IMG/VR virus record: IMGVR_UViG_3300025608_000006
Origin: a virus
Taxonomy: Duplodnaviria; Caudoviricetes
Length of the DNA: 64,000 bases
Reading direction: 5' to 3' (one strand)
The position numbers and the translations under genes are program-made. Below, in pieces: positions 1-64,000 of this stretch. Numbering within the stretch: the stretch's first letter is position 1; every line of letters begins with the position of its first letter. The notes under the pieces are model-generated. The model made no database searches and had not been told where the DNA came from. It saw nothing but the letters and a program-made list of their open reading frames with translations.

Positions 1-941
1 AGCATATGCAAAGTGCGCTCAACTTCTTCAAACTTTCCAGGGAAGCGTATATAATCATCGCGTTCAAAACTTGCATCAACACTAACAGCAAATTTAACTT
101 TGCGAAATTTACTCCATAATTCGATCAGTTCGTCGTCTACAAGAATACCATTTGAATTATAACGTAACAATACATTGTCTTGATAACCTTGCCTAATGAT
201 TTCTTCAATAAACATTTTATGTTCTTTAATCATTAAAGGTTCTCCGCCTGCAAAATAAACTTGTTTTAGGTTAGGAACTTGTGCATATAACTCTTTCCAA
301 AATGATTCTTTTTCGTGCCACTTGTTGTTAAATTCTTTTTTGTCCCATGTCATCTGTTGCTTTACAGATTCATTTTCTAATTGCGGGACTAGTTTTTTCC
401 AATCTGCTACCCACTTTGAGCTATCATGCGGACTACACATAACACATTTAATATTACAAGTATGTCCTAATCGTAAGTCTAGGTATTGCAATTGTTCAGG
501 TACTGTGCCATCTTCTGCTGTTTGCGCAATAAGTTCTTCTACATCAATACCTTCGTCATTCATCCACGTAGCAGTTTCCCAAATACGTTTACTAACAATA
601 CCTTGCGCTTCTTCATCAAAGCAACCTGTGCAACTAGCAGGTATGTTGCCTTCAAGCATGGTAGTACGAACGTTTTTCATAAAGTTACTATTCCATGCTT
701 CCATAGGAGTTACCTTACCAAAGTTAGCGTTACTACCGTCATTGTTTTTAATCAATCCAACCGTATGATTATCACCTGCGCCGCTGGCATTTGCAGTACA
801 GCAAAGTCGCATATCGCCATTAGGGCGTGTTGCCAAGTGTATCCAAGGAAGCACACAAAAGGTACAACTTGATTTAGTTTCTAAGTCGCGCTGAAACTTA
901 CCAAGTCTTGTGTCGGCGCTTGCATACCAGTATTTAGACAT
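1..941 (-). CDS. Radical SAM enzyme with N-terminal SPASM/twitch-like Cys cluster (partial, runs off the window start)
   Basis: Not in the ORF track; translated by hand from ATG at 941: MSKYWYASADTRLGKFQRDLETKSSCTFCVLPWIHLATRPNGDMRLCC...ASCTGCF...LDLRLGHTCNIKCVMC (CxxxCxxC)...FAGGEP...SVDASFERDDYIRFP. The start overlaps the stop of the upstream gene at 934-936. Confidence 0.88.
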   Translation of the reverse strand, partial: MSKYWYASADTRLGKFQRDLETKSSCTFCVLPWIHLATRPNGDMRLCCTANASGAGDNHTVGLIKNNDGSNANFGKVTPMEAWNSNFMKNVRTTMLEGNIPASCTGCFDEEAQGIVSKRIWETATWMNDEGIDVEELIAQTAEDGTVPEQLQYLDLRLGHTCNIKCVMCSPHDSSKWVADWKKLVPQLENESVKQQMTWDKKEFNNKWHEKESFWKELYAQVPNLKQVYFAGGEPLMIKEHKMFIEEIIRQGYQDNVLLRYNSNGILVDDELIELWSKFRKVKFAVSVDASFERDDYIRFPGKFEEVERTLHM

Positions 942-2007
942 CTAATCTTTCTCCTTGCACAAACTGATCTTTAGGCTTACTAAGTTTGTTTACTCCGCAG
1001 GTTCTTGCACAAGTAATTAATTTATGTGTGTTCCAGTATTTGTACCAAACTGTTTGCCAAGAATTAGAATCTATTATATCTTTTATAGAATAATCAAGCG
1101 CATTAGTATTTCCTAAATCTTTAATAAGACTAGAGTACTGTGATTTCATCTTTTGTCTAATATCTTTAGCTAAATCATTAGGATGTATATAATTATATGG
1201 AGTACTTGCTAAAAAGCAACAAGGCATAATGTTTCTTTGTGCGGTTATATAAATTTCTTTTGTTTTTTGTACAAAGCAATCTATTTCACTAGTATCGACT
1301 ATATGTTTATAATTATCGATTGTTTCTTGAGTTATTAGAGTCAGATTGCTTCCTGTTGGCGGTTCTAAATAATATTCAAGTTGTCCTGTTTTATCTAATA
1401 CTTCAAAGTTAGACGAAGCAACAAATCTTGCACTATCTTTTTGTGTAAAATTTGCAAATCCTAATTCTTTGGCGCGACTAGCTGCTTCATTTACTTGATG
1501 CTCGTTGTGTTTAAATTTGATAAATGCCCATTCTGCTATGCCGCCGGCAGCAATAAATGCCTGGGCATTTTTTATTATTGTATTGTAATTTGTACCTATA
1601 CGGTAGAGACTATGTGTATCTTCTAGTCCGTCGATTGCAAATATAACTTTATGACATTTAGGCAGTGATTTAGCAAGCTGTGTCCACCACGAAGACGTTC
1701 GTGCGCTTCCGTTTGTGTGTATTCTAATATTTAGATTTGGATTAACGCCTTTACTATACTGACACATATCTATCAAATTATTATTAATAATAGGGTCGCC
1801 AAAATTGCCACAAAAATAAAATCCTTCAAGTTGATGTAAAATTTCTTTAGTTAGAATTTTTTTAAAATCTTCTATAGTCCAGTCAGTATTTTTAATAAGT
1901 GGGTTTTCTAGTCCGCCATGATAATTTCTACTACACATAGGACAACTTGCCTGACATCTATTAGTTATTTCAAGATGTATATTTTTCAATTCATTAAATT
2001 TAAACAT
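934..2007 (-). CDS. Radical SAM enzyme with C-terminal SPASM/twitch-like domain
   Basis: LEITNRCQASCPMC (CxxxCxxC), GNFGDP, HTNGS, FAIDGLEDTH; C-terminal C..IYITAQRNIMPCC...TCARTC. Confidence 0.88.
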   Translation of the reverse strand: MFKFNELKNIHLEITNRCQASCPMCSRNYHGGLENPLIKNTDWTIEDFKKILTKEILHQLEGFYFCGNFGDPIINNNLIDMCQYSKGVNPNLNIRIHTNGSARTSSWWTQLAKSLPKCHKVIFAIDGLEDTHSLYRIGTNYNTIIKNAQAFIAAGGIAEWAFIKFKHNEHQVNEAASRAKELGFANFTQKDSARFVASSNFEVLDKTGQLEYYLEPPTGSNLTLITQETIDNYKHIVDTSEIDCFVQKTKEIYITAQRNIMPCCFLASTPYNYIHPNDLAKDIRQKMKSQYSSLIKDLGNTNALDYSIKDIIDSNSWQTVWYKYWNTHKLITCARTCGVNKLSKPKDQFVQGERLDV

Positions 2008-2605
2008 TTTTCTTTTTGCCTATAATCATATACCGTGTGTATTTAGATGTTTCAAATTCGCCGCGCCAGTAAGGCTTAATACCACTCATGCGCATAAAAT
2101 CGTCTAAGTCTGTTGCACAACGAATATGCTCGTCTAGTTCAAAATAGTTATTGCTTTGTACTACAAATAGTGCATTGTCTGGCTGATTGTTTAGCCACTG
2201 CTCATATTGTTCTTGTGTAATGTGTTCGCAACTTGTGTTAATAACAATGTTAGCAGGTTCTGTATAGGTACACATGTCTGCTGTTACTGCATCAAATCTT
2301 CCTGCTATTTCATAATTTTTATTAACAGTGTATGCAGTTTCTTGACAGTCTTCATCAATATCTACGCTTGTGATATGTTCTATACTAAGGCTGCTGTTAA
2401 AAAGTATACTTGCAAGCACACCATTCCAACCACCGTAAATTACAATGCGAGCATCGTCGTCTGCATAGTTTACACGTAGAGCATCAGCAAGCCATACTTT
2501 GCTGTTGACTTGTCCTTTCCAAAAACTTTCAAGTGTACGATATCGGTCATTGCTGTTGCGAATTGCATCCATCCAAAATAGTACATCTTGTATATCAACT
2601 CTCAT
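2000..2605 (-). CDS. Class I SAM-dependent methyltransferase-like protein
   Basis: Motif I-like IVIYGGWNGVLA, acidic ITSVDID, VTADMC, VINTSCEH. Start placed at ATG 2605 (MRVDIQD), which overlaps the upstream gene end, rather than GTG 2638. Confidence 0.65.
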   Translation of the reverse strand: MRVDIQDVLFWMDAIRNSNDRYRTLESFWKGQVNSKVWLADALRVNYADDDARIVIYGGWNGVLASILFNSSLSIEHITSVDIDEDCQETAYTVNKNYEIAGRFDAVTADMCTYTEPANIVINTSCEHITQEQYEQWLNNQPDNALFVVQSNNYFELDEHIRCATDLDDFMRMSGIKPYWRGEFETSKYTRYMIIGKKKNV

Positions 2606-3329
2606 TTCGAACCTTTTTATTGTATTCAATTGCTTCACGTAAGATACTCAGCTCAACGTTATTGCGGTGGGCTGTTTTTATGATTGCATTTGTATCTTTA
2701 GGAAAGCAATGTCCACCAAAGCCACGTTCATCTGTAATGAATGTATGACTGTCGCCAATGCGTTCGTCCATGCTTGTATAGTGCGCAACTGCTGAATACT
2801 CTACATCAAGTGCATCGCACAAATCATACAGTTGATTGAAGTATGCAACTTTAAGTGCAAGAAAACTATTGCGAGCATACTTGGCTAAGATAAGTTCACG
2901 AGGCTCTGCAATTTCAATGTTCACTTCGAACACATCTTTCCAAAAGCAGGTATTGGTTCCGCCTATGAGCATTAAACGCATGTTCTGTAGATCTTCTACT
3001 GCACTTGCTGCACGTAGGAACTCTGGGGAGAAGTTTAGCATACGATCAGGAAACGCATCTACTAGCATATCCCAGCCTTCTACAGAAATTGTGCTTTTGA
3101 TTAGTACGGGCACATCTGGTGCTGCTTCGATTACTTCGTACACATTGTCCATGTGACAACTGCCGTCTGGTCGCGGTGGTGTGCTTACACAGACAATTAC
3201 TGCATCAACATCGTCGTAAGAATTAGTATACCCTAATGCCGGGTCATTGATTACAACATCGTGTTTAAACTTTAGAACTTCGTAATGTGCTTTGCCAACG
3301 AACCCATAACCTGCTATTAATATTTTCAT
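2595..3329 (-). CDS. UDP-glucose/GDP-mannose 6-dehydrogenase family, short form lacking the C-terminal domain
   Basis: Rossmann GYGFVG, CVSTP, KSTI, SPEFL, AKYARNSFLALKVAYFN, catalytic GFGGHCFPKD; only 244 aa. Confidence 0.88.
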   Translation of the reverse strand: MKILIAGYGFVGKAHYEVLKFKHDVVINDPALGYTNSYDDVDAVIVCVSTPPRPDGSCHMDNVYEVIEAAPDVPVLIKSTISVEGWDMLVDAFPDRMLNFSPEFLRAASAVEDLQNMRLMLIGGTNTCFWKDVFEVNIEIAEPRELILAKYARNSFLALKVAYFNQLYDLCDALDVEYSAVAHYTSMDERIGDSHTFITDERGFGGHCFPKDTNAIIKTAHRNNVELSILREAIEYNKKVRNES

Positions 3330-4324
3330 ATTTTCCTCTTTGGTATTTTACTATCTGCACTGCTTACACAACTAGGTGTAACGCATTTCTTTGGTGTCTT
3401 AAACAGCGTAAAACCGCCGTCTAACGTGCCTAAAGCTTCGTCATGACAACTGTAGCTGCGCTTTACTTCGTTCTCTCTTATAACGCATCCTTGATAGCCT
3501 GCATTACATTCCCAGCCCTCGAACTTGTTAAAACCAAACGCATTAAATCGTTCTGCTTGATCTATGTAGTAGGTATTTCCGCCTGTGTCTTGCAATTCTA
3601 CTTGTAGTAAAGGTATTATTCCTTTAAATGCTTCTGGGATCGTTTGCGGGAATCCTGTTTGCATTTTGTGTACTTGTTCATCTGTGTATCCGTGTACAAC
3701 GTAGGAGGCAGTAGGGTCGGATTGGGGCTTGAGAGTGACATTAATACCTCTGGAGGCAAATCGTTCAAGACGTTGATAAAGTTCGTCAAACATTTCTGGC
3801 ACCATGACTTGATTGATTGTAACATATACACCTGCTTTCATAAGTTGAAGACATTTGTCTCCAAACTCTTGCTCGTTAGCAAACTCTGAATGATAGCTTG
3901 CTGTAATACTTCTACGTTGCAAACTGCTCGTAGTTTCTATCCATTTGTTCCACCATTTGCTTCCTGGGCTGAGATTGGTCGTCATGTGGATACTCTGGTA
4001 CTCGGGAGTTGCATCACTGCAATAATGGTCTATAACCTTCCCAAAGTATTTATAAGCTGTGGGTTCGCCGCCGCTAAAACTAAAGTGAAAATCTTTAAAA
4101 CCATTTGCACGGGCCTGACGTTTTATTTCATCTATTGTACGAGTGTAAACTTCTAAATCTTGATGGTCAGGAGTGCTGCTGCGAGCATAGGGCCAGCAGT
4201 AGCTACAGTTGTAATTACAAAATCTTGCAAGTATCCAAGACACTGTAAACAAGTTTGTATTTAATAGAGTCTTTTGACCAAAGCTTGTTATATCTTTAAA
4301 TGGTATGTTTTGAAAATTGTTCAT
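3326..4324 (-). CDS. Radical SAM enzyme with C-terminal Cys-rich extension
   Basis: WILARFCNYNCSYC, FSGGEPT, MTTNLS, ITASYH; C-terminal CNAG..SYSC..CVTPSC. ATG at 4324 preferred over TTG at 4336. Confidence 0.88.
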   Translation of the reverse strand: MNNFQNIPFKDITSFGQKTLLNTNLFTVSWILARFCNYNCSYCWPYARSSTPDHQDLEVYTRTIDEIKRQARANGFKDFHFSFSGGEPTAYKYFGKVIDHYCSDATPEYQSIHMTTNLSPGSKWWNKWIETTSSLQRRSITASYHSEFANEQEFGDKCLQLMKAGVYVTINQVMVPEMFDELYQRLERFASRGINVTLKPQSDPTASYVVHGYTDEQVHKMQTGFPQTIPEAFKGIIPLLQVELQDTGGNTYYIDQAERFNAFGFNKFEGWECNAGYQGCVIRENEVKRSYSCHDEALGTLDGGFTLFKTPKKCVTPSCVSSADSKIPKRKI

Positions 4325-4970
4325 GCAACCACTCAAAATTGTTTATAAGGCTAATGTCACTCTTATTAGAAATCCCAAACTTCCTACCAGCATTAGCACC
4401 AGCAAGAGCGTAATTGCCGTAGCGTTTCTCAGAGACTTTTGTACACCACGTATCGAGTCTCTTTTCGGTTTCTTCGTTGTTTTGTCTTGTAATTGTTTTA
4501 CTACTTAGTTTGGCACATTCTCTAAATGCACTACGCCATGTTTCAAATGGACTTGTGTTAAATGCTGTAGTATTTGCAACTTCATCCATAGCAATAAAAT
4601 GTTCACTTATGCTTGTAGTCATATCCGCCTTACTTGTATCCATTTCTATTGTAAGTTTGCGGGGAAATAACTTTACTCCTCCATAGCCATATTCTAATCC
4701 ATTAATAGGATTATTTGCTCTCCATACATGTACATGATCTAATTGATGGTCCGGGACAACATAATCAAAATTAAATGTATTTTTAATAATTGCATCGCCG
4801 TCGACTATCCAAAACATCTTAGTAAAGCATTTCTTTGCTGCCTTTATGTGTGCTTGATGTATTCCTTTAACTCCGTGTACACGTTTAGCCATAGGAAATC
4901 GTGCCTTTAGTGCAGCATAGTTTTCATCTGCAGAAGGCTCTTGGTAACTAATAAAGACTATATCGTACAT
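4296..4970 (-). CDS. GT-A-fold glycosyltransferase-like protein (paralog of 12173-13090)
   Basis: DIVFISYQEP..DENY, RVHGVKGIHQAH, DxD motif FWIVDGDA, YGYGGVKLFP, WRSAFRECAKL; all shared with 12173-13090. The GT assignment rests on the DxD motif and gene context. Confidence 0.55.
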   Translation of the reverse strand: MYDIVFISYQEPSADENYAALKARFPMAKRVHGVKGIHQAHIKAAKKCFTKMFWIVDGDAIIKNTFNFDYVVPDHQLDHVHVWRANNPINGLEYGYGGVKLFPRKLTIEMDTSKADMTTSISEHFIAMDEVANTTAFNTSPFETWRSAFRECAKLSSKTITRQNNEETEKRLDTWCTKVSEKRYGNYALAGANAGRKFGISNKSDISLINNFEWLHEQFSKHTI

Positions 4971-4976
4971 TGTATT

Positions 4977-5005
4977 ATTGTAACACCGTGTTTAATAAAT
5001 GTCAA
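4977..5005 (-). promoter_or_regulatory. sigma70-type promoter TTGACA-17-TACAAT, probably giving a leaderless mRNA
   Basis: TTGACA at 5005-5000, 17-bp spacer, TACAAT at 4982-4977; the ATG of the next gene begins at 4970 and has no SD. Confidence 0.75.
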
Positions 5006-6522
5006 GAAGAGTATCGATTATATAGTTCAGCAAATTCTGGAAATGTTTCGCAGAAATTAGTGTTTCTACGGGCATCATGCTGATCAAAATATTTAACTAG
5101 GTTATAACGATTTCTTTCAACTGCTTCATCGTTATTCAAGTGACGTGCTTTTAATACTGCTAGATTGCGTTCTGCTTTTTTAATTTCAAAGTCATAAAAG
5201 CCTACAAAATCGTCAGTATTTGCATTTGCTTTCATAAATTCAATTGCATCTTCTAAATAATGATCAAACTCTTTAGGTAGTATTTGTATTGCTTGCCATG
5301 CTGGATTTCTTAGTAACGGAATATCAAACCAAATTCGCTGCCTTGGGTGGATTTCGTAGTCGTCATGTGTATTGTACTGATCATATATAGGAATATATTT
5401 TGTTCCTTGATTGCCTTTACTGTACTCGGCTCTTAGAGAAAGTATATATTCTAAAAAGCTTTTAAATTTAGGAACACTCAATGCGTTGAATGTATTGATA
5501 AATGTCATTGTTGTATTATTGGTTTCTGCTAAAAATCTATCTACATTACTTTGCATTGCACTGTAATCTAATCCTGTTCTGATATATTCGGCTTGTTCTT
5601 CTACACTGTCAACACTAACAAATACTGCGACATTTTTTAATGCCATGTTAACATACCAGTTGTTACCTGAGCCAGGATTAAAACGTTCGTCGTCTTTCCA
5701 TATTTGTATTTCTTCTAGTTTCTTCAACTTGGTAATAAATTTGTCCATTAATTCAGATTTTGGAGGTGAAAAGTTACTGGTTACGCTAACCTCTAACCAT
5801 GCGTTAGGATTTTCGTAGATATAATCCAATACTTTAAATGTATTAACGTCCATTAGCGGCTCTCCGCCTGTGATACGAAATACTTCAAGTTTTTTGTATA
5901 ACTCCGGCCACCATTTCCAAAATGCTGTTACATAGGGATTATCGGCTTGCGGAACTTTTAGTGGCATTAATCCATCTTTTGCTAGATACTCGGTATTATT
6001 ATGTTCTGCCTTTTCGCCTTTGTCATTTATAATACTATAAGATCCGAACTTGTTGATTTCTTCTTCCCATGCTGTGCTAAGGTGCGGACTACAATATGAA
6101 CATTTAAGATTACATGCTTGATTAAAGTTTACTTCTACGTAACGCGGAGTTATATCTCCGGTATCTAATGCTTCAAAAACATCCGTTTTAGAATTTTGTG
6201 CCCATTGCTCGCCGCTGCGATAAATTCTATCACTGCGTCCGCCTTGATCTTCAATTTTCCAACAGTAATTACATCCTTCAGGACGTTTACCTGCGAGCAT
6301 CTCTTTGCGTTCTTGTTTCTTTTGTTTTGTATTATGTAGAGCACTTGGATTTTCTTTAATTTCTTCCGCATCAATTTTATGCAAGGGAGGATGATAACAA
6401 CTATGTGTTGTGCCGTTGGTCAAGTGCATGGACATCTGTGCCCATTTTGCATAGCACATGCTTGACGAAATACGTTTTAATTGGGATTCTGCTACATCAG
6501 CAGCATCATTATAATTACTCAT
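5002..6522 (-). CDS. Radical SAM enzyme with N-terminal twitch-like domain
   Basis: MCYAKW..THSCYH..GCNYCW; EVNFNQACNLKCSYC; ITGGEPL; VSVDSVEEQAEYIRTGL. Confidence 0.88.
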   Translation of the reverse strand: MSNYNDAADVAESQLKRISSSMCYAKWAQMSMHLTNGTTHSCYHPPLHKIDAEEIKENPSALHNTKQKKQERKEMLAGKRPEGCNYCWKIEDQGGRSDRIYRSGEQWAQNSKTDVFEALDTGDITPRYVEVNFNQACNLKCSYCSPHLSTAWEEEINKFGSYSIINDKGEKAEHNNTEYLAKDGLMPLKVPQADNPYVTAFWKWWPELYKKLEVFRITGGEPLMDVNTFKVLDYIYENPNAWLEVSVTSNFSPPKSELMDKFITKLKKLEEIQIWKDDERFNPGSGNNWYVNMALKNVAVFVSVDSVEEQAEYIRTGLDYSAMQSNVDRFLAETNNTTMTFINTFNALSVPKFKSFLEYILSLRAEYSKGNQGTKYIPIYDQYNTHDDYEIHPRQRIWFDIPLLRNPAWQAIQILPKEFDHYLEDAIEFMKANANTDDFVGFYDFEIKKAERNLAVLKARHLNNDEAVERNRYNLVKYFDQHDARRNTNFCETFPEFAELYNRYSS

Positions 6523-7442
6523 TTAAATCTCTCATGTAAATATTCTGCAACTTCTATACTGATAACTTCGCCCGGGTGTTGTAGATCTCTTGCAGTTTTA
6601 TCAATCTTAAAGTGTTTTTCGGCATTTAGGATTTGGGCAGTAGAATAAAAAAAGGATATACTAGAATACTTGCTGCGTTCTTTCCATAACCACTTTCCAA
6701 TTAATCCTTGATTATAAGTAAGGCCTATTTCGTGGGAAGGATCTGCATATGTAAGTTGCCATAATTTACTAACGTCAGTTTCTTGACTCGTGTGAGGAGC
6801 TTTGTGTCGTCCGTCCCAAGGCCCAGATTTGTGTCTGCCGATCTTTGAAAAAAATTCAAATCTATCCGTAGGAGTCCAAATAGTAGCTACTGCGTATGGT
6901 GTTTCAAAGCTTTCCAATATTTTTGTAGAATTATATAAAATTAAACTATTCGAACCTCCTGGAACTCCTAAATTAATTACTGGGCGCCCGGATAGTCGTT
7001 CTAAATGAAATGATATTGTCTCGTCGTCCGATAGGCCAATGCCGTATGTACAAGAACAACCTAATAATACAATAGAGTTTTTCCAATCAATTTGATCCCA
7101 TTCTAGAGTACGGAAACCTGAACTATTAACTGTATATGTAACCTCTTTTGTTAGATATTTCCAATCTTTACCTTTTTTTCTTTTACTACTGTTAAATCTA
7201 TTTTCGTCGTCTCCTTGCAACCATAGATATTTTCCAGAAACTTCTGGAGAATCAATTTTATTAAATGTGCCGACTGGATTTATTCCGAAAGGGTGCTCTG
7301 TATCCGTTAGATACAATGGAAAATTGTCATCTATCTGTTTATCATCAAATAAAGGAGGTGATTTATTAGATTTTTCATTCGTATTTTGGCTTTGAGTGAC
7401 CGAACGAAATCTTGCCATCATTTTTTTATTTTTTTTACTCAT
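6519..7442 (-). CDS. SGNH/GDSL-hydrolase-like protein
   Basis: Block I-like LLGCSCTYG, block II-like INLGVPGGSN, terminal D..HPG (RDLQHPG). Confidence 0.55.
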   Translation of the reverse strand: MSKKNKKMMARFRSVTQSQNTNEKSNKSPPLFDDKQIDDNFPLYLTDTEHPFGINPVGTFNKIDSPEVSGKYLWLQGDDENRFNSSKRKKGKDWKYLTKEVTYTVNSSGFRTLEWDQIDWKNSIVLLGCSCTYGIGLSDDETISFHLERLSGRPVINLGVPGGSNSLILYNSTKILESFETPYAVATIWTPTDRFEFFSKIGRHKSGPWDGRHKAPHTSQETDVSKLWQLTYADPSHEIGLTYNQGLIGKWLWKERSKYSSISFFYSTAQILNAEKHFKIDKTARDLQHPGEVISIEVAEYLHERFK

Positions 7443-7450
7443 ATTAGCCT

Positions 7451-8461
7451 TTAAATATTGTTTATATAGTTATATAAGTGTTTTGCAAATAAGTCATGTC
7501 CTTTCTGACTAGGATGCGAACACGGTGTCATCCATCCGTTATATGAACCTTTTCCTAAAAACTGAAAATAATGATCATGTTTATCATCTAACTTATCTTC
7601 TTGAGCAATAACTAAGTCAGCAAATGTAGTGTGTCCGTCAGGTTTAAACATGTTGTTCCATGGAAATAACTCCAACAAATTTGTTTTATCTGATGCAGAC
7701 TTGCTTAGGATAGGCTTGGTAGATTTTACAAATAACTCATCTTTTCTTGTTACTTCTTTTGATAAACATTCTCGAAAATAGTCCTTGTCGTATCTTCTAT
7801 CAAAACCCGGTGTAATTATTAATTTTGCCTTTTTAGACTTACACCAAGACATTAGTTCTTGCACATGGGCAAGTTGTTCTATTACCTCAAATTTATCACT
7901 TGACAGAGTTTTAGCATACCCTTCCCATAGCGTTTTACGCGGACTCTCTTCCATATCTTTATAATGGGGCCACATGCATTTCCAATTAAAATGGTCAACT
8001 GCTACATCATTAACAAAATCAAATCTTTCAAGACCGCTAGGCATATATAGCACTATAATTTCTTTTAATTCGTTATAGTTAATTTCAGGATACATATATA
8101 ATTCTTTGATTGACGCTCTATTGCCACATCCTCGAAGTCCTAGATTAATTGGAGTATATTTTCCGTTAAAATACTTGTTGCACAAAACACTAACAAAGGC
8201 ATTTTTGTATTCCATCATAGTAAAATCCATTCCATGCATTGAATTGGAAACACCTTGATAATTTTTTGATATTCTTTTACGCTCTTTTGAAGATGCATCT
8301 ATAACAAGTGGAAGTCCTTCAGTATACTTCCATTTAAAATTTTCATATAGCTCATCATCAAATGCGCCTTGGCCTTGTACAAAGGAACACCCAATTGCAA
8401 TAATGGCCCTTTTAGTATTTTTTAAATCTTTGTTTATTCTAGTAACTTGCGATTTATACAT
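7451..8461 (-). CDS. SGNH/GDSL-hydrolase-like protein
   Basis: AIGCSFVQG, INLGLRGCGN, terminal CSHPSQKGH. Confidence 0.55.
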   Translation of the reverse strand: MYKSQVTRINKDLKNTKRAIIAIGCSFVQGQGAFDDELYENFKWKYTEGLPLVIDASSKERKRISKNYQGVSNSMHGMDFTMMEYKNAFVSVLCNKYFNGKYTPINLGLRGCGNRASIKELYMYPEINYNELKEIIVLYMPSGLERFDFVNDVAVDHFNWKCMWPHYKDMEESPRKTLWEGYAKTLSSDKFEVIEQLAHVQELMSWCKSKKAKLIITPGFDRRYDKDYFRECLSKEVTRKDELFVKSTKPILSKSASDKTNLLELFPWNNMFKPDGHTTFADLVIAQEDKLDDKHDHYFQFLGKGSYNGWMTPCSHPSQKGHDLFAKHLYNYINNI

Positions 8462-9777
8462 TATGTTTCCTTATCGACATAATCTTCTATAACTTTTAAA
8501 TACGGTGAAGGATGTTTATTAGTCCTAGACTTTAAAATGTTATAATTATGATTTAAAATATCTTCTAAGCCTCGAAACCATTCTAATTTATCATCAACAG
8601 ACATACTGTTTATTCTAGAAATTTCATTAGTAATTGCTTGCATACGTGGCCAAGTACTTAATTTATCATAACTTTCATCGATAAAGGGACTAAATGTTTT
8701 ATAGCCTAATTCACGCAATCTAGATAAAGATCCTTTGTTTCCAGCTATTATAAAAGGATGACAGCATGCTATAGGTTTAAATGTTTTTTCACTAAGAAAA
8801 CATTCGTGCTCACTGTCTCCAAACGATGCTTCGCTAACAACTGTAACCCAGGTGTCTAACATTATTTGTTCGTTAAACATAGTCAAATAGTTTCCGCAAT
8901 CGTGATCGGCAAATTTTTTTAATCCTGAGTTGTTCGGAGGTAGTAACGGTAATTTACCAATTATATTAGAATAGTCGCTTTCTGTCATTGTTTTGTCTTC
9001 GTAGTAAGACTGATTCAATTTAAAGACATTCATACTGTTTATTCCACAGTCTAATAATCCAGCATCTGATAGATGCTTAAAAAACCAAGCACGATGAGCT
9101 CTTGGGCGCTTCTGTAATGCACTATATGTTTTTATGGTAGACAAGTTAGTTTCTTTATACGTTAATTGTTGTTCAAAATTTGGATATGTATCAGTTGCAG
9201 CATGGGATAAAATGTTTGCAATCGAAGTTTCAAAATGTGGATAAGGAACTACAAAAATTTTATTATCTGGAAGTCGATCTTTAGCCCAGTTATTATATTG
9301 ATCTCTACTATCTAAATTGCCAGTAACATATATAATTTGCGTAGGAGGTATTCTATACTTTTCAAGATTATTGTGAAACCATGCCCAAAGCCATTCGGTT
9401 TGATACCCTTCATGACACTGATCTATTAGTAAGTATGCATTTTTTCGGCTTAATGATTTACGTTGTTTTTTACTTAGGTGTCCAAATAAAGTAACTCTAT
9501 TAGGATTTTCTTTATCAAGACCTAACCCAGTATCGTCTGGACCGCACCAATCCCACGGGGCATGGGCTACACCAGTTGCAATAATATGTTTCTGATTTTT
9601 TTCTCGAGTTGTAGAGAATGTGTGGTATCCGTGTTCTTGTTGTCCTCGACGCTGATGATAATCAATTACGATAGGACTAGGAGTAAATCTACGTATTCCG
9701 GATAGATTTTTATCACGGCATTTAATAAAATTTGTAAATAATCCGTGCGTGCCTATAGATTCGAATAAAAAATGCAT
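8461..9777 (-). CDS. GT10 (fucosyltransferase)-like / GT-B glycosyltransferase-like protein
   Basis: C-terminal VVSEASF..FLSEKTFKPI..HPFIIAG..GSL..LRELGYKTF..IDESYD resembles the ENx..xTEK nucleotide-sugar motif of GT10 enzymes. Confidence 0.45.
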   Translation of the reverse strand: MHFLFESIGTHGLFTNFIKCRDKNLSGIRRFTPSPIVIDYHQRRGQQEHGYHTFSTTREKNQKHIIATGVAHAPWDWCGPDDTGLGLDKENPNRVTLFGHLSKKQRKSLSRKNAYLLIDQCHEGYQTEWLWAWFHNNLEKYRIPPTQIIYVTGNLDSRDQYNNWAKDRLPDNKIFVVPYPHFETSIANILSHAATDTYPNFEQQLTYKETNLSTIKTYSALQKRPRAHRAWFFKHLSDAGLLDCGINSMNVFKLNQSYYEDKTMTESDYSNIIGKLPLLPPNNSGLKKFADHDCGNYLTMFNEQIMLDTWVTVVSEASFGDSEHECFLSEKTFKPIACCHPFIIAGNKGSLSRLRELGYKTFSPFIDESYDKLSTWPRMQAITNEISRINSMSVDDKLEWFRGLEDILNHNYNILKSRTNKHPSPYLKVIEDYVDKET

Positions 9778-10779
9778 TTAAATTAACCGATCCGTCCATG
9801 TTTTTGGAGTTTTGTAATTTACAATCTCTAGTGGAAATGTGTAGTCAAACGGCTTTGTGCCTCGTTTTTTAATATAGTCAACAGTATATTCAACTGCTGT
9901 TTCTAAATTGGTAGTTGTTTTATAATTTAATAACTTGCGAGCTTTATCTGCACTACACATTGCATGTTTAACTTCTTGAGGACGGTCATCGACATGTATA
10001 GGATCTAAATTACAACCTGTTTTATTGGCTACTAGTTTTGCTAAATTTTTGATATTTATTGTTCCTTCATCTGGTCCAATATTTACTATTTGGCTTGATA
10101 TATTTTTATCTAATGCGAGTTTTTCAAGACACTGAATACAGTCATCAATGTAACTAAAGCATCGTGTTTGTTCGCCATCGCCGTATATAATAGCAGGATT
10201 GCCTTGTAAATTTCTATTGATCATAATACTCATTACATTTCGGAATGGATCATCATAACGCTGCCTTGGTCCAACAATGTTGTGCGGCACAGCAATATTC
10301 CATTCCATACCGTGTACTTCACTTAGCGTAGTCAGTACTTGTTCGCCTGCTACTTTAGCAATGCCGTAAGGATCAACTGGGGCAGGTGTCTGTGTTTCAA
10401 CAAACGGAATCTGTTGATTTCCGTAACGTGCCATACTAGTACAGTATACAAAACGTTTTACCTTGTTTTCAAGTGCTGCACTAATTGTAGATACCGTTGC
10501 TTGAAATATATTCTTAGTAATAAAATCTGGGCTTACTACACTTAGACCTTCATGAGCAGTTGCAGCAGTGTGTATAACAATATCTATATCTTTCATTATA
10601 TCTGCCATGCGTTCTCTGTCGCAACAATCTACTTTGTACAAAGTAGCTTTGTGATGTACATTATCCTCATAACCGCCAATCAGTGTATCGTTGCCAGATA
10701 CTTCGTGACCAAGTTCTATCATACGATCTGCTAAATGACTTCCTAGAAATCCTGCAATGCCTGTTATAAAAATTTTCAT
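9778..10779 (-). CDS. NAD-dependent nucleotide-sugar epimerase/dehydratase (extended SDR)
   Basis: GIAGFLG, IHTAA, TSMARYG, YGIAK (YxxxK), HNIVGP, GDGEQTRCFSYIDD. Confidence 0.92.
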   Translation of the reverse strand: MKIFITGIAGFLGSHLADRMIELGHEVSGNDTLIGGYEDNVHHKATLYKVDCCDRERMADIMKDIDIVIHTAATAHEGLSVVSPDFITKNIFQATVSTISAALENKVKRFVYCTSMARYGNQQIPFVETQTPAPVDPYGIAKVAGEQVLTTLSEVHGMEWNIAVPHNIVGPRQRYDDPFRNVMSIMINRNLQGNPAIIYGDGEQTRCFSYIDDCIQCLEKLALDKNISSQIVNIGPDEGTINIKNLAKLVANKTGCNLDPIHVDDRPQEVKHAMCSADKARKLLNYKTTTNLETAVEYTVDYIKKRGTKPFDYTFPLEIVNYKTPKTWTDRLI

Positions 10780-12176
10780 AGTTTTCCTAAATTTTGTTCA
10801 CTTGCTAAAGACTTACAATGATTCCAAAAATTATCCATTTCAGGAAAAGTTTCTAAAAAGTTTGTATTTCTTCTACGATCCATCTCTGTAAACCAATTAT
10901 AAAAATCTGCACGACCTTCTTGTACTCGGGTTTCGTCATAATTAGCTGTTGCAAAGTAATCTCGAACTCGACGAAACTTTTGATATTCTAACTCTGTAAA
11001 TTTGGTCGGATCGTAATCGTCTTTGTTATCGTTAATAAATTGTAAAATTTTATCAAAATACGGCAAAAATTCTTCTTTTGGTAAAATCATCATATCATAC
11101 TGTAAAGGTTCTTTTAAATACGGTGTGTCAAATCTAATGCGCCGGCCATATCCTCCTGGATTCATTGTTGGTTGATATTTTGTTCGCCAGTCTAAAATCT
11201 TTTGTAAAAAATCTGTAAACGAAGTCACACTTAAAATATTAAATGTACACATAATACTAACAGGTGCATTTGTAGTTGCTATATAGGTTTCTAAATTTTG
11301 TTCCCACAACTCTGTTTTAAGTCCAGTACGAATATATTCGGCTTTTTTGCCCCAAGAGTCTAAACTTGAAAATAATTTAAAGTTTTTAATCTTTTTATTT
11401 TCCACTAGGCTTTTTACATTTGTTGCTAGTTTTTCTACAAGTGCTGGCTTAACACCTAGATTGCTATTTAAATTTAATTCTAATTTAGGCTTTGCTTCTT
11501 CTTGTAAAAGGTCAAATAGTCTCCAAGTACTACGGTGCATCAAAGGTTCGCCGCCGGTGAGACGTAAAATGTTTAGTGTTTTACTAACTTCTGGCCACCA
11601 TTTCCACCAAGCAGCAATATACGGATTTTCTTCTTCAGCATATGGTTTAAACCAGTCAACATTTAATGTATGATTTTTAACTGGCATTGGCCCGTGTTTT
11701 TTTATTTCTGCATCATACGAACTACTTGCCATAGGATGACAGTATCCACATTTAAAATTACATTCGTTACTAAACGCCAATTCAATATATTCAGGATTAA
11801 TATTAAAATCCCAAGGACTATTAACAATTTCTTCTAATCTATGCTGATTATAAATGCCTGCATTACGTTCGTGCCTATCACTAATATGTGTATCACTAAG
11901 ACCTTCAACATTCCAGCAGTATTGACAGCCTTTGGGCTTTTCGCCTACCAGCATTAAAGCACGTTCTTTTTTCTTTTCTATCGTATTATGAAGTGCAGAA
12001 GGATCCTTTTCAATTTCTTCAAGAGGTATATGATGAGGTGCTGGATGATAACAACTATGTGTGTCACCAGTATGCAAATAAATTGTAGTATGATGCCACT
12101 TTGCTAAACAGAAAGTAGGACTAATCTTATTTGTAATCTCTTTAGTTTGTGTTATTCTGTCAGTTTCATTACTCAT
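10776..12176 (-). CDS. Radical SAM enzyme with N-terminal twitch-like domain (paralog of 5002-6522)
   Basis: FCLAKW..THSCYH..GCQYCW; ELAFSNECNFKCGYC; LTGGEPL; SLDSWGKKAEYIRTGL. Confidence 0.88.
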   Translation of the reverse strand: MSNETDRITQTKEITNKISPTFCLAKWHHTTIYLHTGDTHSCYHPAPHHIPLEEIEKDPSALHNTIEKKKERALMLVGEKPKGCQYCWNVEGLSDTHISDRHERNAGIYNQHRLEEIVNSPWDFNINPEYIELAFSNECNFKCGYCHPMASSSYDAEIKKHGPMPVKNHTLNVDWFKPYAEEENPYIAAWWKWWPEVSKTLNILRLTGGEPLMHRSTWRLFDLLQEEAKPKLELNLNSNLGVKPALVEKLATNVKSLVENKKIKNFKLFSSLDSWGKKAEYIRTGLKTELWEQNLETYIATTNAPVSIMCTFNILSVTSFTDFLQKILDWRTKYQPTMNPGGYGRRIRFDTPYLKEPLQYDMMILPKEEFLPYFDKILQFINDNKDDYDPTKFTELEYQKFRRVRDYFATANYDETRVQEGRADFYNWFTEMDRRRNTNFLETFPEMDNFWNHCKSLASEQNLGKL

Positions 12177-13090
12177 AGTTTTTCTATAAACCTTTGATTG
12201 TCAGTTCTTGACGGATGCTGGTACACTGCTTTAAAAAATTTACTTTGCTGTGCATCTAATGGTTGTTCTGCGATAGGTATATCTAGTTGACTGATTAACT
12301 TAATACCGTATTCTTCAATTTCATAATCGACATCTTCAATTGATTCAAACGACACTTTCCATAAATCGTTCAAGTATTCAAAGTCACGTACTTGCACGTA
12401 ATCCCAGTCTGTACACATTGTCATATACAATCCTGCTCGTGTTCCAAGTATTGCCCAGTCACCGTTTTCTACATCTTTGCCTATCATACTCCATATGTAT
12501 AGCCAGTGCAAGCAACGCCAGTGATTATTCTTTAGTTCTTCTTTTGAAATTCTTACGCCGCGATCAGTTGCAAGTTTAACACCTTCTCTAAAACCTGCTC
12601 TCCATGCTTGTGCAGGAGTTTCGTTGTTGTACACGTCAGAATAACAACTATTCATTTGAATGTATTGTGCATCCCAGCAAAAGTCTACTTGAGCATGTGC
12701 ATTATCAGGGTCTGCATTTTCATGTGTTTTCATATTCAATACATACTCACGAGGCCAACATTTAAGTCCGCCGTTGCCGTACATTAGTCCATTAATCTCA
12801 TTACGGCCGCACCAGCTGATAACAGTATTTTTCAAATCTGCATGTTCATCGAAGTCAATTTCTTGATTTAAAAAATCTTCACGTATACGGTTGTCACCGT
12901 CTACTGTAATAAATCTATCTGTCTCGCTTAGTTCTGCACAAGCTTTGTGTGCGGCGTCTGAGCCTTCTACACCGTGTACACGTTTAGCCCACGGAACTTT
13001 TTTACACAAGTCAGCGTAGTTTTTTTCTGCATTAGGTTCGTCATAACTAAGATAGATAATATCGTAGTCAATTGGTTTAAATTTTGCCAT
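12173..13090 (-). CDS. GT-A-fold glycosyltransferase-like protein (paralog of 4296-4970)
   Basis: DIIYLSYDEPNAEKNY, RVHGVEGSDAAH, FITVDGDN (DxD), YGNGGLKCWP, WRAGFREGVKL. Confidence 0.55.
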   Translation of the reverse strand: MAKFKPIDYDIIYLSYDEPNAEKNYADLCKKVPWAKRVHGVEGSDAAHKACAELSETDRFITVDGDNRIREDFLNQEIDFDEHADLKNTVISWCGRNEINGLMYGNGGLKCWPREYVLNMKTHENADPDNAHAQVDFCWDAQYIQMNSCYSDVYNNETPAQAWRAGFREGVKLATDRGVRISKEELKNNHWRCLHWLYIWSMIGKDVENGDWAILGTRAGLYMTMCTDWDYVQVRDFEYLNDLWKVSFESIEDVDYEIEEYGIKLISQLDIPIAEQPLDAQQSKFFKAVYQHPSRTDNQRFIEKL

Positions 13091-14430
13091 TATATAATCT
13101 CATGAGCATAACTTTCAAAATATTTTGCTGTGTATATACTTACATCAGTATCACTACTTTCAGACTCGAATATGAACGGAATTGCCGTTAGACTATCTGA
13201 TAATAATTCTCCAACAGTAAATTCTAGACTTCTAAAAAGTACATTTGGATCATATTTTGATGTTACACTAAAATATAATACTTCCGTAGGTTTATATCCA
13301 CTAGTTAATAGGAATTTTTTAGTATGTGGATTTAATAAAATACTCCAATAATTTCCAAAAGTGTTTTGTTGAATAATTATGTCGTATTCTTTATCAACTT
13401 GTACTTGATGAAGTTGTTTTCCTGATAGAATAATTTGTCCATTTTTTAAATTTACCGGCATATGCAAGTCTAATTGTATATCTCGATATGTAATTTTTTC
13501 AGTTAAGTCAACTAAATCAACTTCTGCACACATATCATCAACATAATACAAAAGTGTAGTAGGATTAGAATAGAAAAAGATACTTGTTTTATCTTTACTA
13601 AAATCCTGCATTACAAGTTGTATGCTGTATATACTGTTATCGTTAAGTACAACGTCTCCAGGAGTAATAGTTTTAACTACCGGAAGTTTTTTATTTGCAT
13701 CTGAATATAATTTTACATTGCTAACAACAATTTCTGCATTATCCATAGTAAATTCAGTATATGCTGGTTGATCTTCTAAGAGTCTATAAACTACTCCGTT
13801 AATCCAAACATGCTGTCCTGACAAATGAGATAATTCCTTATACCAAACATCTACGTGTATACCCACGTATTCTGGAATCATGGTTAGTTTTTCTGCTGAA
13901 TGGGTTTGTGTAGGCAACGAAGTTATTAGTACGTCCTCTACAAAAAGAATATGTTCATCTTTGTCAAATACCTCAGAAGGAACTAGATCTGTCTTTAATT
14001 TATAAACATTATCTTTAAACCAAACACACTGGTTTTTACTATAACTATGATTATCGTTATACATATAAATGTCAACACCATCGTAAACTTTTTCTATAGA
14101 AAAATGCTCATCATGTGTATGCTTAATTACAGGCAATTGATAACACATTGTATCAGCTGTTCGATGAGAGTCGTCGTATGCTACTTCTTTTAGTCTTATT
14201 TCTTTAACACTGACATCATAAAAAATAGCATACTCATCTGTACGGCGTTCGCCAGTAAGTATAGACTGAACTTCGTTCGTATCAATAGGAAAAATCTTGT
14301 ACTCTTCATCAGGAATATTCTTACTGCTAATTTTGTATATTTTTCCGTTATCGCTGTCATAATAGACATAGGATTTTGTCCTATCACTGCTAACTTGTAT
14401 TCTTTTAATTAAATTTTGTAAATCAGACAT
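13090..14430 (-). CDS. Hypothetical protein with two small aromatic beta-rich (CBM5/12-like) modules
   Basis: 446 aa; internal YNDNHSYSKNQCVWFKDNVYKL and WYKELSHLSGQHVWINGVVYRL. Confidence 0.7.
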   Translation of the reverse strand: MSDLQNLIKRIQVSSDRTKSYVYYDSDNGKIYKISSKNIPDEEYKIFPIDTNEVQSILTGERRTDEYAIFYDVSVKEIRLKEVAYDDSHRTADTMCYQLPVIKHTHDEHFSIEKVYDGVDIYMYNDNHSYSKNQCVWFKDNVYKLKTDLVPSEVFDKDEHILFVEDVLITSLPTQTHSAEKLTMIPEYVGIHVDVWYKELSHLSGQHVWINGVVYRLLEDQPAYTEFTMDNAEIVVSNVKLYSDANKKLPVVKTITPGDVVLNDNSIYSIQLVMQDFSKDKTSIFFYSNPTTLLYYVDDMCAEVDLVDLTEKITYRDIQLDLHMPVNLKNGQIILSGKQLHQVQVDKEYDIIIQQNTFGNYWSILLNPHTKKFLLTSGYKPTEVLYFSVTSKYDPNVLFRSLEFTVGELLSDSLTAIPFIFESESSDTDVSIYTAKYFESYAHEII

Positions 14431-15265
14431 TTGTTAGACTCCTGTATCTTTCTATTGCAGGCGATTTTGTTACGAAGTCATTTTCAGTATAGTGCAGAAT
14501 TCCTGTTTGTGCATAATTGCCTATTTTTATACTACCATCTTTAGAAATATACACACCTACACGATCTTGCCAGCTAGATTGTATTTCATTCCATCCTTGG
14601 CAGTAAGGTTTCATATGTGTAAAATTAGGAAACTTAGCAATTTTATTTGTAATTGCATCTTCACAATCTAGTATACTAGTAACGATAGCAGCACATACAT
14701 CAATACTTAGATGTGTAGGGCGAGATGTAGCCACTAAATGTTGTTCGTAAAACGCTTGCCAATTGTTTACTATTAGTTCTAACCAAGCATAAAACTCTTG
14801 TGCAAATTTGCATTTCTTAAAATAATGAAATCCGCTAAACAAGTTTGGTAAATTGTTTTCTATAAATGTTTTTCTATAGTAACTAGTATCTGCTGCTTCG
14901 CCTCTATAATTTAGTACATTGCTAACAAAAAACATTTCATAATTAGACAAAAACTTCCACCACATGTCAATGTTTTGTAACACTAACATATCTGTATCCA
15001 TTACAATTGTTTCGTCATACGGACTAGCATGATATAATTTCCATCTATTTTCAATTTTCCAGTCAGTGTCTTTGGCTGCATCGTTAAACGGAATAGGAAT
15101 AATTTTATCAAAGAGTTTTTGATATTCTTCTGGCACAATATTATTTGTTACTAAACTAATAGGAGTATCATTATGCGCTCGTAAACTCATTGCTAATAAT
15201 GATGCTTGTTCAACGTAGTTGTCTATTTCATTATTTTGCGCAAGAACCATTATACCTTTACTCAC
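14423..15265 (-). CDS. Nucleotide-diphospho-sugar transferase-like (GT8-like) protein
   Basis: LYHASPYDETIVMDTDML (DxD), FSGFHYFKK, NFTHMK. Confidence 0.65.
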   Translation of the reverse strand: MSKGIMVLAQNNEIDNYVEQASLLAMSLRAHNDTPISLVTNNIVPEEYQKLFDKIIPIPFNDAAKDTDWKIENRWKLYHASPYDETIVMDTDMLVLQNIDMWWKFLSNYEMFFVSNVLNYRGEAADTSYYRKTFIENNLPNLFSGFHYFKKCKFAQEFYAWLELIVNNWQAFYEQHLVATSRPTHLSIDVCAAIVTSILDCEDAITNKIAKFPNFTHMKPYCQGWNEIQSSWQDRVGVYISKDGSIKIGNYAQTGILHYTENDFVTKSPAIERYRSLTNV

Positions 15266-16109
15266 CAGTGAACTCCTTATCGATAATTCTATTAAGACTA
15301 ATTTTATTCATGACATGAATTGTTTGTCCTTGTGTTTTTAATGCTGTGTATTCTCCAAGATAGTCTTCCTTTTCTACTAAAAACAGCATTTCATCATCTA
15401 CAAGTTTCCACAAAATGTCTTTATCTGTAGTATACAACATAGTTCCTGGTAGTTGTTGTGCAAAATCTCCCTTTGTAAAGCCATTTAACATATGTATAGC
15501 GATACTAAATGCAAAATCATTCCTAAACAAACTAGAAGTAATTTGATATGCCCTTCTATAATGATTCCATTCTTGCTCTATATGAGCAACAAGATCAAAA
15601 AACACTTTGTTTATTTCTGTTTTTCTAAAAAACACAACAGTAGCCCAGTAAAAGTCGACACTAGGATCACTTATTTTATCAAATTCAGTTTCGTCTCTAA
15701 CTTTTGCAATATCGCTGGAGTTTTTATAAATTAAAAAATCTGAGGTAGAATTAAAACAATCTTTCAACAAACTGTTTGATACAATATAATCTGTATCCAT
15801 TAATAGAGTTTCGTCATATGGCGTAAGGTCATATACACTTGCACGATTATTATTTTTAAAGTTAGCTGTTTTTTTAGTCAAGCCGCCGTCGAAAAAATAT
15901 CGCATATTAGATGCGCTGGTATACTCTAATTCGATAATATTATCAAAGTCATCAGTGCCGAATGTTGTGGTTAGATATTCAGCACTATCAGTAGCAACTG
16001 TTACCGGAATATCTAAATATTTTTTTATACGCTTTGCAAGAAATACTGCTTGTTTAACATAGTCAATATGTCCATTATTTCGTGCAATTAAAAATACACC
16101 TTTACTCAT
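15258..16109 (-). CDS. Nucleotide-diphospho-sugar transferase-like (GT8-like) protein, paralog of 14423-15265
   Basis: VYDLTPYDETLLMDTDYI (DxD), YWATVVFFRK, FRNDFAFSIA, IHVMNK. Confidence 0.65.
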   Translation of the reverse strand: MSKGVFLIARNNGHIDYVKQAVFLAKRIKKYLDIPVTVATDSAEYLTTTFGTDDFDNIIELEYTSASNMRYFFDGGLTKKTANFKNNNRASVYDLTPYDETLLMDTDYIVSNSLLKDCFNSTSDFLIYKNSSDIAKVRDETEFDKISDPSVDFYWATVVFFRKTEINKVFFDLVAHIEQEWNHYRRAYQITSSLFRNDFAFSIAIHMLNGFTKGDFAQQLPGTMLYTTDKDILWKLVDDEMLFLVEKEDYLGEYTALKTQGQTIHVMNKISLNRIIDKEFTGE

Positions 16110-16452
16110 AATTGACTAGTTTCTCTACACTTCTATTCTTTTTAAGTTTAGCATATGCAGTATAATAGCTGTTAGATGCTACAGTGTATTTGTTTATAAT
16201 TTCGCCATAAAATTCTTCAAGATTTTCAATCATACACGGAATATTATTGTCATCAGTAATTACAACTTCGTCTTGATCAGCAGATACCATTGCACTTACA
16301 AAGGTAATTAGTTCACGAGTAAGCGTAAACTGTGATCCTTTGTAAAAATGAATTAATTCTTCTTGATATTTTTCTGCTAACAGTCTTTTTTGATTATTGA
16401 GGGTTAGCATATAATTAGAAAAGTCTAGTGCTTTTTCTAAACGTTCGTCCAT
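16102..16452 (-). CDS. Hypothetical protein, first gene of the sugar/radical-SAM operon
   Basis: 116-aa ORF with SD AGGAG at 16464-16460; stop overlaps the next start. Confidence 0.8.
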   Translation of the reverse strand: MDERLEKALDFSNYMLTLNNQKRLLAEKYQEELIHFYKGSQFTLTRELITFVSAMVSADQDEVVITDDNNIPCMIENLEEFYGEIINKYTVASNSYYTAYAKLKKNRSVEKLVNYE

Positions 16453-16478
16453 AGTTAAACTCCTAGTTTATTGTTACT

Positions 16479-16507
16479 AGTATATATTAAGTTTTAGGAT
16501 TTGTCAA
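16479..16507 (-). promoter_or_regulatory. sigma70-type early promoter TTGACA-17-TATACT
   Basis: TTGACA at 16507-16502, 17-bp spacer, TATACT at 16484-16479, followed by SD AGGAG and ATG 16452. Confidence 0.82.
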
Positions 16508-16518
16508 GTGGAGTTTGG

Positions 16519-17505
16519 TTAAGAAAGGGTACGTATAGTAGTACCTACAGGTACATTATCAATCACAACTGCATCGTGTAATACACCATTGATTGTTACT
16601 TGGCTATCAGGAGTCGCTGTTTCTACAACACTATTAAATGTTCCAAATACCGGTTCGTCGATGCCATAAGTAGGATCATTTGGCGCACCATCTACAAATT
16701 CTACTTTAAATTGTATAGCAGACGTATCATCTCCTGTGGCATATTCAGCAGCGTATATATTATATCTATTTCTAGCATACACTGCTCCGCCTGTTCTAGA
16801 ATACAACAACTGATAACTTGATGTTAGATCATAATTTCCAAGATTTGATCCAGTACCAATTCCTGCATTATTAATAGTTTCTGTTGCCTTAAAGCTCGTC
16901 GAACCCATTGCATTTAATATCGATTGCCAATCAACTGTTTTAGCTTGACTTCCTGTATAACCTACATTAGCACTAATTCTAATTTGGCCTCCGGCATTGA
17001 AAAAGTGTCTGCGTTCAATAGCAGTATTAAATGTTATTGTAAAAATGTGAGAAATAGCACTAACCCAGGTAGTTGTATCTGGGCGTGTGCTGGATGCTGC
17101 TGAGACTGCTGCAATTGTTAAATTATTAGGATCTACAATTAATTTATCTGTATTAATATTAGTTGCTAAAGATTCTAACCCTTGTACATACGCTTCTTCA
17201 ATTTTGTCAGCGTTTGCCAAGTTTGTGTCGTAATCTCCAATTACAAATTCATCAATTGTAACGGCGGCGCCCACTTGGTGGAATCTAGTTCTTACTAAGT
17301 CAATATATAAATCTTCATAATCTTGAGCAGTAATTTTATCAGCATCGGCTGGAGAAGTTACCGAACGTGTACCAACTACGCTATTAGTGCTGAATAATTG
17401 CCCGTAACCAAACTCAGGAGAGGCAGTATTAGATTCACCTAGAATTAAATTTACATTATCTCGGAGAGTATTATATCTACTGGCTAATATTGTTGTTGGC
17501 ATCAA
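16519..17505 (-). CDS. Putative virion structural protein (paralog of 17564-18487)
   Basis: Shared motifs GYGQ, HQVG, F..RRHFFNAGGQIR.SA, G.G..IGNYDLTSSYQ; lies in the structural block and has an upstream TAAATA motif. Confidence 0.6.
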   Translation of the reverse strand: MMPTTILASRYNTLRDNVNLILGESNTASPEFGYGQLFSTNSVVGTRSVTSPADADKITAQDYEDLYIDLVRTRFHQVGAAVTIDEFVIGDYDTNLANADKIEEAYVQGLESLATNINTDKLIVDPNNLTIAAVSAASSTRPDTTTWVSAISHIFTITFNTAIERRHFFNAGGQIRISANVGYTGSQAKTVDWQSILNAMGSTSFKATETINNAGIGTGSNLGNYDLTSSYQLLYSRTGGAVYARNRYNIYAAEYATGDDTSAIQFKVEFVDGAPNDPTYGIDEPVFGTFNSVVETATPDSQVTINGVLHDAVVIDNVPVGTTIRTLS

Positions 17506-17526
17506 TTATCTCTTTACTGTTAAGTA

Positions 17527-17534
17527 TATTTATT
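17527..17534 (-). promoter_or_regulatory. T4-type late promoter (AATAAATA)
   Basis: Matches the T4 TATAAATA late -10 element; upstream of ATG 17505; a gp55-like gene is in the window. Confidence 0.55.
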
Positions 17535-17563
17535 TAAAAAATATTTAGAAAATTAAATGCTGA

Positions 17564-18487
17564 TTATGTCAATGTCTGACTATTAAAATATGCAGGAGCA
17601 GGAACTGTTACGTCACCGTTAGCACGGTAATGTTGTAGTACACTTTCTAGTCTGCCGTCAACATTATTGTCAATGTTGTTATCAAACACTACATCATTGA
17701 ACTCAACTCTAAAAATAATACGTGTATCGATATCCGAACGTGCTTTAACAGTGTAAATATTGCCTGCGTATATTGCACTATATGTGCCTGATCCTATTTT
17801 TTGATATATATCTTGATACGAGGCTGTTAAACTATAGTTGCCAATTGATGTGCCGCCGCCTGTTGTTGAAGTTGTAGAGTCTGAACCAAATTTAATTGTT
17901 CCTACTTGAGAACATAACTGGCTCCAATCTAGACCTTTAGGAGTACTTGCGCTAGTGTTATTAGCACTTAATCTAATTTCTCCGCCTGTGTTAAAAAAGA
18001 ATCGTCTAGCAGATGCAGAAGAGAAAGTAACTTGAATTTCGTGTACTATTAACCCGTTCCAAGAACTTGATCTTACATTAGATATACCAGGTTCTAAAGC
18101 AGCTTGACTAGGATGTATCAATGCTTTATCTGCTTGCACCTGTGTCATTAAATTTTCAAAATCTACAATTCCTTTTTTAATACCGTCTGGATCAATTGAT
18201 GTTACGCCATCATTATCTATAAAAGAACTTGTATTTTCAGCAACAATATTTAAATTTTGTAAAACTTCAGCAATTCCAATATCGCCAGGACCTACTTGGT
18301 GTACTCTTGCTTTAAGAATGTCAGTATAAATGGCATTCATATCCGCTGCTTCAACTACATCACCTGTATTAGAAACTGGAACACTAGTAACTACTTGTCC
18401 GTATCCGTTTTGTCCGGAGCCATTGCCTAATATAAGTGCAATGCTTGATTGCAAGTTGTTAATTCGTGCTGCTGTAATATCTGCCAT
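17564..18487 (-). CDS. Putative virion structural protein (paralog of 16519-17505)
   Basis: GYGQ, RVHQVG, RRFFFNTGGEIRLSA, GNYSLTASYQ. Confidence 0.6.
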   Translation of the reverse strand: MADITAARINNLQSSIALILGNGSGQNGYGQVVTSVPVSNTGDVVEAADMNAIYTDILKARVHQVGPGDIGIAEVLQNLNIVAENTSSFIDNDGVTSIDPDGIKKGIVDFENLMTQVQADKALIHPSQAALEPGISNVRSSSWNGLIVHEIQVTFSSASARRFFFNTGGEIRLSANNTSASTPKGLDWSQLCSQVGTIKFGSDSTTSTTGGGTSIGNYSLTASYQDIYQKIGSGTYSAIYAGNIYTVKARSDIDTRIIFRVEFNDVVFDNNIDNNVDGRLESVLQHYRANGDVTVPAPAYFNSQTLT

Positions 18488-18496
18488 GATGATTCC

Positions 18497-19981
18497 TTAA
18501 ACTTTTAGTACACATTCTACTAGTTTTTCGCCCTCATCGCTGTTGCTTTCTAATGCAACACCAACTAAACTGCCGCCGTTAATTTCTGTGCTTGCACAAC
18601 CATTAGCGTTGACATAAACTGCTTGCCCTTTCTTAACTGCACCTATAATGCGAACTGGTAAGCGCCCTTTAAGACCAATGTATTGACCTTCTGCTTCACT
18701 GTTCATCATTACAGCTGGATCCGTTGATACAACACCAATTGCAATTGCGCCTACACTTGCTGCTTCAACTTCGTGATCTTCGTGTGCGCACACTGTAACT
18801 ACTGTACCTGGCGCTAGTTCTTCGCCTGTTGAATACTTTTCTGCAAGGTCAGCATAACGTGCTTGTGTTGCAACACCTTGGAATAAGTTTGCTGCTATGT
18901 TTCCTGTTGCATCTCTAACTGCTACTGTATTATTAGTTGCGCTCGAACTTGCACTACGGAAATCGCTACCCACTCTTAGTGTAGCAGCTTTAGTTGCTTC
19001 GCCTGTAAAGTTAGCAGCATAAACATTTGACCATCCTAGGCTAGCACTGCCTAATGTAAATGTGTTGTCTGCTGCTGGTACAAATCCAGTTGATGTAACT
19101 GTGGCAACATGTGTTAGTACACCTGCGCCACTGGTAACTTTTAATTTAATTACACCATTGTTAGTAATATTTTGGATTATGCCATCAAATCCATTAGTAT
19201 CTATTTTAACTTGGAAATCGTTCGATTCACCAATTAACGCTCCTTCGTCTGGAAATTCAACTGCACTAGTAAATACTGTATTGCCTACTCCAGTTTTAAC
19301 ATAGTTATCTGCTGTAAATCCGCCGAGCTTTTCAGCGTTTGTTGCTGTTCCATGGAATCTGTCTTCTCCAGTAGTAACACCAGCTGTTGCTAGTTTAGTA
19401 TTACGCAGTGTAATACCTTTGTTAATTCTATCGAATCCTTGTGCAATTAATGCAGTTTCACTTGCATTTAGATCAAACTGTGTAGGACTAATAACAAAAA
19501 TTGTTTCGTCTTCAATAACACTAGATATCAATCCTCTAGTAGCACTTGTAGAATCAAGAACTTCAAGGCTTTGCATTTGGGTTACGCCTTCACCTGCGTT
19601 CTGTGGTCCTATAAGTACAAAGTTTGTACCGTTATACACATAAAGTTGATCATTGCCATTATCCCACCAAAAATCAGCAGTGGCTAATCCTGTTGGTTCT
19701 GTTGCACCTACTTCTGCTCCGCCTGTTGTACGCCATTGTGTACCATCATAAAACTTTAGTTTGCTTGTGCCACTGTCAAACCATACCTGACCGCTAATCG
19801 GTCTACTTGGCTGATTTGCTCCGCTAAAGTTTTCTAACAAAAACAAGAAGTTTTCGTTTTGAATTTCACCGTACCCTGCGTAGTTTTTACCGATGAATTT
19901 AAGGTCAGTTGTTTGATCAACTGTACCATCTTCCACTGTAGTTAACAGTGTGTTATTATATCTGTCTATTGCATATGCCAT
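18497..19981 (-). CDS. Tail fibre-like protein with C-terminal intramolecular chaperone/autocleavage-like domain
   Basis: N-terminal GYGE..NENF..LLENF...GQVWFD module shared with the two neighbouring genes; C-terminal ARYADLAEKY...GVVSTDP..MN...IGLKGRLPVRIIG resembles the Peptidase_G2-type chaperone domain. Confidence 0.7.
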   Translation of the reverse strand: MAYAIDRYNNTLLTTVEDGTVDQTTDLKFIGKNYAGYGEIQNENFLFLLENFSGANQPSRPISGQVWFDSGTSKLKFYDGTQWRTTGGAEVGATEPTGLATADFWWDNGNDQLYVYNGTNFVLIGPQNAGEGVTQMQSLEVLDSTSATRGLISSVIEDETIFVISPTQFDLNASETALIAQGFDRINKGITLRNTKLATAGVTTGEDRFHGTATNAEKLGGFTADNYVKTGVGNTVFTSAVEFPDEGALIGESNDFQVKIDTNGFDGIIQNITNNGVIKLKVTSGAGVLTHVATVTSTGFVPAADNTFTLGSASLGWSNVYAANFTGEATKAATLRVGSDFRSASSSATNNTVAVRDATGNIAANLFQGVATQARYADLAEKYSTGEELAPGTVVTVCAHEDHEVEAASVGAIAIGVVSTDPAVMMNSEAEGQYIGLKGRLPVRIIGAVKKGQAVYVNANGCASTEINGGSLVGVALESNSDEGEKLVECVLKV

Positions 19982-20008
19982 TTATGTAACCCCTAGTGCT
20001 ATTAGTAT

Positions 20009-20016
20009 TATTTATC
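20009..20016 (-). promoter_or_regulatory. T4-type late promoter (GATAAATA)
   Basis: TAAATA core 28 bp upstream of ATG 19981. Confidence 0.55.
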
Positions 20017-20020
20017 GTTT

Positions 20021-21931
20021 TTACGAATACACCAGAGTTGACTGGTGTTCCCAAGCAGTGCCGCTAGATTTGTATGTCATCATTGTTCTAGCAGGAGTTA
20101 GAATAACATTACCGCTTGCGCCTTCTGCGTCAAACACCACATCCTGAACAACTGATTCGTTTTGTGTGCCGTTGCTGTCGACATCAATATAACTTATGAC
20201 TTTTGCACTCTCAACATCAACACCTTCAACAGTTGCTCCAGCATATGAAGTTGTATGTATCCTAGCAATTTTATTTGTATTAAGCGAAATAGCAGGATAT
20301 AAATCATTTAAGTAAGAAGATACAGTTGATTCTAATACTGCGCCAGTACCTAAACCAGTAATATCCATACTAAATGCAATTGCTTCAGTTACAATTTCTT
20401 CATCTACGTATTCTTTTGTAGTTACAGTATTACTTACTGATTCGTCTACGGCAAGCTCTGCTGCTTTTCTAGAACTTATTGCTTTAGCAACCCCAGTAAT
20501 GCTTTGATTATCTGTAATATTGATATCAGCGCCTGCTGTAATTGCAATGCCGTTTGTTGAAGTGATAGCCATATCATTCGTAGAGCTAATTATTTTGCCG
20601 TTGATGTTAATTTCGTCAACTTGCAATACAGTTAACGTGCCAATTTGATCTAGATCTAACGCTTTAGTAACATTAACTAACGTATCATTTGTTAGTTTGT
20701 CAACTCCGCCAATTTTGTAAGTAGAAGTACTATTCAATAAATCAAAGTTTACATTTGAAGTAAACGAGTTAGTAGCAACTTTCCAAAGTATATCCTTACT
20801 GCCATTACTACTATTAACTTGTATACCCGAACTGTCGGCTTGTGCATCAGTAAGTTCTGTACTATCATTTAGCACACCAATTTCGATAATTTTATCTTCA
20901 ACTCTCAGTGTTTGCACATCTAATGCAACTCTGTCGCCTTCGACAATTAAGTCGCCTGTTACTCTTAAGTCGCCTTCTACATCAAGTGTGTATTCCGGTA
21001 GCCTGTCAGTTGTAAATATACCTACTCGTGCAGTGCTTGCATCAATATAAATTGCATCTACTGAAATTGCGCCGAACTCAGTAGACTTAACACGCAGACT
21101 TAAATCGTGATCAGTAAGCTGGTTTTCAATATAAAAGCGAGGTCCAACAACTTTCTGTACGTTGTTTTGTGACAATCCAATTGTTAAACCACCTGAGTTT
21201 TGAATTGTTAGTGTACCTGTTGTAATACCGTTTGCTGTAGATGGAAGGAAACTATCAGCTGTTCTAACTATACCGCCTGCTGTTACAAGTGCGTTTGCAG
21301 AATCTGCAATTCCTCTATATTTAAAATTATCAGTGTCAATAATATTATACCCAGATTTGATAATTCCATTTGGATTTGCATCTGTGACTAGACCTAAAAT
21401 ACGCTGTGCATATTGAGGTGTAAATTCAATATTACTAATAACTGCTGATAGTGTGCCGGCTACATATAGGTATACCACTGTTCTCGAACGGCTCTGGGAG
21501 TCAAGAATACTACCAACTTCAAATCCGCTCTTTCCTTGAGACTCTGTATACTGTGGACCCATTAACATTAAGTCCGTGCCGTCAAATGCATACACCTGAT
21601 TGTTTAGGTTGTCAATCCACAAGTCGCCTGCAACCATTTGTGGACGAGTATTTTGTACAATTGGTCCGCCACTGGACTTCCATACAGTGCCGTCATAAAC
21701 TTTCAAACGCTGTTCATTGCTATCCCACCAAAGCTGTCCAGTGATCGGATTGCTAGGTGCAGCAGTATTTGAGAAATTTTCTAATAGCTTAATAAAGTTT
21801 TCGTTAAAATATTCGCCGTAACCTGAATAATTTCTACCAACTAATACTAAATTAGTACTAGTAGTATCTATTTGTCCATCAATTAGGTCTGTTAGCAGTG
21901 TGCCGTCTGTCTTATTTAATTGATAGCTCAT
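20021..21931 (-). CDS. Tail fibre/baseplate-associated protein
   Basis: Same N-terminal NENF..LLENF/GQLWWD module; beta-repeat-rich body (VGIFTTDRLPEYTLDVEGDLRVTGDL). Confidence 0.65.
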   Translation of the reverse strand: MSYQLNKTDGTLLTDLIDGQIDTTSTNLVLVGRNYSGYGEYFNENFIKLLENFSNTAAPSNPITGQLWWDSNEQRLKVYDGTVWKSSGGPIVQNTRPQMVAGDLWIDNLNNQVYAFDGTDLMLMGPQYTESQGKSGFEVGSILDSQSRSRTVVYLYVAGTLSAVISNIEFTPQYAQRILGLVTDANPNGIIKSGYNIIDTDNFKYRGIADSANALVTAGGIVRTADSFLPSTANGITTGTLTIQNSGGLTIGLSQNNVQKVVGPRFYIENQLTDHDLSLRVKSTEFGAISVDAIYIDASTARVGIFTTDRLPEYTLDVEGDLRVTGDLIVEGDRVALDVQTLRVEDKIIEIGVLNDSTELTDAQADSSGIQVNSSNGSKDILWKVATNSFTSNVNFDLLNSTSTYKIGGVDKLTNDTLVNVTKALDLDQIGTLTVLQVDEININGKIISSTNDMAITSTNGIAITAGADINITDNQSITGVAKAISSRKAAELAVDESVSNTVTTKEYVDEEIVTEAIAFSMDITGLGTGAVLESTVSSYLNDLYPAISLNTNKIARIHTTSYAGATVEGVDVESAKVISYIDVDSNGTQNESVVQDVVFDAEGASGNVILTPARTMMTYKSSGTAWEHQSTLVYS

Positions 21932-21932
21932 T

Positions 21933-24008
21933 TTATTCTCCGGTATATATAATGTAATTGACTGCTAAGAAGGGATTCATTACATCGATCGGAGTGCCTA
22001 ACGTAGTGTCTGTTTTTATTCCGCCGCTGCTTGCAATACCTTGTGTACCGCCCAACCCTGGTTCTATCGGCAGAGATATTGCATTATCGTCAACAGGTTC
22101 GCCTGCTCCTACTCTAACTCCGTAAAACTGTGTTCCGCTAGCACCTTCTAAATCGTGTTCGTGTTCTGGTAAATTATCTGTTGTAATTGTTTTTGTTTCT
22201 GTTCCAGCATTTCCGCCAATAGCATCAGCAGCAATGTCTGTAACACGGTTAGCAGCTGGGCCGCCCATATTGTCAAGACCTAATGCAAATCTACCTCTAA
22301 AGTCAGGCAACGTAAATTTAGCAACACCATTATCGCTTACTAAACTAGCATCTTTAAAGTTGTGTCCTATTGCTATCCATAATTCATTATAATCTGATTT
22401 ATTAACTTCTTGGCCATCACAGAGCAACCATCCGTCTGGCGCTTCTTCTCCGCCGAACGGCATCATCGCACCGGCTGGTACAAGCGGAATTGTTTTTAAG
22501 AAGTTGCGTTTGGTAATTCTATAAACACCAGTTGTTCCAGTAGTTACGTTTAATAACAATTCGTCTGCATTTCCTGCATCGTAAGTAACATCTTTATTAC
22601 TAATAAAACTATTTGCAATACTTACTGCGAAGGTTTTTGTACTACCACCAGTTTGTCCATCAAATTCAAAGCTGTTTGGTTCTACGTCACCACTTAGTGC
22701 AAATGTAGTAGCACTAGCTAGTCTATCTGCACTACCTGCTCGTCCACTAACTGTGCCACTTACGTTGCCTTGAATGTTTCCGAAGAATGTAGTAGCATGT
22801 ATTTGTTCGTATTTGTTAATTGCTGTACCAATACTCCTTGATGCATTTTGATCTGGAGCAATATTACCTGTTTGTAATGTGCCTGCCGCAAGGTCACCGT
22901 TACCCTTCATCAGAATGTCGCCGCCTACAACTAAGTTTTGACTGATGCCTACTCCGCCCGATGTTACTAGACTACCATCACTAATAGCTGTAGTGTTTTC
23001 AGTGCTAGTAAGAGTTAATACTCCTGTTTCTGCTTCGCCAGTTTTGGGAGATATTTTAATATTACCTTTAACATCTATTGCTTCTTCTGGAGCACTATTG
23101 TTGAAACCTACATTACCGTCGCCTGTAATACTCATAACAGTTGGTGTTAGGTTTCCGTTTCTCATTCTAATATCAATACTCGAACCACTAGTGTTGTGCT
23201 GAATAACACCAGTCTCGCCATCGATACCTAAACTTAATTGTCCGCCTGTGCCAACTTTAATACCATCATTACTTTTAACACTTAGTTGGTAATCTGTACT
23301 ACTTGCTGCATTTCCTCTTAAAAAATTACTAGCTGCAATAGTTGTACTACCAACAACCAATGCTTCGGCTTTTTCAGCAGTTCCGTAATATTTTAACGGC
23401 TGTAAGTTTACAATAGCCTCGTCTGCAATATTCATGCCAGGATTTATGCCTGTTCTAAATCCCTTGATTGCAATTTTAGGTATAAAACTTTGACTACTGA
23501 TAATAATTACAGGCTGATCTTCAACCTTAATTGTTAATACGTTATAGGTTACGTCATCAATACCTACTAGTGCATCTGCTTGGGCTCCAGTTAAAAGTCC
23601 GTCACTAAAGTCTGGGCCTACTAGTACCCATGCGCTACCTGTAAACAAATATAGTTGTTGACTATCTGTATTAACCCACAAATCTCCAGCACTTGAATTT
23701 GCAACTGCTGGTGCAGAACTTGCTTTTTTAAGGCCGCCGCTTGCAACCCAATTAGTTCCGTCATAAACTTTAAGTTGATCCACTCCGTCTGTCGAATCAT
23801 ACCAAAGCTGCCCTTCTACAGGACGTTCAGGAGCTGTAGTATTTGCAAAGTTTTCTAATAAATGTAAGAAATTTTCGTTTACTGCTTGACCGTATGCTGT
23901 TGTGCCACGACCTGGAAATTTTAATGTTGTTTCGTTATTAAGCGTGTTATCTTGGACATTGATTGTACCTTTATTAACAGTGTCAGTGTAACTTATTGTA
24001 TATGGCAT
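21933..24008 (-). CDS. Short tail fibre-like protein with phage tail collar domain
   Basis: Same N-terminal module; collar motif VPAGAMMPFGGEEAPDGWLLCDGQ...FTLPDFRGRF...MNPFLAVNYIIYTG, with a HEH tip motif. Confidence 0.8.
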   Translation of the reverse strand: MPYTISYTDTVNKGTINVQDNTLNNETTLKFPGRGTTAYGQAVNENFLHLLENFANTTAPERPVEGQLWYDSTDGVDQLKVYDGTNWVASGGLKKASSAPAVANSSAGDLWVNTDSQQLYLFTGSAWVLVGPDFSDGLLTGAQADALVGIDDVTYNVLTIKVEDQPVIIISSQSFIPKIAIKGFRTGINPGMNIADEAIVNLQPLKYYGTAEKAEALVVGSTTIAASNFLRGNAASSTDYQLSVKSNDGIKVGTGGQLSLGIDGETGVIQHNTSGSSIDIRMRNGNLTPTVMSITGDGNVGFNNSAPEEAIDVKGNIKISPKTGEAETGVLTLTSTENTTAISDGSLVTSGGVGISQNLVVGGDILMKGNGDLAAGTLQTGNIAPDQNASRSIGTAINKYEQIHATTFFGNIQGNVSGTVSGRAGSADRLASATTFALSGDVEPNSFEFDGQTGGSTKTFAVSIANSFISNKDVTYDAGNADELLLNVTTGTTGVYRITKRNFLKTIPLVPAGAMMPFGGEEAPDGWLLCDGQEVNKSDYNELWIAIGHNFKDASLVSDNGVAKFTLPDFRGRFALGLDNMGGPAANRVTDIAADAIGGNAGTETKTITTDNLPEHEHDLEGASGTQFYGVRVGAGEPVDDNAISLPIEPGLGGTQGIASSGGIKTDTTLGTPIDVMNPFLAVNYIIYTGE

Positions 24009-24018
24009 AATTTACTCC

Positions 24019-24621
24019 TTAACCTGCTAAACTTTGTACACGCACTGTGTAATCAATCTGAATTAATCTGTTGAGTGACTTTTGTACTGGATGGAAAATA
24101 ACATGAGTAATTAATCTGCCTGTACCGCTTGTACTATAACTGCGCAATCCTAATTCGTCAAATACATACGGACTGTCGGTTGCACTTGCAGTATCAAATG
24201 CATCTTGTCCATTTGGCTCTCCGTAATCTAACAAACAACTTACAACAATATCAGTATAGTTAGTACCACTTACATGACGTGTTTCTAATTTATTACGTGC
24301 AGGATCAGTATTATTCACACTTCTATCATCAACAACTTTGGTATAGGTTTGGTTGTATAGACTTGCATTTGTGCCTGTGCTGTTAGGTGTTAGGTATGTA
24401 ATAATACCTGTTGGGTCAACACTTGTGCCGCCGTTGCCAAAACTCATTTCATATATAAATCCTTGCCCAGCATTACTTAAACTCTCTGCAAGTGCAAGAC
24501 TCATATTTTCATAATGAATTGCATTGCGCTTGTCAATATATACTTTTTGTGACTCGGGATCGAATATTTTGATATGTCCCTGAACCAATACTCCATTTGT
24601 GTCTTGCATGTTATCGCTCAT
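24019..24621 (-). CDS. Putative baseplate/fibre-attachment protein
   Basis: 200-aa ORF between the giant baseplate gene and the fibre genes; FDELGL..LITHVIF.PVQKSLNRLIQIDYTV resembles fibre-attachment domains; upstream AATAAATA at 24648-24641. Confidence 0.5.
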   Translation of the reverse strand: MSDNMQDTNGVLVQGHIKIFDPESQKVYIDKRNAIHYENMSLALAESLSNAGQGFIYEMSFGNGGTSVDPTGIITYLTPNSTGTNASLYNQTYTKVVDDRSVNNTDPARNKLETRHVSGTNYTDIVVSCLLDYGEPNGQDAFDTASATDSPYVFDELGLRSYSTSGTGRLITHVIFHPVQKSLNRLIQIDYTVRVQSLAG

Positions 24622-24643
24622 TTAATTTTTTCCTATACTGTAT

Positions 24644-27600
24644 TTATTCAGGCAGCGCACTTGTTCCTGCACGTAAGAACCTTGCAATTGAATTTTCTGA
24701 ATCACTTAATGATACGCCGTCATCTGTCCAGGCTCGGCCAACTTTTTTAACAACTGTTACTCTTGTATCTTGTGCAGGAGCAGTAGCTAGAGTAATTTCG
24801 TTTGTATCTGCATCAAACGTAAAGTCTGCTACTATTGTTGTATCGCCTTCTGGACTATCTAGTGCTGCGGTGTAATCAAAGACATCTAATGGTGTCTTAC
24901 GCATACGTGTTCCTGCAACAAACACTTCAATTTCGTTAATTGACGATACTGGGTAACTAACTTCAAAAGTAGTTGTTAGTCCGTCTGCTGTAGTGTTAGA
25001 TACCAATGTTTGATCTTTATATGGAACAGTTTTGCCTATATTTTGGTCAAACACATCGGTATTTACATCATATGTATCTTTGACTCCTGTCCCCAATGTT
25101 CCTCTACGAAGTTGACGTAATGTATTTTCTTCTTTAACAAAATATTCAATACGCTCACCTTCGATAAAGATTACGCCTGGCAAATTTCGACTTTTATTTG
25201 GTTCTGATAAATTAAATGCATTATCTAACTCAATTCTTAAATCATAATAATTTAGTGCCTGTGCTAGTTTAGCAGTTGATTTTTCTAAACGTTTGAAATG
25301 TGTTCTATTAAGCATATCTTTAAACTGTCGGTAAGCAAACTTAGGCTTGCTTGCTGCAGATGTAAAGTGAATAACGTCTATAACAGCATCTGCATCCGGA
25401 CGCCTAACTAATTGTAATTTTAATTTATCGTCTGTAATATAATAATCAACGCTAGGCGATAATAGTTCACCATTTACAGCAACCCAGACATACTGTGCAT
25501 CAATTGCAGGCGATCTTAGTGTAATTTCTCCAACTGTCAGTCTATTATAAGTGATGTAATCTACATCTTCTGGAATCAACGTAGTTCTCGATACAACATC
25601 ATAATTAATACGTTCAATTCCTAATAAATTATGATTAGTAAATTGAATTATTTCAATCGTTGAATTGTCAGCAGGAACATCGTCTAATGTAATAGTAGAT
25701 CCATTTATTCTATAATCTCCATCAGTAATTACATACATTTCTAGTGTATCTCCTGGTGAGCCAATATCATCAGAAAGTGTAATATTACTATTTGCAATTT
25801 CAAAACGCCAGTCTAATGGTGTTGATAGTTCTGATCCGTTTAAAAATACCTTAACATCTTGAACATCTAAACTACCCTGTGGCATTTGGAATATCTCAAA
25901 CGGGTATTCACGCTGACTATTTTGAGGTATTGTATATTTGACATTGTATCCTGCATTTAAAATTAAGTTATCAACTTTAACCAGAACGTTGTGTTCTGAT
26001 GGAATTGCGTAAAGAGGAGCATTTGATAAGTTGAACTCATTGGTTACACCGTCACCTGTAAAGGTGTCTTTGGTAATTTGACTATAATTAACTTGCTCAT
26101 CTGCTGAGAATACTGTGTAATTAATTACAGCACCGTCGGCAACAACTTCTTCAAATCTGATAACAGTTTTAGGTGTTGTTTCTGATGCAAATGCTGCAAC
26201 TGTTTGTTGTACACCGTTAATACTTGCATACACACTTGCTCCATCTTCCCAGTCGACTGTTGTCTCAAATTCAGTAGTCGATCCGTCGCCTAGTAATTTT
26301 CCAAAGTCTAACAAATTTTGTGTGCCTTGAGATACTGTTACAATATTCAGTTCTGCTCCGACTGTTGCACTATCAAGTGTTACAGTGTTTGCACTCCAAT
26401 CAATAGTATAATCAGTCTGCGGAAGTATAACATCTGCAACTTTTACAATCACTGCATTGCTGCTATTCGGAATAACACCTAAATCATAAGTTAGTGTGCT
26501 ATCCATAATGTAGCTCTGACTGTTGATAACGCCTTGACCTTCACTGTCTCTTGTGTAAACTTTAATATCTAGTGTGTCAAGAATTTGTCCTGGAACAACT
26601 TCTTCAGGACCGCTGCTTGTAGTAGGTGTAACAAATCCATCACCATCTACAATAATTTCTTCTGCTGCAATACCACGTGCTGATGTATAAGCTAAGTCGC
26701 CGCCTGTAAGTGCTGTATCGTAACTTTCTAGATCAGGTATAACACTGCCGTCGCTGGTTGTTTTTCTTACTACAAAAACATCGCCGTCTAACAAGCTTAT
26801 GCCAAGATCCTGTACATATACAACGTCAGTAGTGCCGTCGCCTGTAATACTGTTTGTGATAGCATATACGTTTGTTGGTGTTCCTTCATCATAATTTGGA
26901 TCGTCAATTCTTACACCGTTCTTGTAAAGGTTATAAACAACGCCATCTTCTAAAGGTTCGCTAAGTTGTACTGCAATTGTCGATCCGTCTGCTGTAAACA
27001 CTTCGTCTTCAAAAGTGTCATCAAACTCGTCCCAATTATCAGTGTACCAAGGCTGACTGTCAAACCCGCTTGGGCTCGAAAAATCAAAGCTACGCACTTC
27101 AACGCCACCGTAATCAACACCAGACATCAGTTGTGCTAAGTCATTGCCGTACATTCCTGCAATCGGAGTGTACGCAAATTTAATTCTGTCTTCTGCACTT
27201 AGCATACTCAACGGAATAACATATTCGATACGAATTACTGAATTTAATTTTGGAGGAGTTGTAAATAGTACTTTACCCTGTTCTCTAGCATAAGATTTAT
27301 CAGTATTTTCAATATTTTCGTATGTATATTTGCTACGTAGTTGTAAAATATTATCCACATATACCTTAATTTTCGTGTTACTAAGATCCATTGGCCATTC
27401 GAGGAAGAATCTATTTTCGAATCCAGTACCTGTGAATGTTTCTGTTTTAGCAAGAGTGTCAAATGTAAATGTTCCACTTGTTCTATCGAATTTAATTTTA
27501 ACAAGAGGACTTCTTACCAATCCATTACCTAACACTGCTGTTGCTCTTGCAGGTGTTCCAGTTTCTAACTGTGAGCCAGAAATTACAACAGTTGGTGCAG

Positions 27601-30600
27601 TAGTATATCCGGTTCCTGGATTGGTTATTTTGATACTAGTTATAGATCCATAACCTAAATACGCTTTAGCAGTTGCTCCGGTGCCGCCTCCGCCTACTAA
27701 TGTAATAATCGGTTCAAATGTAAATCCTGAGCCACCGTCTCCGATTTTGATTTCTGTTATTTGATAGCCGATATTGTCTTTCCAATGTTTGCGAGGGTAC
27801 GTTGTAGTATCTAAATTTTCATCAACTATTTCACCGTTAACTATTTTTGCGTTACTAGCTTCGATTGTTTTAGAAGTTTTATTGTATACTGGAGAAAGAT
27901 CAAAGTCACTAATACTGCTATTTGTAGGATCAATAGCATTATATTCGCTAACAAACTCTCTAATCTTTGTCGAATACGGTTTAAATTCTTCTACAAAATC
28001 TTGATAGCTTTGTAAATTATCATTATTAAATGTTATGTCTTGCTTACTCAACGATTCTCTGTTATGTGTTGCTTTTACAAAACTAGTTTTAAACATCCAA
28101 TCTACAGATTGCTGCTCTGCCATTACATAACGTAATGCAGCTATAAATAATTGATTATACTCTGTTTCTAAATCTCCAACAAAAATATTATCTCTAATAG
28201 TTTCAAGTATGATTCTTATTTCTATACTAGGAGTATTATCATAAAAATTACTATCAAAACTTCTGTTGTCAAAACCTACAGTGTTTTTACCATAGTCATA
28301 CAAGGTATCATTAAATTGTATTGTACCGTTTTGTCTGCCAATAACATCGTAGTTAATTGTATAATCTTCACTATCTTGATCATCTATTTTTTGCAACAAT
28401 AGCCAGCCGCCGCTACCTACTGTTTCAATTTTGACAATATCGCCAATATTATTTTGTAGACTAGGCAGTTCATAAGACCCTTGAATTATATCATTAATAT
28501 TAGTAAATTGATTATATCCGTCTGCAAACCAATCTGTATATCTCCAATAAGATTCTACATTATAACTTTGTAATTTTCTTCTATACCATTCCTTACCGTC
28601 CCACGAGTACAACGCCCACTTGTCTTGTATAGTTTCATCTGCATTTACTAATACTGTAAATGGGCGAACAGTTATTGTAGTATTACTATTATAACCTTCT
28701 CCTGTATTAGTAAGTTGCACATCGATTATTTGTCCTAAATTATTAATTTCAATATCGAAATCAACGTTTGAACCAGTGCCATTAACTTTGAAACTAGGAG
28801 CAACTTTGTAGCCTCTGCCAGGATCTGTGATATTAATTCTAGAAATACGACCATTAATTACTACAGGTGTTAGTATTGCAGGAACAATTTTATTTGTACT
28901 TACAAATGCAAGTTCTGAGAATGTATCAATTGTTAAGTCGTACTCTCTAGAAATTTCTGTAGGCGCTGCATCTAGCTGTGTTAGTGCAGATATGTCGTAT
29001 TCGTCAACTACTAAAGTTTCTAACAATTTTAGGTTTATTCTTTCAATTGTCTGCTTTAGTGCTTCAAAGCGGTTAACAAACATGCTCTGTCTTGGACGAT
29101 TTTGTACGCCGTAACGATTTTTAACAGTAATAGTAGGATCTGGTACAATTCTGTTGTTGTCGTCAAAACCAATTAAACTATCAAACCATTTGCGCTCGAT
29201 ATCAGGATCAGGTTTGCTTGTCTTTAATCCATCTGATATTAATTTGTATTGACTATGAACATTTTGAGTTTTCTTTGGACCCGTTGAATATTTAATGTTT
29301 AGTACTAAGTCGTCGTTGTCGACAAATGTATCAAAATTGTTAAGCACAAACTTATTGTTAGAAAGTAGACTCAAGAATGGATATCCTTGAGTTCTTGGAT
29401 TTTCTATAAGAGCAGCAATATCTCTAATGCTTAACCTTCTGTTTTCCATTACAGGAACAGTAACTTTGTTAACTACCCAGAAGTAATATTTGTTGCTAAA
29501 TGTTTTGCTTACTTCATCGTATATAATTTTGGTAGAATATCTAGTATCGCCAAACAAACTTGTTCCGCTAATTTTAGATACAATTCCACTAGGTGTATCT
29601 GCAATACTATCCCAGATACTAGGAATATAATTACTTTCAACCCATTCATAAACGTCAATTCTTGATCCAGGCACTAGCTTATTCCAATTATTTTTTTGGA
29701 ATGTTGTAGATCCTTGATACGCATGTGTAAATTTAGCAGTTCCAATATTCCACCAAACTTGTCCTGTATGTTTATCTGTCCAAGCTCTGTTTGGATCAAC
29801 TGAACTGTCCGATGTATTTCCTGTATTATATACTGCTGGATCGAAAGAAGTTTTAAATGTAATTTCTTGATCTGCTGGGCCTGCTATTTTTCCTTGTACT
29901 GGATCAATATAATCAATATAACTTACAAGTTTATTCTCACGCTTGTTATATAAAAATGCTCCTCTAATGTTATCTACATCTACTGGAGTTATTCCTTCAC
30001 TTATAACGTTCCATGCAAATGTATTTGCATTTTTTCTAAAGTCGAGTAATGTTCCTTTATTTTCGTTGCTTACTTGGTCTGGCATTCCGATGTAAACGTG
30101 GTTGCCGTTAGCATAAACGTTTTCGCCGAATGTTGTTTGTGTTAGTGGGTATACAAACTGCTCTGAGTATATTAAGTTTTCGTTAACAGTTTCGTAAACG
30201 TAAACAACACCTTTGTCTAGTTTAATGTTTCTAAAGTTTGTAAATTCGTTATCAAACGTAGTTGCGGTTTCTTCAGTGTCAGCATATACTGCAACGTCAA
30301 ACGTAGTTGGAATTGTTTGATCGCCGTTTAAACTCGACACTACCAAGTTGTCTGCGCCAAAATCTAATCCAAATCCAAAGCCTTCGCTTTCTTCGTTGTT
30401 AGGCGGTGTTAGTGTTTGTGTCAGTACAAATACACCGTCCGTTTGTGTGTAGACATATACAACACCTTGATTAATTTTATTAGTATCTACTAACATTGAA
30501 CTAATTGCAATCTGTGTTCCCGCAGGATTTATTGCAACTTTGTCTGCCCAGCCTGTGACATTATCAGGAGCAGATATTATTTGGTCTATTTGGAACTGAT

Positions 30601-33600
30601 CACCAACTGCACGATAAATTGCTATTTTGGTGTCTGTTGTACTATCTGTTTGTACTTGCTTAGTAGTTACAACTAATACTTGCGAATCTTCGCTTATGCT
30701 AAAACTTTTACTAAACTCGATTAAATTGTCAATCGGATCAAAGACTTCTTCATTATAAAATCTAGTGGATGTTAAGTTTGGCAAGTAACCTAAATAATCA
30801 ATATTTGTACTTATTGACTCCCATAAATCATTTGTATCGGAAGGCTCAGTGGCTCCTATTGATATGTTTGTTAGTGCTTTCCAAAGTTTATTGTTTCTTG
30901 AAACAATACTACCCAATCTGTAAGAATATGTATTATCAAATTCACCACGATAATTAGAATCTTTTCCGTGTTTCCAACTAATTTTATCCCAATAAATCGG
31001 ATCTAGTATAACATTTTGTGCGTTGCTAGTTGCTTTGCGGCAAATATAGTAATCATCCCTATATATTACAATGTCGCCGATTTGATAAGAGGTTAATTTA
31101 TATTCGCCTTTAAAGCTATCTGTAGACTTAGTACCATGACGGAAAATTTCGATTGCACCAGGATGCGTTCTTCTAAGATTGTCCGGGCCTATATCAGCAA
31201 TACTGTCACTGCCTACTAATAACGTGTAATAGTTTCCTGTTTGTGTAATAGAAACTTTGGAGCCAAAATATCTATTCGGAGCTCTGTATTCAGAAACAAA
31301 TAGATTTTGGAATCTATAACTACCGTCAGGCAATTTTCTATAAATTGCAACAGCGCCTTCATTTGTTAGTGCAGGACTTGTTCCAAATTTATCAGCAGGA
31401 ATGTGATAAATTTGTGTATAGTCTTTATTTAAACTATACGGAGGATTAGATAGTCTCTGTATTCCAGATTCTGTAGTTTCGTCAAAGAACCAGTATTCTT
31501 CATCAAGTATACTCGGATTATCAACTATATTAAAATCACTAGTGTTTTCAAATACTAGTAATTTTCCAACTATTTGATTTCCTAATATAATATTATTGTT
31601 TATATCTGATACTGTTCCAATTGTACGATCAACATCAGTTACGCCGCGCAGTGCAGTATTTGCTGTTCTACGTATTTGATAGCGACCAATATTAGATTGT
31701 TCTAGCCATTCTCCTGTTAGCACTTTTAGGTAAACTCTAACACTGTTAAAATTACGTTTTAAAAACACTACTTCGGCACTACTTGTAGTAATTGTAGTTA
31801 ATGCTAGGCCACCTTGACCGTCACGCGGTGTTTGCACATCTTCAATTACATCTCCAACTTGTGGCTCAAATGCAAATCCTGAGAAATCAAATTCAGTTAA
31901 GTCGAAATCAATATAACCGTCCCAAATATCAACAATTGTTTGTTGCTTGTTTAAGATATCATATGAAAATCCTGCAGATGCAACGTCGATAATTCTATTG
32001 TCAAGATTATATAGTCTAAATTCTGTTGTGTCGCCGATTGTCGAAGTATCACTAAATGTTTTTCCTACTCTAGCTACCCATTTATTACTAAGAATATTTC
32101 GTTCAACTCCATCCTGTCCGTCAAAACCAGACGGATCACCCCTGTATGATAGTTGTTCAATATAACTTGCACGATTTTTTTCAGTTACAAATGTTCCAAT
32201 AGTACCAACGGTGTTTTGGATATTATAGTATGGATTTAATTCGCGTGATGATCCTTGTAGCTTAACATCTGCATATACTAGACCCCTGCCTGTATCATAA
32301 TAGACACCGTTATTGGAGTAAGAAAAACTTGTATTAATAAACCAAAATCCGCCGACTGCATCTGTTGTACTATACGTATCTTCTTCTGTATAAAAGCCTA
32401 CGAAATCCAGTTCATTAATGAACAATTCTCCTGTAACATCAAATACACCATTTGTATCTTTAACATAAATTACAGCACTGTCTCGACGAGTTCCAACATA
32501 TGCAACTTCTGCACTTCCTGTGTCTGTTGTTACAATAGATCCTACTAGGGGTAAAGATATAAATGTTTCGACAAAGAATACGTGATCAATTTTTTCAACA
32601 ATTACATGGTCTTGGGACAAATAATCTGCAAATACGTTTTGAGGCGTATCTAATAACCCATCAAAAGGAATATAGTTGTCTAATGTAGGATAAGTGTAAC
32701 TACGTCTATTCCAAAAAAGATTAATTGTATCTCCAGCTGAAGTGCCAAGATACATATCTTTAGGAGCACGAACTAGCAAGTGGTTAACAGTGTTGTTTTC
32801 TAGCCCAGGATCGCCGGCAACTAGTAGATTTAACGTTGTACTATCTGCATCAGCAGAACTTGCAATATTTACATAAGTGTCAAATGTACTAAAAGGCTGA
32901 CTAGCAATTTCTGGTAGTACTTCTCTATTAACTTTCCATAAGCTCTCTCTATAACGTACAATGTCGTTTTTAATATAAGTTGCGTCTGGCTGGAAGTCGA
33001 ACGTACTTTCATTAGTTACTGCATCAGTTTTATATGCTAATCGAGTATTAACATCACTAGCTTGCGGAATTCCTACAACCAAGTATTCTCCGTCAGGTGA
33101 TACAGCAATACTTTTTCCAAAGTCGCTATCATTTCGAGTGAATAAATCATCATTATCTATAACAATTTCTTGATCTAACAATAAGTTTGACTGCTCACGT
33201 GTTCTTCTATAAACAGACACTTTGCCGTTAGCGTCGTTTGGTGCGGATACAAAAACATTGTTATTGTTTTTTGTTATTGCAACACTATCACTAAACCCTT
33301 GATCTGTACTGTCGTACTCTGATGGATTTACTATTGCTTGCGAATTTAAATAAACTGAATTATTTTCTAATACAGCCCATTCGGTTTTATACGTATCTAC
33401 CCACAGTCTTTGTTTATTATATAAATCCTGATTTATTGCGTTGTTGATTTCTGATAAATCATCAACTCGGATAGTTCTAAGTGTCGATGCCGTAAACTTT
33501 TCATCTTCAAAATTTGAGATGTCATTGTCTAATGGAACTCTTATACGGACTGTATTTAAATTAATACTATCGATTTCATATAACCCATTTACTGAATACT

Positions 33601-36600
33601 GAGCTGCTCCACGAATTCCAAGATAATCGTTAACAGAAAATAATTCATTTGCCCATTTGTCTAATGTTAATTCTACTAATCGCAAACCGTTTTCTGCTAT
33701 TTCAGTTATATCAGAATCTAAACTTAGCACATTTACATTTGGATTAATTAATTGCATAACTGTCCAATTTTTATTGTCTGTATCAGTTATCCAAATTGTA
33801 TCACCTAAGCTGATTTGATTAGTGTCAACTGCTGCTAGATCAGTCAAACTTCCTACAATAAAATCAACATCGTTTTCGTTTGTATACCCAGATGTTCTAA
33901 TATATTCACTGGCTATGGTTTTAGTAGGTAACGGTGCGTGATCATAATCTGCAGGTTTGTCAAATACTTCGTTTGGTAAAATTCTGTAGATCTTATCAAA
34001 GTTAGTTGCAGGCAATGTGCTTACAAGCTCAACTGCTTGAGGTGACTCTTGCATTTTGTCTTGTTGTAAGTTGTACTCAACCTGCTGCACATCATCAACT
34101 GCGCCATAACGTCCAACTTGAATTGCCCATTCTTCATAAAACTCTAAGTTATCAGCAGTATTGCCAAGTGCATCAAACAATTTAGTAAACACATTCATTG
34201 TGCCTTTGTCTGCAATTGCACCTCTGTAGAATTTAAACTGGCTTACATCATCATTAATAATGTTAGAAAGGTACTGACGCTTTTGATAGCCTATCAAGTT
34301 TTGTGCAGCACGTTGCTGGTCAATATCAAAGCTGTCTGAATCTAAATCATAGAAATCTGTAAATTGTGTAACTCTATAATCAAAGTTAGTCATTAATTGT
34401 GATTCAGGCTTTTCACTAAGTCTATACCACAGATTATTATTAAATGTTTGTGAACCAGATACATTAGAAGTTGCTACATAATAATATTGTTTGTATTTTA
34501 CAATATCTCCAATAATATAATCTTTCCATTGTGTCCAGTCTGTAAATTTTGCATCGTCATACACAAACCCAGGAATGTTAAGGCCGCCGTTCCAGTTGTC
34601 TGATCTATATCCGTTAACACGTATTCTATCTTGTCTATATCCAGTTGCTGGATTATATATTGTATCGTTAAAATCAGTTGTGTTGTCTATTAGTACAACA
34701 TGCTCTTTTTGTACCAAAGGTAACGATACATGATATAGTCCTTCTTCGGTTCCGACTGTTTCTATTCCAAAACTGTTTTGATCTCGTAGTACACTATTAA
34801 ATTCTGAATCTAAAAATAATCCATCGGCTTTAAAAATATTATATCCGTAGAAATCATCTTTAATGTTGTCTACAATGTAATAATCTTTGTTAAATTCTAT
34901 TAAATTTGAAGCAGGACTTAACGAAATAAGAGATTTTTCTGCCCATCCTTGTGTTGTCCAGAATAAAAACTCTTTTGCACTTTGGCTCCAGTTTTCAACT
35001 GTATTGGACCCATCAATTACATTTTCAAACCTAAATCCAATTTCTTGTTGTCTTAAACTATAACCTAATAAAAAGTCAACTACTTCTTGGGCTGAATTAA
35101 GTTTACTTCCGTATTGCAATCGGTCAAGTTTTGTAGTTTTAAAGTTTTTCTTAAATTCTGCTGTTCTGCCACCTGTTAAAGGAAGTTGTGGCAACTTAAT
35201 AATATTGTTAGTATCAAATGTGTTGCTGCTAGTAAAAGAGTCAATAACTCGATAATAAGAATTATTATGTAGTATTACTTCTCCACTTATAAAAGAAGTA
35301 TTAGGATTCCAAGAAACAGTTTTCTCTGATATTCCGCCTACAGTTACAACTGATTTTGACGATCCTTGTTGCGGACTGTAATACTCAAAGTAAGGCTTTT
35401 CTAAATTGTAACCTCGTAACACATATCCTATTTCAGCTCTTTCTACAATTACCCCACTATAAATTGCCAACTCAGAAGGGCTGCTGGTATTTAAAAATAC
35501 TTGATAATTTTCTTGAGGTACAAATATACCGTCTTGTGTAAGATTTTGTGTCGGAGATCTGCTATCTAATATTAAATTAAATTTTTCTTTGCTAGTAAAT
35601 CCTGCAATTTTAATTCCAATCTGATTGGTTATTGAAGCAAGGTCATCTGCATAATCTTGATACACTGTAAGTATATCACTAGCTACTAAGTTATAGATAT
35701 AATTTACCAAACCAGAAGTCATAGTTCTAGTTTCTGATTGAATAGTGTTCGGTAGTTTTAAATCTTTAATAACAATCGGCTTGTTTGTTTCAATGTCTGT
35801 CCATTGATTTGTTAAATTTTTAGAAATTCTAGAAATATCAAACCCTAAACTCATTGTTTTTGCAGGTTTATTTAATAATAGTGCTGCTAGTACAGAAAAC
35901 GGATATTCAGCGCTTCGACGCCACGCATTTTCAACAGGTGAATAATCGCCAAATTTAAAGTTATTGGTTGCATTTCTTATGTTAAAGTTTTCAGCAATGC
36001 CGATATCTAATGGCGATAATAGTTTACCATTACTATTAACAGGAATAAAACTAGTTAACCCGGGACGAGAATACTTTAGATCAATACGTGTATTTTTAGG
36101 GTCTGAAATACGACCTTCTTCTAGATCCTTCCATAAAACTAAATTATCTCCTGTATAAGGAGCAGGCCCGTATACTTCATTCCACCAATCAGGCTTAGAT
36201 GTTAATCCTAGCATTTCCCAAGGGTGACTGTGAGGCCTATCAGTATCAAATAATCTTACAAAAACGCCCCGCCAAAAACCTGGATTGGCATTGTTGTTGG
36301 GTGACGACGTAGATGAATAATTAAAAGTCCAATTATTATTTCTATTATAAAAAGTATTTTCAGTATAAGTTTGATTATTTAGGTTATTTTGTAACCACTT
36401 ATGAAATTCACTTAATAGTGTGTTATCAATTTCTGTTTTTGTAAATTCATTGGTTCTAAAATCGCCGCCAATAAACTCGTTAATGTCTAATCTATCAGTT
36501 GAATATTCTGCTTTAATGTTATTGAATATTCTTTTTTCAAACTCTAATAATAATTCATCTCTAAAGTCTTTATATGCTCTAATATAACTGCCATCGTGAC

Positions 36601-39600
36601 CTCTAATAAATGCAACTCCAATTGGGTACTCGGTAATTTCAATATTATCGTTTCCAGCAATAGTTGCATCTAATGTAGGTATATAAAATAGCTTGTTCAT
36701 TCCTACAAAGGAATAAGATTTAGACAAGTTAGCCAAACCTGCTGCACTTTTAGTTGTATAAACAGGGTAAAACCACCCTCTTTTTCCAGTTGACTCGTCT
36801 TCTCCGTAAATTTTGAAAGGACCAGAAGAAACTGGTTCTTCTGCAAGTACAGTATCGTCAATTGTTAACTCGGGATAATACTTTGGGTATAGACCTAATT
36901 TTGTGGGAGTCGGAGGAATAAAACTACCGTCAGAATTTTCATATTCGAATATTTCAATTAAGTCATTTTCAGTTTGGCCTGCATCGATTGAAATATAACC
37001 AGGTATATCAAAATTATAATCTTTATTGTAAGTTAGCTGGACATTGTTTAAGTAAACTATTACACTTTTAACACTCAATTTACTTAAATTAAAATTAGTA
37101 CTTAACGGGTAATCTGTTACTCTAGAATCTAAAACAGTGTATTCAATCTTGTTAGATGATCCAAAAGGAATCATATCAGAAAAGTAAAATGGTTGAGATT
37201 TTAGTTTTCCTGCATTAATTTCTTTTAAAATTTTGTCAACGTGCTCTTTAGTAAGACCATCAAATCCTAGTGTTGTTGCAACATCAATAAACGTCTTTTT
37301 AAATCTTGAATATTCTTTTTTAGAATACTGCAAAGCTTTAATAATATTATAATTTTTATTAGTTATATGATACAGCGGCAAATTGATCGGACCACTATGT
37401 TTGACAAACCTCTTACCGTAACGATCTAAATCTCCTAAATCACGGAGGTTACTAGATCCTAAATATGTGCCTGTATATCCGGGCACATCTTCTAGCATAC
37501 TATCAACATGATCGATTACTTCGCCTAAAGTAAATTGATTAACGTCATCATTTAATGGATTGCGTTCTAAATTATAAGGAAATTCATAATATCCATTATT
37601 ATTTTTAATACTGTTTGAAGTTGTTTTAATTTTAATAATATCGTCGGCTATCAAATCTTTTACAAACTTAATAATTGCATTTGAAGAAGATTTATCAATT
37701 ATATAATCATCATCAAGTAATTGTAACTTATGATTAACGTAAACAACAGTTTTTAAATCACTAATACTGCTTGAATTTTCATAGACGTCGATTTCAAAAT
37801 CGTTAGTCTGCACAGTAGTAGCAGCATATTCTCTTATAACTTTTTGTTTGCTAATAGTTGGAGTTCGACTAAAGCCATTTTCATAAGTAAAATTAGTAAG
37901 AGAAGTATATTTTTTCAAATATCCGCTGTCTATTTTTTGAGTTAATAGTTCAGTATCTGTTTGATATGTAAAAGTATCGTTTAATAAATTAAAATCAAAC
38001 GTAATATCGCCTGAATTATCAATTGACTTATAACTTAAAGGAAATCCTAATTCAGTATCATCGATGCCATCGCCTTGTGCATATGAAAACAGCTTAGTGC
38101 CTTTAAACGTCGACGACCCGTAGTATGTTTCGTCATTGAAACTATTACCATTTACATCACATACATCAAACATAGGCGACTGGTTAGTTTCTGTTTTTTC
38201 TTGAGCAGCAAGCCATTGACCTTTATGATAATGATAACTTTTGCCTGCGTTTTTTACACCTTGTGTAACTAATACAGTTTCAAGATCAATTGGCATAGTA
38301 TCTTCAGTTTCAATTAAACTAATTTGTCTATTATTTCCAATATTAATAAATTTAACTTGATAAATTTTTCCGTTTACTAAAATATCTGTATCTGCTGTAA
38401 ACAAAATGCGCATATTTTCTGCTAGATTAATGCCATCGATATTATAACCAATTTTTCCTTCGATAGTAGAAAATACATCAGTTGTAAACGTATCAATTAA
38501 GTCAATGTCTTTTTTAGCAATTGCACCAAAATTCTCTAGTTTTAATCCTGCTTCAAATTCGATGATAGGACGTTTAGCACGAGCCAATTCGTCAACATTT
38601 CTAGGCAAATTATTAAATTCAAAACTTTTTAAAATTACATCTTTATGATGCCATCTATTGTAACGACTCCATGCATTTCTATCAGGCGTTGCACGGTTGA
38701 TAACAACATAGTCTTTTTCAGTAGCATAAGAGCTAGCATCAGAAAACGGTAATGTATCAAAGTTATCAGAGTCAAACGCTATCTGTTTGTTATCACTGTA
38801 TGCTGCTGGAATTATTAAATCTAAGTCTCGTATTAACTTAATTTTGTCGCCGACGCCTTCAACATACCAATCACTATTTGCATAAATTTCCGGAGTTACA
38901 TCGCCTTGAAACTTAATTTTCATACCGTTAGACAGGCTAACATTATTAGAACTTGTATATGTCTTTTTACCTAAAATTTCTTCTTCAACATTTAAGAATG
39001 TGTTTTCTTCAACATCGTAAATTCTAATTTGGCCACTAGTATCAACTGCATTTTTACTAATGTAATACAATTTGTCAGGAGCATTGACTGGTATTGTGAA
39101 TTCTATAGTACCTTTTTCAATATAAGCAATAGCAACTTCTTCGCCTTCTTCACCTAATTTACGTATGCCATCAGGATAAAGTGTAGATACGTTTTCGTCA
39201 TCTTCAAATGTTACGCTACCTCCACTAGGAAGTATAATAAAATCTCCTTGGTCGTATTCATTACCATATAGTGATGCACCAAATAGACCGTCGCCTCGCA
39301 ACCCTTCTGTGCCTGCTGTTAATATAGCAGTGCCAGGTGTAAATGTTCTACTAATTGCAATAGCCATTGGATGTCCGGGAGCATCAATTTCAAAACGGTA
39401 TGTTTGTCCTCGATATAGTTTTAAATTAGGATTTCGTGTTAGTCCATCATTAAACACATAAGAAATATTATCGCCCTGATCTTCAGTAGTAACTGTGTAC
39501 GTACTTACTATTTCTCTGCTTTGACCTTGTACAGAAATACTAATTGGGCCGTTTGGTAGCCAATAATATTCACGGAAGTTTACAAATTTATCCCAATCAA

Positions 39601-40009
39601 TATTTGGGTTCCATGCATATGTTTCTTGACTGTTTAAACGACTGTGATTTTCTACATTAGCTCCGAATACATTCAGTTGCCCAATATAATCGTTGTAATC
39701 TTTATAAAAAGTTACATTGTCATATAAATCTTTAATAACTGTTGCAGGTTCTAATTGATAGTTAGTTCTATTATTGGTGACATCATCAACGTAATTGTCC
39801 GCAGCCTTAAATGACTTAGCAGTTTTCCTACCGTAATACCCGTTAATTTTTTCGGCAACGCCTGGTTGTATTAATTGATCTAATGTGCCTTGTAAAAACT
39901 TTTTGTTAGCTTGTGTTCTAAAAAACTTAGGTAAAAAATCACTTGCCGTGATTTTATTATTTTGTCCTGGAACTGGAAGTGCGCTTTCGTTTTGATCATT
40001 TTTAGCCAT
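24644..40009 (-). CDS. Giant (5121 aa) multidomain baseplate wedge-like virion protein
   Basis: Uninterrupted 15.4-kb ORF directly downstream of the gp6-like gene (the gp7 position); cupredoxin-like, CBM5/12-like, FG-GAP-like propeller, GSGY-type and (F/T)GDG repeats are visible. Confidence 0.8.
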   Translation of the reverse strand: MAKNDQNESALPVPGQNNKITASDFLPKFFRTQANKKFLQGTLDQLIQPGVAEKINGYYGRKTAKSFKAADNYVDDVTNNRTNYQLEPATVIKDLYDNVTFYKDYNDYIGQLNVFGANVENHSRLNSQETYAWNPNIDWDKFVNFREYYWLPNGPISISVQGQSREIVSTYTVTTEDQGDNISYVFNDGLTRNPNLKLYRGQTYRFEIDAPGHPMAIAISRTFTPGTAILTAGTEGLRGDGLFGASLYGNEYDQGDFIILPSGGSVTFEDDENVSTLYPDGIRKLGEEGEEVAIAYIEKGTIEFTIPVNAPDKLYYISKNAVDTSGQIRIYDVEENTFLNVEEEILGKKTYTSSNNVSLSNGMKIKFQGDVTPEIYANSDWYVEGVGDKIKLIRDLDLIIPAAYSDNKQIAFDSDNFDTLPFSDASSYATEKDYVVINRATPDRNAWSRYNRWHHKDVILKSFEFNNLPRNVDELARAKRPIIEFEAGLKLENFGAIAKKDIDLIDTFTTDVFSTIEGKIGYNIDGINLAENMRILFTADTDILVNGKIYQVKFINIGNNRQISLIETEDTMPIDLETVLVTQGVKNAGKSYHYHKGQWLAAQEKTETNQSPMFDVCDVNGNSFNDETYYGSSTFKGTKLFSYAQGDGIDDTELGFPLSYKSIDNSGDITFDFNLLNDTFTYQTDTELLTQKIDSGYLKKYTSLTNFTYENGFSRTPTISKQKVIREYAATTVQTNDFEIDVYENSSSISDLKTVVYVNHKLQLLDDDYIIDKSSSNAIIKFVKDLIADDIIKIKTTSNSIKNNNGYYEFPYNLERNPLNDDVNQFTLGEVIDHVDSMLEDVPGYTGTYLGSSNLRDLGDLDRYGKRFVKHSGPINLPLYHITNKNYNIIKALQYSKKEYSRFKKTFIDVATTLGFDGLTKEHVDKILKEINAGKLKSQPFYFSDMIPFGSSNKIEYTVLDSRVTDYPLSTNFNLSKLSVKSVIVYLNNVQLTYNKDYNFDIPGYISIDAGQTENDLIEIFEYENSDGSFIPPTPTKLGLYPKYYPELTIDDTVLAEEPVSSGPFKIYGEDESTGKRGWFYPVYTTKSAAGLANLSKSYSFVGMNKLFYIPTLDATIAGNDNIEITEYPIGVAFIRGHDGSYIRAYKDFRDELLLEFEKRIFNNIKAEYSTDRLDINEFIGGDFRTNEFTKTEIDNTLLSEFHKWLQNNLNNQTYTENTFYNRNNNWTFNYSSTSSPNNNANPGFWRGVFVRLFDTDRPHSHPWEMLGLTSKPDWWNEVYGPAPYTGDNLVLWKDLEEGRISDPKNTRIDLKYSRPGLTSFIPVNSNGKLLSPLDIGIAENFNIRNATNNFKFGDYSPVENAWRRSAEYPFSVLAALLLNKPAKTMSLGFDISRISKNLTNQWTDIETNKPIVIKDLKLPNTIQSETRTMTSGLVNYIYNLVASDILTVYQDYADDLASITNQIGIKIAGFTSKEKFNLILDSRSPTQNLTQDGIFVPQENYQVFLNTSSPSELAIYSGVIVERAEIGYVLRGYNLEKPYFEYYSPQQGSSKSVVTVGGISEKTVSWNPNTSFISGEVILHNNSYYRVIDSFTSSNTFDTNNIIKLPQLPLTGGRTAEFKKNFKTTKLDRLQYGSKLNSAQEVVDFLLGYSLRQQEIGFRFENVIDGSNTVENWSQSAKEFLFWTTQGWAEKSLISLSPASNLIEFNKDYYIVDNIKDDFYGYNIFKADGLFLDSEFNSVLRDQNSFGIETVGTEEGLYHVSLPLVQKEHVVLIDNTTDFNDTIYNPATGYRQDRIRVNGYRSDNWNGGLNIPGFVYDDAKFTDWTQWKDYIIGDIVKYKQYYYVATSNVSGSQTFNNNLWYRLSEKPESQLMTNFDYRVTQFTDFYDLDSDSFDIDQQRAAQNLIGYQKRQYLSNIINDDVSQFKFYRGAIADKGTMNVFTKLFDALGNTADNLEFYEEWAIQVGRYGAVDDVQQVEYNLQQDKMQESPQAVELVSTLPATNFDKIYRILPNEVFDKPADYDHAPLPTKTIASEYIRTSGYTNENDVDFIVGSLTDLAAVDTNQISLGDTIWITDTDNKNWTVMQLINPNVNVLSLDSDITEIAENGLRLVELTLDKWANELFSVNDYLGIRGAAQYSVNGLYEIDSINLNTVRIRVPLDNDISNFEDEKFTASTLRTIRVDDLSEINNAINQDLYNKQRLWVDTYKTEWAVLENNSVYLNSQAIVNPSEYDSTDQGFSDSVAITKNNNNVFVSAPNDANGKVSVYRRTREQSNLLLDQEIVIDNDDLFTRNDSDFGKSIAVSPDGEYLVVGIPQASDVNTRLAYKTDAVTNESTFDFQPDATYIKNDIVRYRESLWKVNREVLPEIASQPFSTFDTYVNIASSADADSTTLNLLVAGDPGLENNTVNHLLVRAPKDMYLGTSAGDTINLFWNRRSYTYPTLDNYIPFDGLLDTPQNVFADYLSQDHVIVEKIDHVFFVETFISLPLVGSIVTTDTGSAEVAYVGTRRDSAVIYVKDTNGVFDVTGELFINELDFVGFYTEEDTYSTTDAVGGFWFINTSFSYSNNGVYYDTGRGLVYADVKLQGSSRELNPYYNIQNTVGTIGTFVTEKNRASYIEQLSYRGDPSGFDGQDGVERNILSNKWVARVGKTFSDTSTIGDTTEFRLYNLDNRIIDVASAGFSYDILNKQQTIVDIWDGYIDFDLTEFDFSGFAFEPQVGDVIEDVQTPRDGQGGLALTTITTSSAEVVFLKRNFNSVRVYLKVLTGEWLEQSNIGRYQIRRTANTALRGVTDVDRTIGTVSDINNNIILGNQIVGKLLVFENTSDFNIVDNPSILDEEYWFFDETTESGIQRLSNPPYSLNKDYTQIYHIPADKFGTSPALTNEGAVAIYRKLPDGSYRFQNLFVSEYRAPNRYFGSKVSITQTGNYYTLLVGSDSIADIGPDNLRRTHPGAIEIFRHGTKSTDSFKGEYKLTSYQIGDIVIYRDDYYICRKATSNAQNVILDPIYWDKISWKHGKDSNYRGEFDNTYSYRLGSIVSRNNKLWKALTNISIGATEPSDTNDLWESISTNIDYLGYLPNLTSTRFYNEEVFDPIDNLIEFSKSFSISEDSQVLVVTTKQVQTDSTTDTKIAIYRAVGDQFQIDQIISAPDNVTGWADKVAINPAGTQIAISSMLVDTNKINQGVVYVYTQTDGVFVLTQTLTPPNNEESEGFGFGLDFGADNLVVSSLNGDQTIPTTFDVAVYADTEETATTFDNEFTNFRNIKLDKGVVYVYETVNENLIYSEQFVYPLTQTTFGENVYANGNHVYIGMPDQVSNENKGTLLDFRKNANTFAWNVISEGITPVDVDNIRGAFLYNKRENKLVSYIDYIDPVQGKIAGPADQEITFKTSFDPAVYNTGNTSDSSVDPNRAWTDKHTGQVWWNIGTAKFTHAYQGSTTFQKNNWNKLVPGSRIDVYEWVESNYIPSIWDSIADTPSGIVSKISGTSLFGDTRYSTKIIYDEVSKTFSNKYYFWVVNKVTVPVMENRRLSIRDIAALIENPRTQGYPFLSLLSNNKFVLNNFDTFVDNDDLVLNIKYSTGPKKTQNVHSQYKLISDGLKTSKPDPDIERKWFDSLIGFDDNNRIVPDPTITVKNRYGVQNRPRQSMFVNRFEALKQTIERINLKLLETLVVDEYDISALTQLDAAPTEISREYDLTIDTFSELAFVSTNKIVPAILTPVVINGRISRINITDPGRGYKVAPSFKVNGTGSNVDFDIEINNLGQIIDVQLTNTGEGYNSNTTITVRPFTVLVNADETIQDKWALYSWDGKEWYRRKLQSYNVESYWRYTDWFADGYNQFTNINDIIQGSYELPSLQNNIGDIVKIETVGSGGWLLLQKIDDQDSEDYTINYDVIGRQNGTIQFNDTLYDYGKNTVGFDNRSFDSNFYDNTPSIEIRIILETIRDNIFVGDLETEYNQLFIAALRYVMAEQQSVDWMFKTSFVKATHNRESLSKQDITFNNDNLQSYQDFVEEFKPYSTKIREFVSEYNAIDPTNSSISDFDLSPVYNKTSKTIEASNAKIVNGEIVDENLDTTTYPRKHWKDNIGYQITEIKIGDGGSGFTFEPIITLVGGGGTGATAKAYLGYGSITSIKITNPGTGYTTAPTVVISGSQLETGTPARATAVLGNGLVRSPLVKIKFDRTSGTFTFDTLAKTETFTGTGFENRFFLEWPMDLSNTKIKVYVDNILQLRSKYTYENIENTDKSYAREQGKVLFTTPPKLNSVIRIEYVIPLSMLSAEDRIKFAYTPIAGMYGNDLAQLMSGVDYGGVEVRSFDFSSPSGFDSQPWYTDNWDEFDDTFEDEVFTADGSTIAVQLSEPLEDGVVYNLYKNGVRIDDPNYDEGTPTNVYAITNSITGDGTTDVVYVQDLGISLLDGDVFVVRKTTSDGSVIPDLESYDTALTGGDLAYTSARGIAAEEIIVDGDGFVTPTTSSGPEEVVPGQILDTLDIKVYTRDSEGQGVINSQSYIMDSTLTYDLGVIPNSSNAVIVKVADVILPQTDYTIDWSANTVTLDSATVGAELNIVTVSQGTQNLLDFGKLLGDGSTTEFETTVDWEDGASVYASINGVQQTVAAFASETTPKTVIRFEEVVADGAVINYTVFSADEQVNYSQITKDTFTGDGVTNEFNLSNAPLYAIPSEHNVLVKVDNLILNAGYNVKYTIPQNSQREYPFEIFQMPQGSLDVQDVKVFLNGSELSTPLDWRFEIANSNITLSDDIGSPGDTLEMYVITDGDYRINGSTITLDDVPADNSTIEIIQFTNHNLLGIERINYDVVSRTTLIPEDVDYITYNRLTVGEITLRSPAIDAQYVWVAVNGELLSPSVDYYITDDKLKLQLVRRPDADAVIDVIHFTSAASKPKFAYRQFKDMLNRTHFKRLEKSTAKLAQALNYYDLRIELDNAFNLSEPNKSRNLPGVIFIEGERIEYFVKEENTLRQLRRGTLGTGVKDTYDVNTDVFDQNIGKTVPYKDQTLVSNTTADGLTTTFEVSYPVSSINEIEVFVAGTRMRKTPLDVFDYTAALDSPEGDTTIVADFTFDADTNEITLATAPAQDTRVTVVKKVGRAWTDDGVSLSDSENSIARFLRAGTSALPE

Positions 40010-43000
40010 TAGTAACTATAGCCTCCGCCTGTTGTATTTGTGTTGGTATTAGTTGCTTTTGACATTTCACTTGTTATTCCTGCTGTTGTACTGGAAGCAA
40101 CACTATTAATTATTGTGCCACTGGCTTGTAAATTTGTAGCTGTTAATTGGTCTATTGTTTCAATATCCGTTACTTTTGCTGCACTTGCAAACACTTCATC
40201 TGGTTCACTTTTTATTTCAAACAAACTACCAAAACTTTGTGTAGTCTGTCTAGGAACTATTAGTATACTTACCAGTTTTGGAGATAGCTCGTTCATAATA
40301 TAGGCACTAAGTTCTTGAAAGTAAAATGTCTCGCCAAAATCCCAATTTTCAATATCAAAAAACTTATTAATTGACTCAATAATTTCTGATTTAAGTTCAT
40401 TATCGTTGACAACTAAATTAGGATTTTTAACAATTTTAAATTTAACCTGCAAGTCTGGAGAAGCTTTATCTCCAAATAAAATTTTGTATTTTGCTGGATG
40501 ATAAATTATTTCATCACTAATTGATTTAATTTTATTAATTTCGCCGCCATAACTTCTAAACAATTCATCATTACTAGGAGGCTTAGGTTTAGAAGTTATT
40601 ATACCCGAGATATACTGTTTAACTTGTGTATCATAAGTTTTTGAAAGTATGTAAGTATCAATAATATTACTTGCACTTGGATCAATTCTATAACCGCTAT
40701 CTGCAACATGAATGTAGTGGAATTTTAGACCTGCTCTGCCAAAGTATGCTTTATAATCAGTATTAAGAACTGTATTGTTTAATTCCTTGTTTAGCTTTCT
40801 AAATACACCTTCATCAATAAGATAAAAAATTTGTCCTTCTAGTCTGCTACTGTAAGGAGCAATTGCTGATTCGTTTTGCACTACAATAATTTCAGAATTT
40901 GCATTTGCAAAATATTTAAAATCTTCTACACCATCAGTAGTTGTATATTTTTTTTGAAATACTATCTTATCTGCTGTAGAAATTTCTGTATTTTCCTCAC
41001 CTACAATTTGTTCAAAAATATCAGGATCATCAATTACGCCGTCATCATCCAAATCAATAAATTGAACTTGTATCTTACGGCTATCTAAGTATCCTTCGGC
41101 ATCTCTATATGCATCAGTAATTGTCCAGTTAAAATCTCTGGTAAACGGTGTTATTTCTCCAGGTTTTCTATTAATATTTAAAATATCGATTTTATCTCTT
41201 ACTATTTGACCTGTGCTAGGATCGTAAATCTTATCAGCTGCGTCAAAGAAGAATCTAATTTCATCAGCACTTTCCATTACGTATCGTAAATTACGATGTG
41301 TAATAGTATATTTTTCGCCATCTGTTTTAAAGTACAACATCCAGCTTGCATCGAGGTTTTCGCCAGTAATGTCGCCTGCTTTACCTGTAGCAAATTTACT
41401 AAGAGTATTAATATCTTCTGCTAGTACAATCTTCCACTGTCTATCATATTGATCATAACGCAAAGCAAAATCTTTATATTCGAATACTTGATCAATTAAT
41501 TGTGTTTTGATATCGTTAATTAGTGTTCGAGAAAAATTAGGAATAATTTGTTCCAATAGTGCGCCAGTTGGAATAATATCATTTAATACTATCGGAGCAA
41601 TGCCATCTTCGTCTAGTTCTGTGCCGTTTCCTGATACAGAAATTACTTTAACCCATTTATAATCAACTTTGCCTAAATGGTCTCCAACTTCGGAATCGTT
41701 CATTAATGTGCCATCGGGCATAAAGTGTTTTCCTTCAGGTGCAACAAATTTTAGCATGGCGCCTGATTCCAATAGTCGCAAACTGTTAGCAGTGAAAGAC
41801 CCCACTGTGTAAGGGTTTTCGTCTATATCACGAAATAATCCATTGGTCTGATTTGTGCTTACACTTGATTGTAACCACGATGCTGTAAGATCACTAACAA
41901 TAATTTTAGGGTATTTTGCAAGATAAAAATTTTGAGAATTAACATTGCCTAAAATTCCTTCGATTGTGTTATATATAACTCCCTCGATATCTGTTTGTGT
42001 TGAAAATGTAAATGACTGTTTTTCTATAAATTCTTCTTTGTAAATTACACCATCATCTGAAAACAAACTTGTATTAGAATATTTGCCGCTGGCATCTTTT
42101 AGATCAAAAAATCGACTAATTCCGCTACTGATTCTATTTGAACTTTTGGTTTTAATAATATCTTGGCTGATTGCAAGAGGTCCAATATTATAATCTTCAC
42201 CTGTAATCAAACGGTTTTGTGTGTAATACGTAGTAGGTGCATTTTGTTTAATTTCTGTATTAGTTTCTGATGCAGTGCCATTATTAATGGTATAATTTAA
42301 TTTAAGCCCAACAGTAAGAGTATGCAACGAACCGTTTCTTGACTGGTAAGGTATGTCTATTGTTAACGTGTTGATAGCACCCGGGGTTATTACACTTCGT
42401 AAGTTATTACTAGTTCTATAATAAGATCTAAAATTACCAGTTGGCAGATTTCCAAAAACGCCGTCACTGAATACTAAATTAATTCTGTCGCCGATGCGAG
42501 TGGTTACAGCAAACACATCTCTAGTCTGATTAAACAAACTATTATAGATAACGTTATTGCCTTCAGTTGAGTCAATTTTCGTCCATTGATTGCTTTCTAT
42601 TCCAGCACTGTTTACTGCAAATAACCAGACGTCCGAATCGTTAATATTTTCTACATCAATTTGTACAGCTTGGTTAGGAGTAGGATTACTTACTGAAAAA
42701 TTTCCTGTCTCAAGCTTGCCTTGACGGAAATGCATAAAGAACCCTGTATTATTACTTCCTGCTCCTTGGCCGTCATCTCGGAAAAGAAATGCAGGACTAT
42801 TACCAGGAAGCGGAGCTTCTTCTAAAATAGAATCTTCTGATATGTCAGTACTTACAATTTCAAATCGAGTACTTACACCTTCGATTCGTTTAGTAAACGG
42901 GTATATTGCCTGTCCTGTATTTGTAGCGTTGAATCGATATTTTTGTGTCTGAACATCTGCAATTAATGATGTCTTTAAAGGATTGCCAATTGAGTTAGAC

Positions 43001-43497
43001 AGCGGCAATGCTGAATTCATAATTTTGACAAACTGCTCAAAGTAGTTTGAGTTAGTTTGATCATTCCATTTGATCGTAATACCTGATAAGTTTAGACCGT
43101 TTGAATCTAAAATATTTTCAGTTGTTTTAATTGTGTCAAATTTTAGTAAACCGTTTGCTGCTTGATTTCTGCGTGGATTGTAGGACAGCATACGTGCAAG
43201 ACGTAGTACGCTTTCTCTGCGTTCTGCTGTTTCAAGGAAGTTTTCTCTAGCATTCAAGTCAATGCGGAATGATAAGTTTTGCCCAAGGAAAGCAATCATA
43301 TCAATCAATGCAAGATATTCACTTGACTCAATGTAATCGTTAAAATCTTCTGGGTAGTTTTGACGCAGATAGTTAATCATTGTGCGTCTTAGATTATCAA
43401 AATCGTAGCTCTGGAAATCAGCGTTTCTAAAACTTTGGTAAATTCTCTTCCAGTCCTCAGCTACTAATAGCCTTGACTGCCTATCATTTGCAGACAT
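40009..43497 (-). CDS. gp6: Baseplate wedge protein, T4 gp6-like
   Basis: YDFDNLRRTMINYLRQNYPEDFNDYIESSEYLALIDMIAF...NARENFLETAERRESVLRLARMLSY; QNRLITGEDY; NWDFGETFYFQEL. Confidence 0.8.
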   Translation of the reverse strand: MSANDRQSRLLVAEDWKRIYQSFRNADFQSYDFDNLRRTMINYLRQNYPEDFNDYIESSEYLALIDMIAFLGQNLSFRIDLNARENFLETAERRESVLRLARMLSYNPRRNQAANGLLKFDTIKTTENILDSNGLNLSGITIKWNDQTNSNYFEQFVKIMNSALPLSNSIGNPLKTSLIADVQTQKYRFNATNTGQAIYPFTKRIEGVSTRFEIVSTDISEDSILEEAPLPGNSPAFLFRDDGQGAGSNNTGFFMHFRQGKLETGNFSVSNPTPNQAVQIDVENINDSDVWLFAVNSAGIESNQWTKIDSTEGNNVIYNSLFNQTRDVFAVTTRIGDRINLVFSDGVFGNLPTGNFRSYYRTSNNLRSVITPGAINTLTIDIPYQSRNGSLHTLTVGLKLNYTINNGTASETNTEIKQNAPTTYYTQNRLITGEDYNIGPLAISQDIIKTKSSNRISSGISRFFDLKDASGKYSNTSLFSDDGVIYKEEFIEKQSFTFSTQTDIEGVIYNTIEGILGNVNSQNFYLAKYPKIIVSDLTASWLQSSVSTNQTNGLFRDIDENPYTVGSFTANSLRLLESGAMLKFVAPEGKHFMPDGTLMNDSEVGDHLGKVDYKWVKVISVSGNGTELDEDGIAPIVLNDIIPTGALLEQIIPNFSRTLINDIKTQLIDQVFEYKDFALRYDQYDRQWKIVLAEDINTLSKFATGKAGDITGENLDASWMLYFKTDGEKYTITHRNLRYVMESADEIRFFFDAADKIYDPSTGQIVRDKIDILNINRKPGEITPFTRDFNWTITDAYRDAEGYLDSRKIQVQFIDLDDDGVIDDPDIFEQIVGEENTEISTADKIVFQKKYTTTDGVEDFKYFANANSEIIVVQNESAIAPYSSRLEGQIFYLIDEGVFRKLNKELNNTVLNTDYKAYFGRAGLKFHYIHVADSGYRIDPSASNIIDTYILSKTYDTQVKQYISGIITSKPKPPSNDELFRSYGGEINKIKSISDEIIYHPAKYKILFGDKASPDLQVKFKIVKNPNLVVNDNELKSEIIESINKFFDIENWDFGETFYFQELSAYIMNELSPKLVSILIVPRQTTQSFGSLFEIKSEPDEVFASAAKVTDIETIDQLTATNLQASGTIINSVASSTTAGITSEMSKATNTNTNTTGGGYSY

Positions 43498-43521
43498 GTA
43501 CGTTTCCTTGTTTACTGATAA

Positions 43522-43529
43522 TATTTATC
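43522..43529 (-). promoter_or_regulatory. T4-type late promoter (GATAAATA)
   Basis: Intergenic, upstream of the gp6-like ATG at 43497. Confidence 0.55.
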
Positions 43530-43560
43530 TTATAAGAAAAAGTGCGTATTTAATTATTTG

Positions 43561-43995
43561 TTAAAGCAAACCGTTTTCTTTATCAAATTTAAAACGTAAT
43601 TGATCTGTTATACCGAACGGTAAGACTGTTATTTTACAGTCAATCTGTATACCTTGTTCATAAGTGTCAATTAAAATGTCTTCTGCTTTTATTCTAGGAT
43701 CATAGTTTATAATACGAGTAACATCTTCAATGATTGCTTCTTGAACTTCAATTGTAAAAGGTTCGTATAAAATATCCCAAATGATTGTGCCAAATGTAGG
43801 ATCACTTAGTTTTTCAGTTTGGCGTATGTGAAAGTGATTGATTAGATCTTGTTTAATTAGTTCATAATCATATATACTAAAACTTTTAGCATCTGCAACT
43901 GTAGAAAATCCTCTATATTTTCTACCAGTAGACGCTGTTTGTAATGCAGTATTAACAGTTACACGCTTGTATAAGTTTTTTTCTAATTGGCTCAT
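43561..43995 (-). CDS. gp25: Baseplate wedge subunit, T4 gp25-like
   Basis: DYELIKQDLINHFHIRQTEKLSDPTFGTIIWDILYEP...IINYDPRI matches the GPW/gp25 pattern. Confidence 0.85.
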   Translation of the reverse strand: MSQLEKNLYKRVTVNTALQTASTGRKYRGFSTVADAKSFSIYDYELIKQDLINHFHIRQTEKLSDPTFGTIIWDILYEPFTIEVQEAIIEDVTRIINYDPRIKAEDILIDTYEQGIQIDCKITVLPFGITDQLRFKFDKENGLL

Positions 43996-43999
43996 ACTA

Positions 44000-44007
44000 T
44001 ATTTACC
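44000..44007 (-). promoter_or_regulatory. Late-type promoter GGTAAATA, 4 nt before the gp25 ATG (leaderless)
   Basis: Minus strand reads GGTAAATA-TAGT-ATG; no SD. Confidence 0.5.
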
Positions 44008-44019
44008 CTTTATTATACC

Positions 44020-46500
44020 CTATTCTGGCGTAGCAGAAGTTCTTACTGTCGACGTAGCAGCACTATTATCTGTCGGTTCAGAAGTTGGTGGATTGGCATT
44101 AGCTGCTGCAATTTCTTGTTCTAAACTTTTAAGTGCATCTGCTTCTTCGTTATGGAATCTGTTAACAACAGATTGACGAATTGCAGCAGTACTACTTCGA
44201 AAATATTTGCTTCCGTTTTCTGCTCTGCGTTCAGCATATATTGCTCTAAGCAAGGCAGCATCAGTAGGCGTTGTTGCAGTTATTTCATTTGGCGGGTAAC
44301 CTAAACTTGACAACGCACCACGGAATACATTTCTTGCGCCGCCTGGCCCATGTTGTATCGATGTTGAAAATACTGCTTGCTGTACTGTTCTAGCTCTTGT
44401 TGTAGAATCAAGTCCAGTTGCTTTATTAATTAATCTATTTGCAGGAGTAAAATATTGAATTGCAGTATATTCACTCTGTGCATTGCCGCCTTCTGCGGTT
44501 CCCATTGCCTGTGCCCATGCTGCTTTATATGCATCTGTTCCGGCTCTTCCTGCTGCTGCTCCGCCTGCTGCTGCTAACTGCGATTCTAAATCAGGATGTG
44601 CTGTTGCAAGCCAAGAATGGAATTCATTTAATGCACCTGTATTTGCTGCAAGTTGATATTTTCCGTAGCTCCAGCCGCCTGTGCTATCCCAGCCGATAAT
44701 TCCCGGATCGCCTTTAGATTCGTATTTTTCACTTAGTGCGCCAATATTAAAATCAAATGTATGAGTACTATTATAATTTCCTGGAGGGACAGATGCTTGC
44801 CCATTGCCACTTACTCTACTTTGTACTCCAGTACTAACATTGCCTCCACTGTTCGTTACATACGCACTGCTTGTGCGTCCTTGTAAGTTTTTATCAAACG
44901 TATCTGGTGTAACTATACGATCAGCTGATGGCAATCCACCAGGCTGTTCTCTATCTGTTTGTATTTTCTTAAATGACATCGGATCCATGTTTTCATGGTG
45001 AGGCCAAGGCTCGTGTTGAGGAGATCTTGTAAGTATAGTTTCGTATGGGCTAATAACTCCGCCTGGTCGCACACGTGGCAATGTGTGTGTACTCAGCGGT
45101 TGTACTGCTTTTGCCGGATTTGCTGTAGGTGCGTTAGGGCCATTCATATGAACATAAGTTGCTGTTTCTCTATGTTCTTTTGCACTGTTAATAAACGTGT
45201 TTGCGCCAGCAGTAAGTCTATTATCTTGTCCTGTTTTAAGATGTAACGTTTTTCCAGTTTCGATATGTTGCGTATCTTTTACTTTTATATGCTGACTTTG
45301 TCCTACAGTAATTTTACTGTCTTTGCCAACATGTAAATTAAAATTGTTTTTAGATTCAATTTGAACTCTGCCAGTTTCTCCACCTTTGGTGTTGCGTCCT
45401 GACGCTTTAATATTAACATTTCTGCCTGCTTCCATATTAATATCGCGTTCAGCAGTAATGTTAAGATCATTTTCCGTCATGATACTAACACTGTCTTGTG
45501 CATGAATATCAATTTTGCCATCACTGGTCATTTCGATCCATGTAGATCCACGAGCATTTCCAATGTAAATTAAATCTTCTGAATTATGCATTAGTATTTG
45601 ATGACCAGTTCTAGTTCTAAAACGCATTAATTCATTTTGTGGTATAGTTCTATCGCCGCCGGATTCGTTATTGCCTTTGTTTTTATAAACAGGCGGGCCA
45701 TCTTCTGCATGGGTTGTACGAACAAATCTTTCGTCGCCGTCATCCATAACAAATGCACTGCCGCCTAATCTATTGGACGGGACAACAACCTTATTTCCTA
45801 CTGTTCCAATTTCAACTGTTGGATGTCCGTCTCTTCGATCTTTAGGTCCGGGTGTGCTAATGCCAAATACTGCACTTGGCATTTCACGACGAGAGCTACT
45901 TGTAGTTGTTCCACGTACTTCATCATTAAGCAGACCTTGTATTTCTAAAGATTCTGCAAAGTCTTTGTTGTATGGTTTTGCAAACAAAGTAGGGTCTACT
46001 CTTGATCCTGTTTCGATCGATTTGTTGTATTCGCCTACTGGGAGTTTTCTGCCTTTTAAGGGAGGAGGAGTTATTCCTGTAGTATTCTCAGTCGATGCTT
46101 TGCCGTCGGGAACCATAAAGTTCATGTAATCTGCAGGAATGCATCCGATCCAGTAACCAAAGTTTGCATTACCTTCTGCAAACATTACTAGAACTTTTGT
46201 GCCTACGTCCGGCGGCACCATCCACATGCCGTATGATTTTTGTGTGTGTTCGTATCCATCATTGGCAGTAAGTGCAGCATTTGGCGTAACACCATAAAAC
46301 GGACTTAAATACCTTACGTTTAATAACTGTCCTGTACGTTCCGGTGACCCGCCTGCACTTGTATATTTTAGTAATTCAACAACTAAGCCGCCCATGTACC
46401 TAGTATCAAAATTATTAACAACTATAGCTTCATACGGGCCGCTGTCTTTAAATCCTGTTCTTAGTGTACTTGCTGTTCTTGTGTAATTTCCGTTTGCCAT
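44020..46500 (-). CDS. gp5: Baseplate central spike gp5/VgrG-like protein with C-terminal lysozyme-like domain
   Basis: OB-fold YGMWMVPPDVGTKVLVMFAEG..GYWIGC; beta-helix GHQILMHNSEDLIYI..WIEMTSDGKIDIHA; C-terminal LSEKYES..SYGKYQL..STSIQHG..AIYAER. Confidence 0.8.
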   Translation of the reverse strand: MANGNYTRTASTLRTGFKDSGPYEAIVVNNFDTRYMGGLVVELLKYTSAGGSPERTGQLLNVRYLSPFYGVTPNAALTANDGYEHTQKSYGMWMVPPDVGTKVLVMFAEGNANFGYWIGCIPADYMNFMVPDGKASTENTTGITPPPLKGRKLPVGEYNKSIETGSRVDPTLFAKPYNKDFAESLEIQGLLNDEVRGTTTSSSRREMPSAVFGISTPGPKDRRDGHPTVEIGTVGNKVVVPSNRLGGSAFVMDDGDERFVRTTHAEDGPPVYKNKGNNESGGDRTIPQNELMRFRTRTGHQILMHNSEDLIYIGNARGSTWIEMTSDGKIDIHAQDSVSIMTENDLNITAERDINMEAGRNVNIKASGRNTKGGETGRVQIESKNNFNLHVGKDSKITVGQSQHIKVKDTQHIETGKTLHLKTGQDNRLTAGANTFINSAKEHRETATYVHMNGPNAPTANPAKAVQPLSTHTLPRVRPGGVISPYETILTRSPQHEPWPHHENMDPMSFKKIQTDREQPGGLPSADRIVTPDTFDKNLQGRTSSAYVTNSGGNVSTGVQSRVSGNGQASVPPGNYNSTHTFDFNIGALSEKYESKGDPGIIGWDSTGGWSYGKYQLAANTGALNEFHSWLATAHPDLESQLAAAGGAAAGRAGTDAYKAAWAQAMGTAEGGNAQSEYTAIQYFTPANRLINKATGLDSTTRARTVQQAVFSTSIQHGPGGARNVFRGALSSLGYPPNEITATTPTDAALLRAIYAERRAENGSKYFRSSTAAIRQSVVNRFHNEEADALKSLEQEIAAANANPPTSEPTDNSAATSTVRTSATPE

Positions 46501-46503
46501 TTA

Positions 46504-47847
46504 TTAGCCTGCGCCTCCGCTTAATGCTGCCTGTCGTTGCTTTAATAAACTTCCTGTTGCAGCAGTAGTTGTGCCAACAGGAATGCCACCATCAACAGGA
46601 GTTACTGGAGTGGAATCAGGAGCAACTGACGTTCCTGATACATTCATACTAGGGCCGCCTGAATTAGGTGTAAAAACTTTTTTACCACTATTAAAATCGT
46701 ATCTGTCAAATCCTCCTTCTAGTGGCTCGTATATATATACGTTTGGCCTACTGTTAGTCGGTGTTGTTGACTGCCCTGCTGTAGGCGTAGACGGTTCTTG
46801 AGTTACTGTAGTAGGTGCTGTGGAAGTAGCATCGGCTTGTCGTCTTGCTACTTCTGCTGCGCCGTTACCTCTACCGCCTCCAATGCCAGGAATTACTGAC
46901 GCTGGTGATGCGGCTGCTGCTCTTGCTTGTCTTATAATTGCATCATCATAAGGCATATTTGATGGCGGTGTTGCACCACTTCCATCTGCATTAGTAACTG
47001 GAGGATTGTTAGGCAGGCATGGATCAACTCCTGTACTTACGTTAGGAGAAAGACGAGTTGCTGTTGCACCGGCAGATGAACTTGCTGAAGACGAAGTAGT
47101 TGACGATGGCGTTGTTGGTCCAGGAGTTACAGACGCAGAAGCAGACGATGTTAGTGGTATAGGAGTATCACCTTTAGAATCAAACCTACTAGTAACTTCG
47201 CCTGTAGGAGATGCAGGTTGTGTAATCGGAGCGGCACCTTTAGAATCAAATCTACTACTAAGTTCTCCGGGTATAGTCTCACTTTCTGTAACTACACCCG
47301 CAGCACCTGGTTTAGCAGTTGTAGTAGTTACAGTAGTATTTCCTGTTGTTGCACTAGTCGTAGCTTCTGATTGTGTTTCTGGCCTACTGTCATCTCGTGC
47401 GGGGTCAGGAACATATACAGGAAGACCTTCAAATCTGTCTACTCTTATTCCGCCTTCAGGCATTCGTGTAAATTGGTCGTACTCTTTGCCCCAACGACTG
47501 CCAAAATCGTGGCGTAATGCAGAGTAATGGTCAATTAGTGGCATTATATCTGTTGTATTATTGCGAGTATCCCACTCGCCCATGTCTACATATCGTATTA
47601 CCCAGTAATTTTTGTTAGCAGGATAGGGTATATCTTCGCCTTCATTATCGATTACTATAACTAATCCAGACTCTCCTTTTCTTAAAAATATTTGGCCGGC
47701 ATGTTCATACAAATCGTCAACATTTTGAAAACAAAGTTGTCCGAGGCTATTTCTCCAAGGCGTTGTTGGACTAACTTCAACCGAACTTTCTTGATCTAAA
47801 ATATTTCTTGCTTCTTCTGGTAAACCGCCGTCGTCTTCATCTGCCAT
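46504..47847 (-). CDS. Hypothetical protein: folded N-terminus plus Thr/Ser/Pro/Ala-rich low-complexity tail
   Basis: 447 aa in the baseplate block; runs such as TTSATTGNTTVTTTT and TTPSSTTSSSASSS; duplicated SSRFDSKG motif. Confidence 0.75.
   Translation of the reverse strand: MADEDDGGLPEEARNILDQESSVEVSPTTPWRNSLGQLCFQNVDDLYEHAGQIFLRKGESGLVIVIDNEGEDIPYPANKNYWVIRYVDMGEWDTRNNTTDIMPLIDHYSALRHDFGSRWGKEYDQFTRMPEGGIRVDRFEGLPVYVPDPARDDSRPETQSEATTSATTGNTTVTTTTAKPGAAGVVTESETIPGELSSRFDSKGAAPITQPASPTGEVTSRFDSKGDTPIPLTSSASASVTPGPTTPSSTTSSSASSSAGATATRLSPNVSTGVDPCLPNNPPVTNADGSGATPPSNMPYDDAIIRQARAAAASPASVIPGIGGGRGNGAAEVARRQADATSTAPTTVTQEPSTPTAGQSTTPTNSRPNVYIYEPLEGGFDRYDFNSGKKVFTPNSGGPSMNVSGTSVAPDSTPVTPVDGGIPVGTTTAATGSLLKQRQAALSGGAG
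47170..47270. repeat. Imperfect direct repeat, 66-bp (22-aa) spacing, encoding (L/V)(S/T)SRFDSKG
   Basis: cctttagaatcaaa at 47171 and 47237. Confidence 0.7.
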
Positions 47848-47851
47848 TATT

Positions 47852-50824
47852 TTATCCTAATAAACTTTTAATTTTAGATTTTGCTGCACCAGTAGCTGCT
47901 GCAATTCCTTGATTTGCAGCATTATTTACTGCTGATTGTGCTTGATTTGCTGCGGCTCTGGCTTGACTTTCAAGACTGCCTAGAGCAGATTGTGCATCAC
48001 CTAAAGCTCCTTTTAGATCTGCGCCTGCACCTCCAAATGCATCAAGTCCTGGTATAACTTTTGTTAAATCCGTTAATTTAGCAACACCAACATCTGCACC
48101 TTCTATCGCTTGTGTAAATTGACTTCCTACTCCAGCAACTTGTTCTTCAAGATTAGCAAGCGGAGCTGTTAACTTTGCTGCTACATCTTGTGGAACTGCC
48201 GGCATTAAATTTCTAATATCGTCTTTGGACGGAGTAGGCATACAATCTGTACTAGGTTGTCCGCTTTGTCCTACTGTGCCATCTGATTTTGTAGTTTGGT
48301 TAGCAAGGGCTGCGGCATTATCAACTTGTATTAGATTATTGTTCCCTGTAGATGCCTCGTCATCTTGACCTCGACGTCTGATCATTTTAAGAGTTTGAGT
48401 AAATTTGCCGCCACTAAAATTATTAGTCACTGCCCATATTTGAAATAACCCACTGAATCCTGGAACAGCCTGCGGCATTTCCATAGTTGCACCTGTAACT
48501 TGATAGTCGAAAGGAGTTTTAAAATTAACCACACAAATTACAGGACCTTGAGTATACTCCATAGTTCCATCTTGTGACAGTCCTGGACGTCCACTATTTG
48601 GTGCGGTATAATTACCAGTTTGTTGTGGAAGAAAGAATGGATCTCCCATAATTTCCATTTCAGCAGTTACCATATCAACATTCATATTTGTAATTCTGTC
48701 GTGAAAGTGTTCAGCAATCTGACGACGTACATCATTACTAAGAGTGCCTACTGGATCTGCTAGTCTATTTTTTAACGCTACTGCCGGCTGTGCTTCGTCA
48801 TTGGTTTTTCTATCACTATCTTTTTTTGCAGAGGCGCCGCTTGGAGTATTATCTTGAGTAGATGCTGTTTTGCCGGCATCTACATCCATAATAGACCCTG
48901 CGCCCATACCAAAGTCTGAAGTTGCTGTCATTAAAAATGCATTATTAAAGTTAATATCAAAATTTAACACATCTTCATTTTTTCCAGTATAGATATAGTT
49001 GTATTCTTTTATAGCAGATTCTCTTAGTCCTTTGGTGTTTGCAGGAGCAGAATTTGGAGACATTGTAACTGCTTCATCAACTTCATAAGGAACAATACTA
49101 TACACATAAACCTTTGGCTTGCGGCCGACCTGTTTTTCTGTACTATCACTGTCATCAATAAACACCTGTGTATCAATTCTAAACCATTTGTTTAAACCAT
49201 TAGTTGCACCTTCAGTGGAACGTTCGGCTGCATATTTAGATTGCAGTACCATTCGTTCAATAATACTAGTAATTTGTTCGCCTTGACTAAACTGAAAGTC
49301 TCTCGACACTGTTGCAGGCTGTGCAGCAACAGAAGTAGTGTCAACTAAATTAGTATCAGGATTAACTACCGCTCCTGCTTCTGCTTCGCTCGTGTTGCCA
49401 GGAGCATTAGTGTCTTCGTTGAGAGGACTTAAACCAATTTCATTCATTAAATCAGTGTTTTCAGCAAACGATTTTAATACAGCATATGTGTCTGTAGATT
49501 GTTGTATAGTTACAATTTTAGGATTAAACGAAGATCGAAGTCTTGGGTTATTTGCTCCTGCACCTGTACGCTGTGCTTCTTGTTCTTCTGGCGAAGTAGT
49601 AAATGCACTTTCGTCTATTCTTCCTGTTTTGAGTGCATCAACTAAAGAAGTTGGGTTTTTTGGGAAACATATTACATACCTGTCAAATTTTGAAAGAGCA
49701 CTAGATTGTTCTAAACTTTCTATCTGGCCGTTGATTGCATTTGTTAATGAATTATCGTTAGTTTCAAGCACTTGATGCAGAAGTGTTCCGTTAGATCTTA
49801 TTTGTGTGTTAATTGTATTGACATCGTCTGCAAGTCCTGATTCACTCATGGGAATTGCTTTAACTTCATACTTACTTCCTTGCCCGCTTACATTAAAATC
49901 CATATTAACAAATTTTATAGGTATAAAAATAGGACGTTGAAGGTTATTAGAATCAGTTGTGCCATCTAAATTCCAACCGTTAAAATCAATTCTTATGCAA
50001 AAAGGAGCGTTAGTATAACTACTGTATCCAGCAGCAGCCGCTGCTGTGATTATAGCTTGTATAAAATTGCCCATACTATATGGCTCAGTTACTGTGAATC
50101 TTAATGAAGTTCCAAGAGAAACCCGTGTATTAGGATTAGGAGCAACAACTGCATCCATCTCAAAATCGTCTATATAGTATTCTGCATGATCACTGTTTCC
50201 GGCACCAGTTTCATCAAATACCTGAACACGTTTATCTAAGTTTCCGCCAGACGATTGTATAATATAATTGGTAAATCCTCCAGAACTTCTATAACTTTCT
50301 GGATTGTTATATTCAGATGCACTGAGTACACCTAGTGTAATTGAATAATTAAATCCGTTGTGATTTCTTAACGGATTAGGTATTCTACTAGCAGAAGTGT
50401 CGTCTCCTGCATATGGAGCTCTGTTTCCCCTGTCTGCAAACTCAGTATATGCACTGCGTTCGGATAGTTCTCTATATTGTGATAGTGTTAATGCATATTC
50501 TTCGCCTGTAAGTCCAGCTAAATCTGCTATACCTCTTTCTACAATTTTTAAAGGATTGTTTGCTAATCCTGTTAGTTCTTCTGCATTAGCAATCAGGCCA
50601 CCTAGTTTGTTTTGAATTCCTCCGAAAAGATCTCCGCCAAATGCTCCGCCGAGTTTGCTAGTTGCTGCACCTAATAAAGCACCTTTTACATCGCCACCAC
50701 TTAATGCTGTATTAATTAACTGACCGCCTACTCCAGGAACAGCAGATCCAATACGCTGACTAACACTGCTTACCACAGAAGATTTTAAACTACTTTTTAA
50801 AGATGCACCTAGGTTAATTGCCAT
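47852..50824 (-). CDS. Baseplate hub protein, gp27-like, with Gly/Ala-rich terminal extensions
   Basis: Lies between the gp53-like and gp5-like genes; FTVTEPYSMGNF, YNYIYTGKNEDVL.F, AEMEIMGDPFFL, FSGLFQIWAVTNNFSGGKFTQTL are typical of hub proteins. Confidence 0.6.
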   Translation of the reverse strand: MAINLGASLKSSLKSSVVSSVSQRIGSAVPGVGGQLINTALSGGDVKGALLGAATSKLGGAFGGDLFGGIQNKLGGLIANAEELTGLANNPLKIVERGIADLAGLTGEEYALTLSQYRELSERSAYTEFADRGNRAPYAGDDTSASRIPNPLRNHNGFNYSITLGVLSASEYNNPESYRSSGGFTNYIIQSSGGNLDKRVQVFDETGAGNSDHAEYYIDDFEMDAVVAPNPNTRVSLGTSLRFTVTEPYSMGNFIQAIITAAAAAGYSSYTNAPFCIRIDFNGWNLDGTTDSNNLQRPIFIPIKFVNMDFNVSGQGSKYEVKAIPMSESGLADDVNTINTQIRSNGTLLHQVLETNDNSLTNAINGQIESLEQSSALSKFDRYVICFPKNPTSLVDALKTGRIDESAFTTSPEEQEAQRTGAGANNPRLRSSFNPKIVTIQQSTDTYAVLKSFAENTDLMNEIGLSPLNEDTNAPGNTSEAEAGAVVNPDTNLVDTTSVAAQPATVSRDFQFSQGEQITSIIERMVLQSKYAAERSTEGATNGLNKWFRIDTQVFIDDSDSTEKQVGRKPKVYVYSIVPYEVDEAVTMSPNSAPANTKGLRESAIKEYNYIYTGKNEDVLNFDINFNNAFLMTATSDFGMGAGSIMDVDAGKTASTQDNTPSGASAKKDSDRKTNDEAQPAVALKNRLADPVGTLSNDVRRQIAEHFHDRITNMNVDMVTAEMEIMGDPFFLPQQTGNYTAPNSGRPGLSQDGTMEYTQGPVICVVNFKTPFDYQVTGATMEMPQAVPGFSGLFQIWAVTNNFSGGKFTQTLKMIRRRGQDDEASTGNNNLIQVDNAAALANQTTKSDGTVGQSGQPSTDCMPTPSKDDIRNLMPAVPQDVAAKLTAPLANLEEQVAGVGSQFTQAIEGADVGVAKLTDLTKVIPGLDAFGGAGADLKGALGDAQSALGSLESQARAAANQAQSAVNNAANQGIAAATGAAKSKIKSLLG

Positions 50825-50825
50825 T

Positions 50826-57250: not shown

Positions 57251-59532
57251 TGAAACGCACACTAATTACTGAATCGTGGAATGATCCTCGTCTTACACTT
57301 CTCGAGACAACAACTATTATCCCGTTTGTATCTAGTATTGAAAAATATATTACTGAAGCACAACTTACACCAGATCAAATCAGTCAACTATTTACTGATG
57401 TAGAAAAGGGTGCTACTGCTGCCGGCGGCAATAGAACTATGATCGGCAAAGGCACAGACGCTGCTAAGTTTATCAATACAAAAATGAAAGAGCTTGGTCA
57501 AGCTGTTAAAAAGTCTGGACCTGTTCAAAACGCAGATGCTAAATTTGCAGAACTAAAAACTAAAATAGGTTCTAAAGATTCTAAAGTTGTTAGTGCAATA
57601 CAAGGTGTTAGTGATTGGGCAAAAGAAAATCCTGGCAAAGCAAGTATTGCTGTTGCCGTACTAACTGTTGCTGCGTCGATGGCTGCCGGACCAATGGCAG
57701 GCGCTATTGCAGGTTTTATATCTCGAGCAAGTAAAGATTTACTACAAGGCAAAGACCTTTCTAGTGCAGTTGGTAATTCACTTAAAACAGCAGCAGTCGG
57801 TGCTATTGTCGGTGCAATTGCAGATGGTATTGACTTTGGTACTCCGGATGTTGAAGGTGGTGTTAACACAGTATCAGGAGATGTGGATACTAGTCAACTA
57901 CAAGATAAACTTGCAAAAGAGCTAGGCGACAATGCTAGCGATGCAAATCAATCTGTTGCAAGTGCATTTGCAGATATGGATGTATCACAATTTAAGATGA
58001 AGTATGCTGAAGAAATGTATTTGGCTCAACTTGAAAAGTTTGGCGGTGAAGCAAGTCGTAGCATGATGATGAAGATGGCCGAAAACATTGACATTCAAGG
58101 TACATATCCAGATGATTTTACTGCTAGTTTTGAAGGAAGTTTTGTTAGAGGGAATATTTTCTTAACGCCAGATGAAGCTAGAGAACTTAGTGCTGCTGGA
58201 TTTGAAGGCATGGACATAATGGGCAGTGAAGCAACAGAATGGATTAAAGCAAATGTTGAAGGCGCAGACGAACAAATTCAAGCAGGAATTGATGCAAGTG
58301 CGCGAGCAGACGCAGAACTAAAAGCAAAATACGATGCAATGAGTGCCGAAGAGCAACGTGCATTTGACCAAGAGAGAGCTGCAAAATATGGCGACTTTAT
58401 GGATGTCGAACCTCCGGGAACTCCTAAGTACAAAGAAAGTATCGATTTTAAAAATATTCAAATTGAAACTATTATTGAATGGTGTGACCAATCTCCTGCT
58501 GTTATACTAACAGAAGGCCCGATGGATGCAATTAAAAAAGGTGCAAGTGCTGTAGGCGGAGCAGTTAAGAAAGGTGCAGCAGCCGTAGGCGCTAAAGCAG
58601 CAAAGGTTGGCAAGAATATGACAACTAAAGTTACTGCTGACAAATTAAATAAAGCCTGGGTCAAAGCTGGAAAGCCTACTGACAGTGATAAAATTGCAAA
58701 CATTCTTAGACAGCAAGGTGTAAGTGATCAAGTACTAGCACCTGTATACAAACAAATGGGTGCAAAGCTTCCTGCTGCTCCTGCAAAAGATACACAAGCA
58801 AGTAAGCCAGGATCAACAGATAAACCACAAGCAGGTAAGCCAGGTGCAACAGGCGGACAGGCAGCTGGCGCAGCAGCGCCGATGGACTTTAAAGCTATTC
58901 AACAAGCTGTAGCTAAAATGAGTTCACAGGATGCAAAAGAATTAGTTACGCATATTGACTCGCTCAGCGGCAAAAAAGCAGCAGCACAGCCTCAAACAGC
59001 CCCTGCACAAGGTGCAACTACACAACAGCAACCTGCACAAGGACAACAGCCTGCACAAGGACAACAGCCTGCACAAGGACAACAGCCTGCACAAGGACAA
59101 CAGCCTGCACAAGGTGCAGCGCCTGGTAAACAGCAACCTGCTGCACAGAATCCTAAAAATGCCGCAGCTGGTGATACTTATGAAAAAGCAAAAGGTGATA
59201 TTCGTAAAGTACAAAGTGGACAAAAGCCTATTCCACCTAAAGCCGCAGCAGACATTCAGGGTGCAATTGCTAAACTAGCTAAGGGTGATAAAGAAAGTGG
59301 AGTATTTGCTGCACAGAAAATTATGAATCTTGCTAAAGCAGGAGTTGATGTCAGCAAACAACAGCAAGCATGGGTTGCTAATTCTAAAGCAGCTGAACGG
59401 TTCTTAACACAGAGTGTTTACTTTGCAATTACTAAAATGTTGCGTGAGCATAATTTGTCTTGGAGTAATTTAGGTATAAGAGTGCATTTGTTAGAAGGTA
59501 CTAACAAAATGTTTGGAATAAGTTACATTTAA
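57250..59532 (+). CDS. 760-aa putative head-internal/ejection protein with hydrophobic helical segment and QQPAQG repeats
   Basis: ITE, LLE, ITE, LTE, LRE and LLE motifs; hydrophobic ASIAVAVLTVAASMAAGPMAGAIAGF; Gln/Pro/Ala repeat. Confidence 0.6.
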   Translation: MKRTLITESWNDPRLTLLETTTIIPFVSSIEKYITEAQLTPDQISQLFTDVEKGATAAGGNRTMIGKGTDAAKFINTKMKELGQAVKKSGPVQNADAKFAELKTKIGSKDSKVVSAIQGVSDWAKENPGKASIAVAVLTVAASMAAGPMAGAIAGFISRASKDLLQGKDLSSAVGNSLKTAAVGAIVGAIADGIDFGTPDVEGGVNTVSGDVDTSQLQDKLAKELGDNASDANQSVASAFADMDVSQFKMKYAEEMYLAQLEKFGGEASRSMMMKMAENIDIQGTYPDDFTASFEGSFVRGNIFLTPDEARELSAAGFEGMDIMGSEATEWIKANVEGADEQIQAGIDASARADAELKAKYDAMSAEEQRAFDQERAAKYGDFMDVEPPGTPKYKESIDFKNIQIETIIEWCDQSPAVILTEGPMDAIKKGASAVGGAVKKGAAAVGAKAAKVGKNMTTKVTADKLNKAWVKAGKPTDSDKIANILRQQGVSDQVLAPVYKQMGAKLPAAPAKDTQASKPGSTDKPQAGKPGATGGQAAGAAAPMDFKAIQQAVAKMSSQDAKELVTHIDSLSGKKAAAQPQTAPAQGATTQQQPAQGQQPAQGQQPAQGQQPAQGQQPAQGAAPGKQQPAAQNPKNAAAGDTYEKAKGDIRKVQSGQKPIPPKAAADIQGAIAKLAKGDKESGVFAAQKIMNLAKAGVDVSKQQQAWVANSKAAERFLTQSVYFAITKMLREHNLSWSNLGIRVHLLEGTNKMFGISYI
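59023..59114 (+). repeat. Coding 18-bp tandem repeat (GGACAACAGCCTGCACAA) x4 plus one degenerate copy
   Basis: Perfect units at 59041, 59059, 59077 and 59095, encoding GQQPAQ. Confidence 0.95.
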
Positions 59533-59735
59533 AAGAATGGAAGACCACTTTTCTTAGTGGTCTCTAAGTTTTCTTTTACTATATCACCGATAAGCATTCT
59601 ATCTTCGTGAGATAGGTTATAACCTTCGTCTATAGTAACACCGCCACGCATATACCAACAAAGTTTTAAGATTTCACTCTTAATTTCCTTTTGTTCGTTT
59701 TCCATATGCTTAACTTCTTCTAGGATCTCAGCCAC
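59529..59735 (-). CDS. gp51-like tail/baseplate assembly chaperone domain, probably made as a -1 frameshift extension of 59753-60634
   Basis: EILKLCWYMRGGVTIDEGYNLSHEDR resembles gp51/GT-type C-terminal domains; no properly spaced SD; the frame is open upstream to the slippery site. Confidence 0.7.
   Translation of the reverse strand: MAEILEEVKHMENEQKEIKSEILKLCWYMRGGVTIDEGYNLSHEDRMLIGDIVKENLETTKKSGLPFF
59542..59563. terminator. Possible bidirectional hairpin at the convergent gene junction
   Basis: AGACCACT-tttctt-AGTGGTCT, 8-bp perfect stem with T-rich runs nearby on both strands; lies inside a CDS end. Confidence 0.3.
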
Positions 59736-59765
59736 GCTCCAAGCTAAGATCCTTATCCGAAAAAA
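59722..59765 (-). promoter_or_regulatory. -1 programmed ribosomal frameshift signal
   Basis: T TTT TTC (59765-59759), 5-nt spacer GGATA, stem AGGATCTTAGC (59753-59743) / GCTGAGATCCT (59732-59722), 10-nt loop. Confidence 0.82.
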
Positions 59766-60634
59766 TTTGACTGATCAAATGTAATTGCAACTTCGTAACT
59801 TTCAGGTGCTCCGGCTGCAATATCTTCTTCAGATGAAGTAACTTTTAGAGGTTCTAGTGCAAATAAATCTTTTTGTGATTCGATATGTTTTAGTACTTCG
59901 TTATAAAATTCTTTATCTGCGTTTTCAATAAATTCTTTTATATGTAGTGGATTTTCAACTACAGTATCACCGATAGAAATACTAACAACACTAGCTGATA
60001 AAGAACTTATAGTTAAGTTTGTAAGTGTTTGAAAGCTTTCATTAAACTTTGCTAATTTTTCTTGATCTGGAATTTTTTCATCGTTAACAAGTGCAAATAT
60101 ACGTTGTTCTTCAAAAGTTTTTAAGCTTGCATCAGTAAATTCTTTGTATGTCATTGGTCTAGTAACTATAGACATATCGTTGATTACAAATTTATCATTA
60201 TAGTCTTTTGTTACTAGTTTATTCAATAACTGTCGAAGATCGACAGCAAAAGATCTATCTTCTCCAGTATTTGGAACTTTTGTAGTAACATCCATTGTGT
60301 CACCATATGTTGCAACACGAATTGCAATTAATATCGCATCTAAATCAATGCTTGGCATGTGCCACGGATTTTTAATATTTGGAACACAACTTTTAATAAT
60401 TTCAACTGTGGCTGCACCGTTTAAAAGCGCATCAGGAGTTTTCATTGTTAGCTCGTCTTTAGCTGTCATTGCAAATACTGGAAATTCTTTATTTTCAGGA
60501 ATATCAATAGATCCCTCTGGATAAAATTTTCCCTTGCTAGGAAGAGTAATATAGACTTTAGGTTGTCTAAAATACTTTTTCAAAGGGTTTTGTTCAATAT
60601 TACTATTAAACTTTGTTGGATCAAATTCTGGCAT
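59753..60634 (-). CDS. Baseplate hub assembly/tail chaperone protein, T4 gp26-like
   Basis: NPLKKYFRQPKVYITLPSKG.FY...PVFAMTAKDEL..KTPDALLNG.A..EIIKSC..IDLDAILIAIR.ATYG. Confidence 0.72.
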   Translation of the reverse strand: MPEFDPTKFNSNIEQNPLKKYFRQPKVYITLPSKGKFYPEGSIDIPENKEFPVFAMTAKDELTMKTPDALLNGAATVEIIKSCVPNIKNPWHMPSIDLDAILIAIRVATYGDTMDVTTKVPNTGEDRSFAVDLRQLLNKLVTKDYNDKFVINDMSIVTRPMTYKEFTDASLKTFEEQRIFALVNDEKIPDQEKLAKFNESFQTLTNLTISSLSASVVSISIGDTVVENPLHIKEFIENADKEFYNEVLKHIESQKDLFALEPLKVTSSEEDIAAGAPESYEVAITFDQSNFFG

Positions 60635-60645
60635 GTCATTCTCCG

Positions 60646-60653
60646 TATAAATA
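60646..60653 (+). promoter_or_regulatory. Perfect T4 late promoter TATAAATA (toward the tape-measure gene)
   Basis: Exact TATAAATA upstream of GTG 60712. Confidence 0.7.
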
Positions 60654-60677
60654 CAATGTATAAGTATGTATCTCTAT

Positions 60678-60685
60678 TATTTATA
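60678..60685 (-). promoter_or_regulatory. Perfect T4 late promoter TATAAATA (toward the gp26-like gene)
   Basis: Exact TATAAATA on the minus strand; SD GGAG just upstream of ATG 60634. Confidence 0.7.
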
Positions 60686-60711
60686 TGCGCATATAACTTA
60701 GGATTCGAATA

Positions 60712-63700
60712 GTGGCTGAAGAAGTACAAATTAGTAATGTTGGTGGCGATGGAGTAGCTAGTGAAGTTACTCTACAACGTCTCGTAACTAGTATTGAAGC
60801 AATGGCTAAAAAGTCAGGCATTGACTCAAAAAGCCAAGCTGCAAAATTACAAAAGTTATACAACCAAGAAGTTGATAAATCTAGCAAAGCTACAAAAGAT
60901 CAAACAGCAGAAACACAAAAACAGACTACTGCAACCAAAGATGCAACTCAAGAAACAAATAAGCTTGCCCGCAGTCTTGGAGCAGCAGCAGGCAAAGGTC
61001 TAGGTGCGCTATTCCAGTCTACTGTTGGGTTAACTAAAGCATTTTACAATAATAATACAAGTGTTGAAGCGTTTGCTTCACAATTGCCAGTATTTGGCAA
61101 AACTTTAGGATTCTTAGGCGGTATAGCCGATGAGTCGATTGATGCATTTAGAGGTCTGTCAGCAAGCGGTGCATCGTTTGGTGGCTCGATAACTAATATG
61201 CGAAATGCAGCAGCAGGAATGCAAATTAGTTTAAGTGAAATGACACAGTTGTTTGCTAGCCAAGCACCTGCACTAGCAGCATTAGGCGGAACAGTTGAGC
61301 AAGGCGCACAACGCTTTGCCAAAATGAACAAAAACATTAAAGCTACAGGCGACTTTGACAGTCTTATGCGTATGGGCTTTGCTGTTGAAGATATTAACGA
61401 AGGCATGGGAGATTACATTGCACTTCAGGCAAGAATGGGCACACTGCAAGGCAGAAGTACAGCAGAATTAGCAGCTGGCAGTGCAAACTATCTAAAACAA
61501 ATTGACTTACTTGCAAAAGTTACTGGCAAGACAAGAGAAGAAGCTAAGGCTGCACTAGATGCACAAGCTGCTGACTCGGTGGCACGTACATTATTAAATC
61601 AATTTGATCGAAATACAGAAGAAGGGCAGAAAAAGTTTGATAATCTAACCACCAGTTTAGCATTACTAGATGAAGTAGGCGGAAGTACTGCTGAAGCATT
61701 AAAAGGAATGCTTACAGGTAACCCAACTAAAGCAGCTGGTGAATTGTTAGCTGTACTAGGTGATGCAGGCACTCCCGTTTTAGAAGCAATGGAAGCTATC
61801 GGCGATGGCGCAGATCCTCAGGTACTATTAAATGCATTTAGAATGGCCGGCGGAGAATTAGAAAACTTTGCAGGAGCAGATGCAGATAGCCGTGCAAGAA
61901 TAATACAAGAACTTAAAGATCAAGGTAATCCATTAGGTGACTTCTTAGATAACGCTACTGTAATGATGGATCTATCAGAACGTGATCTAGGTGCTGCTGC
62001 AAGATCACAGGCTGCTGCTGCCGAGGCAAGAGATGCAGCAACTGATGCGATGTTAACTTTTGAAAATCAACAAAGAGAACTAAGTGGAAAAATGCACGAA
62101 ATATTCATTCAATCGGGTGTATTGGATGCAATTGGCGCAGGATTAACTGTATTTGGCGATATTCTTTCTGGAATAACTGGCTACCTAACAACTTTCTCAG
62201 AAAATGTTGCAACCGGCGGCTGGTTCTCTGCAATTACTACTGTTCTAATGGATGGGCTTGGTGCTCTTTGGGATAATGCCGGAGTTGTTGGTGCATTAGT
62301 TGCAGGTATTGGCGTATTGTTTGCAAGTAAAGCAGCAGCTGGCGCACTTACTAGAAGCATCGGTTCGAAAATTAGCGGCATGTTTGGCGGCGGCGAATCC
62401 GCCGGCGGGAAAACTGGCGGCGGCAAAACTGGCGGCGGCCTCGGAAAAGGAATAGGTAATATAGGTAAAGGTCTTGGCAAAGGACTGGGCGGAGTACTAA
62501 AAGGTATTGCTAGTGGACTTATTTTCTTTGCAAATCCATTAGTTCCATTAGGAGCAGCAGCAGTAGGAGCAGCAATAACAGCAATCGGCGCAGGTATAGC
62601 CGGTGCAACATGGTTAATAGGTAACTCATTGCCTTCTTTGAAAGACGGATTAAAAGGCTTTGAAGAATTAAACGGGGATGCATTAATATCTGCTGGTAAG
62701 GGCATGGGCGCTGTTGCACTAGGCATGGGAGCATTTGGTGCAGGGTCAGCAGTTGCAGGTCTAGGATCATTAGTAGGAAGCGTTACATCGGGCATTGCAG
62801 GATTGTTTGGCGGCGAAACAGATCCACTGGCACAACTTGAAAAATTCCAAGAAAAGTCATTTGACGAAGCTACGATTACAGCTAATGCTAATTCAATAGT
62901 TGCATATAGTAAAGCAATGGCTGCATTAGGAGCAGCAGAAGGATTATCAGGCATTGGAGCAGCAGTTGGAGCAGTAGGCGGAGCAATAGCAGGATTGTTT
63001 GGCGGTGATGATCCGTTAACAAAAATGAAGCAATTCGAAGCGTACACGTTTGATTCAGCAAAAATTAAATCTAATGCTGAAGCAGTAAGTGCATATGCAA
63101 GTGCAATGAAAGATTTTCCGACTAGCCCAGCTCCAAGTATTTTTGGTTCGTTTGCAACTGGTGTAGCAACGCTGTTTGGAGCAGAAACAGATCCGTTTGC
63201 TCCAATGATGAGATTTGGAGATCTAACATTTAATACTGCTGGTATTATTGCAAACGCAGGAGCAGTTGCAGCATATGCAACAGCAATGAAAGATTTTCCT
63301 GCAACTCCTAGTGCTAGTGTGTTTACTGCATTAAAAGATGGCGTCATTGGATTACTGGGAGGCGAAACAGATCCGTTTGCTCCGATGATGAGATTTGGAA
63401 ACTTAAAATTTAATTCAGAAGGCATTGCTACTAATGCAGGAGCAGTAAGTGCATTTGCAGACGCAATGGCTAATATGCCAACTATAGATGCTGAACGTTC
63501 AGGTGGCGTACTAGGTGCAATTGCAGGATGGTTTGCTGGTGACGAAGTAATGCCGTGGGATTCTGTAAAAGCATTTGGCGATGCTAATATAAGTGCAGAA
63601 GGTGTAACAGCTAATGCTGCGGCAATTAATGCTATGACATCATCTTTAAATGGTTTTAGTGTAGAAAAACTTGACACAACTGGAATTGTAAGCTATACTA

Positions 63701-63987
63701 GTGCTATGGAAAGATTGGTAGAAGTTCTCGGCGAGTTGAACGATGAACTTGCAGCAGACAATAAAGCAGGCCTCGGCACAGGTACTAATGCAGGTGATGT
63801 AGTTAGCAAAATGGATACAATCGGCTCTGGAGGCGGAGCAGGCAGTGATCAGTTAAATAACATTATGAATCAAGTATTACTAGTGCTAAACGAAATGCGA
63901 GATTTGGATATTGATGTTGAACGAAATACAAGAAACATAATCGGAAGTAATCTTGCACAAGGCGGCGTAAGCAATGTCGCAAGATGA
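60712..63987 (+). CDS. Tail tape measure protein-like
   Basis: 1091 aa, Ala/Gly-rich and helical with periodic aromatic residues and hydrophobic segments; adjacent to the chaperone pair. Confidence 0.78.
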   Translation: MAEEVQISNVGGDGVASEVTLQRLVTSIEAMAKKSGIDSKSQAAKLQKLYNQEVDKSSKATKDQTAETQKQTTATKDATQETNKLARSLGAAAGKGLGALFQSTVGLTKAFYNNNTSVEAFASQLPVFGKTLGFLGGIADESIDAFRGLSASGASFGGSITNMRNAAAGMQISLSEMTQLFASQAPALAALGGTVEQGAQRFAKMNKNIKATGDFDSLMRMGFAVEDINEGMGDYIALQARMGTLQGRSTAELAAGSANYLKQIDLLAKVTGKTREEAKAALDAQAADSVARTLLNQFDRNTEEGQKKFDNLTTSLALLDEVGGSTAEALKGMLTGNPTKAAGELLAVLGDAGTPVLEAMEAIGDGADPQVLLNAFRMAGGELENFAGADADSRARIIQELKDQGNPLGDFLDNATVMMDLSERDLGAAARSQAAAAEARDAATDAMLTFENQQRELSGKMHEIFIQSGVLDAIGAGLTVFGDILSGITGYLTTFSENVATGGWFSAITTVLMDGLGALWDNAGVVGALVAGIGVLFASKAAAGALTRSIGSKISGMFGGGESAGGKTGGGKTGGGLGKGIGNIGKGLGKGLGGVLKGIASGLIFFANPLVPLGAAAVGAAITAIGAGIAGATWLIGNSLPSLKDGLKGFEELNGDALISAGKGMGAVALGMGAFGAGSAVAGLGSLVGSVTSGIAGLFGGETDPLAQLEKFQEKSFDEATITANANSIVAYSKAMAALGAAEGLSGIGAAVGAVGGAIAGLFGGDDPLTKMKQFEAYTFDSAKIKSNAEAVSAYASAMKDFPTSPAPSIFGSFATGVATLFGAETDPFAPMMRFGDLTFNTAGIIANAGAVAAYATAMKDFPATPSASVFTALKDGVIGLLGGETDPFAPMMRFGNLKFNSEGIATNAGAVSAFADAMANMPTIDAERSGGVLGAIAGWFAGDEVMPWDSVKAFGDANISAEGVTANAAAINAMTSSLNGFSVEKLDTTGIVSYTSAMERLVEVLGELNDELAADNKAGLGTGTNAGDVVSKMDTIGSGGGAGSDQLNNIMNQVLLVLNEMRDLDIDVERNTRNIIGSNLAQGGVSNVAR
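62790..63640 (+). repeat. About five ~60-aa internal repeats in the tape measure protein
   Basis: LFGG(E/D)TDP..M.+F...F....I..NA.AV.AYA.AM; the DNA gaaacagatccgtttgctcc-atgatgagatttgga occurs at about 63184 and 63364 (180 bp apart). Confidence 0.85.
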
Positions 63988-64000
63988 GGAAAATAAATGA

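Follow-up and report, generated by a model that had tools for sequence, protein, structure and literature searches.

Islands beside tail fibre genes, with cassettes encoding GT8 glycosyltransferases, UGD and radical SAM proteins, have already been described, without an assigned function, in pelagimyophages (PMC7029224). Zaragoza-Solas et al. regarded these islands as host-recognition clusters and proposed that they modify the O-chain (PMC7029224). In the cultured Ralstonia phage RsoM2USA, the island core adjoins virion genes confirmed by MS (PMC8504454). The first-pass annotation of the DNA described here had held that no such phage pathway is characterised, which is true biochemically, but similar islands were already on record in the pelagimyophages.

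The sequence analysed here, a window of 64,000 nucleotides, comes from an uncultured marine giant (jumbo) phage. On the minus strand of positions 3-16452, 17 ORFs run head to tail and form one tightly coupled operon, in agreement with the 16-kb unit of at least 17 coupled genes that had been proposed. Thirteen of its 16 junctions overlap, by 1-29 nt, and the remaining three are gaps of 0, 8 and 31 nt. The operon sits behind tail-fibre PHROGs at 18497-24008, which also confirms the proposed adjacency to the tail module. The operon genes and their two upstream neighbours are:

3-941, minus strand: rS1, N-twitch radical SAM protein, cut by the window edge
934-2007, minus strand: rS2, radical SAM protein (C18xxxC22xxC25) with a C-terminal Cys-rich region
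2000-2605, minus strand: MT, Rossmann/class-I-methyltransferase-like protein
2595-3329, minus strand: short NDP-sugar-dehydrogenase homologue, 244 aa
3326-4324, minus strand: rS3, radical SAM protein with a C-terminal Cys-rich (SPASM/twitch-like) region
4296-4970, minus strand: DGDb, short GT-A-type paralogue of DGDa (D57-G-D59)
5002-6522, minus strand: rS4, N-twitch radical SAM protein
6519-7442, minus strand: SG1, SGNH/GDSL-like protein (GCS130, G159, N165, D286xxH289)
7451-8461, minus strand: SG2, SGNH/GDSL-like protein (GCS26, G108/G111, N114, H316)
8461-9777, minus strand: G10, GT-B-fold glycosyltransferase
9778-10779, minus strand: extended SDR of the NDP-sugar epimerase/dehydratase family
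10776-12176, minus strand: rS5, N-twitch radical SAM protein
12173-13090, minus strand: DGDa, GT-A-fold glycosyltransferase (D64-G-D66) with a C-terminal helical domain
13090-14430, minus strand: u446, 446-aa protein with no family match
14423-15265, minus strand: GTa, GT8-like DxD glycosyltransferase (D90-T-D92, H258)
15258-16109, minus strand: GTb, GT8-like (glycogenin/LgtC-type) DxD glycosyltransferase (DTD at residue 105)
16102-16452, minus strand: s116, conserved soluble 116-aa protein, first gene of the operon
16519-18487, minus strand: st1 and st2, paralogous fibre-module proteins directly upstream of the operon, candidate acceptors

The last ORF, rS1, runs past the window edge; on the same contig (L159) its full length is 468 aa, and one further co-directional radical SAM gene lies beyond it. 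The paralogues st1 and st2 (E 2.7e-30) align with the C-terminal portion of ORF355 from RsoM2USA, a protein whose N-terminus matches the tail fibres. None of the 17 operon products contains a transmembrane segment (no hydrophobic 19-mer exceeds KD 1.38).

Based on the current evidence, the island is best read as a soluble cytoplasmic pathway that builds and radical-edits a short unusual glycan, probably on fibre-module proteins, a proposal to which we give slightly less than an even chance. A glycan or sugar-tailoring role is the best reading because the DxD proteins have glycosyltransferase folds, the gene order is conserved and the radical SAM proteins show no clean grouping with maturases. 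Host NDP-sugars would be reshaped by the epimerase-type SDR together with the shortened dehydrogenase homologue, the five glycosyltransferases would attach sugars sequentially, and SG1, SG2 and MT would put on or take off ester and methyl groups. The acceptor would most likely be a phage-made fibre-module protein, either st1/st2 or the tail fibres. The folds, motifs, gene content, synteny, operon structure and solubility of the products were observed directly, and we infer every substrate, the order of the steps and this acceptor; if the proposal is true, the island diversifies or shields the host-recognition apparatus.

The five glycosyltransferases, identified by profile or fold, represent three folds (two GT8-like, two GT-A and one GT-B) and support a glycan pathway. 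GTa and GTb are paralogues (E 1.8e-13) whose joint profile, A1, matches glycogenin-1 (GT8) across the nucleotide-binding half with an E-value of 3.3e-5, and the DxD motif and C-terminal His are invariant in their alignment. GTa is 38% identical to RsoM2USA ORF352. For the AlphaFold2 model of DGDa (pLDDT 87.8), the Foldseek matches include SunS/ThuS, WrtF, TarS and PBCV-1 A64R (E 1e-4 to 1e-3), and residues 1-156 give a VIA Z of 10.3 to a Leptospira GT, B4GALNT1 and STIV A197; the DGDa alignment has 39 invariant columns. Protein- or capsid-glycosylating enzymes (PBCV-1 A64R, SunS/ThuS, COLGALT1, GalNAc-T2) are among its fold neighbours, a likeness of the predicted structure that is not specific. 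DGDb, aligned within A2, is 32% identical to DGDa (E 8e-36) and 44% identical to RsoM2USA ORF348, and relatives frequently have DGD-type proteins fused in tandem, reaching 1388 aa. In substance, the four proteins first described as DxD GT-A-like do have a glycosyltransferase fold, GTa and GTb by profile, DGDa by structure and DGDb by paralogy.

G10 had been called GT10-like. Its model (pLDDT 87.6) has a GT-B fold and scores highest in VIA with H. pylori alpha-1,3-FucT (Z 12.5), but this ties with the 12.4 obtained for T4 beta-glucosyltransferase (BGT). In Foldseek T4 BGT ranks top (E 2.7e-4), and the model also matches T4 AGT. That the model fits T4 BGT as well as any GT-B favours DNA hypermodification, in which the glycosyltransferases and tailoring enzymes would decorate a modified phage base and so evade restriction and CRISPR. 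The solubility of all the enzymes, an early-type promoter and the resemblance of the radical SAM core to nucleotide-acting enzymes would suit this as well. However, the T4 BGT score ties with those of GT10 and GT4 enzymes, and neither a base hydroxymethylase nor a DNA kinase, transglycosylase or DNA-binding module is encoded in the island. Five glycosyltransferases, the SGNH proteins and a carbamoyltransferase in relatives point to an oligosaccharide rather than a DNA base. With the island kept inside the fibre region and bacterial homologues in GT2/SDR/UGD loci, we consider DNA hypermodification very unlikely.

The remaining sugar-related genes also support a glycan pathway, through the SDR, the NDP-sugar dehydrogenase domains and the SGNH blocks. 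The predicted SDR is borne out by Pfam Epimerase (157.9 bits), GxxGxxG at residues 7-13 and Y138xxxK; it scores under the cut-off of each of the NCBIfam LegB, RmlB and GalE models. Near residue 113 it carries TSMARYG and, because the Asp-Glu pair of 4,6-dehydratases is missing, its sequence is most likely that of an epimerase. The proposed UDP-sugar dehydrogenase stands only in part. Its NAD-binding N-terminal and central domains (Pfam UDPG_MGDP_dh 86 bits, N domain 36 bits) and the catalytic-Cys motif GGHCFPKD (Cys208) are present, but no UDP-binding C-terminal domain was found with Pfam or when the gene call was checked on contig L159, which counts against the glycan reading. It scores 129 bits against TIGR03026 (cut-off 190), and L048, L049 and L081 carry comparably short versions.

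The two SGNH-like proteins are likewise recovered, as tentative assignments from motifs and weak statistics. The SGNH blocks of SG1 are invariant, it matches the NCBIfam LA_2486 SGNH esterase model with an E-value of 4.9e-4, and 5 of its 18 orthologues match Pfam GDSL families (best E 1.3e-4). SG2 lacks the block-V Asp and gave no match in HMM searches; its SGNH motifs are invariant across 17 orthologues, its Atlas neighbours bear SGNH/GDSL names, and its structure has a TM of 0.55-0.71 to a GDSL-like cluster. For MT, the Rossmann/methyltransferase-like motifs GGW(N/Y)G, D93xD95 and NTSCEH agree with the earlier assignment, but only 4 of 10 orthologues have methyltransferase matches, all weak (best E 0.0015), and its profile has no significant match in the PDB (E 0.45), so that MT may tentatively be called a methyltransferase. 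The weakness of the MT and SGNH assignments counts against the glycan reading. It is 33% identical to its RsoM2USA orthologue, ORF347.

All five radical SAM proteins that had been reported are present, each with CxxxCxxC. Three belong to the NCBIfam family NF033640 ("N-terminal twitch"; cut-off 170 bits), namely rS1 (294.9 bits on 313 visible aa), rS4 (314 bits) and rS5 (309.7 bits). To our knowledge, this widespread family has no characterised member and no known reaction. rS5 contains radical SAM cluster Cys 139/143/146 and N-terminal auxiliary Cys 23/42/84/87, all seven of which are invariant among 30 aligned sequences, and rS4, which is 35% identical to rS5, has Cys 137/141/144 plus Cys 23/42/84/87. 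The rS5 orthologues form a clade with support of 99/95 and the rS4 orthologues a separate one with support of 100/100. rS3, the start of which (4324) was taken from the called gene on contig L159, passes Pfam Radical_SAM (50.5 bits, cut-off 29.5), and rS2, at 24.5 bits, lies just below the cut-off and has the motif. The best NCBIfam matches of rS3, STM4011 (47 bits) and prokaryotic viperin (40 bits), are both far under their cut-offs, and rS2 matches W_rSAM_matur at E 1.8e-14, yet far under the cut-off of that model.

SPASM/twitch radical SAM enzymes are known mostly as peptide or protein maturases. This favours an alternative in which the N-twitch and the two C-terminal-cluster enzymes modify a phage protein (fibre, st1/st2 or other virion protein) or a peptide by epimerisation, cross-linking or hydroxylation-type chemistry, while the glycosyltransferases glycosylate separately. 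The weak W_rSAM_matur match of rS2 points the same way, as do the next-best NCBIfam matches of rS1, the peptide maturases XyeB, YhhB and ScmE (E ~1e-8), which count against the glycan reading. In bacteria, NF033640-family arrays occur without glycosyltransferases, and a non-sugar substrate is possible for this reason; a weak PqqD-like gene at one bacterial locus and the 2OG oxygenases added in relatives also fit. The first-pass annotation had set its proposal against a grouping with maturases, and the three NF033640 members do stand apart, since curated maturase models score them at 34 bits or less, compared with 295-314 for their own family; the secondary matches of rS1 are less clear-cut. 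Moreover, the closest solved structures to the NF033640 profile are viperin (8e-6), BlsE (4e-3) and MoaA (7e-3), and its N-terminal Cys region aligns with the BtrN twitch domain (E 0.016), the peptide maturase SkfB giving a weaker match (0.13). The former have nucleotides, nucleoside sugars or a cyclitol as substrates, MoaA being a cofactor enzyme, and they support the glycan pathway. Additionally, the operon gaps, at most 31 nt, leave no room for a precursor-like ORF, and s116 looks globular. Protein or peptide modification thus appears rather improbable.

In the glycan pathway, the radical SAM enzymes would carry out C-H-activating sugar edits, for example oxidation, epimerisation, deoxygenation or C-C bond formation, and the three N-twitch enzymes would use a second 4Fe-4S cluster as an electron conduit or substrate anchor. 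The radical-tailored glycan first proposed survives as the best reading in its glycan part, and from these comparisons we infer the action on sugars. In contrast to BtrN and NeoN, with which an analogy had been drawn, three of the enzymes have an N-terminal twitch domain.

Conservation in relatives, another expectation of the earlier proposal, is strong. The order fibre protein, s116, GT8, GT8, GT-A, radical SAM is kept at all 24 distinct assessable IMG/VR loci and in RsoM2USA, and 22 of the 24 loci have an st homologue no more than 1.5 kb upstream of s116. This synteny and the virion-gene neighbours in RsoM2USA support a fibre-module acceptor; against the fibre link, an rSAM-SDR-GT-B module adjoins DNA ligase or Clp protease, not fibres, in some relatives. 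Among 80 viral loci related to this one, radical SAM genes are linked to GT-B genes at 70 (the G10 family being the second most strongly linked), to GT-A at 61 and to GT8-like at 52, and relatives carry extra sugar-tailoring genes (NodU/CmcH carbamoyltransferase, B12 radical SAM, 2OG oxygenase). Bacterial NF033640 members are concentrated in Bdellovibrionota. Glycosyltransferase or NDP-sugar genes are nearby at four of seven inspected loci, and on a complete Bdellovibrionales chromosome a member has five GT2 genes, two SDR genes and one UGD gene as neighbours. The linkage and these contexts support the glycan pathway; the other three loci, with no glycan genes nearby, count against it.

Two promoter-like sites were found:

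16479-16507, minus strand: sigma-70-type promoter-like site (TTGACA-17-TATACT), then AGGAG, in the 66-nt gap before s116
4977-5005, minus strand: internal sigma-70-type promoter-like site (TTGACA-17-TACAAT, with TG), consensus match only, in the only sizeable internal gap of the operon

The first ranks highest among 89 promoter-like sites (11/12 matches), in a region where their total count is at chance level. Its motif is also found ahead of the first gene in 11 out of 31 distinct relatives, each of them from the closest clade; in distant relatives, TATAAATA-like T4-late-type motifs precede the operon instead. The late-type motifs support a fibre-module acceptor; virion decoration is harder to square with the sigma-70-type promoter present here and in the closest relatives. 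Being probably early, this promoter suits a host-directed role, in which the soluble glycosyltransferases, especially the GT8-like ones, and the tailoring enzymes would work from the cytoplasmic side on host precursors of the LPS core, O-unit or capsule, and the changed surface would exclude competing phages or stop progeny from re-adsorbing. GT8 enzymes are best known for LPS core synthesis, which favours such remodelling, as do the polysaccharide-type loci of bacterial NF033640 homologues and the O-chain proposal for pelagimyophages (PMC7029224). It is unlikely, however, given 17 products with no membrane protein, flippase, polymerase or lipid-carrier (Und-P) transferase, the tight fibre-module linkage (22-24 of 24 loci) and the late-type motifs in distant relatives. 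About five glycosyltransferases and at least seven radical SAM enzymes would also be a large cost to a lytic jumbo phage for exclusion alone.

Two marine metatranscriptome libraries contain exact-match fragments from the operon and fibre genes, which may hint at operon transcription or reflect DNA carry-over. Homologues of the first gene product, s116, are present at 43 related loci in viruses; eight of its residues are invariant, and it is 34% identical to its RsoM2USA counterpart, ORF354. It has no match in Pfam, NCBIfam or PHROG, and its one Atlas lead, to DUF4376, is sub-threshold (0.89). Its sequence resembles that of a conserved globular protein and shows none of the Cys, Ser or Thr patterning expected for precursor peptides. 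Full-length homologues of u446 are confined to the closest contigs, and in 27 loci its position holds a shorter relative of ~200 aa.

The operon consists of 17 minus-strand open reading frames running from position 16452 down to 3; 13 of the 16 junctions overlap by 1–29 nt, and the other gaps are 0, 8, and 31 nt. The most economical reading of this gene set is a soluble pathway that would assemble and edit a glycan, with the radical SAM enzymes performing C-H-activating chemistry on sugars and the product most likely being placed on proteins of the adjoining fibre module. Taken as a whole, this reading is tentative and falls a little short of an even chance. Its glycan part alone, leaving the acceptor aside, is probable, while the acceptor is much less certain. 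The GC content of the island is 0.32–0.40 compared with 0.31–0.44 in the rest of the window, and its recent acquisition from a foreign source is not indicated by this agreement. A search of GenBank phages for DNA nearly identical to 1–16452 returned no match, and eight of ten island proteins had no family among the PHROGs. A second record of the same contig (L159) provides the full length of rS1 (468 aa), the radical SAM gene at the edge of the window, followed by a co-directional gene for a 323-aa radical SAM protein. Beyond these lie a divergent unit encoding a 301-aa radical SAM protein, a 435-aa radical SAM/SPASM protein, and a 225-aa protein, and then a 514-aa radical SAM gene (L159:11067-21074). 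The island therefore extends past window position 1 and is cut by the window.

The window derives from a T4-related jumbo myovirus of marine origin that has not been cultured. Its genes matched PHROGs for gp55, the late sigma factor, for the gp46/47 nuclease, and for baseplate components, namely a gp6-like wedge gene (985 bits) and hub genes resembling gp25 and gp5. The baseplate genes share 68–73% DNA identity with jumbo phages of the Rak2/GAP32/CBB/SCTP-2 type, and the phage belongs to the jumbo Rak2/GAP32/RsoM2USA-like lineage. Sequencing runs that contain the stretch come from several studies and are labelled marine or seawater metagenome. Three features outside the operon are as follows.

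18497-24008, minus strand: three paralogous tail-fibre genes (PHROG)
24644-40009, minus strand: single ORF of 5121 aa, flanked by the gp6-like baseplate wedge gene on one side and the p200/tail-fibre genes on the other
55983-56432, plus strand: 149-aa ORF that separates the gp46/47-like nuclease genes from the next gene, matching the PHROG 'NAD synthetase' and homing-endonuclease PHROGs

The fibre paralogues have their first ~230–320 residues in common and diverge in their C-terminal parts, and a Peptidase_G2/intramolecular-chaperone autoproteolytic domain (Pfam, 25 bits) lies at the end of the protein encoded at 18497-19981. At the position corresponding to the 5121-aa ORF, RsoM2USA, a cultured relative, has ORF361, a virion protein of >288 kDa. 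The 5121-aa ORF may correspond to the giant protein of VrlC type that borders the host-recognition clusters of pelagimyophages. The 149-aa ORF is probably a mobile endonuclease insertion.

The first-pass annotation had counted five CxxxCxxC radical SAM enzymes in the operon, and the motif was indeed found in all five (rS1–rS5). Three of them belong to the N-twitch family NF033640 (N_Twi_rSAM), in which membership is defined by a whole-protein score above the NCBI curated cut-off of 170 bits. The scores were 294.9 bits for rS1 (3-941), which is a partial protein, 314.0 for rS4 (5002-6522), and 309.7 for rS5 (10776-12176). Across 30 aligned phage sequences, the four N-terminal cysteines (C23, C42, C84, and C87) and those of the CxxxCxxC cluster motif (C139, C143, and C146) are invariant. 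In rS1, a Pfam SPASM match at residues 29–107 lies N-terminal to the Radical_SAM domain. The three enzymes are deeply diverged paralogues, with 24–35% identity, that share one operon with glycosyltransferases alongside. The family is abundant, with more than 5,500 relatives among 8,000 candidates scored, and we found no paper that describes it. Because NF033640 has no characterized member and no known reaction, membership does not assign a reaction to these proteins. The core components of the island are without prior biochemical study.

Comparison of the family profile with the PDB identified viperin (E 8e-6) and an unnamed 4Fe-4S protein (PDB 7wzv, E 1e-5) as the nearest solved relatives, followed by BlsE (E 4e-3) and MoaA (E 7e-3). 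The N-terminal cysteine region resembled the twitch domain of BtrN (E 0.016), and the peptide maturase SkfB was a weaker match (E 0.13). These marginal matches lean toward small-molecule, nucleotide, or sugar substrates. Sugar-acting enzymes of the BtrN/NeoN/DesII/BlsE type likewise possess a radical SAM core, which is the part that aligns with BlsE, and an auxiliary 4Fe-4S (twitch) domain; the similarity in sequence is marginal. The radical SAM genes of the island adjoin NDP-sugar and glycosyltransferase genes as theirs do. In contrast, the twitch domain is N-terminal in the island enzymes and C-terminal in the BtrN/NeoN/DesII/BlsE type. The remaining two enzymes, rS2 and rS3, are not members of NF033640, scoring only 36 bits each. 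The rS3 protein reaches 50.5 bits with Pfam PF04055, for which the gathering score is 29.5; rS2 contains the CxxxCxxC motif, scores 24.5 bits with PF04055, below that threshold, and matches a radical SAM maturase model (E 1.8e-14). Both have additional cysteines at the C-terminus and fit no curated family. Action of the radical SAM enzymes on a protein or peptide would agree with the maturase match of rS2 and less well with the weak match to SkfB, and it is considered quite unlikely.

A scan of species-representative genomes located the family mainly in metagenome-assembled genomes (MAGs) of the Bdellovibrionota, often in tandem arrays. The genes near the radical SAM genes at four bacterial loci were as follows.

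Complete Bdellovibrionales chromosome: five GT2, two SDR, and a full-length UGD
Halobacteriovoraceae locus: two GT2, a weak QueC-like gene, and DGDa-like and MT-like genes
Third locus: UDPGP and at least nine further radical SAM genes
Fourth locus: a GT4-type glycosyltransferase (Pfam Glycos_transf_1), a GDSL lipase, and a sugar nucleotidyltransferase

Three further bacterial loci contained no glycan genes among the neighbours. A maximum-likelihood tree placed rS5, rS4, and rS1 apart, in three phage clades that have Bdellovibrionota neighbours of their own. This topology implies either several exchanges between phages and bacteria or ancient paralogy. On contigs from Bdellovibrionota or unclassified MAGs (L095/L165, L119, L133, and L144), up to about nine genes for N-twitch or related radical SAM proteins were seen in tandem.

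A profile of GTa and GTb, the GT8-like pair (29 sequences), matches glycogenin-1 and -2 (E 3e-5 to 2e-3), and the aligned part is confined to the first ~100 profile positions. Both D90 and D92 of the DxD motif are invariant, as is a distal H258, and neither protein reaches Pfam Glyco_transf_8. In the structural model of DGDa (pLDDT 87.8), residues 1–156 form a GT-A domain with Z scores of 10.3–8.2 to many GT-A enzymes, while nucleotidyltransferases that share this fold come out lower, at Z 8.9 or below. Foldseek matched the model to SunS/ThuS, WrtF, TarS, and PBCV-1 A64R with probabilities of 0.96–1.0. DGDb is a short paralogue of DGDa. The acidic residues of the DxD motif, D64 and D66 in DGDa, are invariant, and the pair is assigned to the GT-A fold. 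Profile searches of the PDB with DGDa and DGDb gave no significant match. In relatives (L010:15301-19467, L021:17054-19594, and others), DGDb often lies within fusions of 350–1388 aa that resemble tandem DGD repeats, and Pfam found no informative partner domain in ten fused DGDb or SDR homologues.

G10, a protein of 438 aa, had been described as GT10-like. Its GT-B fold is clear (model pLDDT 88), but GT10 is not a distinct best match, as the Helicobacter pylori FucT (Z 12.5) ties with T4 BGT (Z 12.4), and GT4-type enzymes score Z 11. HMM and PDB profile searches provided no sequence-level match for G10, and a tblastn search of cultured phages returned none. DNA hypermodification might be read from the T4 BGT match, which FucT equals; this explanation is very unlikely.

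The SDR protein matches Pfam Epimerase with 157.9 bits and has the features of an extended SDR (G7xxG10xxG13 and Y138GIAK). No equivalog model reaches its cut-off; judging by its motifs, the protein is more likely an epimerase than a 4,6-dehydratase. The proposed UDP-sugar dehydrogenase retains the NAD-binding and central domains and the GGHCFPKD cysteine motif, while the C-terminal UDP-sugar-binding domain is absent from this 244-aa protein. With 129 bits against TIGR03026, below the cut-off of 190, it is therefore a truncated homologue and not a canonical member. Because three relatives have short forms like it, it is not simply a pseudogene. In the SGNH-like protein SG1, blocks I (GxS), II (G), III (GxN), and V (DxxH) are all invariant; an SGNH model matches with E 4.9e-4, and 5 of 18 orthologues match GDSL Pfam families. 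SG2 retains Ser, Gly, Asn, and His and lacks the Asp; its assignment comes from SGNH-named Atlas neighbours alone. When the two were compared profile to profile, the last block alone was aligned (probability 20%), and neither had a significant match in PDB profile searches. The methyltransferase-like protein MT possesses a Gly-rich motif I and an acidic motif II. Weak methyltransferase matches were obtained for 4 of 10 orthologues (E 0.0015–0.0056), and the best PDB profile match was not significant (E 0.45). The first operon gene encodes s116, a conserved, globular-looking protein of 116 aa that was rejected as a precursor peptide. No PHROG family was assigned to s116 or to u446, a 446-aa product of the operon, and no Atlas family to s116.

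In IMG/VR, at least 583 stretches encode a relative of rS5. In the 80 loci kept, the order is fixed as fibres, st (the fibre-module proteins directly upstream of the operon), s116, GTb, GTa, DGDa, and rS5. A variable part follows, consisting of SDR, GT-B, SG2, SG1, rS4, DGDb, rS3, and MT, or of arrays of rS1-like radical SAM genes. The full core was present in 24 of 24 distinct loci with enough upstream sequence, with an st homologue within 1.5 kb in 22. De novo clustering placed the GT-B family (70 loci) first in linkage to the radical SAM genes, ahead of GT-A (61) and GT8-like (52), and relatives additionally encode 2OG oxygenases (22), B12 radical SAM proteins (16), and NodU/CmcH carbamoyltransferases (7). 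Three contigs with the phage core, fibre, and p200 genes (L110, L140, and L145) are binned in MAGs labelled Fischerella, Haliscomenobacter, and Legionellales; they are probably phage contigs that were mis-binned.

Among 50,697 GenBank phage records, the core is carried only by Ralstonia phage RsoM2USA (MG752970). Its ORF347-354 are orthologues of MT, DGDb, an N-twitch radical SAM, DGDa, GTa, GTb, and s116 in the same order, with 33–44% identity, and they adjoin fibre and giant-protein genes. All were annotated as hypothetical, and three products of the neighbouring fibre/giant-protein region were found in virions by MS (PMC8504454). This version is minimal: it has a single radical SAM and lacks SDR, GT-B, and SGNH genes. 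Because the phage is cultured, the function of the island is directly testable. It is conceivable, if doubtful, that the NF033640 enzymes constitute a new glycan-editing class, fixed partners of GT-A and GT-B enzymes, which jumbo phages and Bdellovibrionota use and by which the phages would put radical-tailored sugars on their own host-recognition proteins.

The operon products include no flippase, polymerase, or lipid-carrier transferase, and hydrophobic segments of transmembrane grade are absent from all of them, indicating that the pathway works on a cytoplasmic acceptor. This bears on the published reading of similar islands as remodelling the host envelope. The host recognition cluster (HRC) of pelagimyophages and cyanomyophages is a variable island inside the structural region, next to the tail fibres (Zaragoza-Solas et al., 2020, PMC7029224). 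In these marine T4-related myophages, it contains GT8 glycosyltransferases, UDP-glucose dehydrogenase, and radical SAM cassettes, and it is defined by its place in the structural module, with VrlC and gp14 on either side, and by the combination of tail fibres with glycosyltransferase, LPS-type, and radical SAM genes (PMC7029224). The description is purely genomic and was interpreted as host O-chain modification (PMC7029224). The present island is similar in fibre adjacency and gene classes, a likeness of gene content and position, and no gp14 was seen in the window. The HRC phages are also much smaller than the jumbo lineage, in which RsoM2USA has 344 kb, and the fixed core of s116, two GT8, GT-A, and N-twitch radical SAM is a feature of the present island that the HRC description does not define. 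Because the general island type was known, the window is a further, well-preserved instance and not a first sighting. Envelope remodelling has this precedent in its favour and is nevertheless unlikely here.

The proposed glycosylation of the phage's own fibre proteins, the preferred reading, would have counterparts in other viruses. Virus-encoded virion glycosylation is carried out by PBCV-1 A64R, the mimivirus fibril clusters, and mycobacteriophage capsid and tail glycosyltransferases, with the glycosyltransferase genes located beside structural genes. Among the GT-A enzymes matched by the DGDa model are A64R and mimivirus R699. To our knowledge, none of these systems includes a radical SAM enzyme, and we found no paper joining jumbo phage, radical SAM, and glycosyltransferase. 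The island ties an abundant radical SAM family with an uncharacterized reaction to glycosyltransferases in a fixed arrangement beside host-recognition genes. If its product is a radical-tailored glycan on the fibres, it would be the first virion glycan whose synthesis depends on radical SAM chemistry, would represent a new chemistry for phage–host recognition or shielding, and would give NF033640 a function.

Two marine metatranscriptome libraries contain short contigs that agree with operon genes and pieces of fibre genes at zero mismatches; these contigs demonstrate presence in RNA libraries, not transcription, strand, or level, and could be carried-over DNA. The matched operon stretches and the best promoter-like site of the region are as follows.

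3784-4035, 5558-5763, 6838-7030, 10495-10701, 12576-13184, and 15888-16141: operon stretches matched by metatranscriptome contigs
16479-16507, minus strand: sigma-70-type promoter-like site TTGACA-17-TATACT, then AGGAG, in the 66-nt gap before s116

Sigma-70-like sites occur at the chance level in total (89 compared with 83 expected), so that weight can be given only to where the top sites lie and to their conservation. The site before s116 is conserved as TTGACA-17-TATA(C/A)T in the closest clade of the window. More distant relatives (among L002-L081) have TATAAATA-like T4-late motifs at that position, several of them preceded by a terminator-like hairpin. The promoter type before the operon thus differs by lineage, and the timing of the operon may therefore differ between lineages.

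Follow-up and report, generated by a model that had tools for sequence, protein, structure and literature searches.

Organisation of the locus

The window analysed here, i.e. the whole stretch of DNA (64,000 nt), carries on its minus strand a 293-aa ORF that is followed, in the -1 frame, by a second open reading frame (Table 1). The 293-aa ORF matched PF12322 (T4_baseplate) with E = 5.3e-10 and 39.8 bits (gathering cut-off 24.5), as well as the baseplate hub family phrog_150 (E = 2.6e-13), and is the sole member of the gp26/gp51 family (PF12322) within the window. The match bears out the label 'gp26-like' given in the initial annotation. In jumbo relatives, the PF12322 match extends to profile position 219, at FF. 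The AF2 model of the ORF had a pLDDT of 86.3. When this model and that of a natural in-frame homolog were compared with PDB and AFDB Swiss-Prot using Foldseek, no match was obtained at E <= 0.001; a sequence search of PDB gave no match either, and the Atlas shape search returned the family itself and no other match.

Table 1. Position of the features at the hub-chaperone locus of the window
Feature	Coordinates	Strand	Basis or assignment
Zero-frame ORF, 293 aa, short form	59753..60634	minus	T4 gp26/gp51 family, baseplate-hub assembly chaperone
Slippery heptamer U_UUU_UUC	59759..59765	minus	Register and invariance in 48/48 relatives
Spacer GGATA, 5 nt	59754-59758	minus	Between heptamer and stem
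Candidate stimulatory hairpin, 11-12 bp, loop of 8-10 nt	59722..59753	minus	Folding energy; begins 5 nt past the heptamer
-1 frame reading: FF + 76 aa + stop, C-terminal extension of the predicted long form	59529..59765	minus	Translation, protein conservation
Divergently transcribed neighbour, 1091 aa, Gly/Ala-rich, probable tape-measure protein (lead)	60712..63987	plus	ESM-Atlas feature search

The gene is divergent from that encoding the 1091-aa protein and convergent with a 760-aa gene, and no tail tube gene is adjacent to it. The 1091-aa neighbour is probably a tape-measure protein, which we retain as a lead. Its 100 nearest named clusters in ESM-Atlas included 56 of PF10145 and 36 of PF20155 (tape-measure families, scores 0.93-0.95), and BLASTP aligned it with T4 gp29 (E = 0.003 over 131 aa) and weakly with the PBECO4 neighbour (E = 0.04). 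No Pfam or PHROG match was found for this protein, and its homologs are without a Pfam family.

Read on the minus strand, the 293-aa ORF ends in TCA AAT TTT TTC GGA TAA. T_TTT_TTC lies there in the X_XXY_YYZ register (codons AAT TTT TTC), and a single sense codon (GGA) separates the slip site from the TAA stop. The hairpin is made of a 5' arm AGGATCTTAGC (59753-59743), a 10-nt loop (59742-59733) and a 3' arm GCTGAGATCCT (59732-59722), the two arms pairing over 11 bp with one G-U. From 59765, the -1 frame reads FFRIRILAWSVAEILEEV... down to a stop at 59531-59529, a total of 78 codons when both Phe codons are counted, with a GTG at codon 10 (59735-59733) and an ATG at codon 20 (59705). The GTG sits in the hairpin loop and is not preceded by a Shine-Dalgarno sequence. 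The initial annotation had described this arrangement (heptamer, 5-nt spacer, 11-bp stem with one G-U and 10-nt loop, open -1 frame and a GTG buried at the stem-loop without usable Shine-Dalgarno sequence), and we recovered every element, with the heptamer in the correct register, the -1 frame being open for 76 further codons after the slip site. Only the length of the predicted fusion, given as ~367 aa, has to be slightly amended to 368 aa (292 + 76).

The distance of the hairpin from the heptamer recalls bacterial -1 cassettes such as those of dnaX and IS3/IS911, in which a heptamer is also followed by a stem-loop at 5-7 nt. The window site differs from these cassettes in that no upstream Shine-Dalgarno-like stimulator was seen and in that it serves to make a protein of virion assembly. 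Some IS elements have the very heptamer U_UU.U_UU.C, which belongs to the H_HH.U_UU.Y class, one of the most efficient groups of -1 motifs in E. coli (PMC4066793).

Conservation of the slip site and of the -1 frame

Conservation of the heptamer in homologs had been proposed as a check of the initial annotation, and it held. We retained 48 relatives with an available 3' end, i.e. six cultured jumbo phages (Atu_ph07, Phosso, PBECO4, PA5oct, XaC1 and Vibrio 2.275.O) and 42 IMG/VR contigs; xxT TTT TTC was exact in all of them (48/48), with protein identity falling to about 30%. The run is always six T then C, and the codon preceding the heptamer always ends in T while its residue varies (N/H/Y/S/T/D). 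Across 25 non-redundant loci, the Phe codons of the heptamer are invariably TTT (25/25) then TTC (25/25), whereas both codons occur in other conserved Phe columns of these genes (splits of 15/8 and 17/6) and the remaining conserved 2- to 6-fold degenerate columns all have mixed codons. The joint probability of these synonymous choices, computed over the 25 loci from the own codon usage of each gene and with loci treated as independent, is about 1e-26. The Arg codon following the heptamer in the -1 frame is CGG in 7 cases, CGA in 7, CGC in 5 and CGT in 5, a spread that corresponds to wobble freedom in this frame. Judging from codon choice, heptamer conservation exceeds both chance and the requirement of the protein sequence.

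The same long protein could also be obtained by standard translation of an mRNA in which RNA polymerase had extended the U6 run by one U. The site is indeed homopolymeric, and genome comparisons would show the same outcome and the same conserved run in either case. However, its length never departs from six T followed by C, whereas known bacterial and phage slippage sites have longer runs, of about 8-9 or more (PMC5009743). Furthermore, the T at the preceding wobble position, the use of TTC rather than TTT as second Phe codon and the 5-nt spacing of the hairpin are all predicted by a ribosomal shift. Transcriptional slippage is consequently considered unlikely, with a small residual probability.

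The -1 ORF is conserved as a protein from the slip site onward in 20 aligned relatives. Codon-position entropy over codons 3-21 (1.20/0.82/1.65) displayed a coding pattern starting at codon 3, and the residues located ahead of any start (FFRxRIL...) are conserved with this pattern. In most loci, a stop closes the -1 frame at 0-3 codons ahead of the heptamer. A search with a profile of the extension matched 499 proteins. Among the best 150 of these 499, 20 proteins (319-351 aa) carry the extension domain at their C-terminus in frame, with a junction xFRxxIL such as the loss of 2 nt from the T run would produce. These in-frame genes are set apart as a divergent clade, and each is preceded by a short paralog of its own; in the in-frame loci examined, a short PF12322 gene was found directly upstream of the long one (5/5). 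In the AF2 model of a natural in-frame homolog, the extension is helical, and the long form would carry a four-helix C-terminal extension.

Depositors of the Atu_ph07, Phosso, PBECO4, XaC1 and Vibrio phage genomes annotated separate small ORFs at this place. The downstream ORF might indeed be an independent small gene, started in the window at GTG 59735 (codon 10), at ATG 59705 (codon 20) or by termination-reinitiation after the TAA, the heptamer then being incidental. Yet the annotated starts differ between records and no start position is conserved across loci: none of the 75 codons of the PA5oct -1 ORF is ATG, GTG or TTG, and in five other loci (L017, L020, L024, L025 and L049) the first start-type codon occurs at codon 31 or later. 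The location of the window GTG in the loop, without Shine-Dalgarno sequence, and the coding pattern of the residues preceding any start also speak against such a gene, as do the synonymous-site constraint on the heptamer and the in-frame fusions that place the domain at the C-terminus of the hub protein. We hold an independent small gene with an incidental heptamer to be very unlikely, although some initiation at the GTG or ATG of the window may occur.

Folding with RNAfold added a 12th pair to the hairpin (-19.2 kcal/mol, z = -3.3 relative to dinucleotide shuffles), which is the most stable 50-nt window among 155 control windows of the same gene. Over the 25 loci, windows downstream of the heptamer were at a mean percentile of 0.19, with 8/25 at or below 0.05. 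Examination of stem conservation and covariation, which had also been put forward in the initial annotation, was only partly favourable: stems are enriched and one compensatory pair was observed, with G-C replaced by U-A and the stem intact in locus L010, but no stem was found downstream of the heptamer in 4/25 loci, and in relatives the 3' arm that pairs with this 5' arm often lies elsewhere. Rfam had no match within 59300-60000. We retain the hairpin as a candidate stimulator of the slip.

Heptamer and hairpin could alternatively be kept for mRNA stability, a folding pause or termination control, with the -1 ORF made otherwise. The hairpin overlaps the stop codon, and related metagenome contigs reach their greatest depth around 59708-59795, a sign of high nucleotide conservation there. 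This proposal nevertheless leaves unexplained why the heptamer is exactly in X_XXY_YYZ register, why the -1 frame opens immediately ahead of it and why CGN is free to wobble in that frame, as well as the in-frame fusions, and we find it highly improbable. Lastly, although homopolymer runs are error-prone and in-frame versions are present in other phages, a 1-nt error of sequencing or assembly, or a frameshift mutation recently acquired by a single ORF, is hardly credible given the same frame layout in 48/48 independent assemblies (including the six cultured, independently sequenced phages), the distinct and divergent clade formed by the in-frame genes, each with a short paralog upstream, and DNA contigs of two further marine runs that span the site without indel, assembled contigs being unable to show rare indels. 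The stretch was found in marine metagenomes, in which RNA-library contigs cover parts of both ORFs, outside the slip site.

Short and long members of the gp26/gp51 family

T4 gp26 (208 aa) and gp51 (249 aa) are, like the window ORF, full-length members of PF12322. Both are listed as hub assembly chaperones, and gp51 is needed for assembly although absent from particles (PMC3004832); the NCBI name also gives hub assembly chaperone. T4 gp26 stops three residues past the conserved FF and the window short form one residue past it, whereas gp51 runs on into a C-terminal tail (PF28602) that is colinear with the frameshift extension of the window. This extension had been termed 'gp51-like' in the initial annotation. 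HHalign comparison of the extension profile with that of the gp51 tail gave a probability of 62% (E = 7e-5, 66 colinear columns) against 0.5% for the reversed control; earlier, narrower extension profiles had given 12% (the first) and 52%. With a full-length profile, the N-domain alone was aligned to gp51 (88%), the alignment stopping before the tail, and pairwise BLASTP of the extension with T4 gp51 or gp26 yielded nothing usable. The term is thus moderately supported. At the sequence level, gp26 and gp51 are the short and the long version of one fold.

In T4, the two proteins are encoded by separate, divergently transcribed genes without frameshift, whereas the window has one gene. Gene 26 codes FF as TTC TTT, which, unlike the window site, is non-slippery, and the tree attributes the pair 26/51 to a separate duplication. 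From an internal start, T4 additionally produces gp26'.

A further arrangement was encountered in uncultured jumbo phages (L058-L062), which have tandem short and long PF12322 genes and share with the window the synteny of portal, a structural gene of roughly 780 aa and hub chaperone. Their long genes bear the same extension as the window (E = 1e-20 to 1e-32), fused in frame to an N-domain of their own with a zinc ribbon, so that no frameshift is needed, and their short genes end in ...FF... as the window ORF does. L058-L060 adjoin the window clade in the tree. In the short genes of L058 and L060, T_TTT_TTC is still found in register, yet the -1 frame closes after one codon.

The number of PF12322 genes per genome follows this division: T4 has two (26 short, 51 long), and Atu_ph07, PBECO4, PA5oct and Vibrio 2.275.O, which were searched whole, have one each, as does the window, counted over its 64,000 nt. 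As far as these sequences tell, genomes have either one gene with a frameshift or two paralogs without it, a pattern which implies that the short and the long form result from frameshifting in some phages and from gene duplication in others. Separately, we observed that in the RefSeq notes of PA5oct the hub gene carries no ESI-MS/MS mark, while both of its neighbours are marked.

Proposed decoding and parallel with lambda G/GT

Five independent comparative lines computed here support the -1 frameshift by which the initial annotation had joined the gp26-like and the downstream ORF: heptamer invariance, protein conservation in the -1 frame, in-frame fusions, gene-count complementarity and hairpin enrichment. 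This marine jumbo phage and all the relatives examined almost certainly make a short and a long form through a -1 slip. It is also very probable, on comparative grounds, that a single hub-chaperone gene is decoded in two ways by ribosomal frameshifting and that both forms are needed.

The following sequence of events may be proposed. The majority of ribosomes would decode AAU UUU UUC GGA UAA and release the 293-aa short form. A fraction would halt while tRNA-Phe occupies UUU in the P site and UUC in the A site, probably aided by the 11-12 bp hairpin located 5 nt downstream, and both tRNA-Phe would re-pair one base back on UUU UUU. Decoding in the -1 frame (CGG AUA AGG ...) would then proceed over 76 codons to give the 368-aa long form. 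Both forms would be required, relatives without frameshift encoding short and long paralogs instead (tandem pair, or T4 26 and 51). We infer that the slip is ribosomal, that the hairpin stimulates it, and that the two forms jointly chaperone the assembly of the hub or tape measure, as lambda G/GT do.

That tail assembly chaperones of long-tailed phages are made by programmed frameshifting is textbook knowledge. Lambda gpG/gpGT exemplifies the conserved -1 frameshift of these chaperones (Levin 1993; Xu, Hendrix and Duda 2004, via PMC5009743). As in lambda, the window has, a few codons ahead of the stop, a -1 heptamer in a morphogenesis gene lying beside a tape-measure or tape-measure-like gene, and an abundant short form with a rarer long form of common N-terminus is predicted; T4 gp51, the homolog of the window protein, is required for assembly yet absent from the virion, as are gpG/gpGT. 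The differences are equally clear. The window protein belongs to an apparently unrelated family (PF12322, about 290 aa, no convincing fold match), its heptamer is U_UUU_UUC instead of G_GGA_AAG, and its gene is divergent from the tape-measure-like gene, whereas lambda G/GT lies between the tube and tape-measure genes. No TAC family of Pfam or PHROGs matched the window ORF. In a wide VIA-align search, the model of the long in-frame homolog gave mostly generic helical matches to the extension, and two weak matches to TAC structures (3klu, Z 5.0, rmsd 3.6, 98 aligned; 2ob9, Z 4.4, rmsd 3.8, 79 aligned); the short model gave helical-hairpin matches only (Z below 8), without any chaperone. These VIA-align results weigh neither in favour of a TAC fold nor against it. 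The 'G/GT logic' formulated in the initial annotation is therefore retained for the layout, i.e. a short/long pair with common N-terminus beside a tape-measure-like gene, but no sequence or fold link to known TAC families was found. Given the resemblance of the neighbouring gene to a tape measure, a G/GT-like chaperone role of the window protein is plausible.

In literature on frameshifting together with baseplate hub, gp26/gp51 or jumbo phage names, we found no description of this site. The large group of jumbo phages concerned probably obtains both versions from one gene by recoding; it includes cultured therapeutic candidates such as PA5oct and PBECO4. In dozens of deposited genomes the annotation can be corrected, the extension being either missing (PA5oct) or arbitrarily started, and its function is open to simple phage genetics, with short-only versus long-only alleles.

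More tentatively, and with somewhat less than an even chance in our estimation, short and long forms of the gp26/gp51 type may answer a universal need of hub/tape-measure assembly in the T4 superfamily, as the counterpart of G/GT, with three solutions that would be interchangeable: -1 frameshifting of one gene (the window and jumbo phages of the RaK2/PBECO4/PA5oct/Atu_ph07 type), a tandem pair of short and long genes, and the separately duplicated 26 and 51 of T4. If so, the 76-aa extension would take the part of the T domain, gp26/gp51 would be what had long been missing in T4-type myoviruses, a functional equivalent of lambda G/GT, and the family would document how frameshifting and gene duplication have substituted for one another in evolution.

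Slip site and its conservation

The zero-frame protein of the window matched Pfam PF12322 (T4_baseplate; 39.8 bits against a cut-off of 24.5) and PHROG 150 'baseplate hub', which bears out its earlier description as gp26-like. By tblastn, the window grouped with jumbo myoviruses of the Atu_ph07, Phosso, PBECO4/121Q, PA5oct and XaC1 type (about 30 % identity), and the stretch was found in marine metagenomes. All the features described in the initial annotation are present in the sequence, i.e. the heptamer in its register, the 5-nt spacer (GGAUA), the stem-loop and a −1 frame open past the slip site. The start GTG of the listed 68-aa ORF sits inside the hairpin loop, as claimed, and the predicted fusion comes to 368 aa (292 + 76), where about 367 had been proposed.

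Features of the frameshift gene, of the window around it and of homologous loci
Feature	Position	Strand	Description
Zero-frame ORF	60634..59753	-	293 aa; 3' end TCA AAT TTT TTC GGA TAA
Heptamer U_UUU_UUC	59765-59759	-	six T + C, exact X_XXY_YYZ register
Stem AGGAUCUUAGC / GCUGAGAUCCU	59753-59743 and 59732-59722	-	11 bp, one G-U, 10-nt loop
−1 frame, FFRIRILAWSVAEILEEV...	from 59765 to stop 59531-59529	-	open
1091-aa Gly/Ala-rich protein	60712-63987	+	divergent from the frameshift gene; no Pfam or PHROG family
gp55-like late sigma factor, then gp47/gp46-like SbcD/SbcC nuclease genes	52055-55754	+	
GIY-YIG homing-endonuclease-like ORF	55983-56432	+	149 aa; after the SbcD/SbcC-like genes
Baseplate/tail-fibre region ORF	24644-40009	-	single ORF, 5121 aa
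gp5-like hub/lysozyme			encoded in the window
gp25- and gp6-like wedge proteins			encoded in the window
PA5oct extension (NC_071039)	L005:3334-3558	+	75 codons
T4 gene 26	L051:7803-8429	-	protein end ...KEFFELL
Short paralog, tandem pair	L058:820-1704	+	T_TTT_TTC near stop
Short paralog, tandem pair	L060:411-1295	+	T_TTT_TTC near stop

Among the other genes of the window, the GIY-YIG ORF matches a SegE-type GIY-YIG gene located by the hub chaperones of a tandem-pair locus (L062) and endonuclease VII genes in PBECO4 and XaC1, and the 5121-aa ORF adjoins a 1162-aa gp6-like wedge protein (phrog_10646, E = 9e-296).

The 3' gene ends were read in six GenBank phages and 44 IMG/VR loci, 48 loci having this end on the contig. 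The heptamer, whose conservation had been put forward as a check, was kept throughout: xxT TTT TTC stands at the gene end in 48/48 loci, followed by 1-11 sense codons and a stop, and the −1 frame stays open for a further 72-97 codons. In the 25 non-redundant loci, the codon before the heptamer always has T in third place, whichever amino acid it specifies (N, H, Y, S, T or D), and the heptamer itself uses TTT for its first Phe (25/25) and TTC for its second (25/25). Based on each gene's own codon usage and on loci treated as independent, a generous assumption judged reasonable at this divergence, these synonymous choices would jointly occur with a probability of ~1e-26. As internal controls, two other conserved Phe columns showed TTT/TTC ratios of 15/8 and 17/6, and codons were mixed at every other nearly invariant residue having synonyms. 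The Arg following the heptamer in the −1 frame is encoded by CGG (7), CGA (7), CGC (5) or CGT (5), a mixture showing unconstrained wobble for the −1 frame, not for the zero frame. In E. coli, heptamers of the H_HH.U_UU.Y type rank with the most efficient −1 motifs; U_UU.U_UU.C is used by IS elements and gives >0.1 % shifting even without a stimulator (PMC4066793).

Transcriptional slippage on the U6 run would also make the fusion, but it fits poorly with the register-specific constraints. Independent initiation of the −1 ORF is contradicted by several lines: no conserved start codon was found in the 25 non-redundant loci, and the PA5oct extension contains no ATG, GTG or TTG. In five further loci (L017, L020, L024, L025 and L049), the first such codon lies at extension position 31 or later, and the residues ahead of it are still conserved (FFRxRILxxS..I). 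In 20/25 loci, a stop lies 0-3 codons 5' of the heptamer in the −1 frame, so that this frame is not enterable from further upstream, and its codons 3-21 display a coding signature (entropy of 1.20 at the first, 0.82 at the second and 1.65 at the third codon position). From these patterns, the −1 ORF is predicted to be translated from the slip site onward. A non-recoding role of the motif is likewise contradicted by several lines, and so is a sequencing artefact, the heptamer and open −1 frame being present in all 48 loci.

RNAfold added one pair to the window hairpin (−19.2 kcal/mol, z = −3.3), which is the most stable 50-nt window of its gene. Over 25 loci, the post-heptamer windows had a mean stability percentile of 0.19; eight were at ≤0.05 and the hairpin was absent in four. 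The 5' arm AGGAUCUUA is kept at the 5-nt spacing in many relatives, where it pairs with a 3' arm at a distance of either ~10 or ~35 nt. Stem covariation, another proposed check, was seen in one case: in L010, a double change turns a G-C pair into U-A, which preserves the window's stem while altering two amino acids. We read this as pointing to selection for some stem at 5-nt spacing, the hairpin being a candidate stimulator, helpful and not indispensable. Contigs of marine run X3 matching at ≥90 % showed a sharp peak in summed depth over positions 59708-59795 (slip site and hairpin), at 176-309 against ~23 elsewhere in the gene; this segment appears nearly unchanged across many related strains.

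The extension and its probable relation to T4 gp51

As given in the T4 record, gp26 has 208 aa and gp51 has 249 aa; each matches the full length of PF12322, and the two are therefore paralogs of one fold. At the C-terminus gp51 is longer by ~48 residues, and gp26 stops 3 residues past its FF. In a large protein collection, gp51 relatives carry PF12322 and PF28602, and gp26 relatives PF12322 alone. Both proteins are termed 'hub assembly chaperone', and gp51 is stated to be absent from the particle (Leiman et al. 2010, PMC3004832).

The initial annotation had called the extension gp51-like. It has no Pfam or PHROG family match, and pairwise BLASTP against gp51 gave no match. Profile-profile comparison with the gp51 tail gave only 12 % with the first profile, but the value rose with profile breadth to 52 % and then 62 % (E = 7e-5, 66 colinear columns; reversed-profile control 0.5 %). 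This last alignment begins at the F preceding the junction and extends to the C-terminus, with matched motifs F(F/K)..LL..(P/s)(D/E)E(I/V) and ...(L/M).(S/P).E(R).... Because of the profile match, the common N-domain and the identical position, we consider the extension and the gp51 tail to be probably homologous.

In the predicted fold of P0118, an in-frame homolog (pLDDT 90.8, pTM 0.85), the extension (residues 266-341) forms four helices, the first of which crosses the junction; in the model of the short form from the window (pLDDT 86.3), the chain stops within the first turn of this helix. Neither model had a convincing match among solved structures or Swiss-Prot models, and matches in a viral model library were solely 'baseplate hub assembly protein, T4-like' entries.

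In deposited records, the extension is either left out, as for PA5oct, or annotated as a small ORF of no relation to the gene; in Atu_ph07, Phosso, PBECO4, XaC1 and Vibrio phage 2.275.O it is a hypothetical protein with an arbitrary start differing per record. Full-text searches (frameshift with baseplate hub, gp26/gp51 or cultured jumbo-phage names) returned no description of this frameshift, and the word 'frameshift' is absent from the genome papers of this phage group. The mechanism itself is of a known kind; the predicted −1 frameshift in the PF12322 family, and the T4 gene 26-51 link that it makes, appear new.

The adjoining gene and comparison with lambda G/GT

By language-model features (ESM-Atlas), the 1091-aa neighbour resembles tape-measure clusters: 56 of its 100 nearest named clusters were PF10145 and 36 were PF20155 (scores 0.93-0.95). 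It aligns weakly with T4 gp29 (E = 0.003). Contigs encoding exactly this protein reach 206 kb and those with its relatives 380 kb, and its counterparts are deposited as 'virion structural protein'. The PA5oct counterpart has 798 aa for a 136-nm tail; the T4 tube being roughly 100 nm, this is the same length per residue as for gp29. The PA5oct record marks the portal and this neighbour, and not the hub chaperone, as part of the virion proteome. As a lead, the 1091-aa protein probably represents the tape measure of these jumbo phages, which has so far gone unannotated.

The frameshift gene had been proposed as an equivalent of lambda G/GT. Like G/GT, it would give a short and a long form with a common N-terminus through a shift just before the stop, its homologs are assembly chaperones, a tape-measure-like gene adjoins it, and its PA5oct counterpart is without the virion-proteome mark. 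In contrast, no family or fold link to known chaperones was found, and the gene order differs from tube, G/GT, tape measure. Membership of the G/GT family is not supported; by analogy, the chances that the products work like G/GT seem evenly balanced.

In-frame fusions and history of the gene

An extension profile search of 1.84 billion representative proteins gave 499 matches at E ≤ 0.001, and 20 of the best 150 were 319-351-aa proteins carrying the extension domain in frame at the C-terminus. At the junction they have xFRxxIL and so a single Phe in place of the pair, exactly what deleting two T from the run would yield. Assembly errors were ruled out as their source: their N-domains bear a CxxC...CxxC zinc ribbon and group apart as a divergent set. 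The window's 293-aa protein has lost the second CxxC knuckle just before FF (...AAGAPESYEV...); the Cys pair is kept there in the other frameshift-type members compared (L002, L006, L044) and in all in-frame long paralogs.

In 5/5 loci looked up, a short PF12322 gene (276-319 aa) lies directly upstream of the in-frame long gene; none of the five has an extension, and four end just past the conserved FF or F. One tandem pair, on a 327-kb contig, shows the PBECO4 and PA5oct synteny (portal, ~780-aa structural gene, hub chaperone). By six-frame Pfam search, T4 has two PF12322 genes; Atu_ph07, PBECO4, PA5oct and Vibrio phage 2.275.O have a single one, and within the window there is one member of the family and a single extension. 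From this complementarity, a given genome contains a single gene bearing the heptamer or else a pair, one short and one long. In T4 gene 26, FF is coded TTC TTT and is not slippery. The T4 record also annotates gp26' (95 aa, internal start), so that T4 makes nested gene 26 products with a common C-terminus, a mirror image of the frameshift pair and its common N-terminus.

In a maximum-likelihood tree, whose backbone lacks resolution and where long branches meet, T4 gp26 and gp51 grouped as sisters (100/99) and stood separate from the sequences of all jumbo phages (100/99); the T4 pair would thus have arisen by a duplication of its own. The long genes formed one weakly supported group (83/53), and the short genes of three tandem pairs (L058-L060) nested within the frameshift clade beside the window's group (97/88). 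In two of these, L058 and L060, the heptamer is in register and the −1 frame closes after one codon, which has the appearance of a vestige left by an earlier frameshift site. Because of these relic-like heptamers, we infer that the frameshift state may be ancestral among these jumbo phages and would have been replaced by the gene pair.
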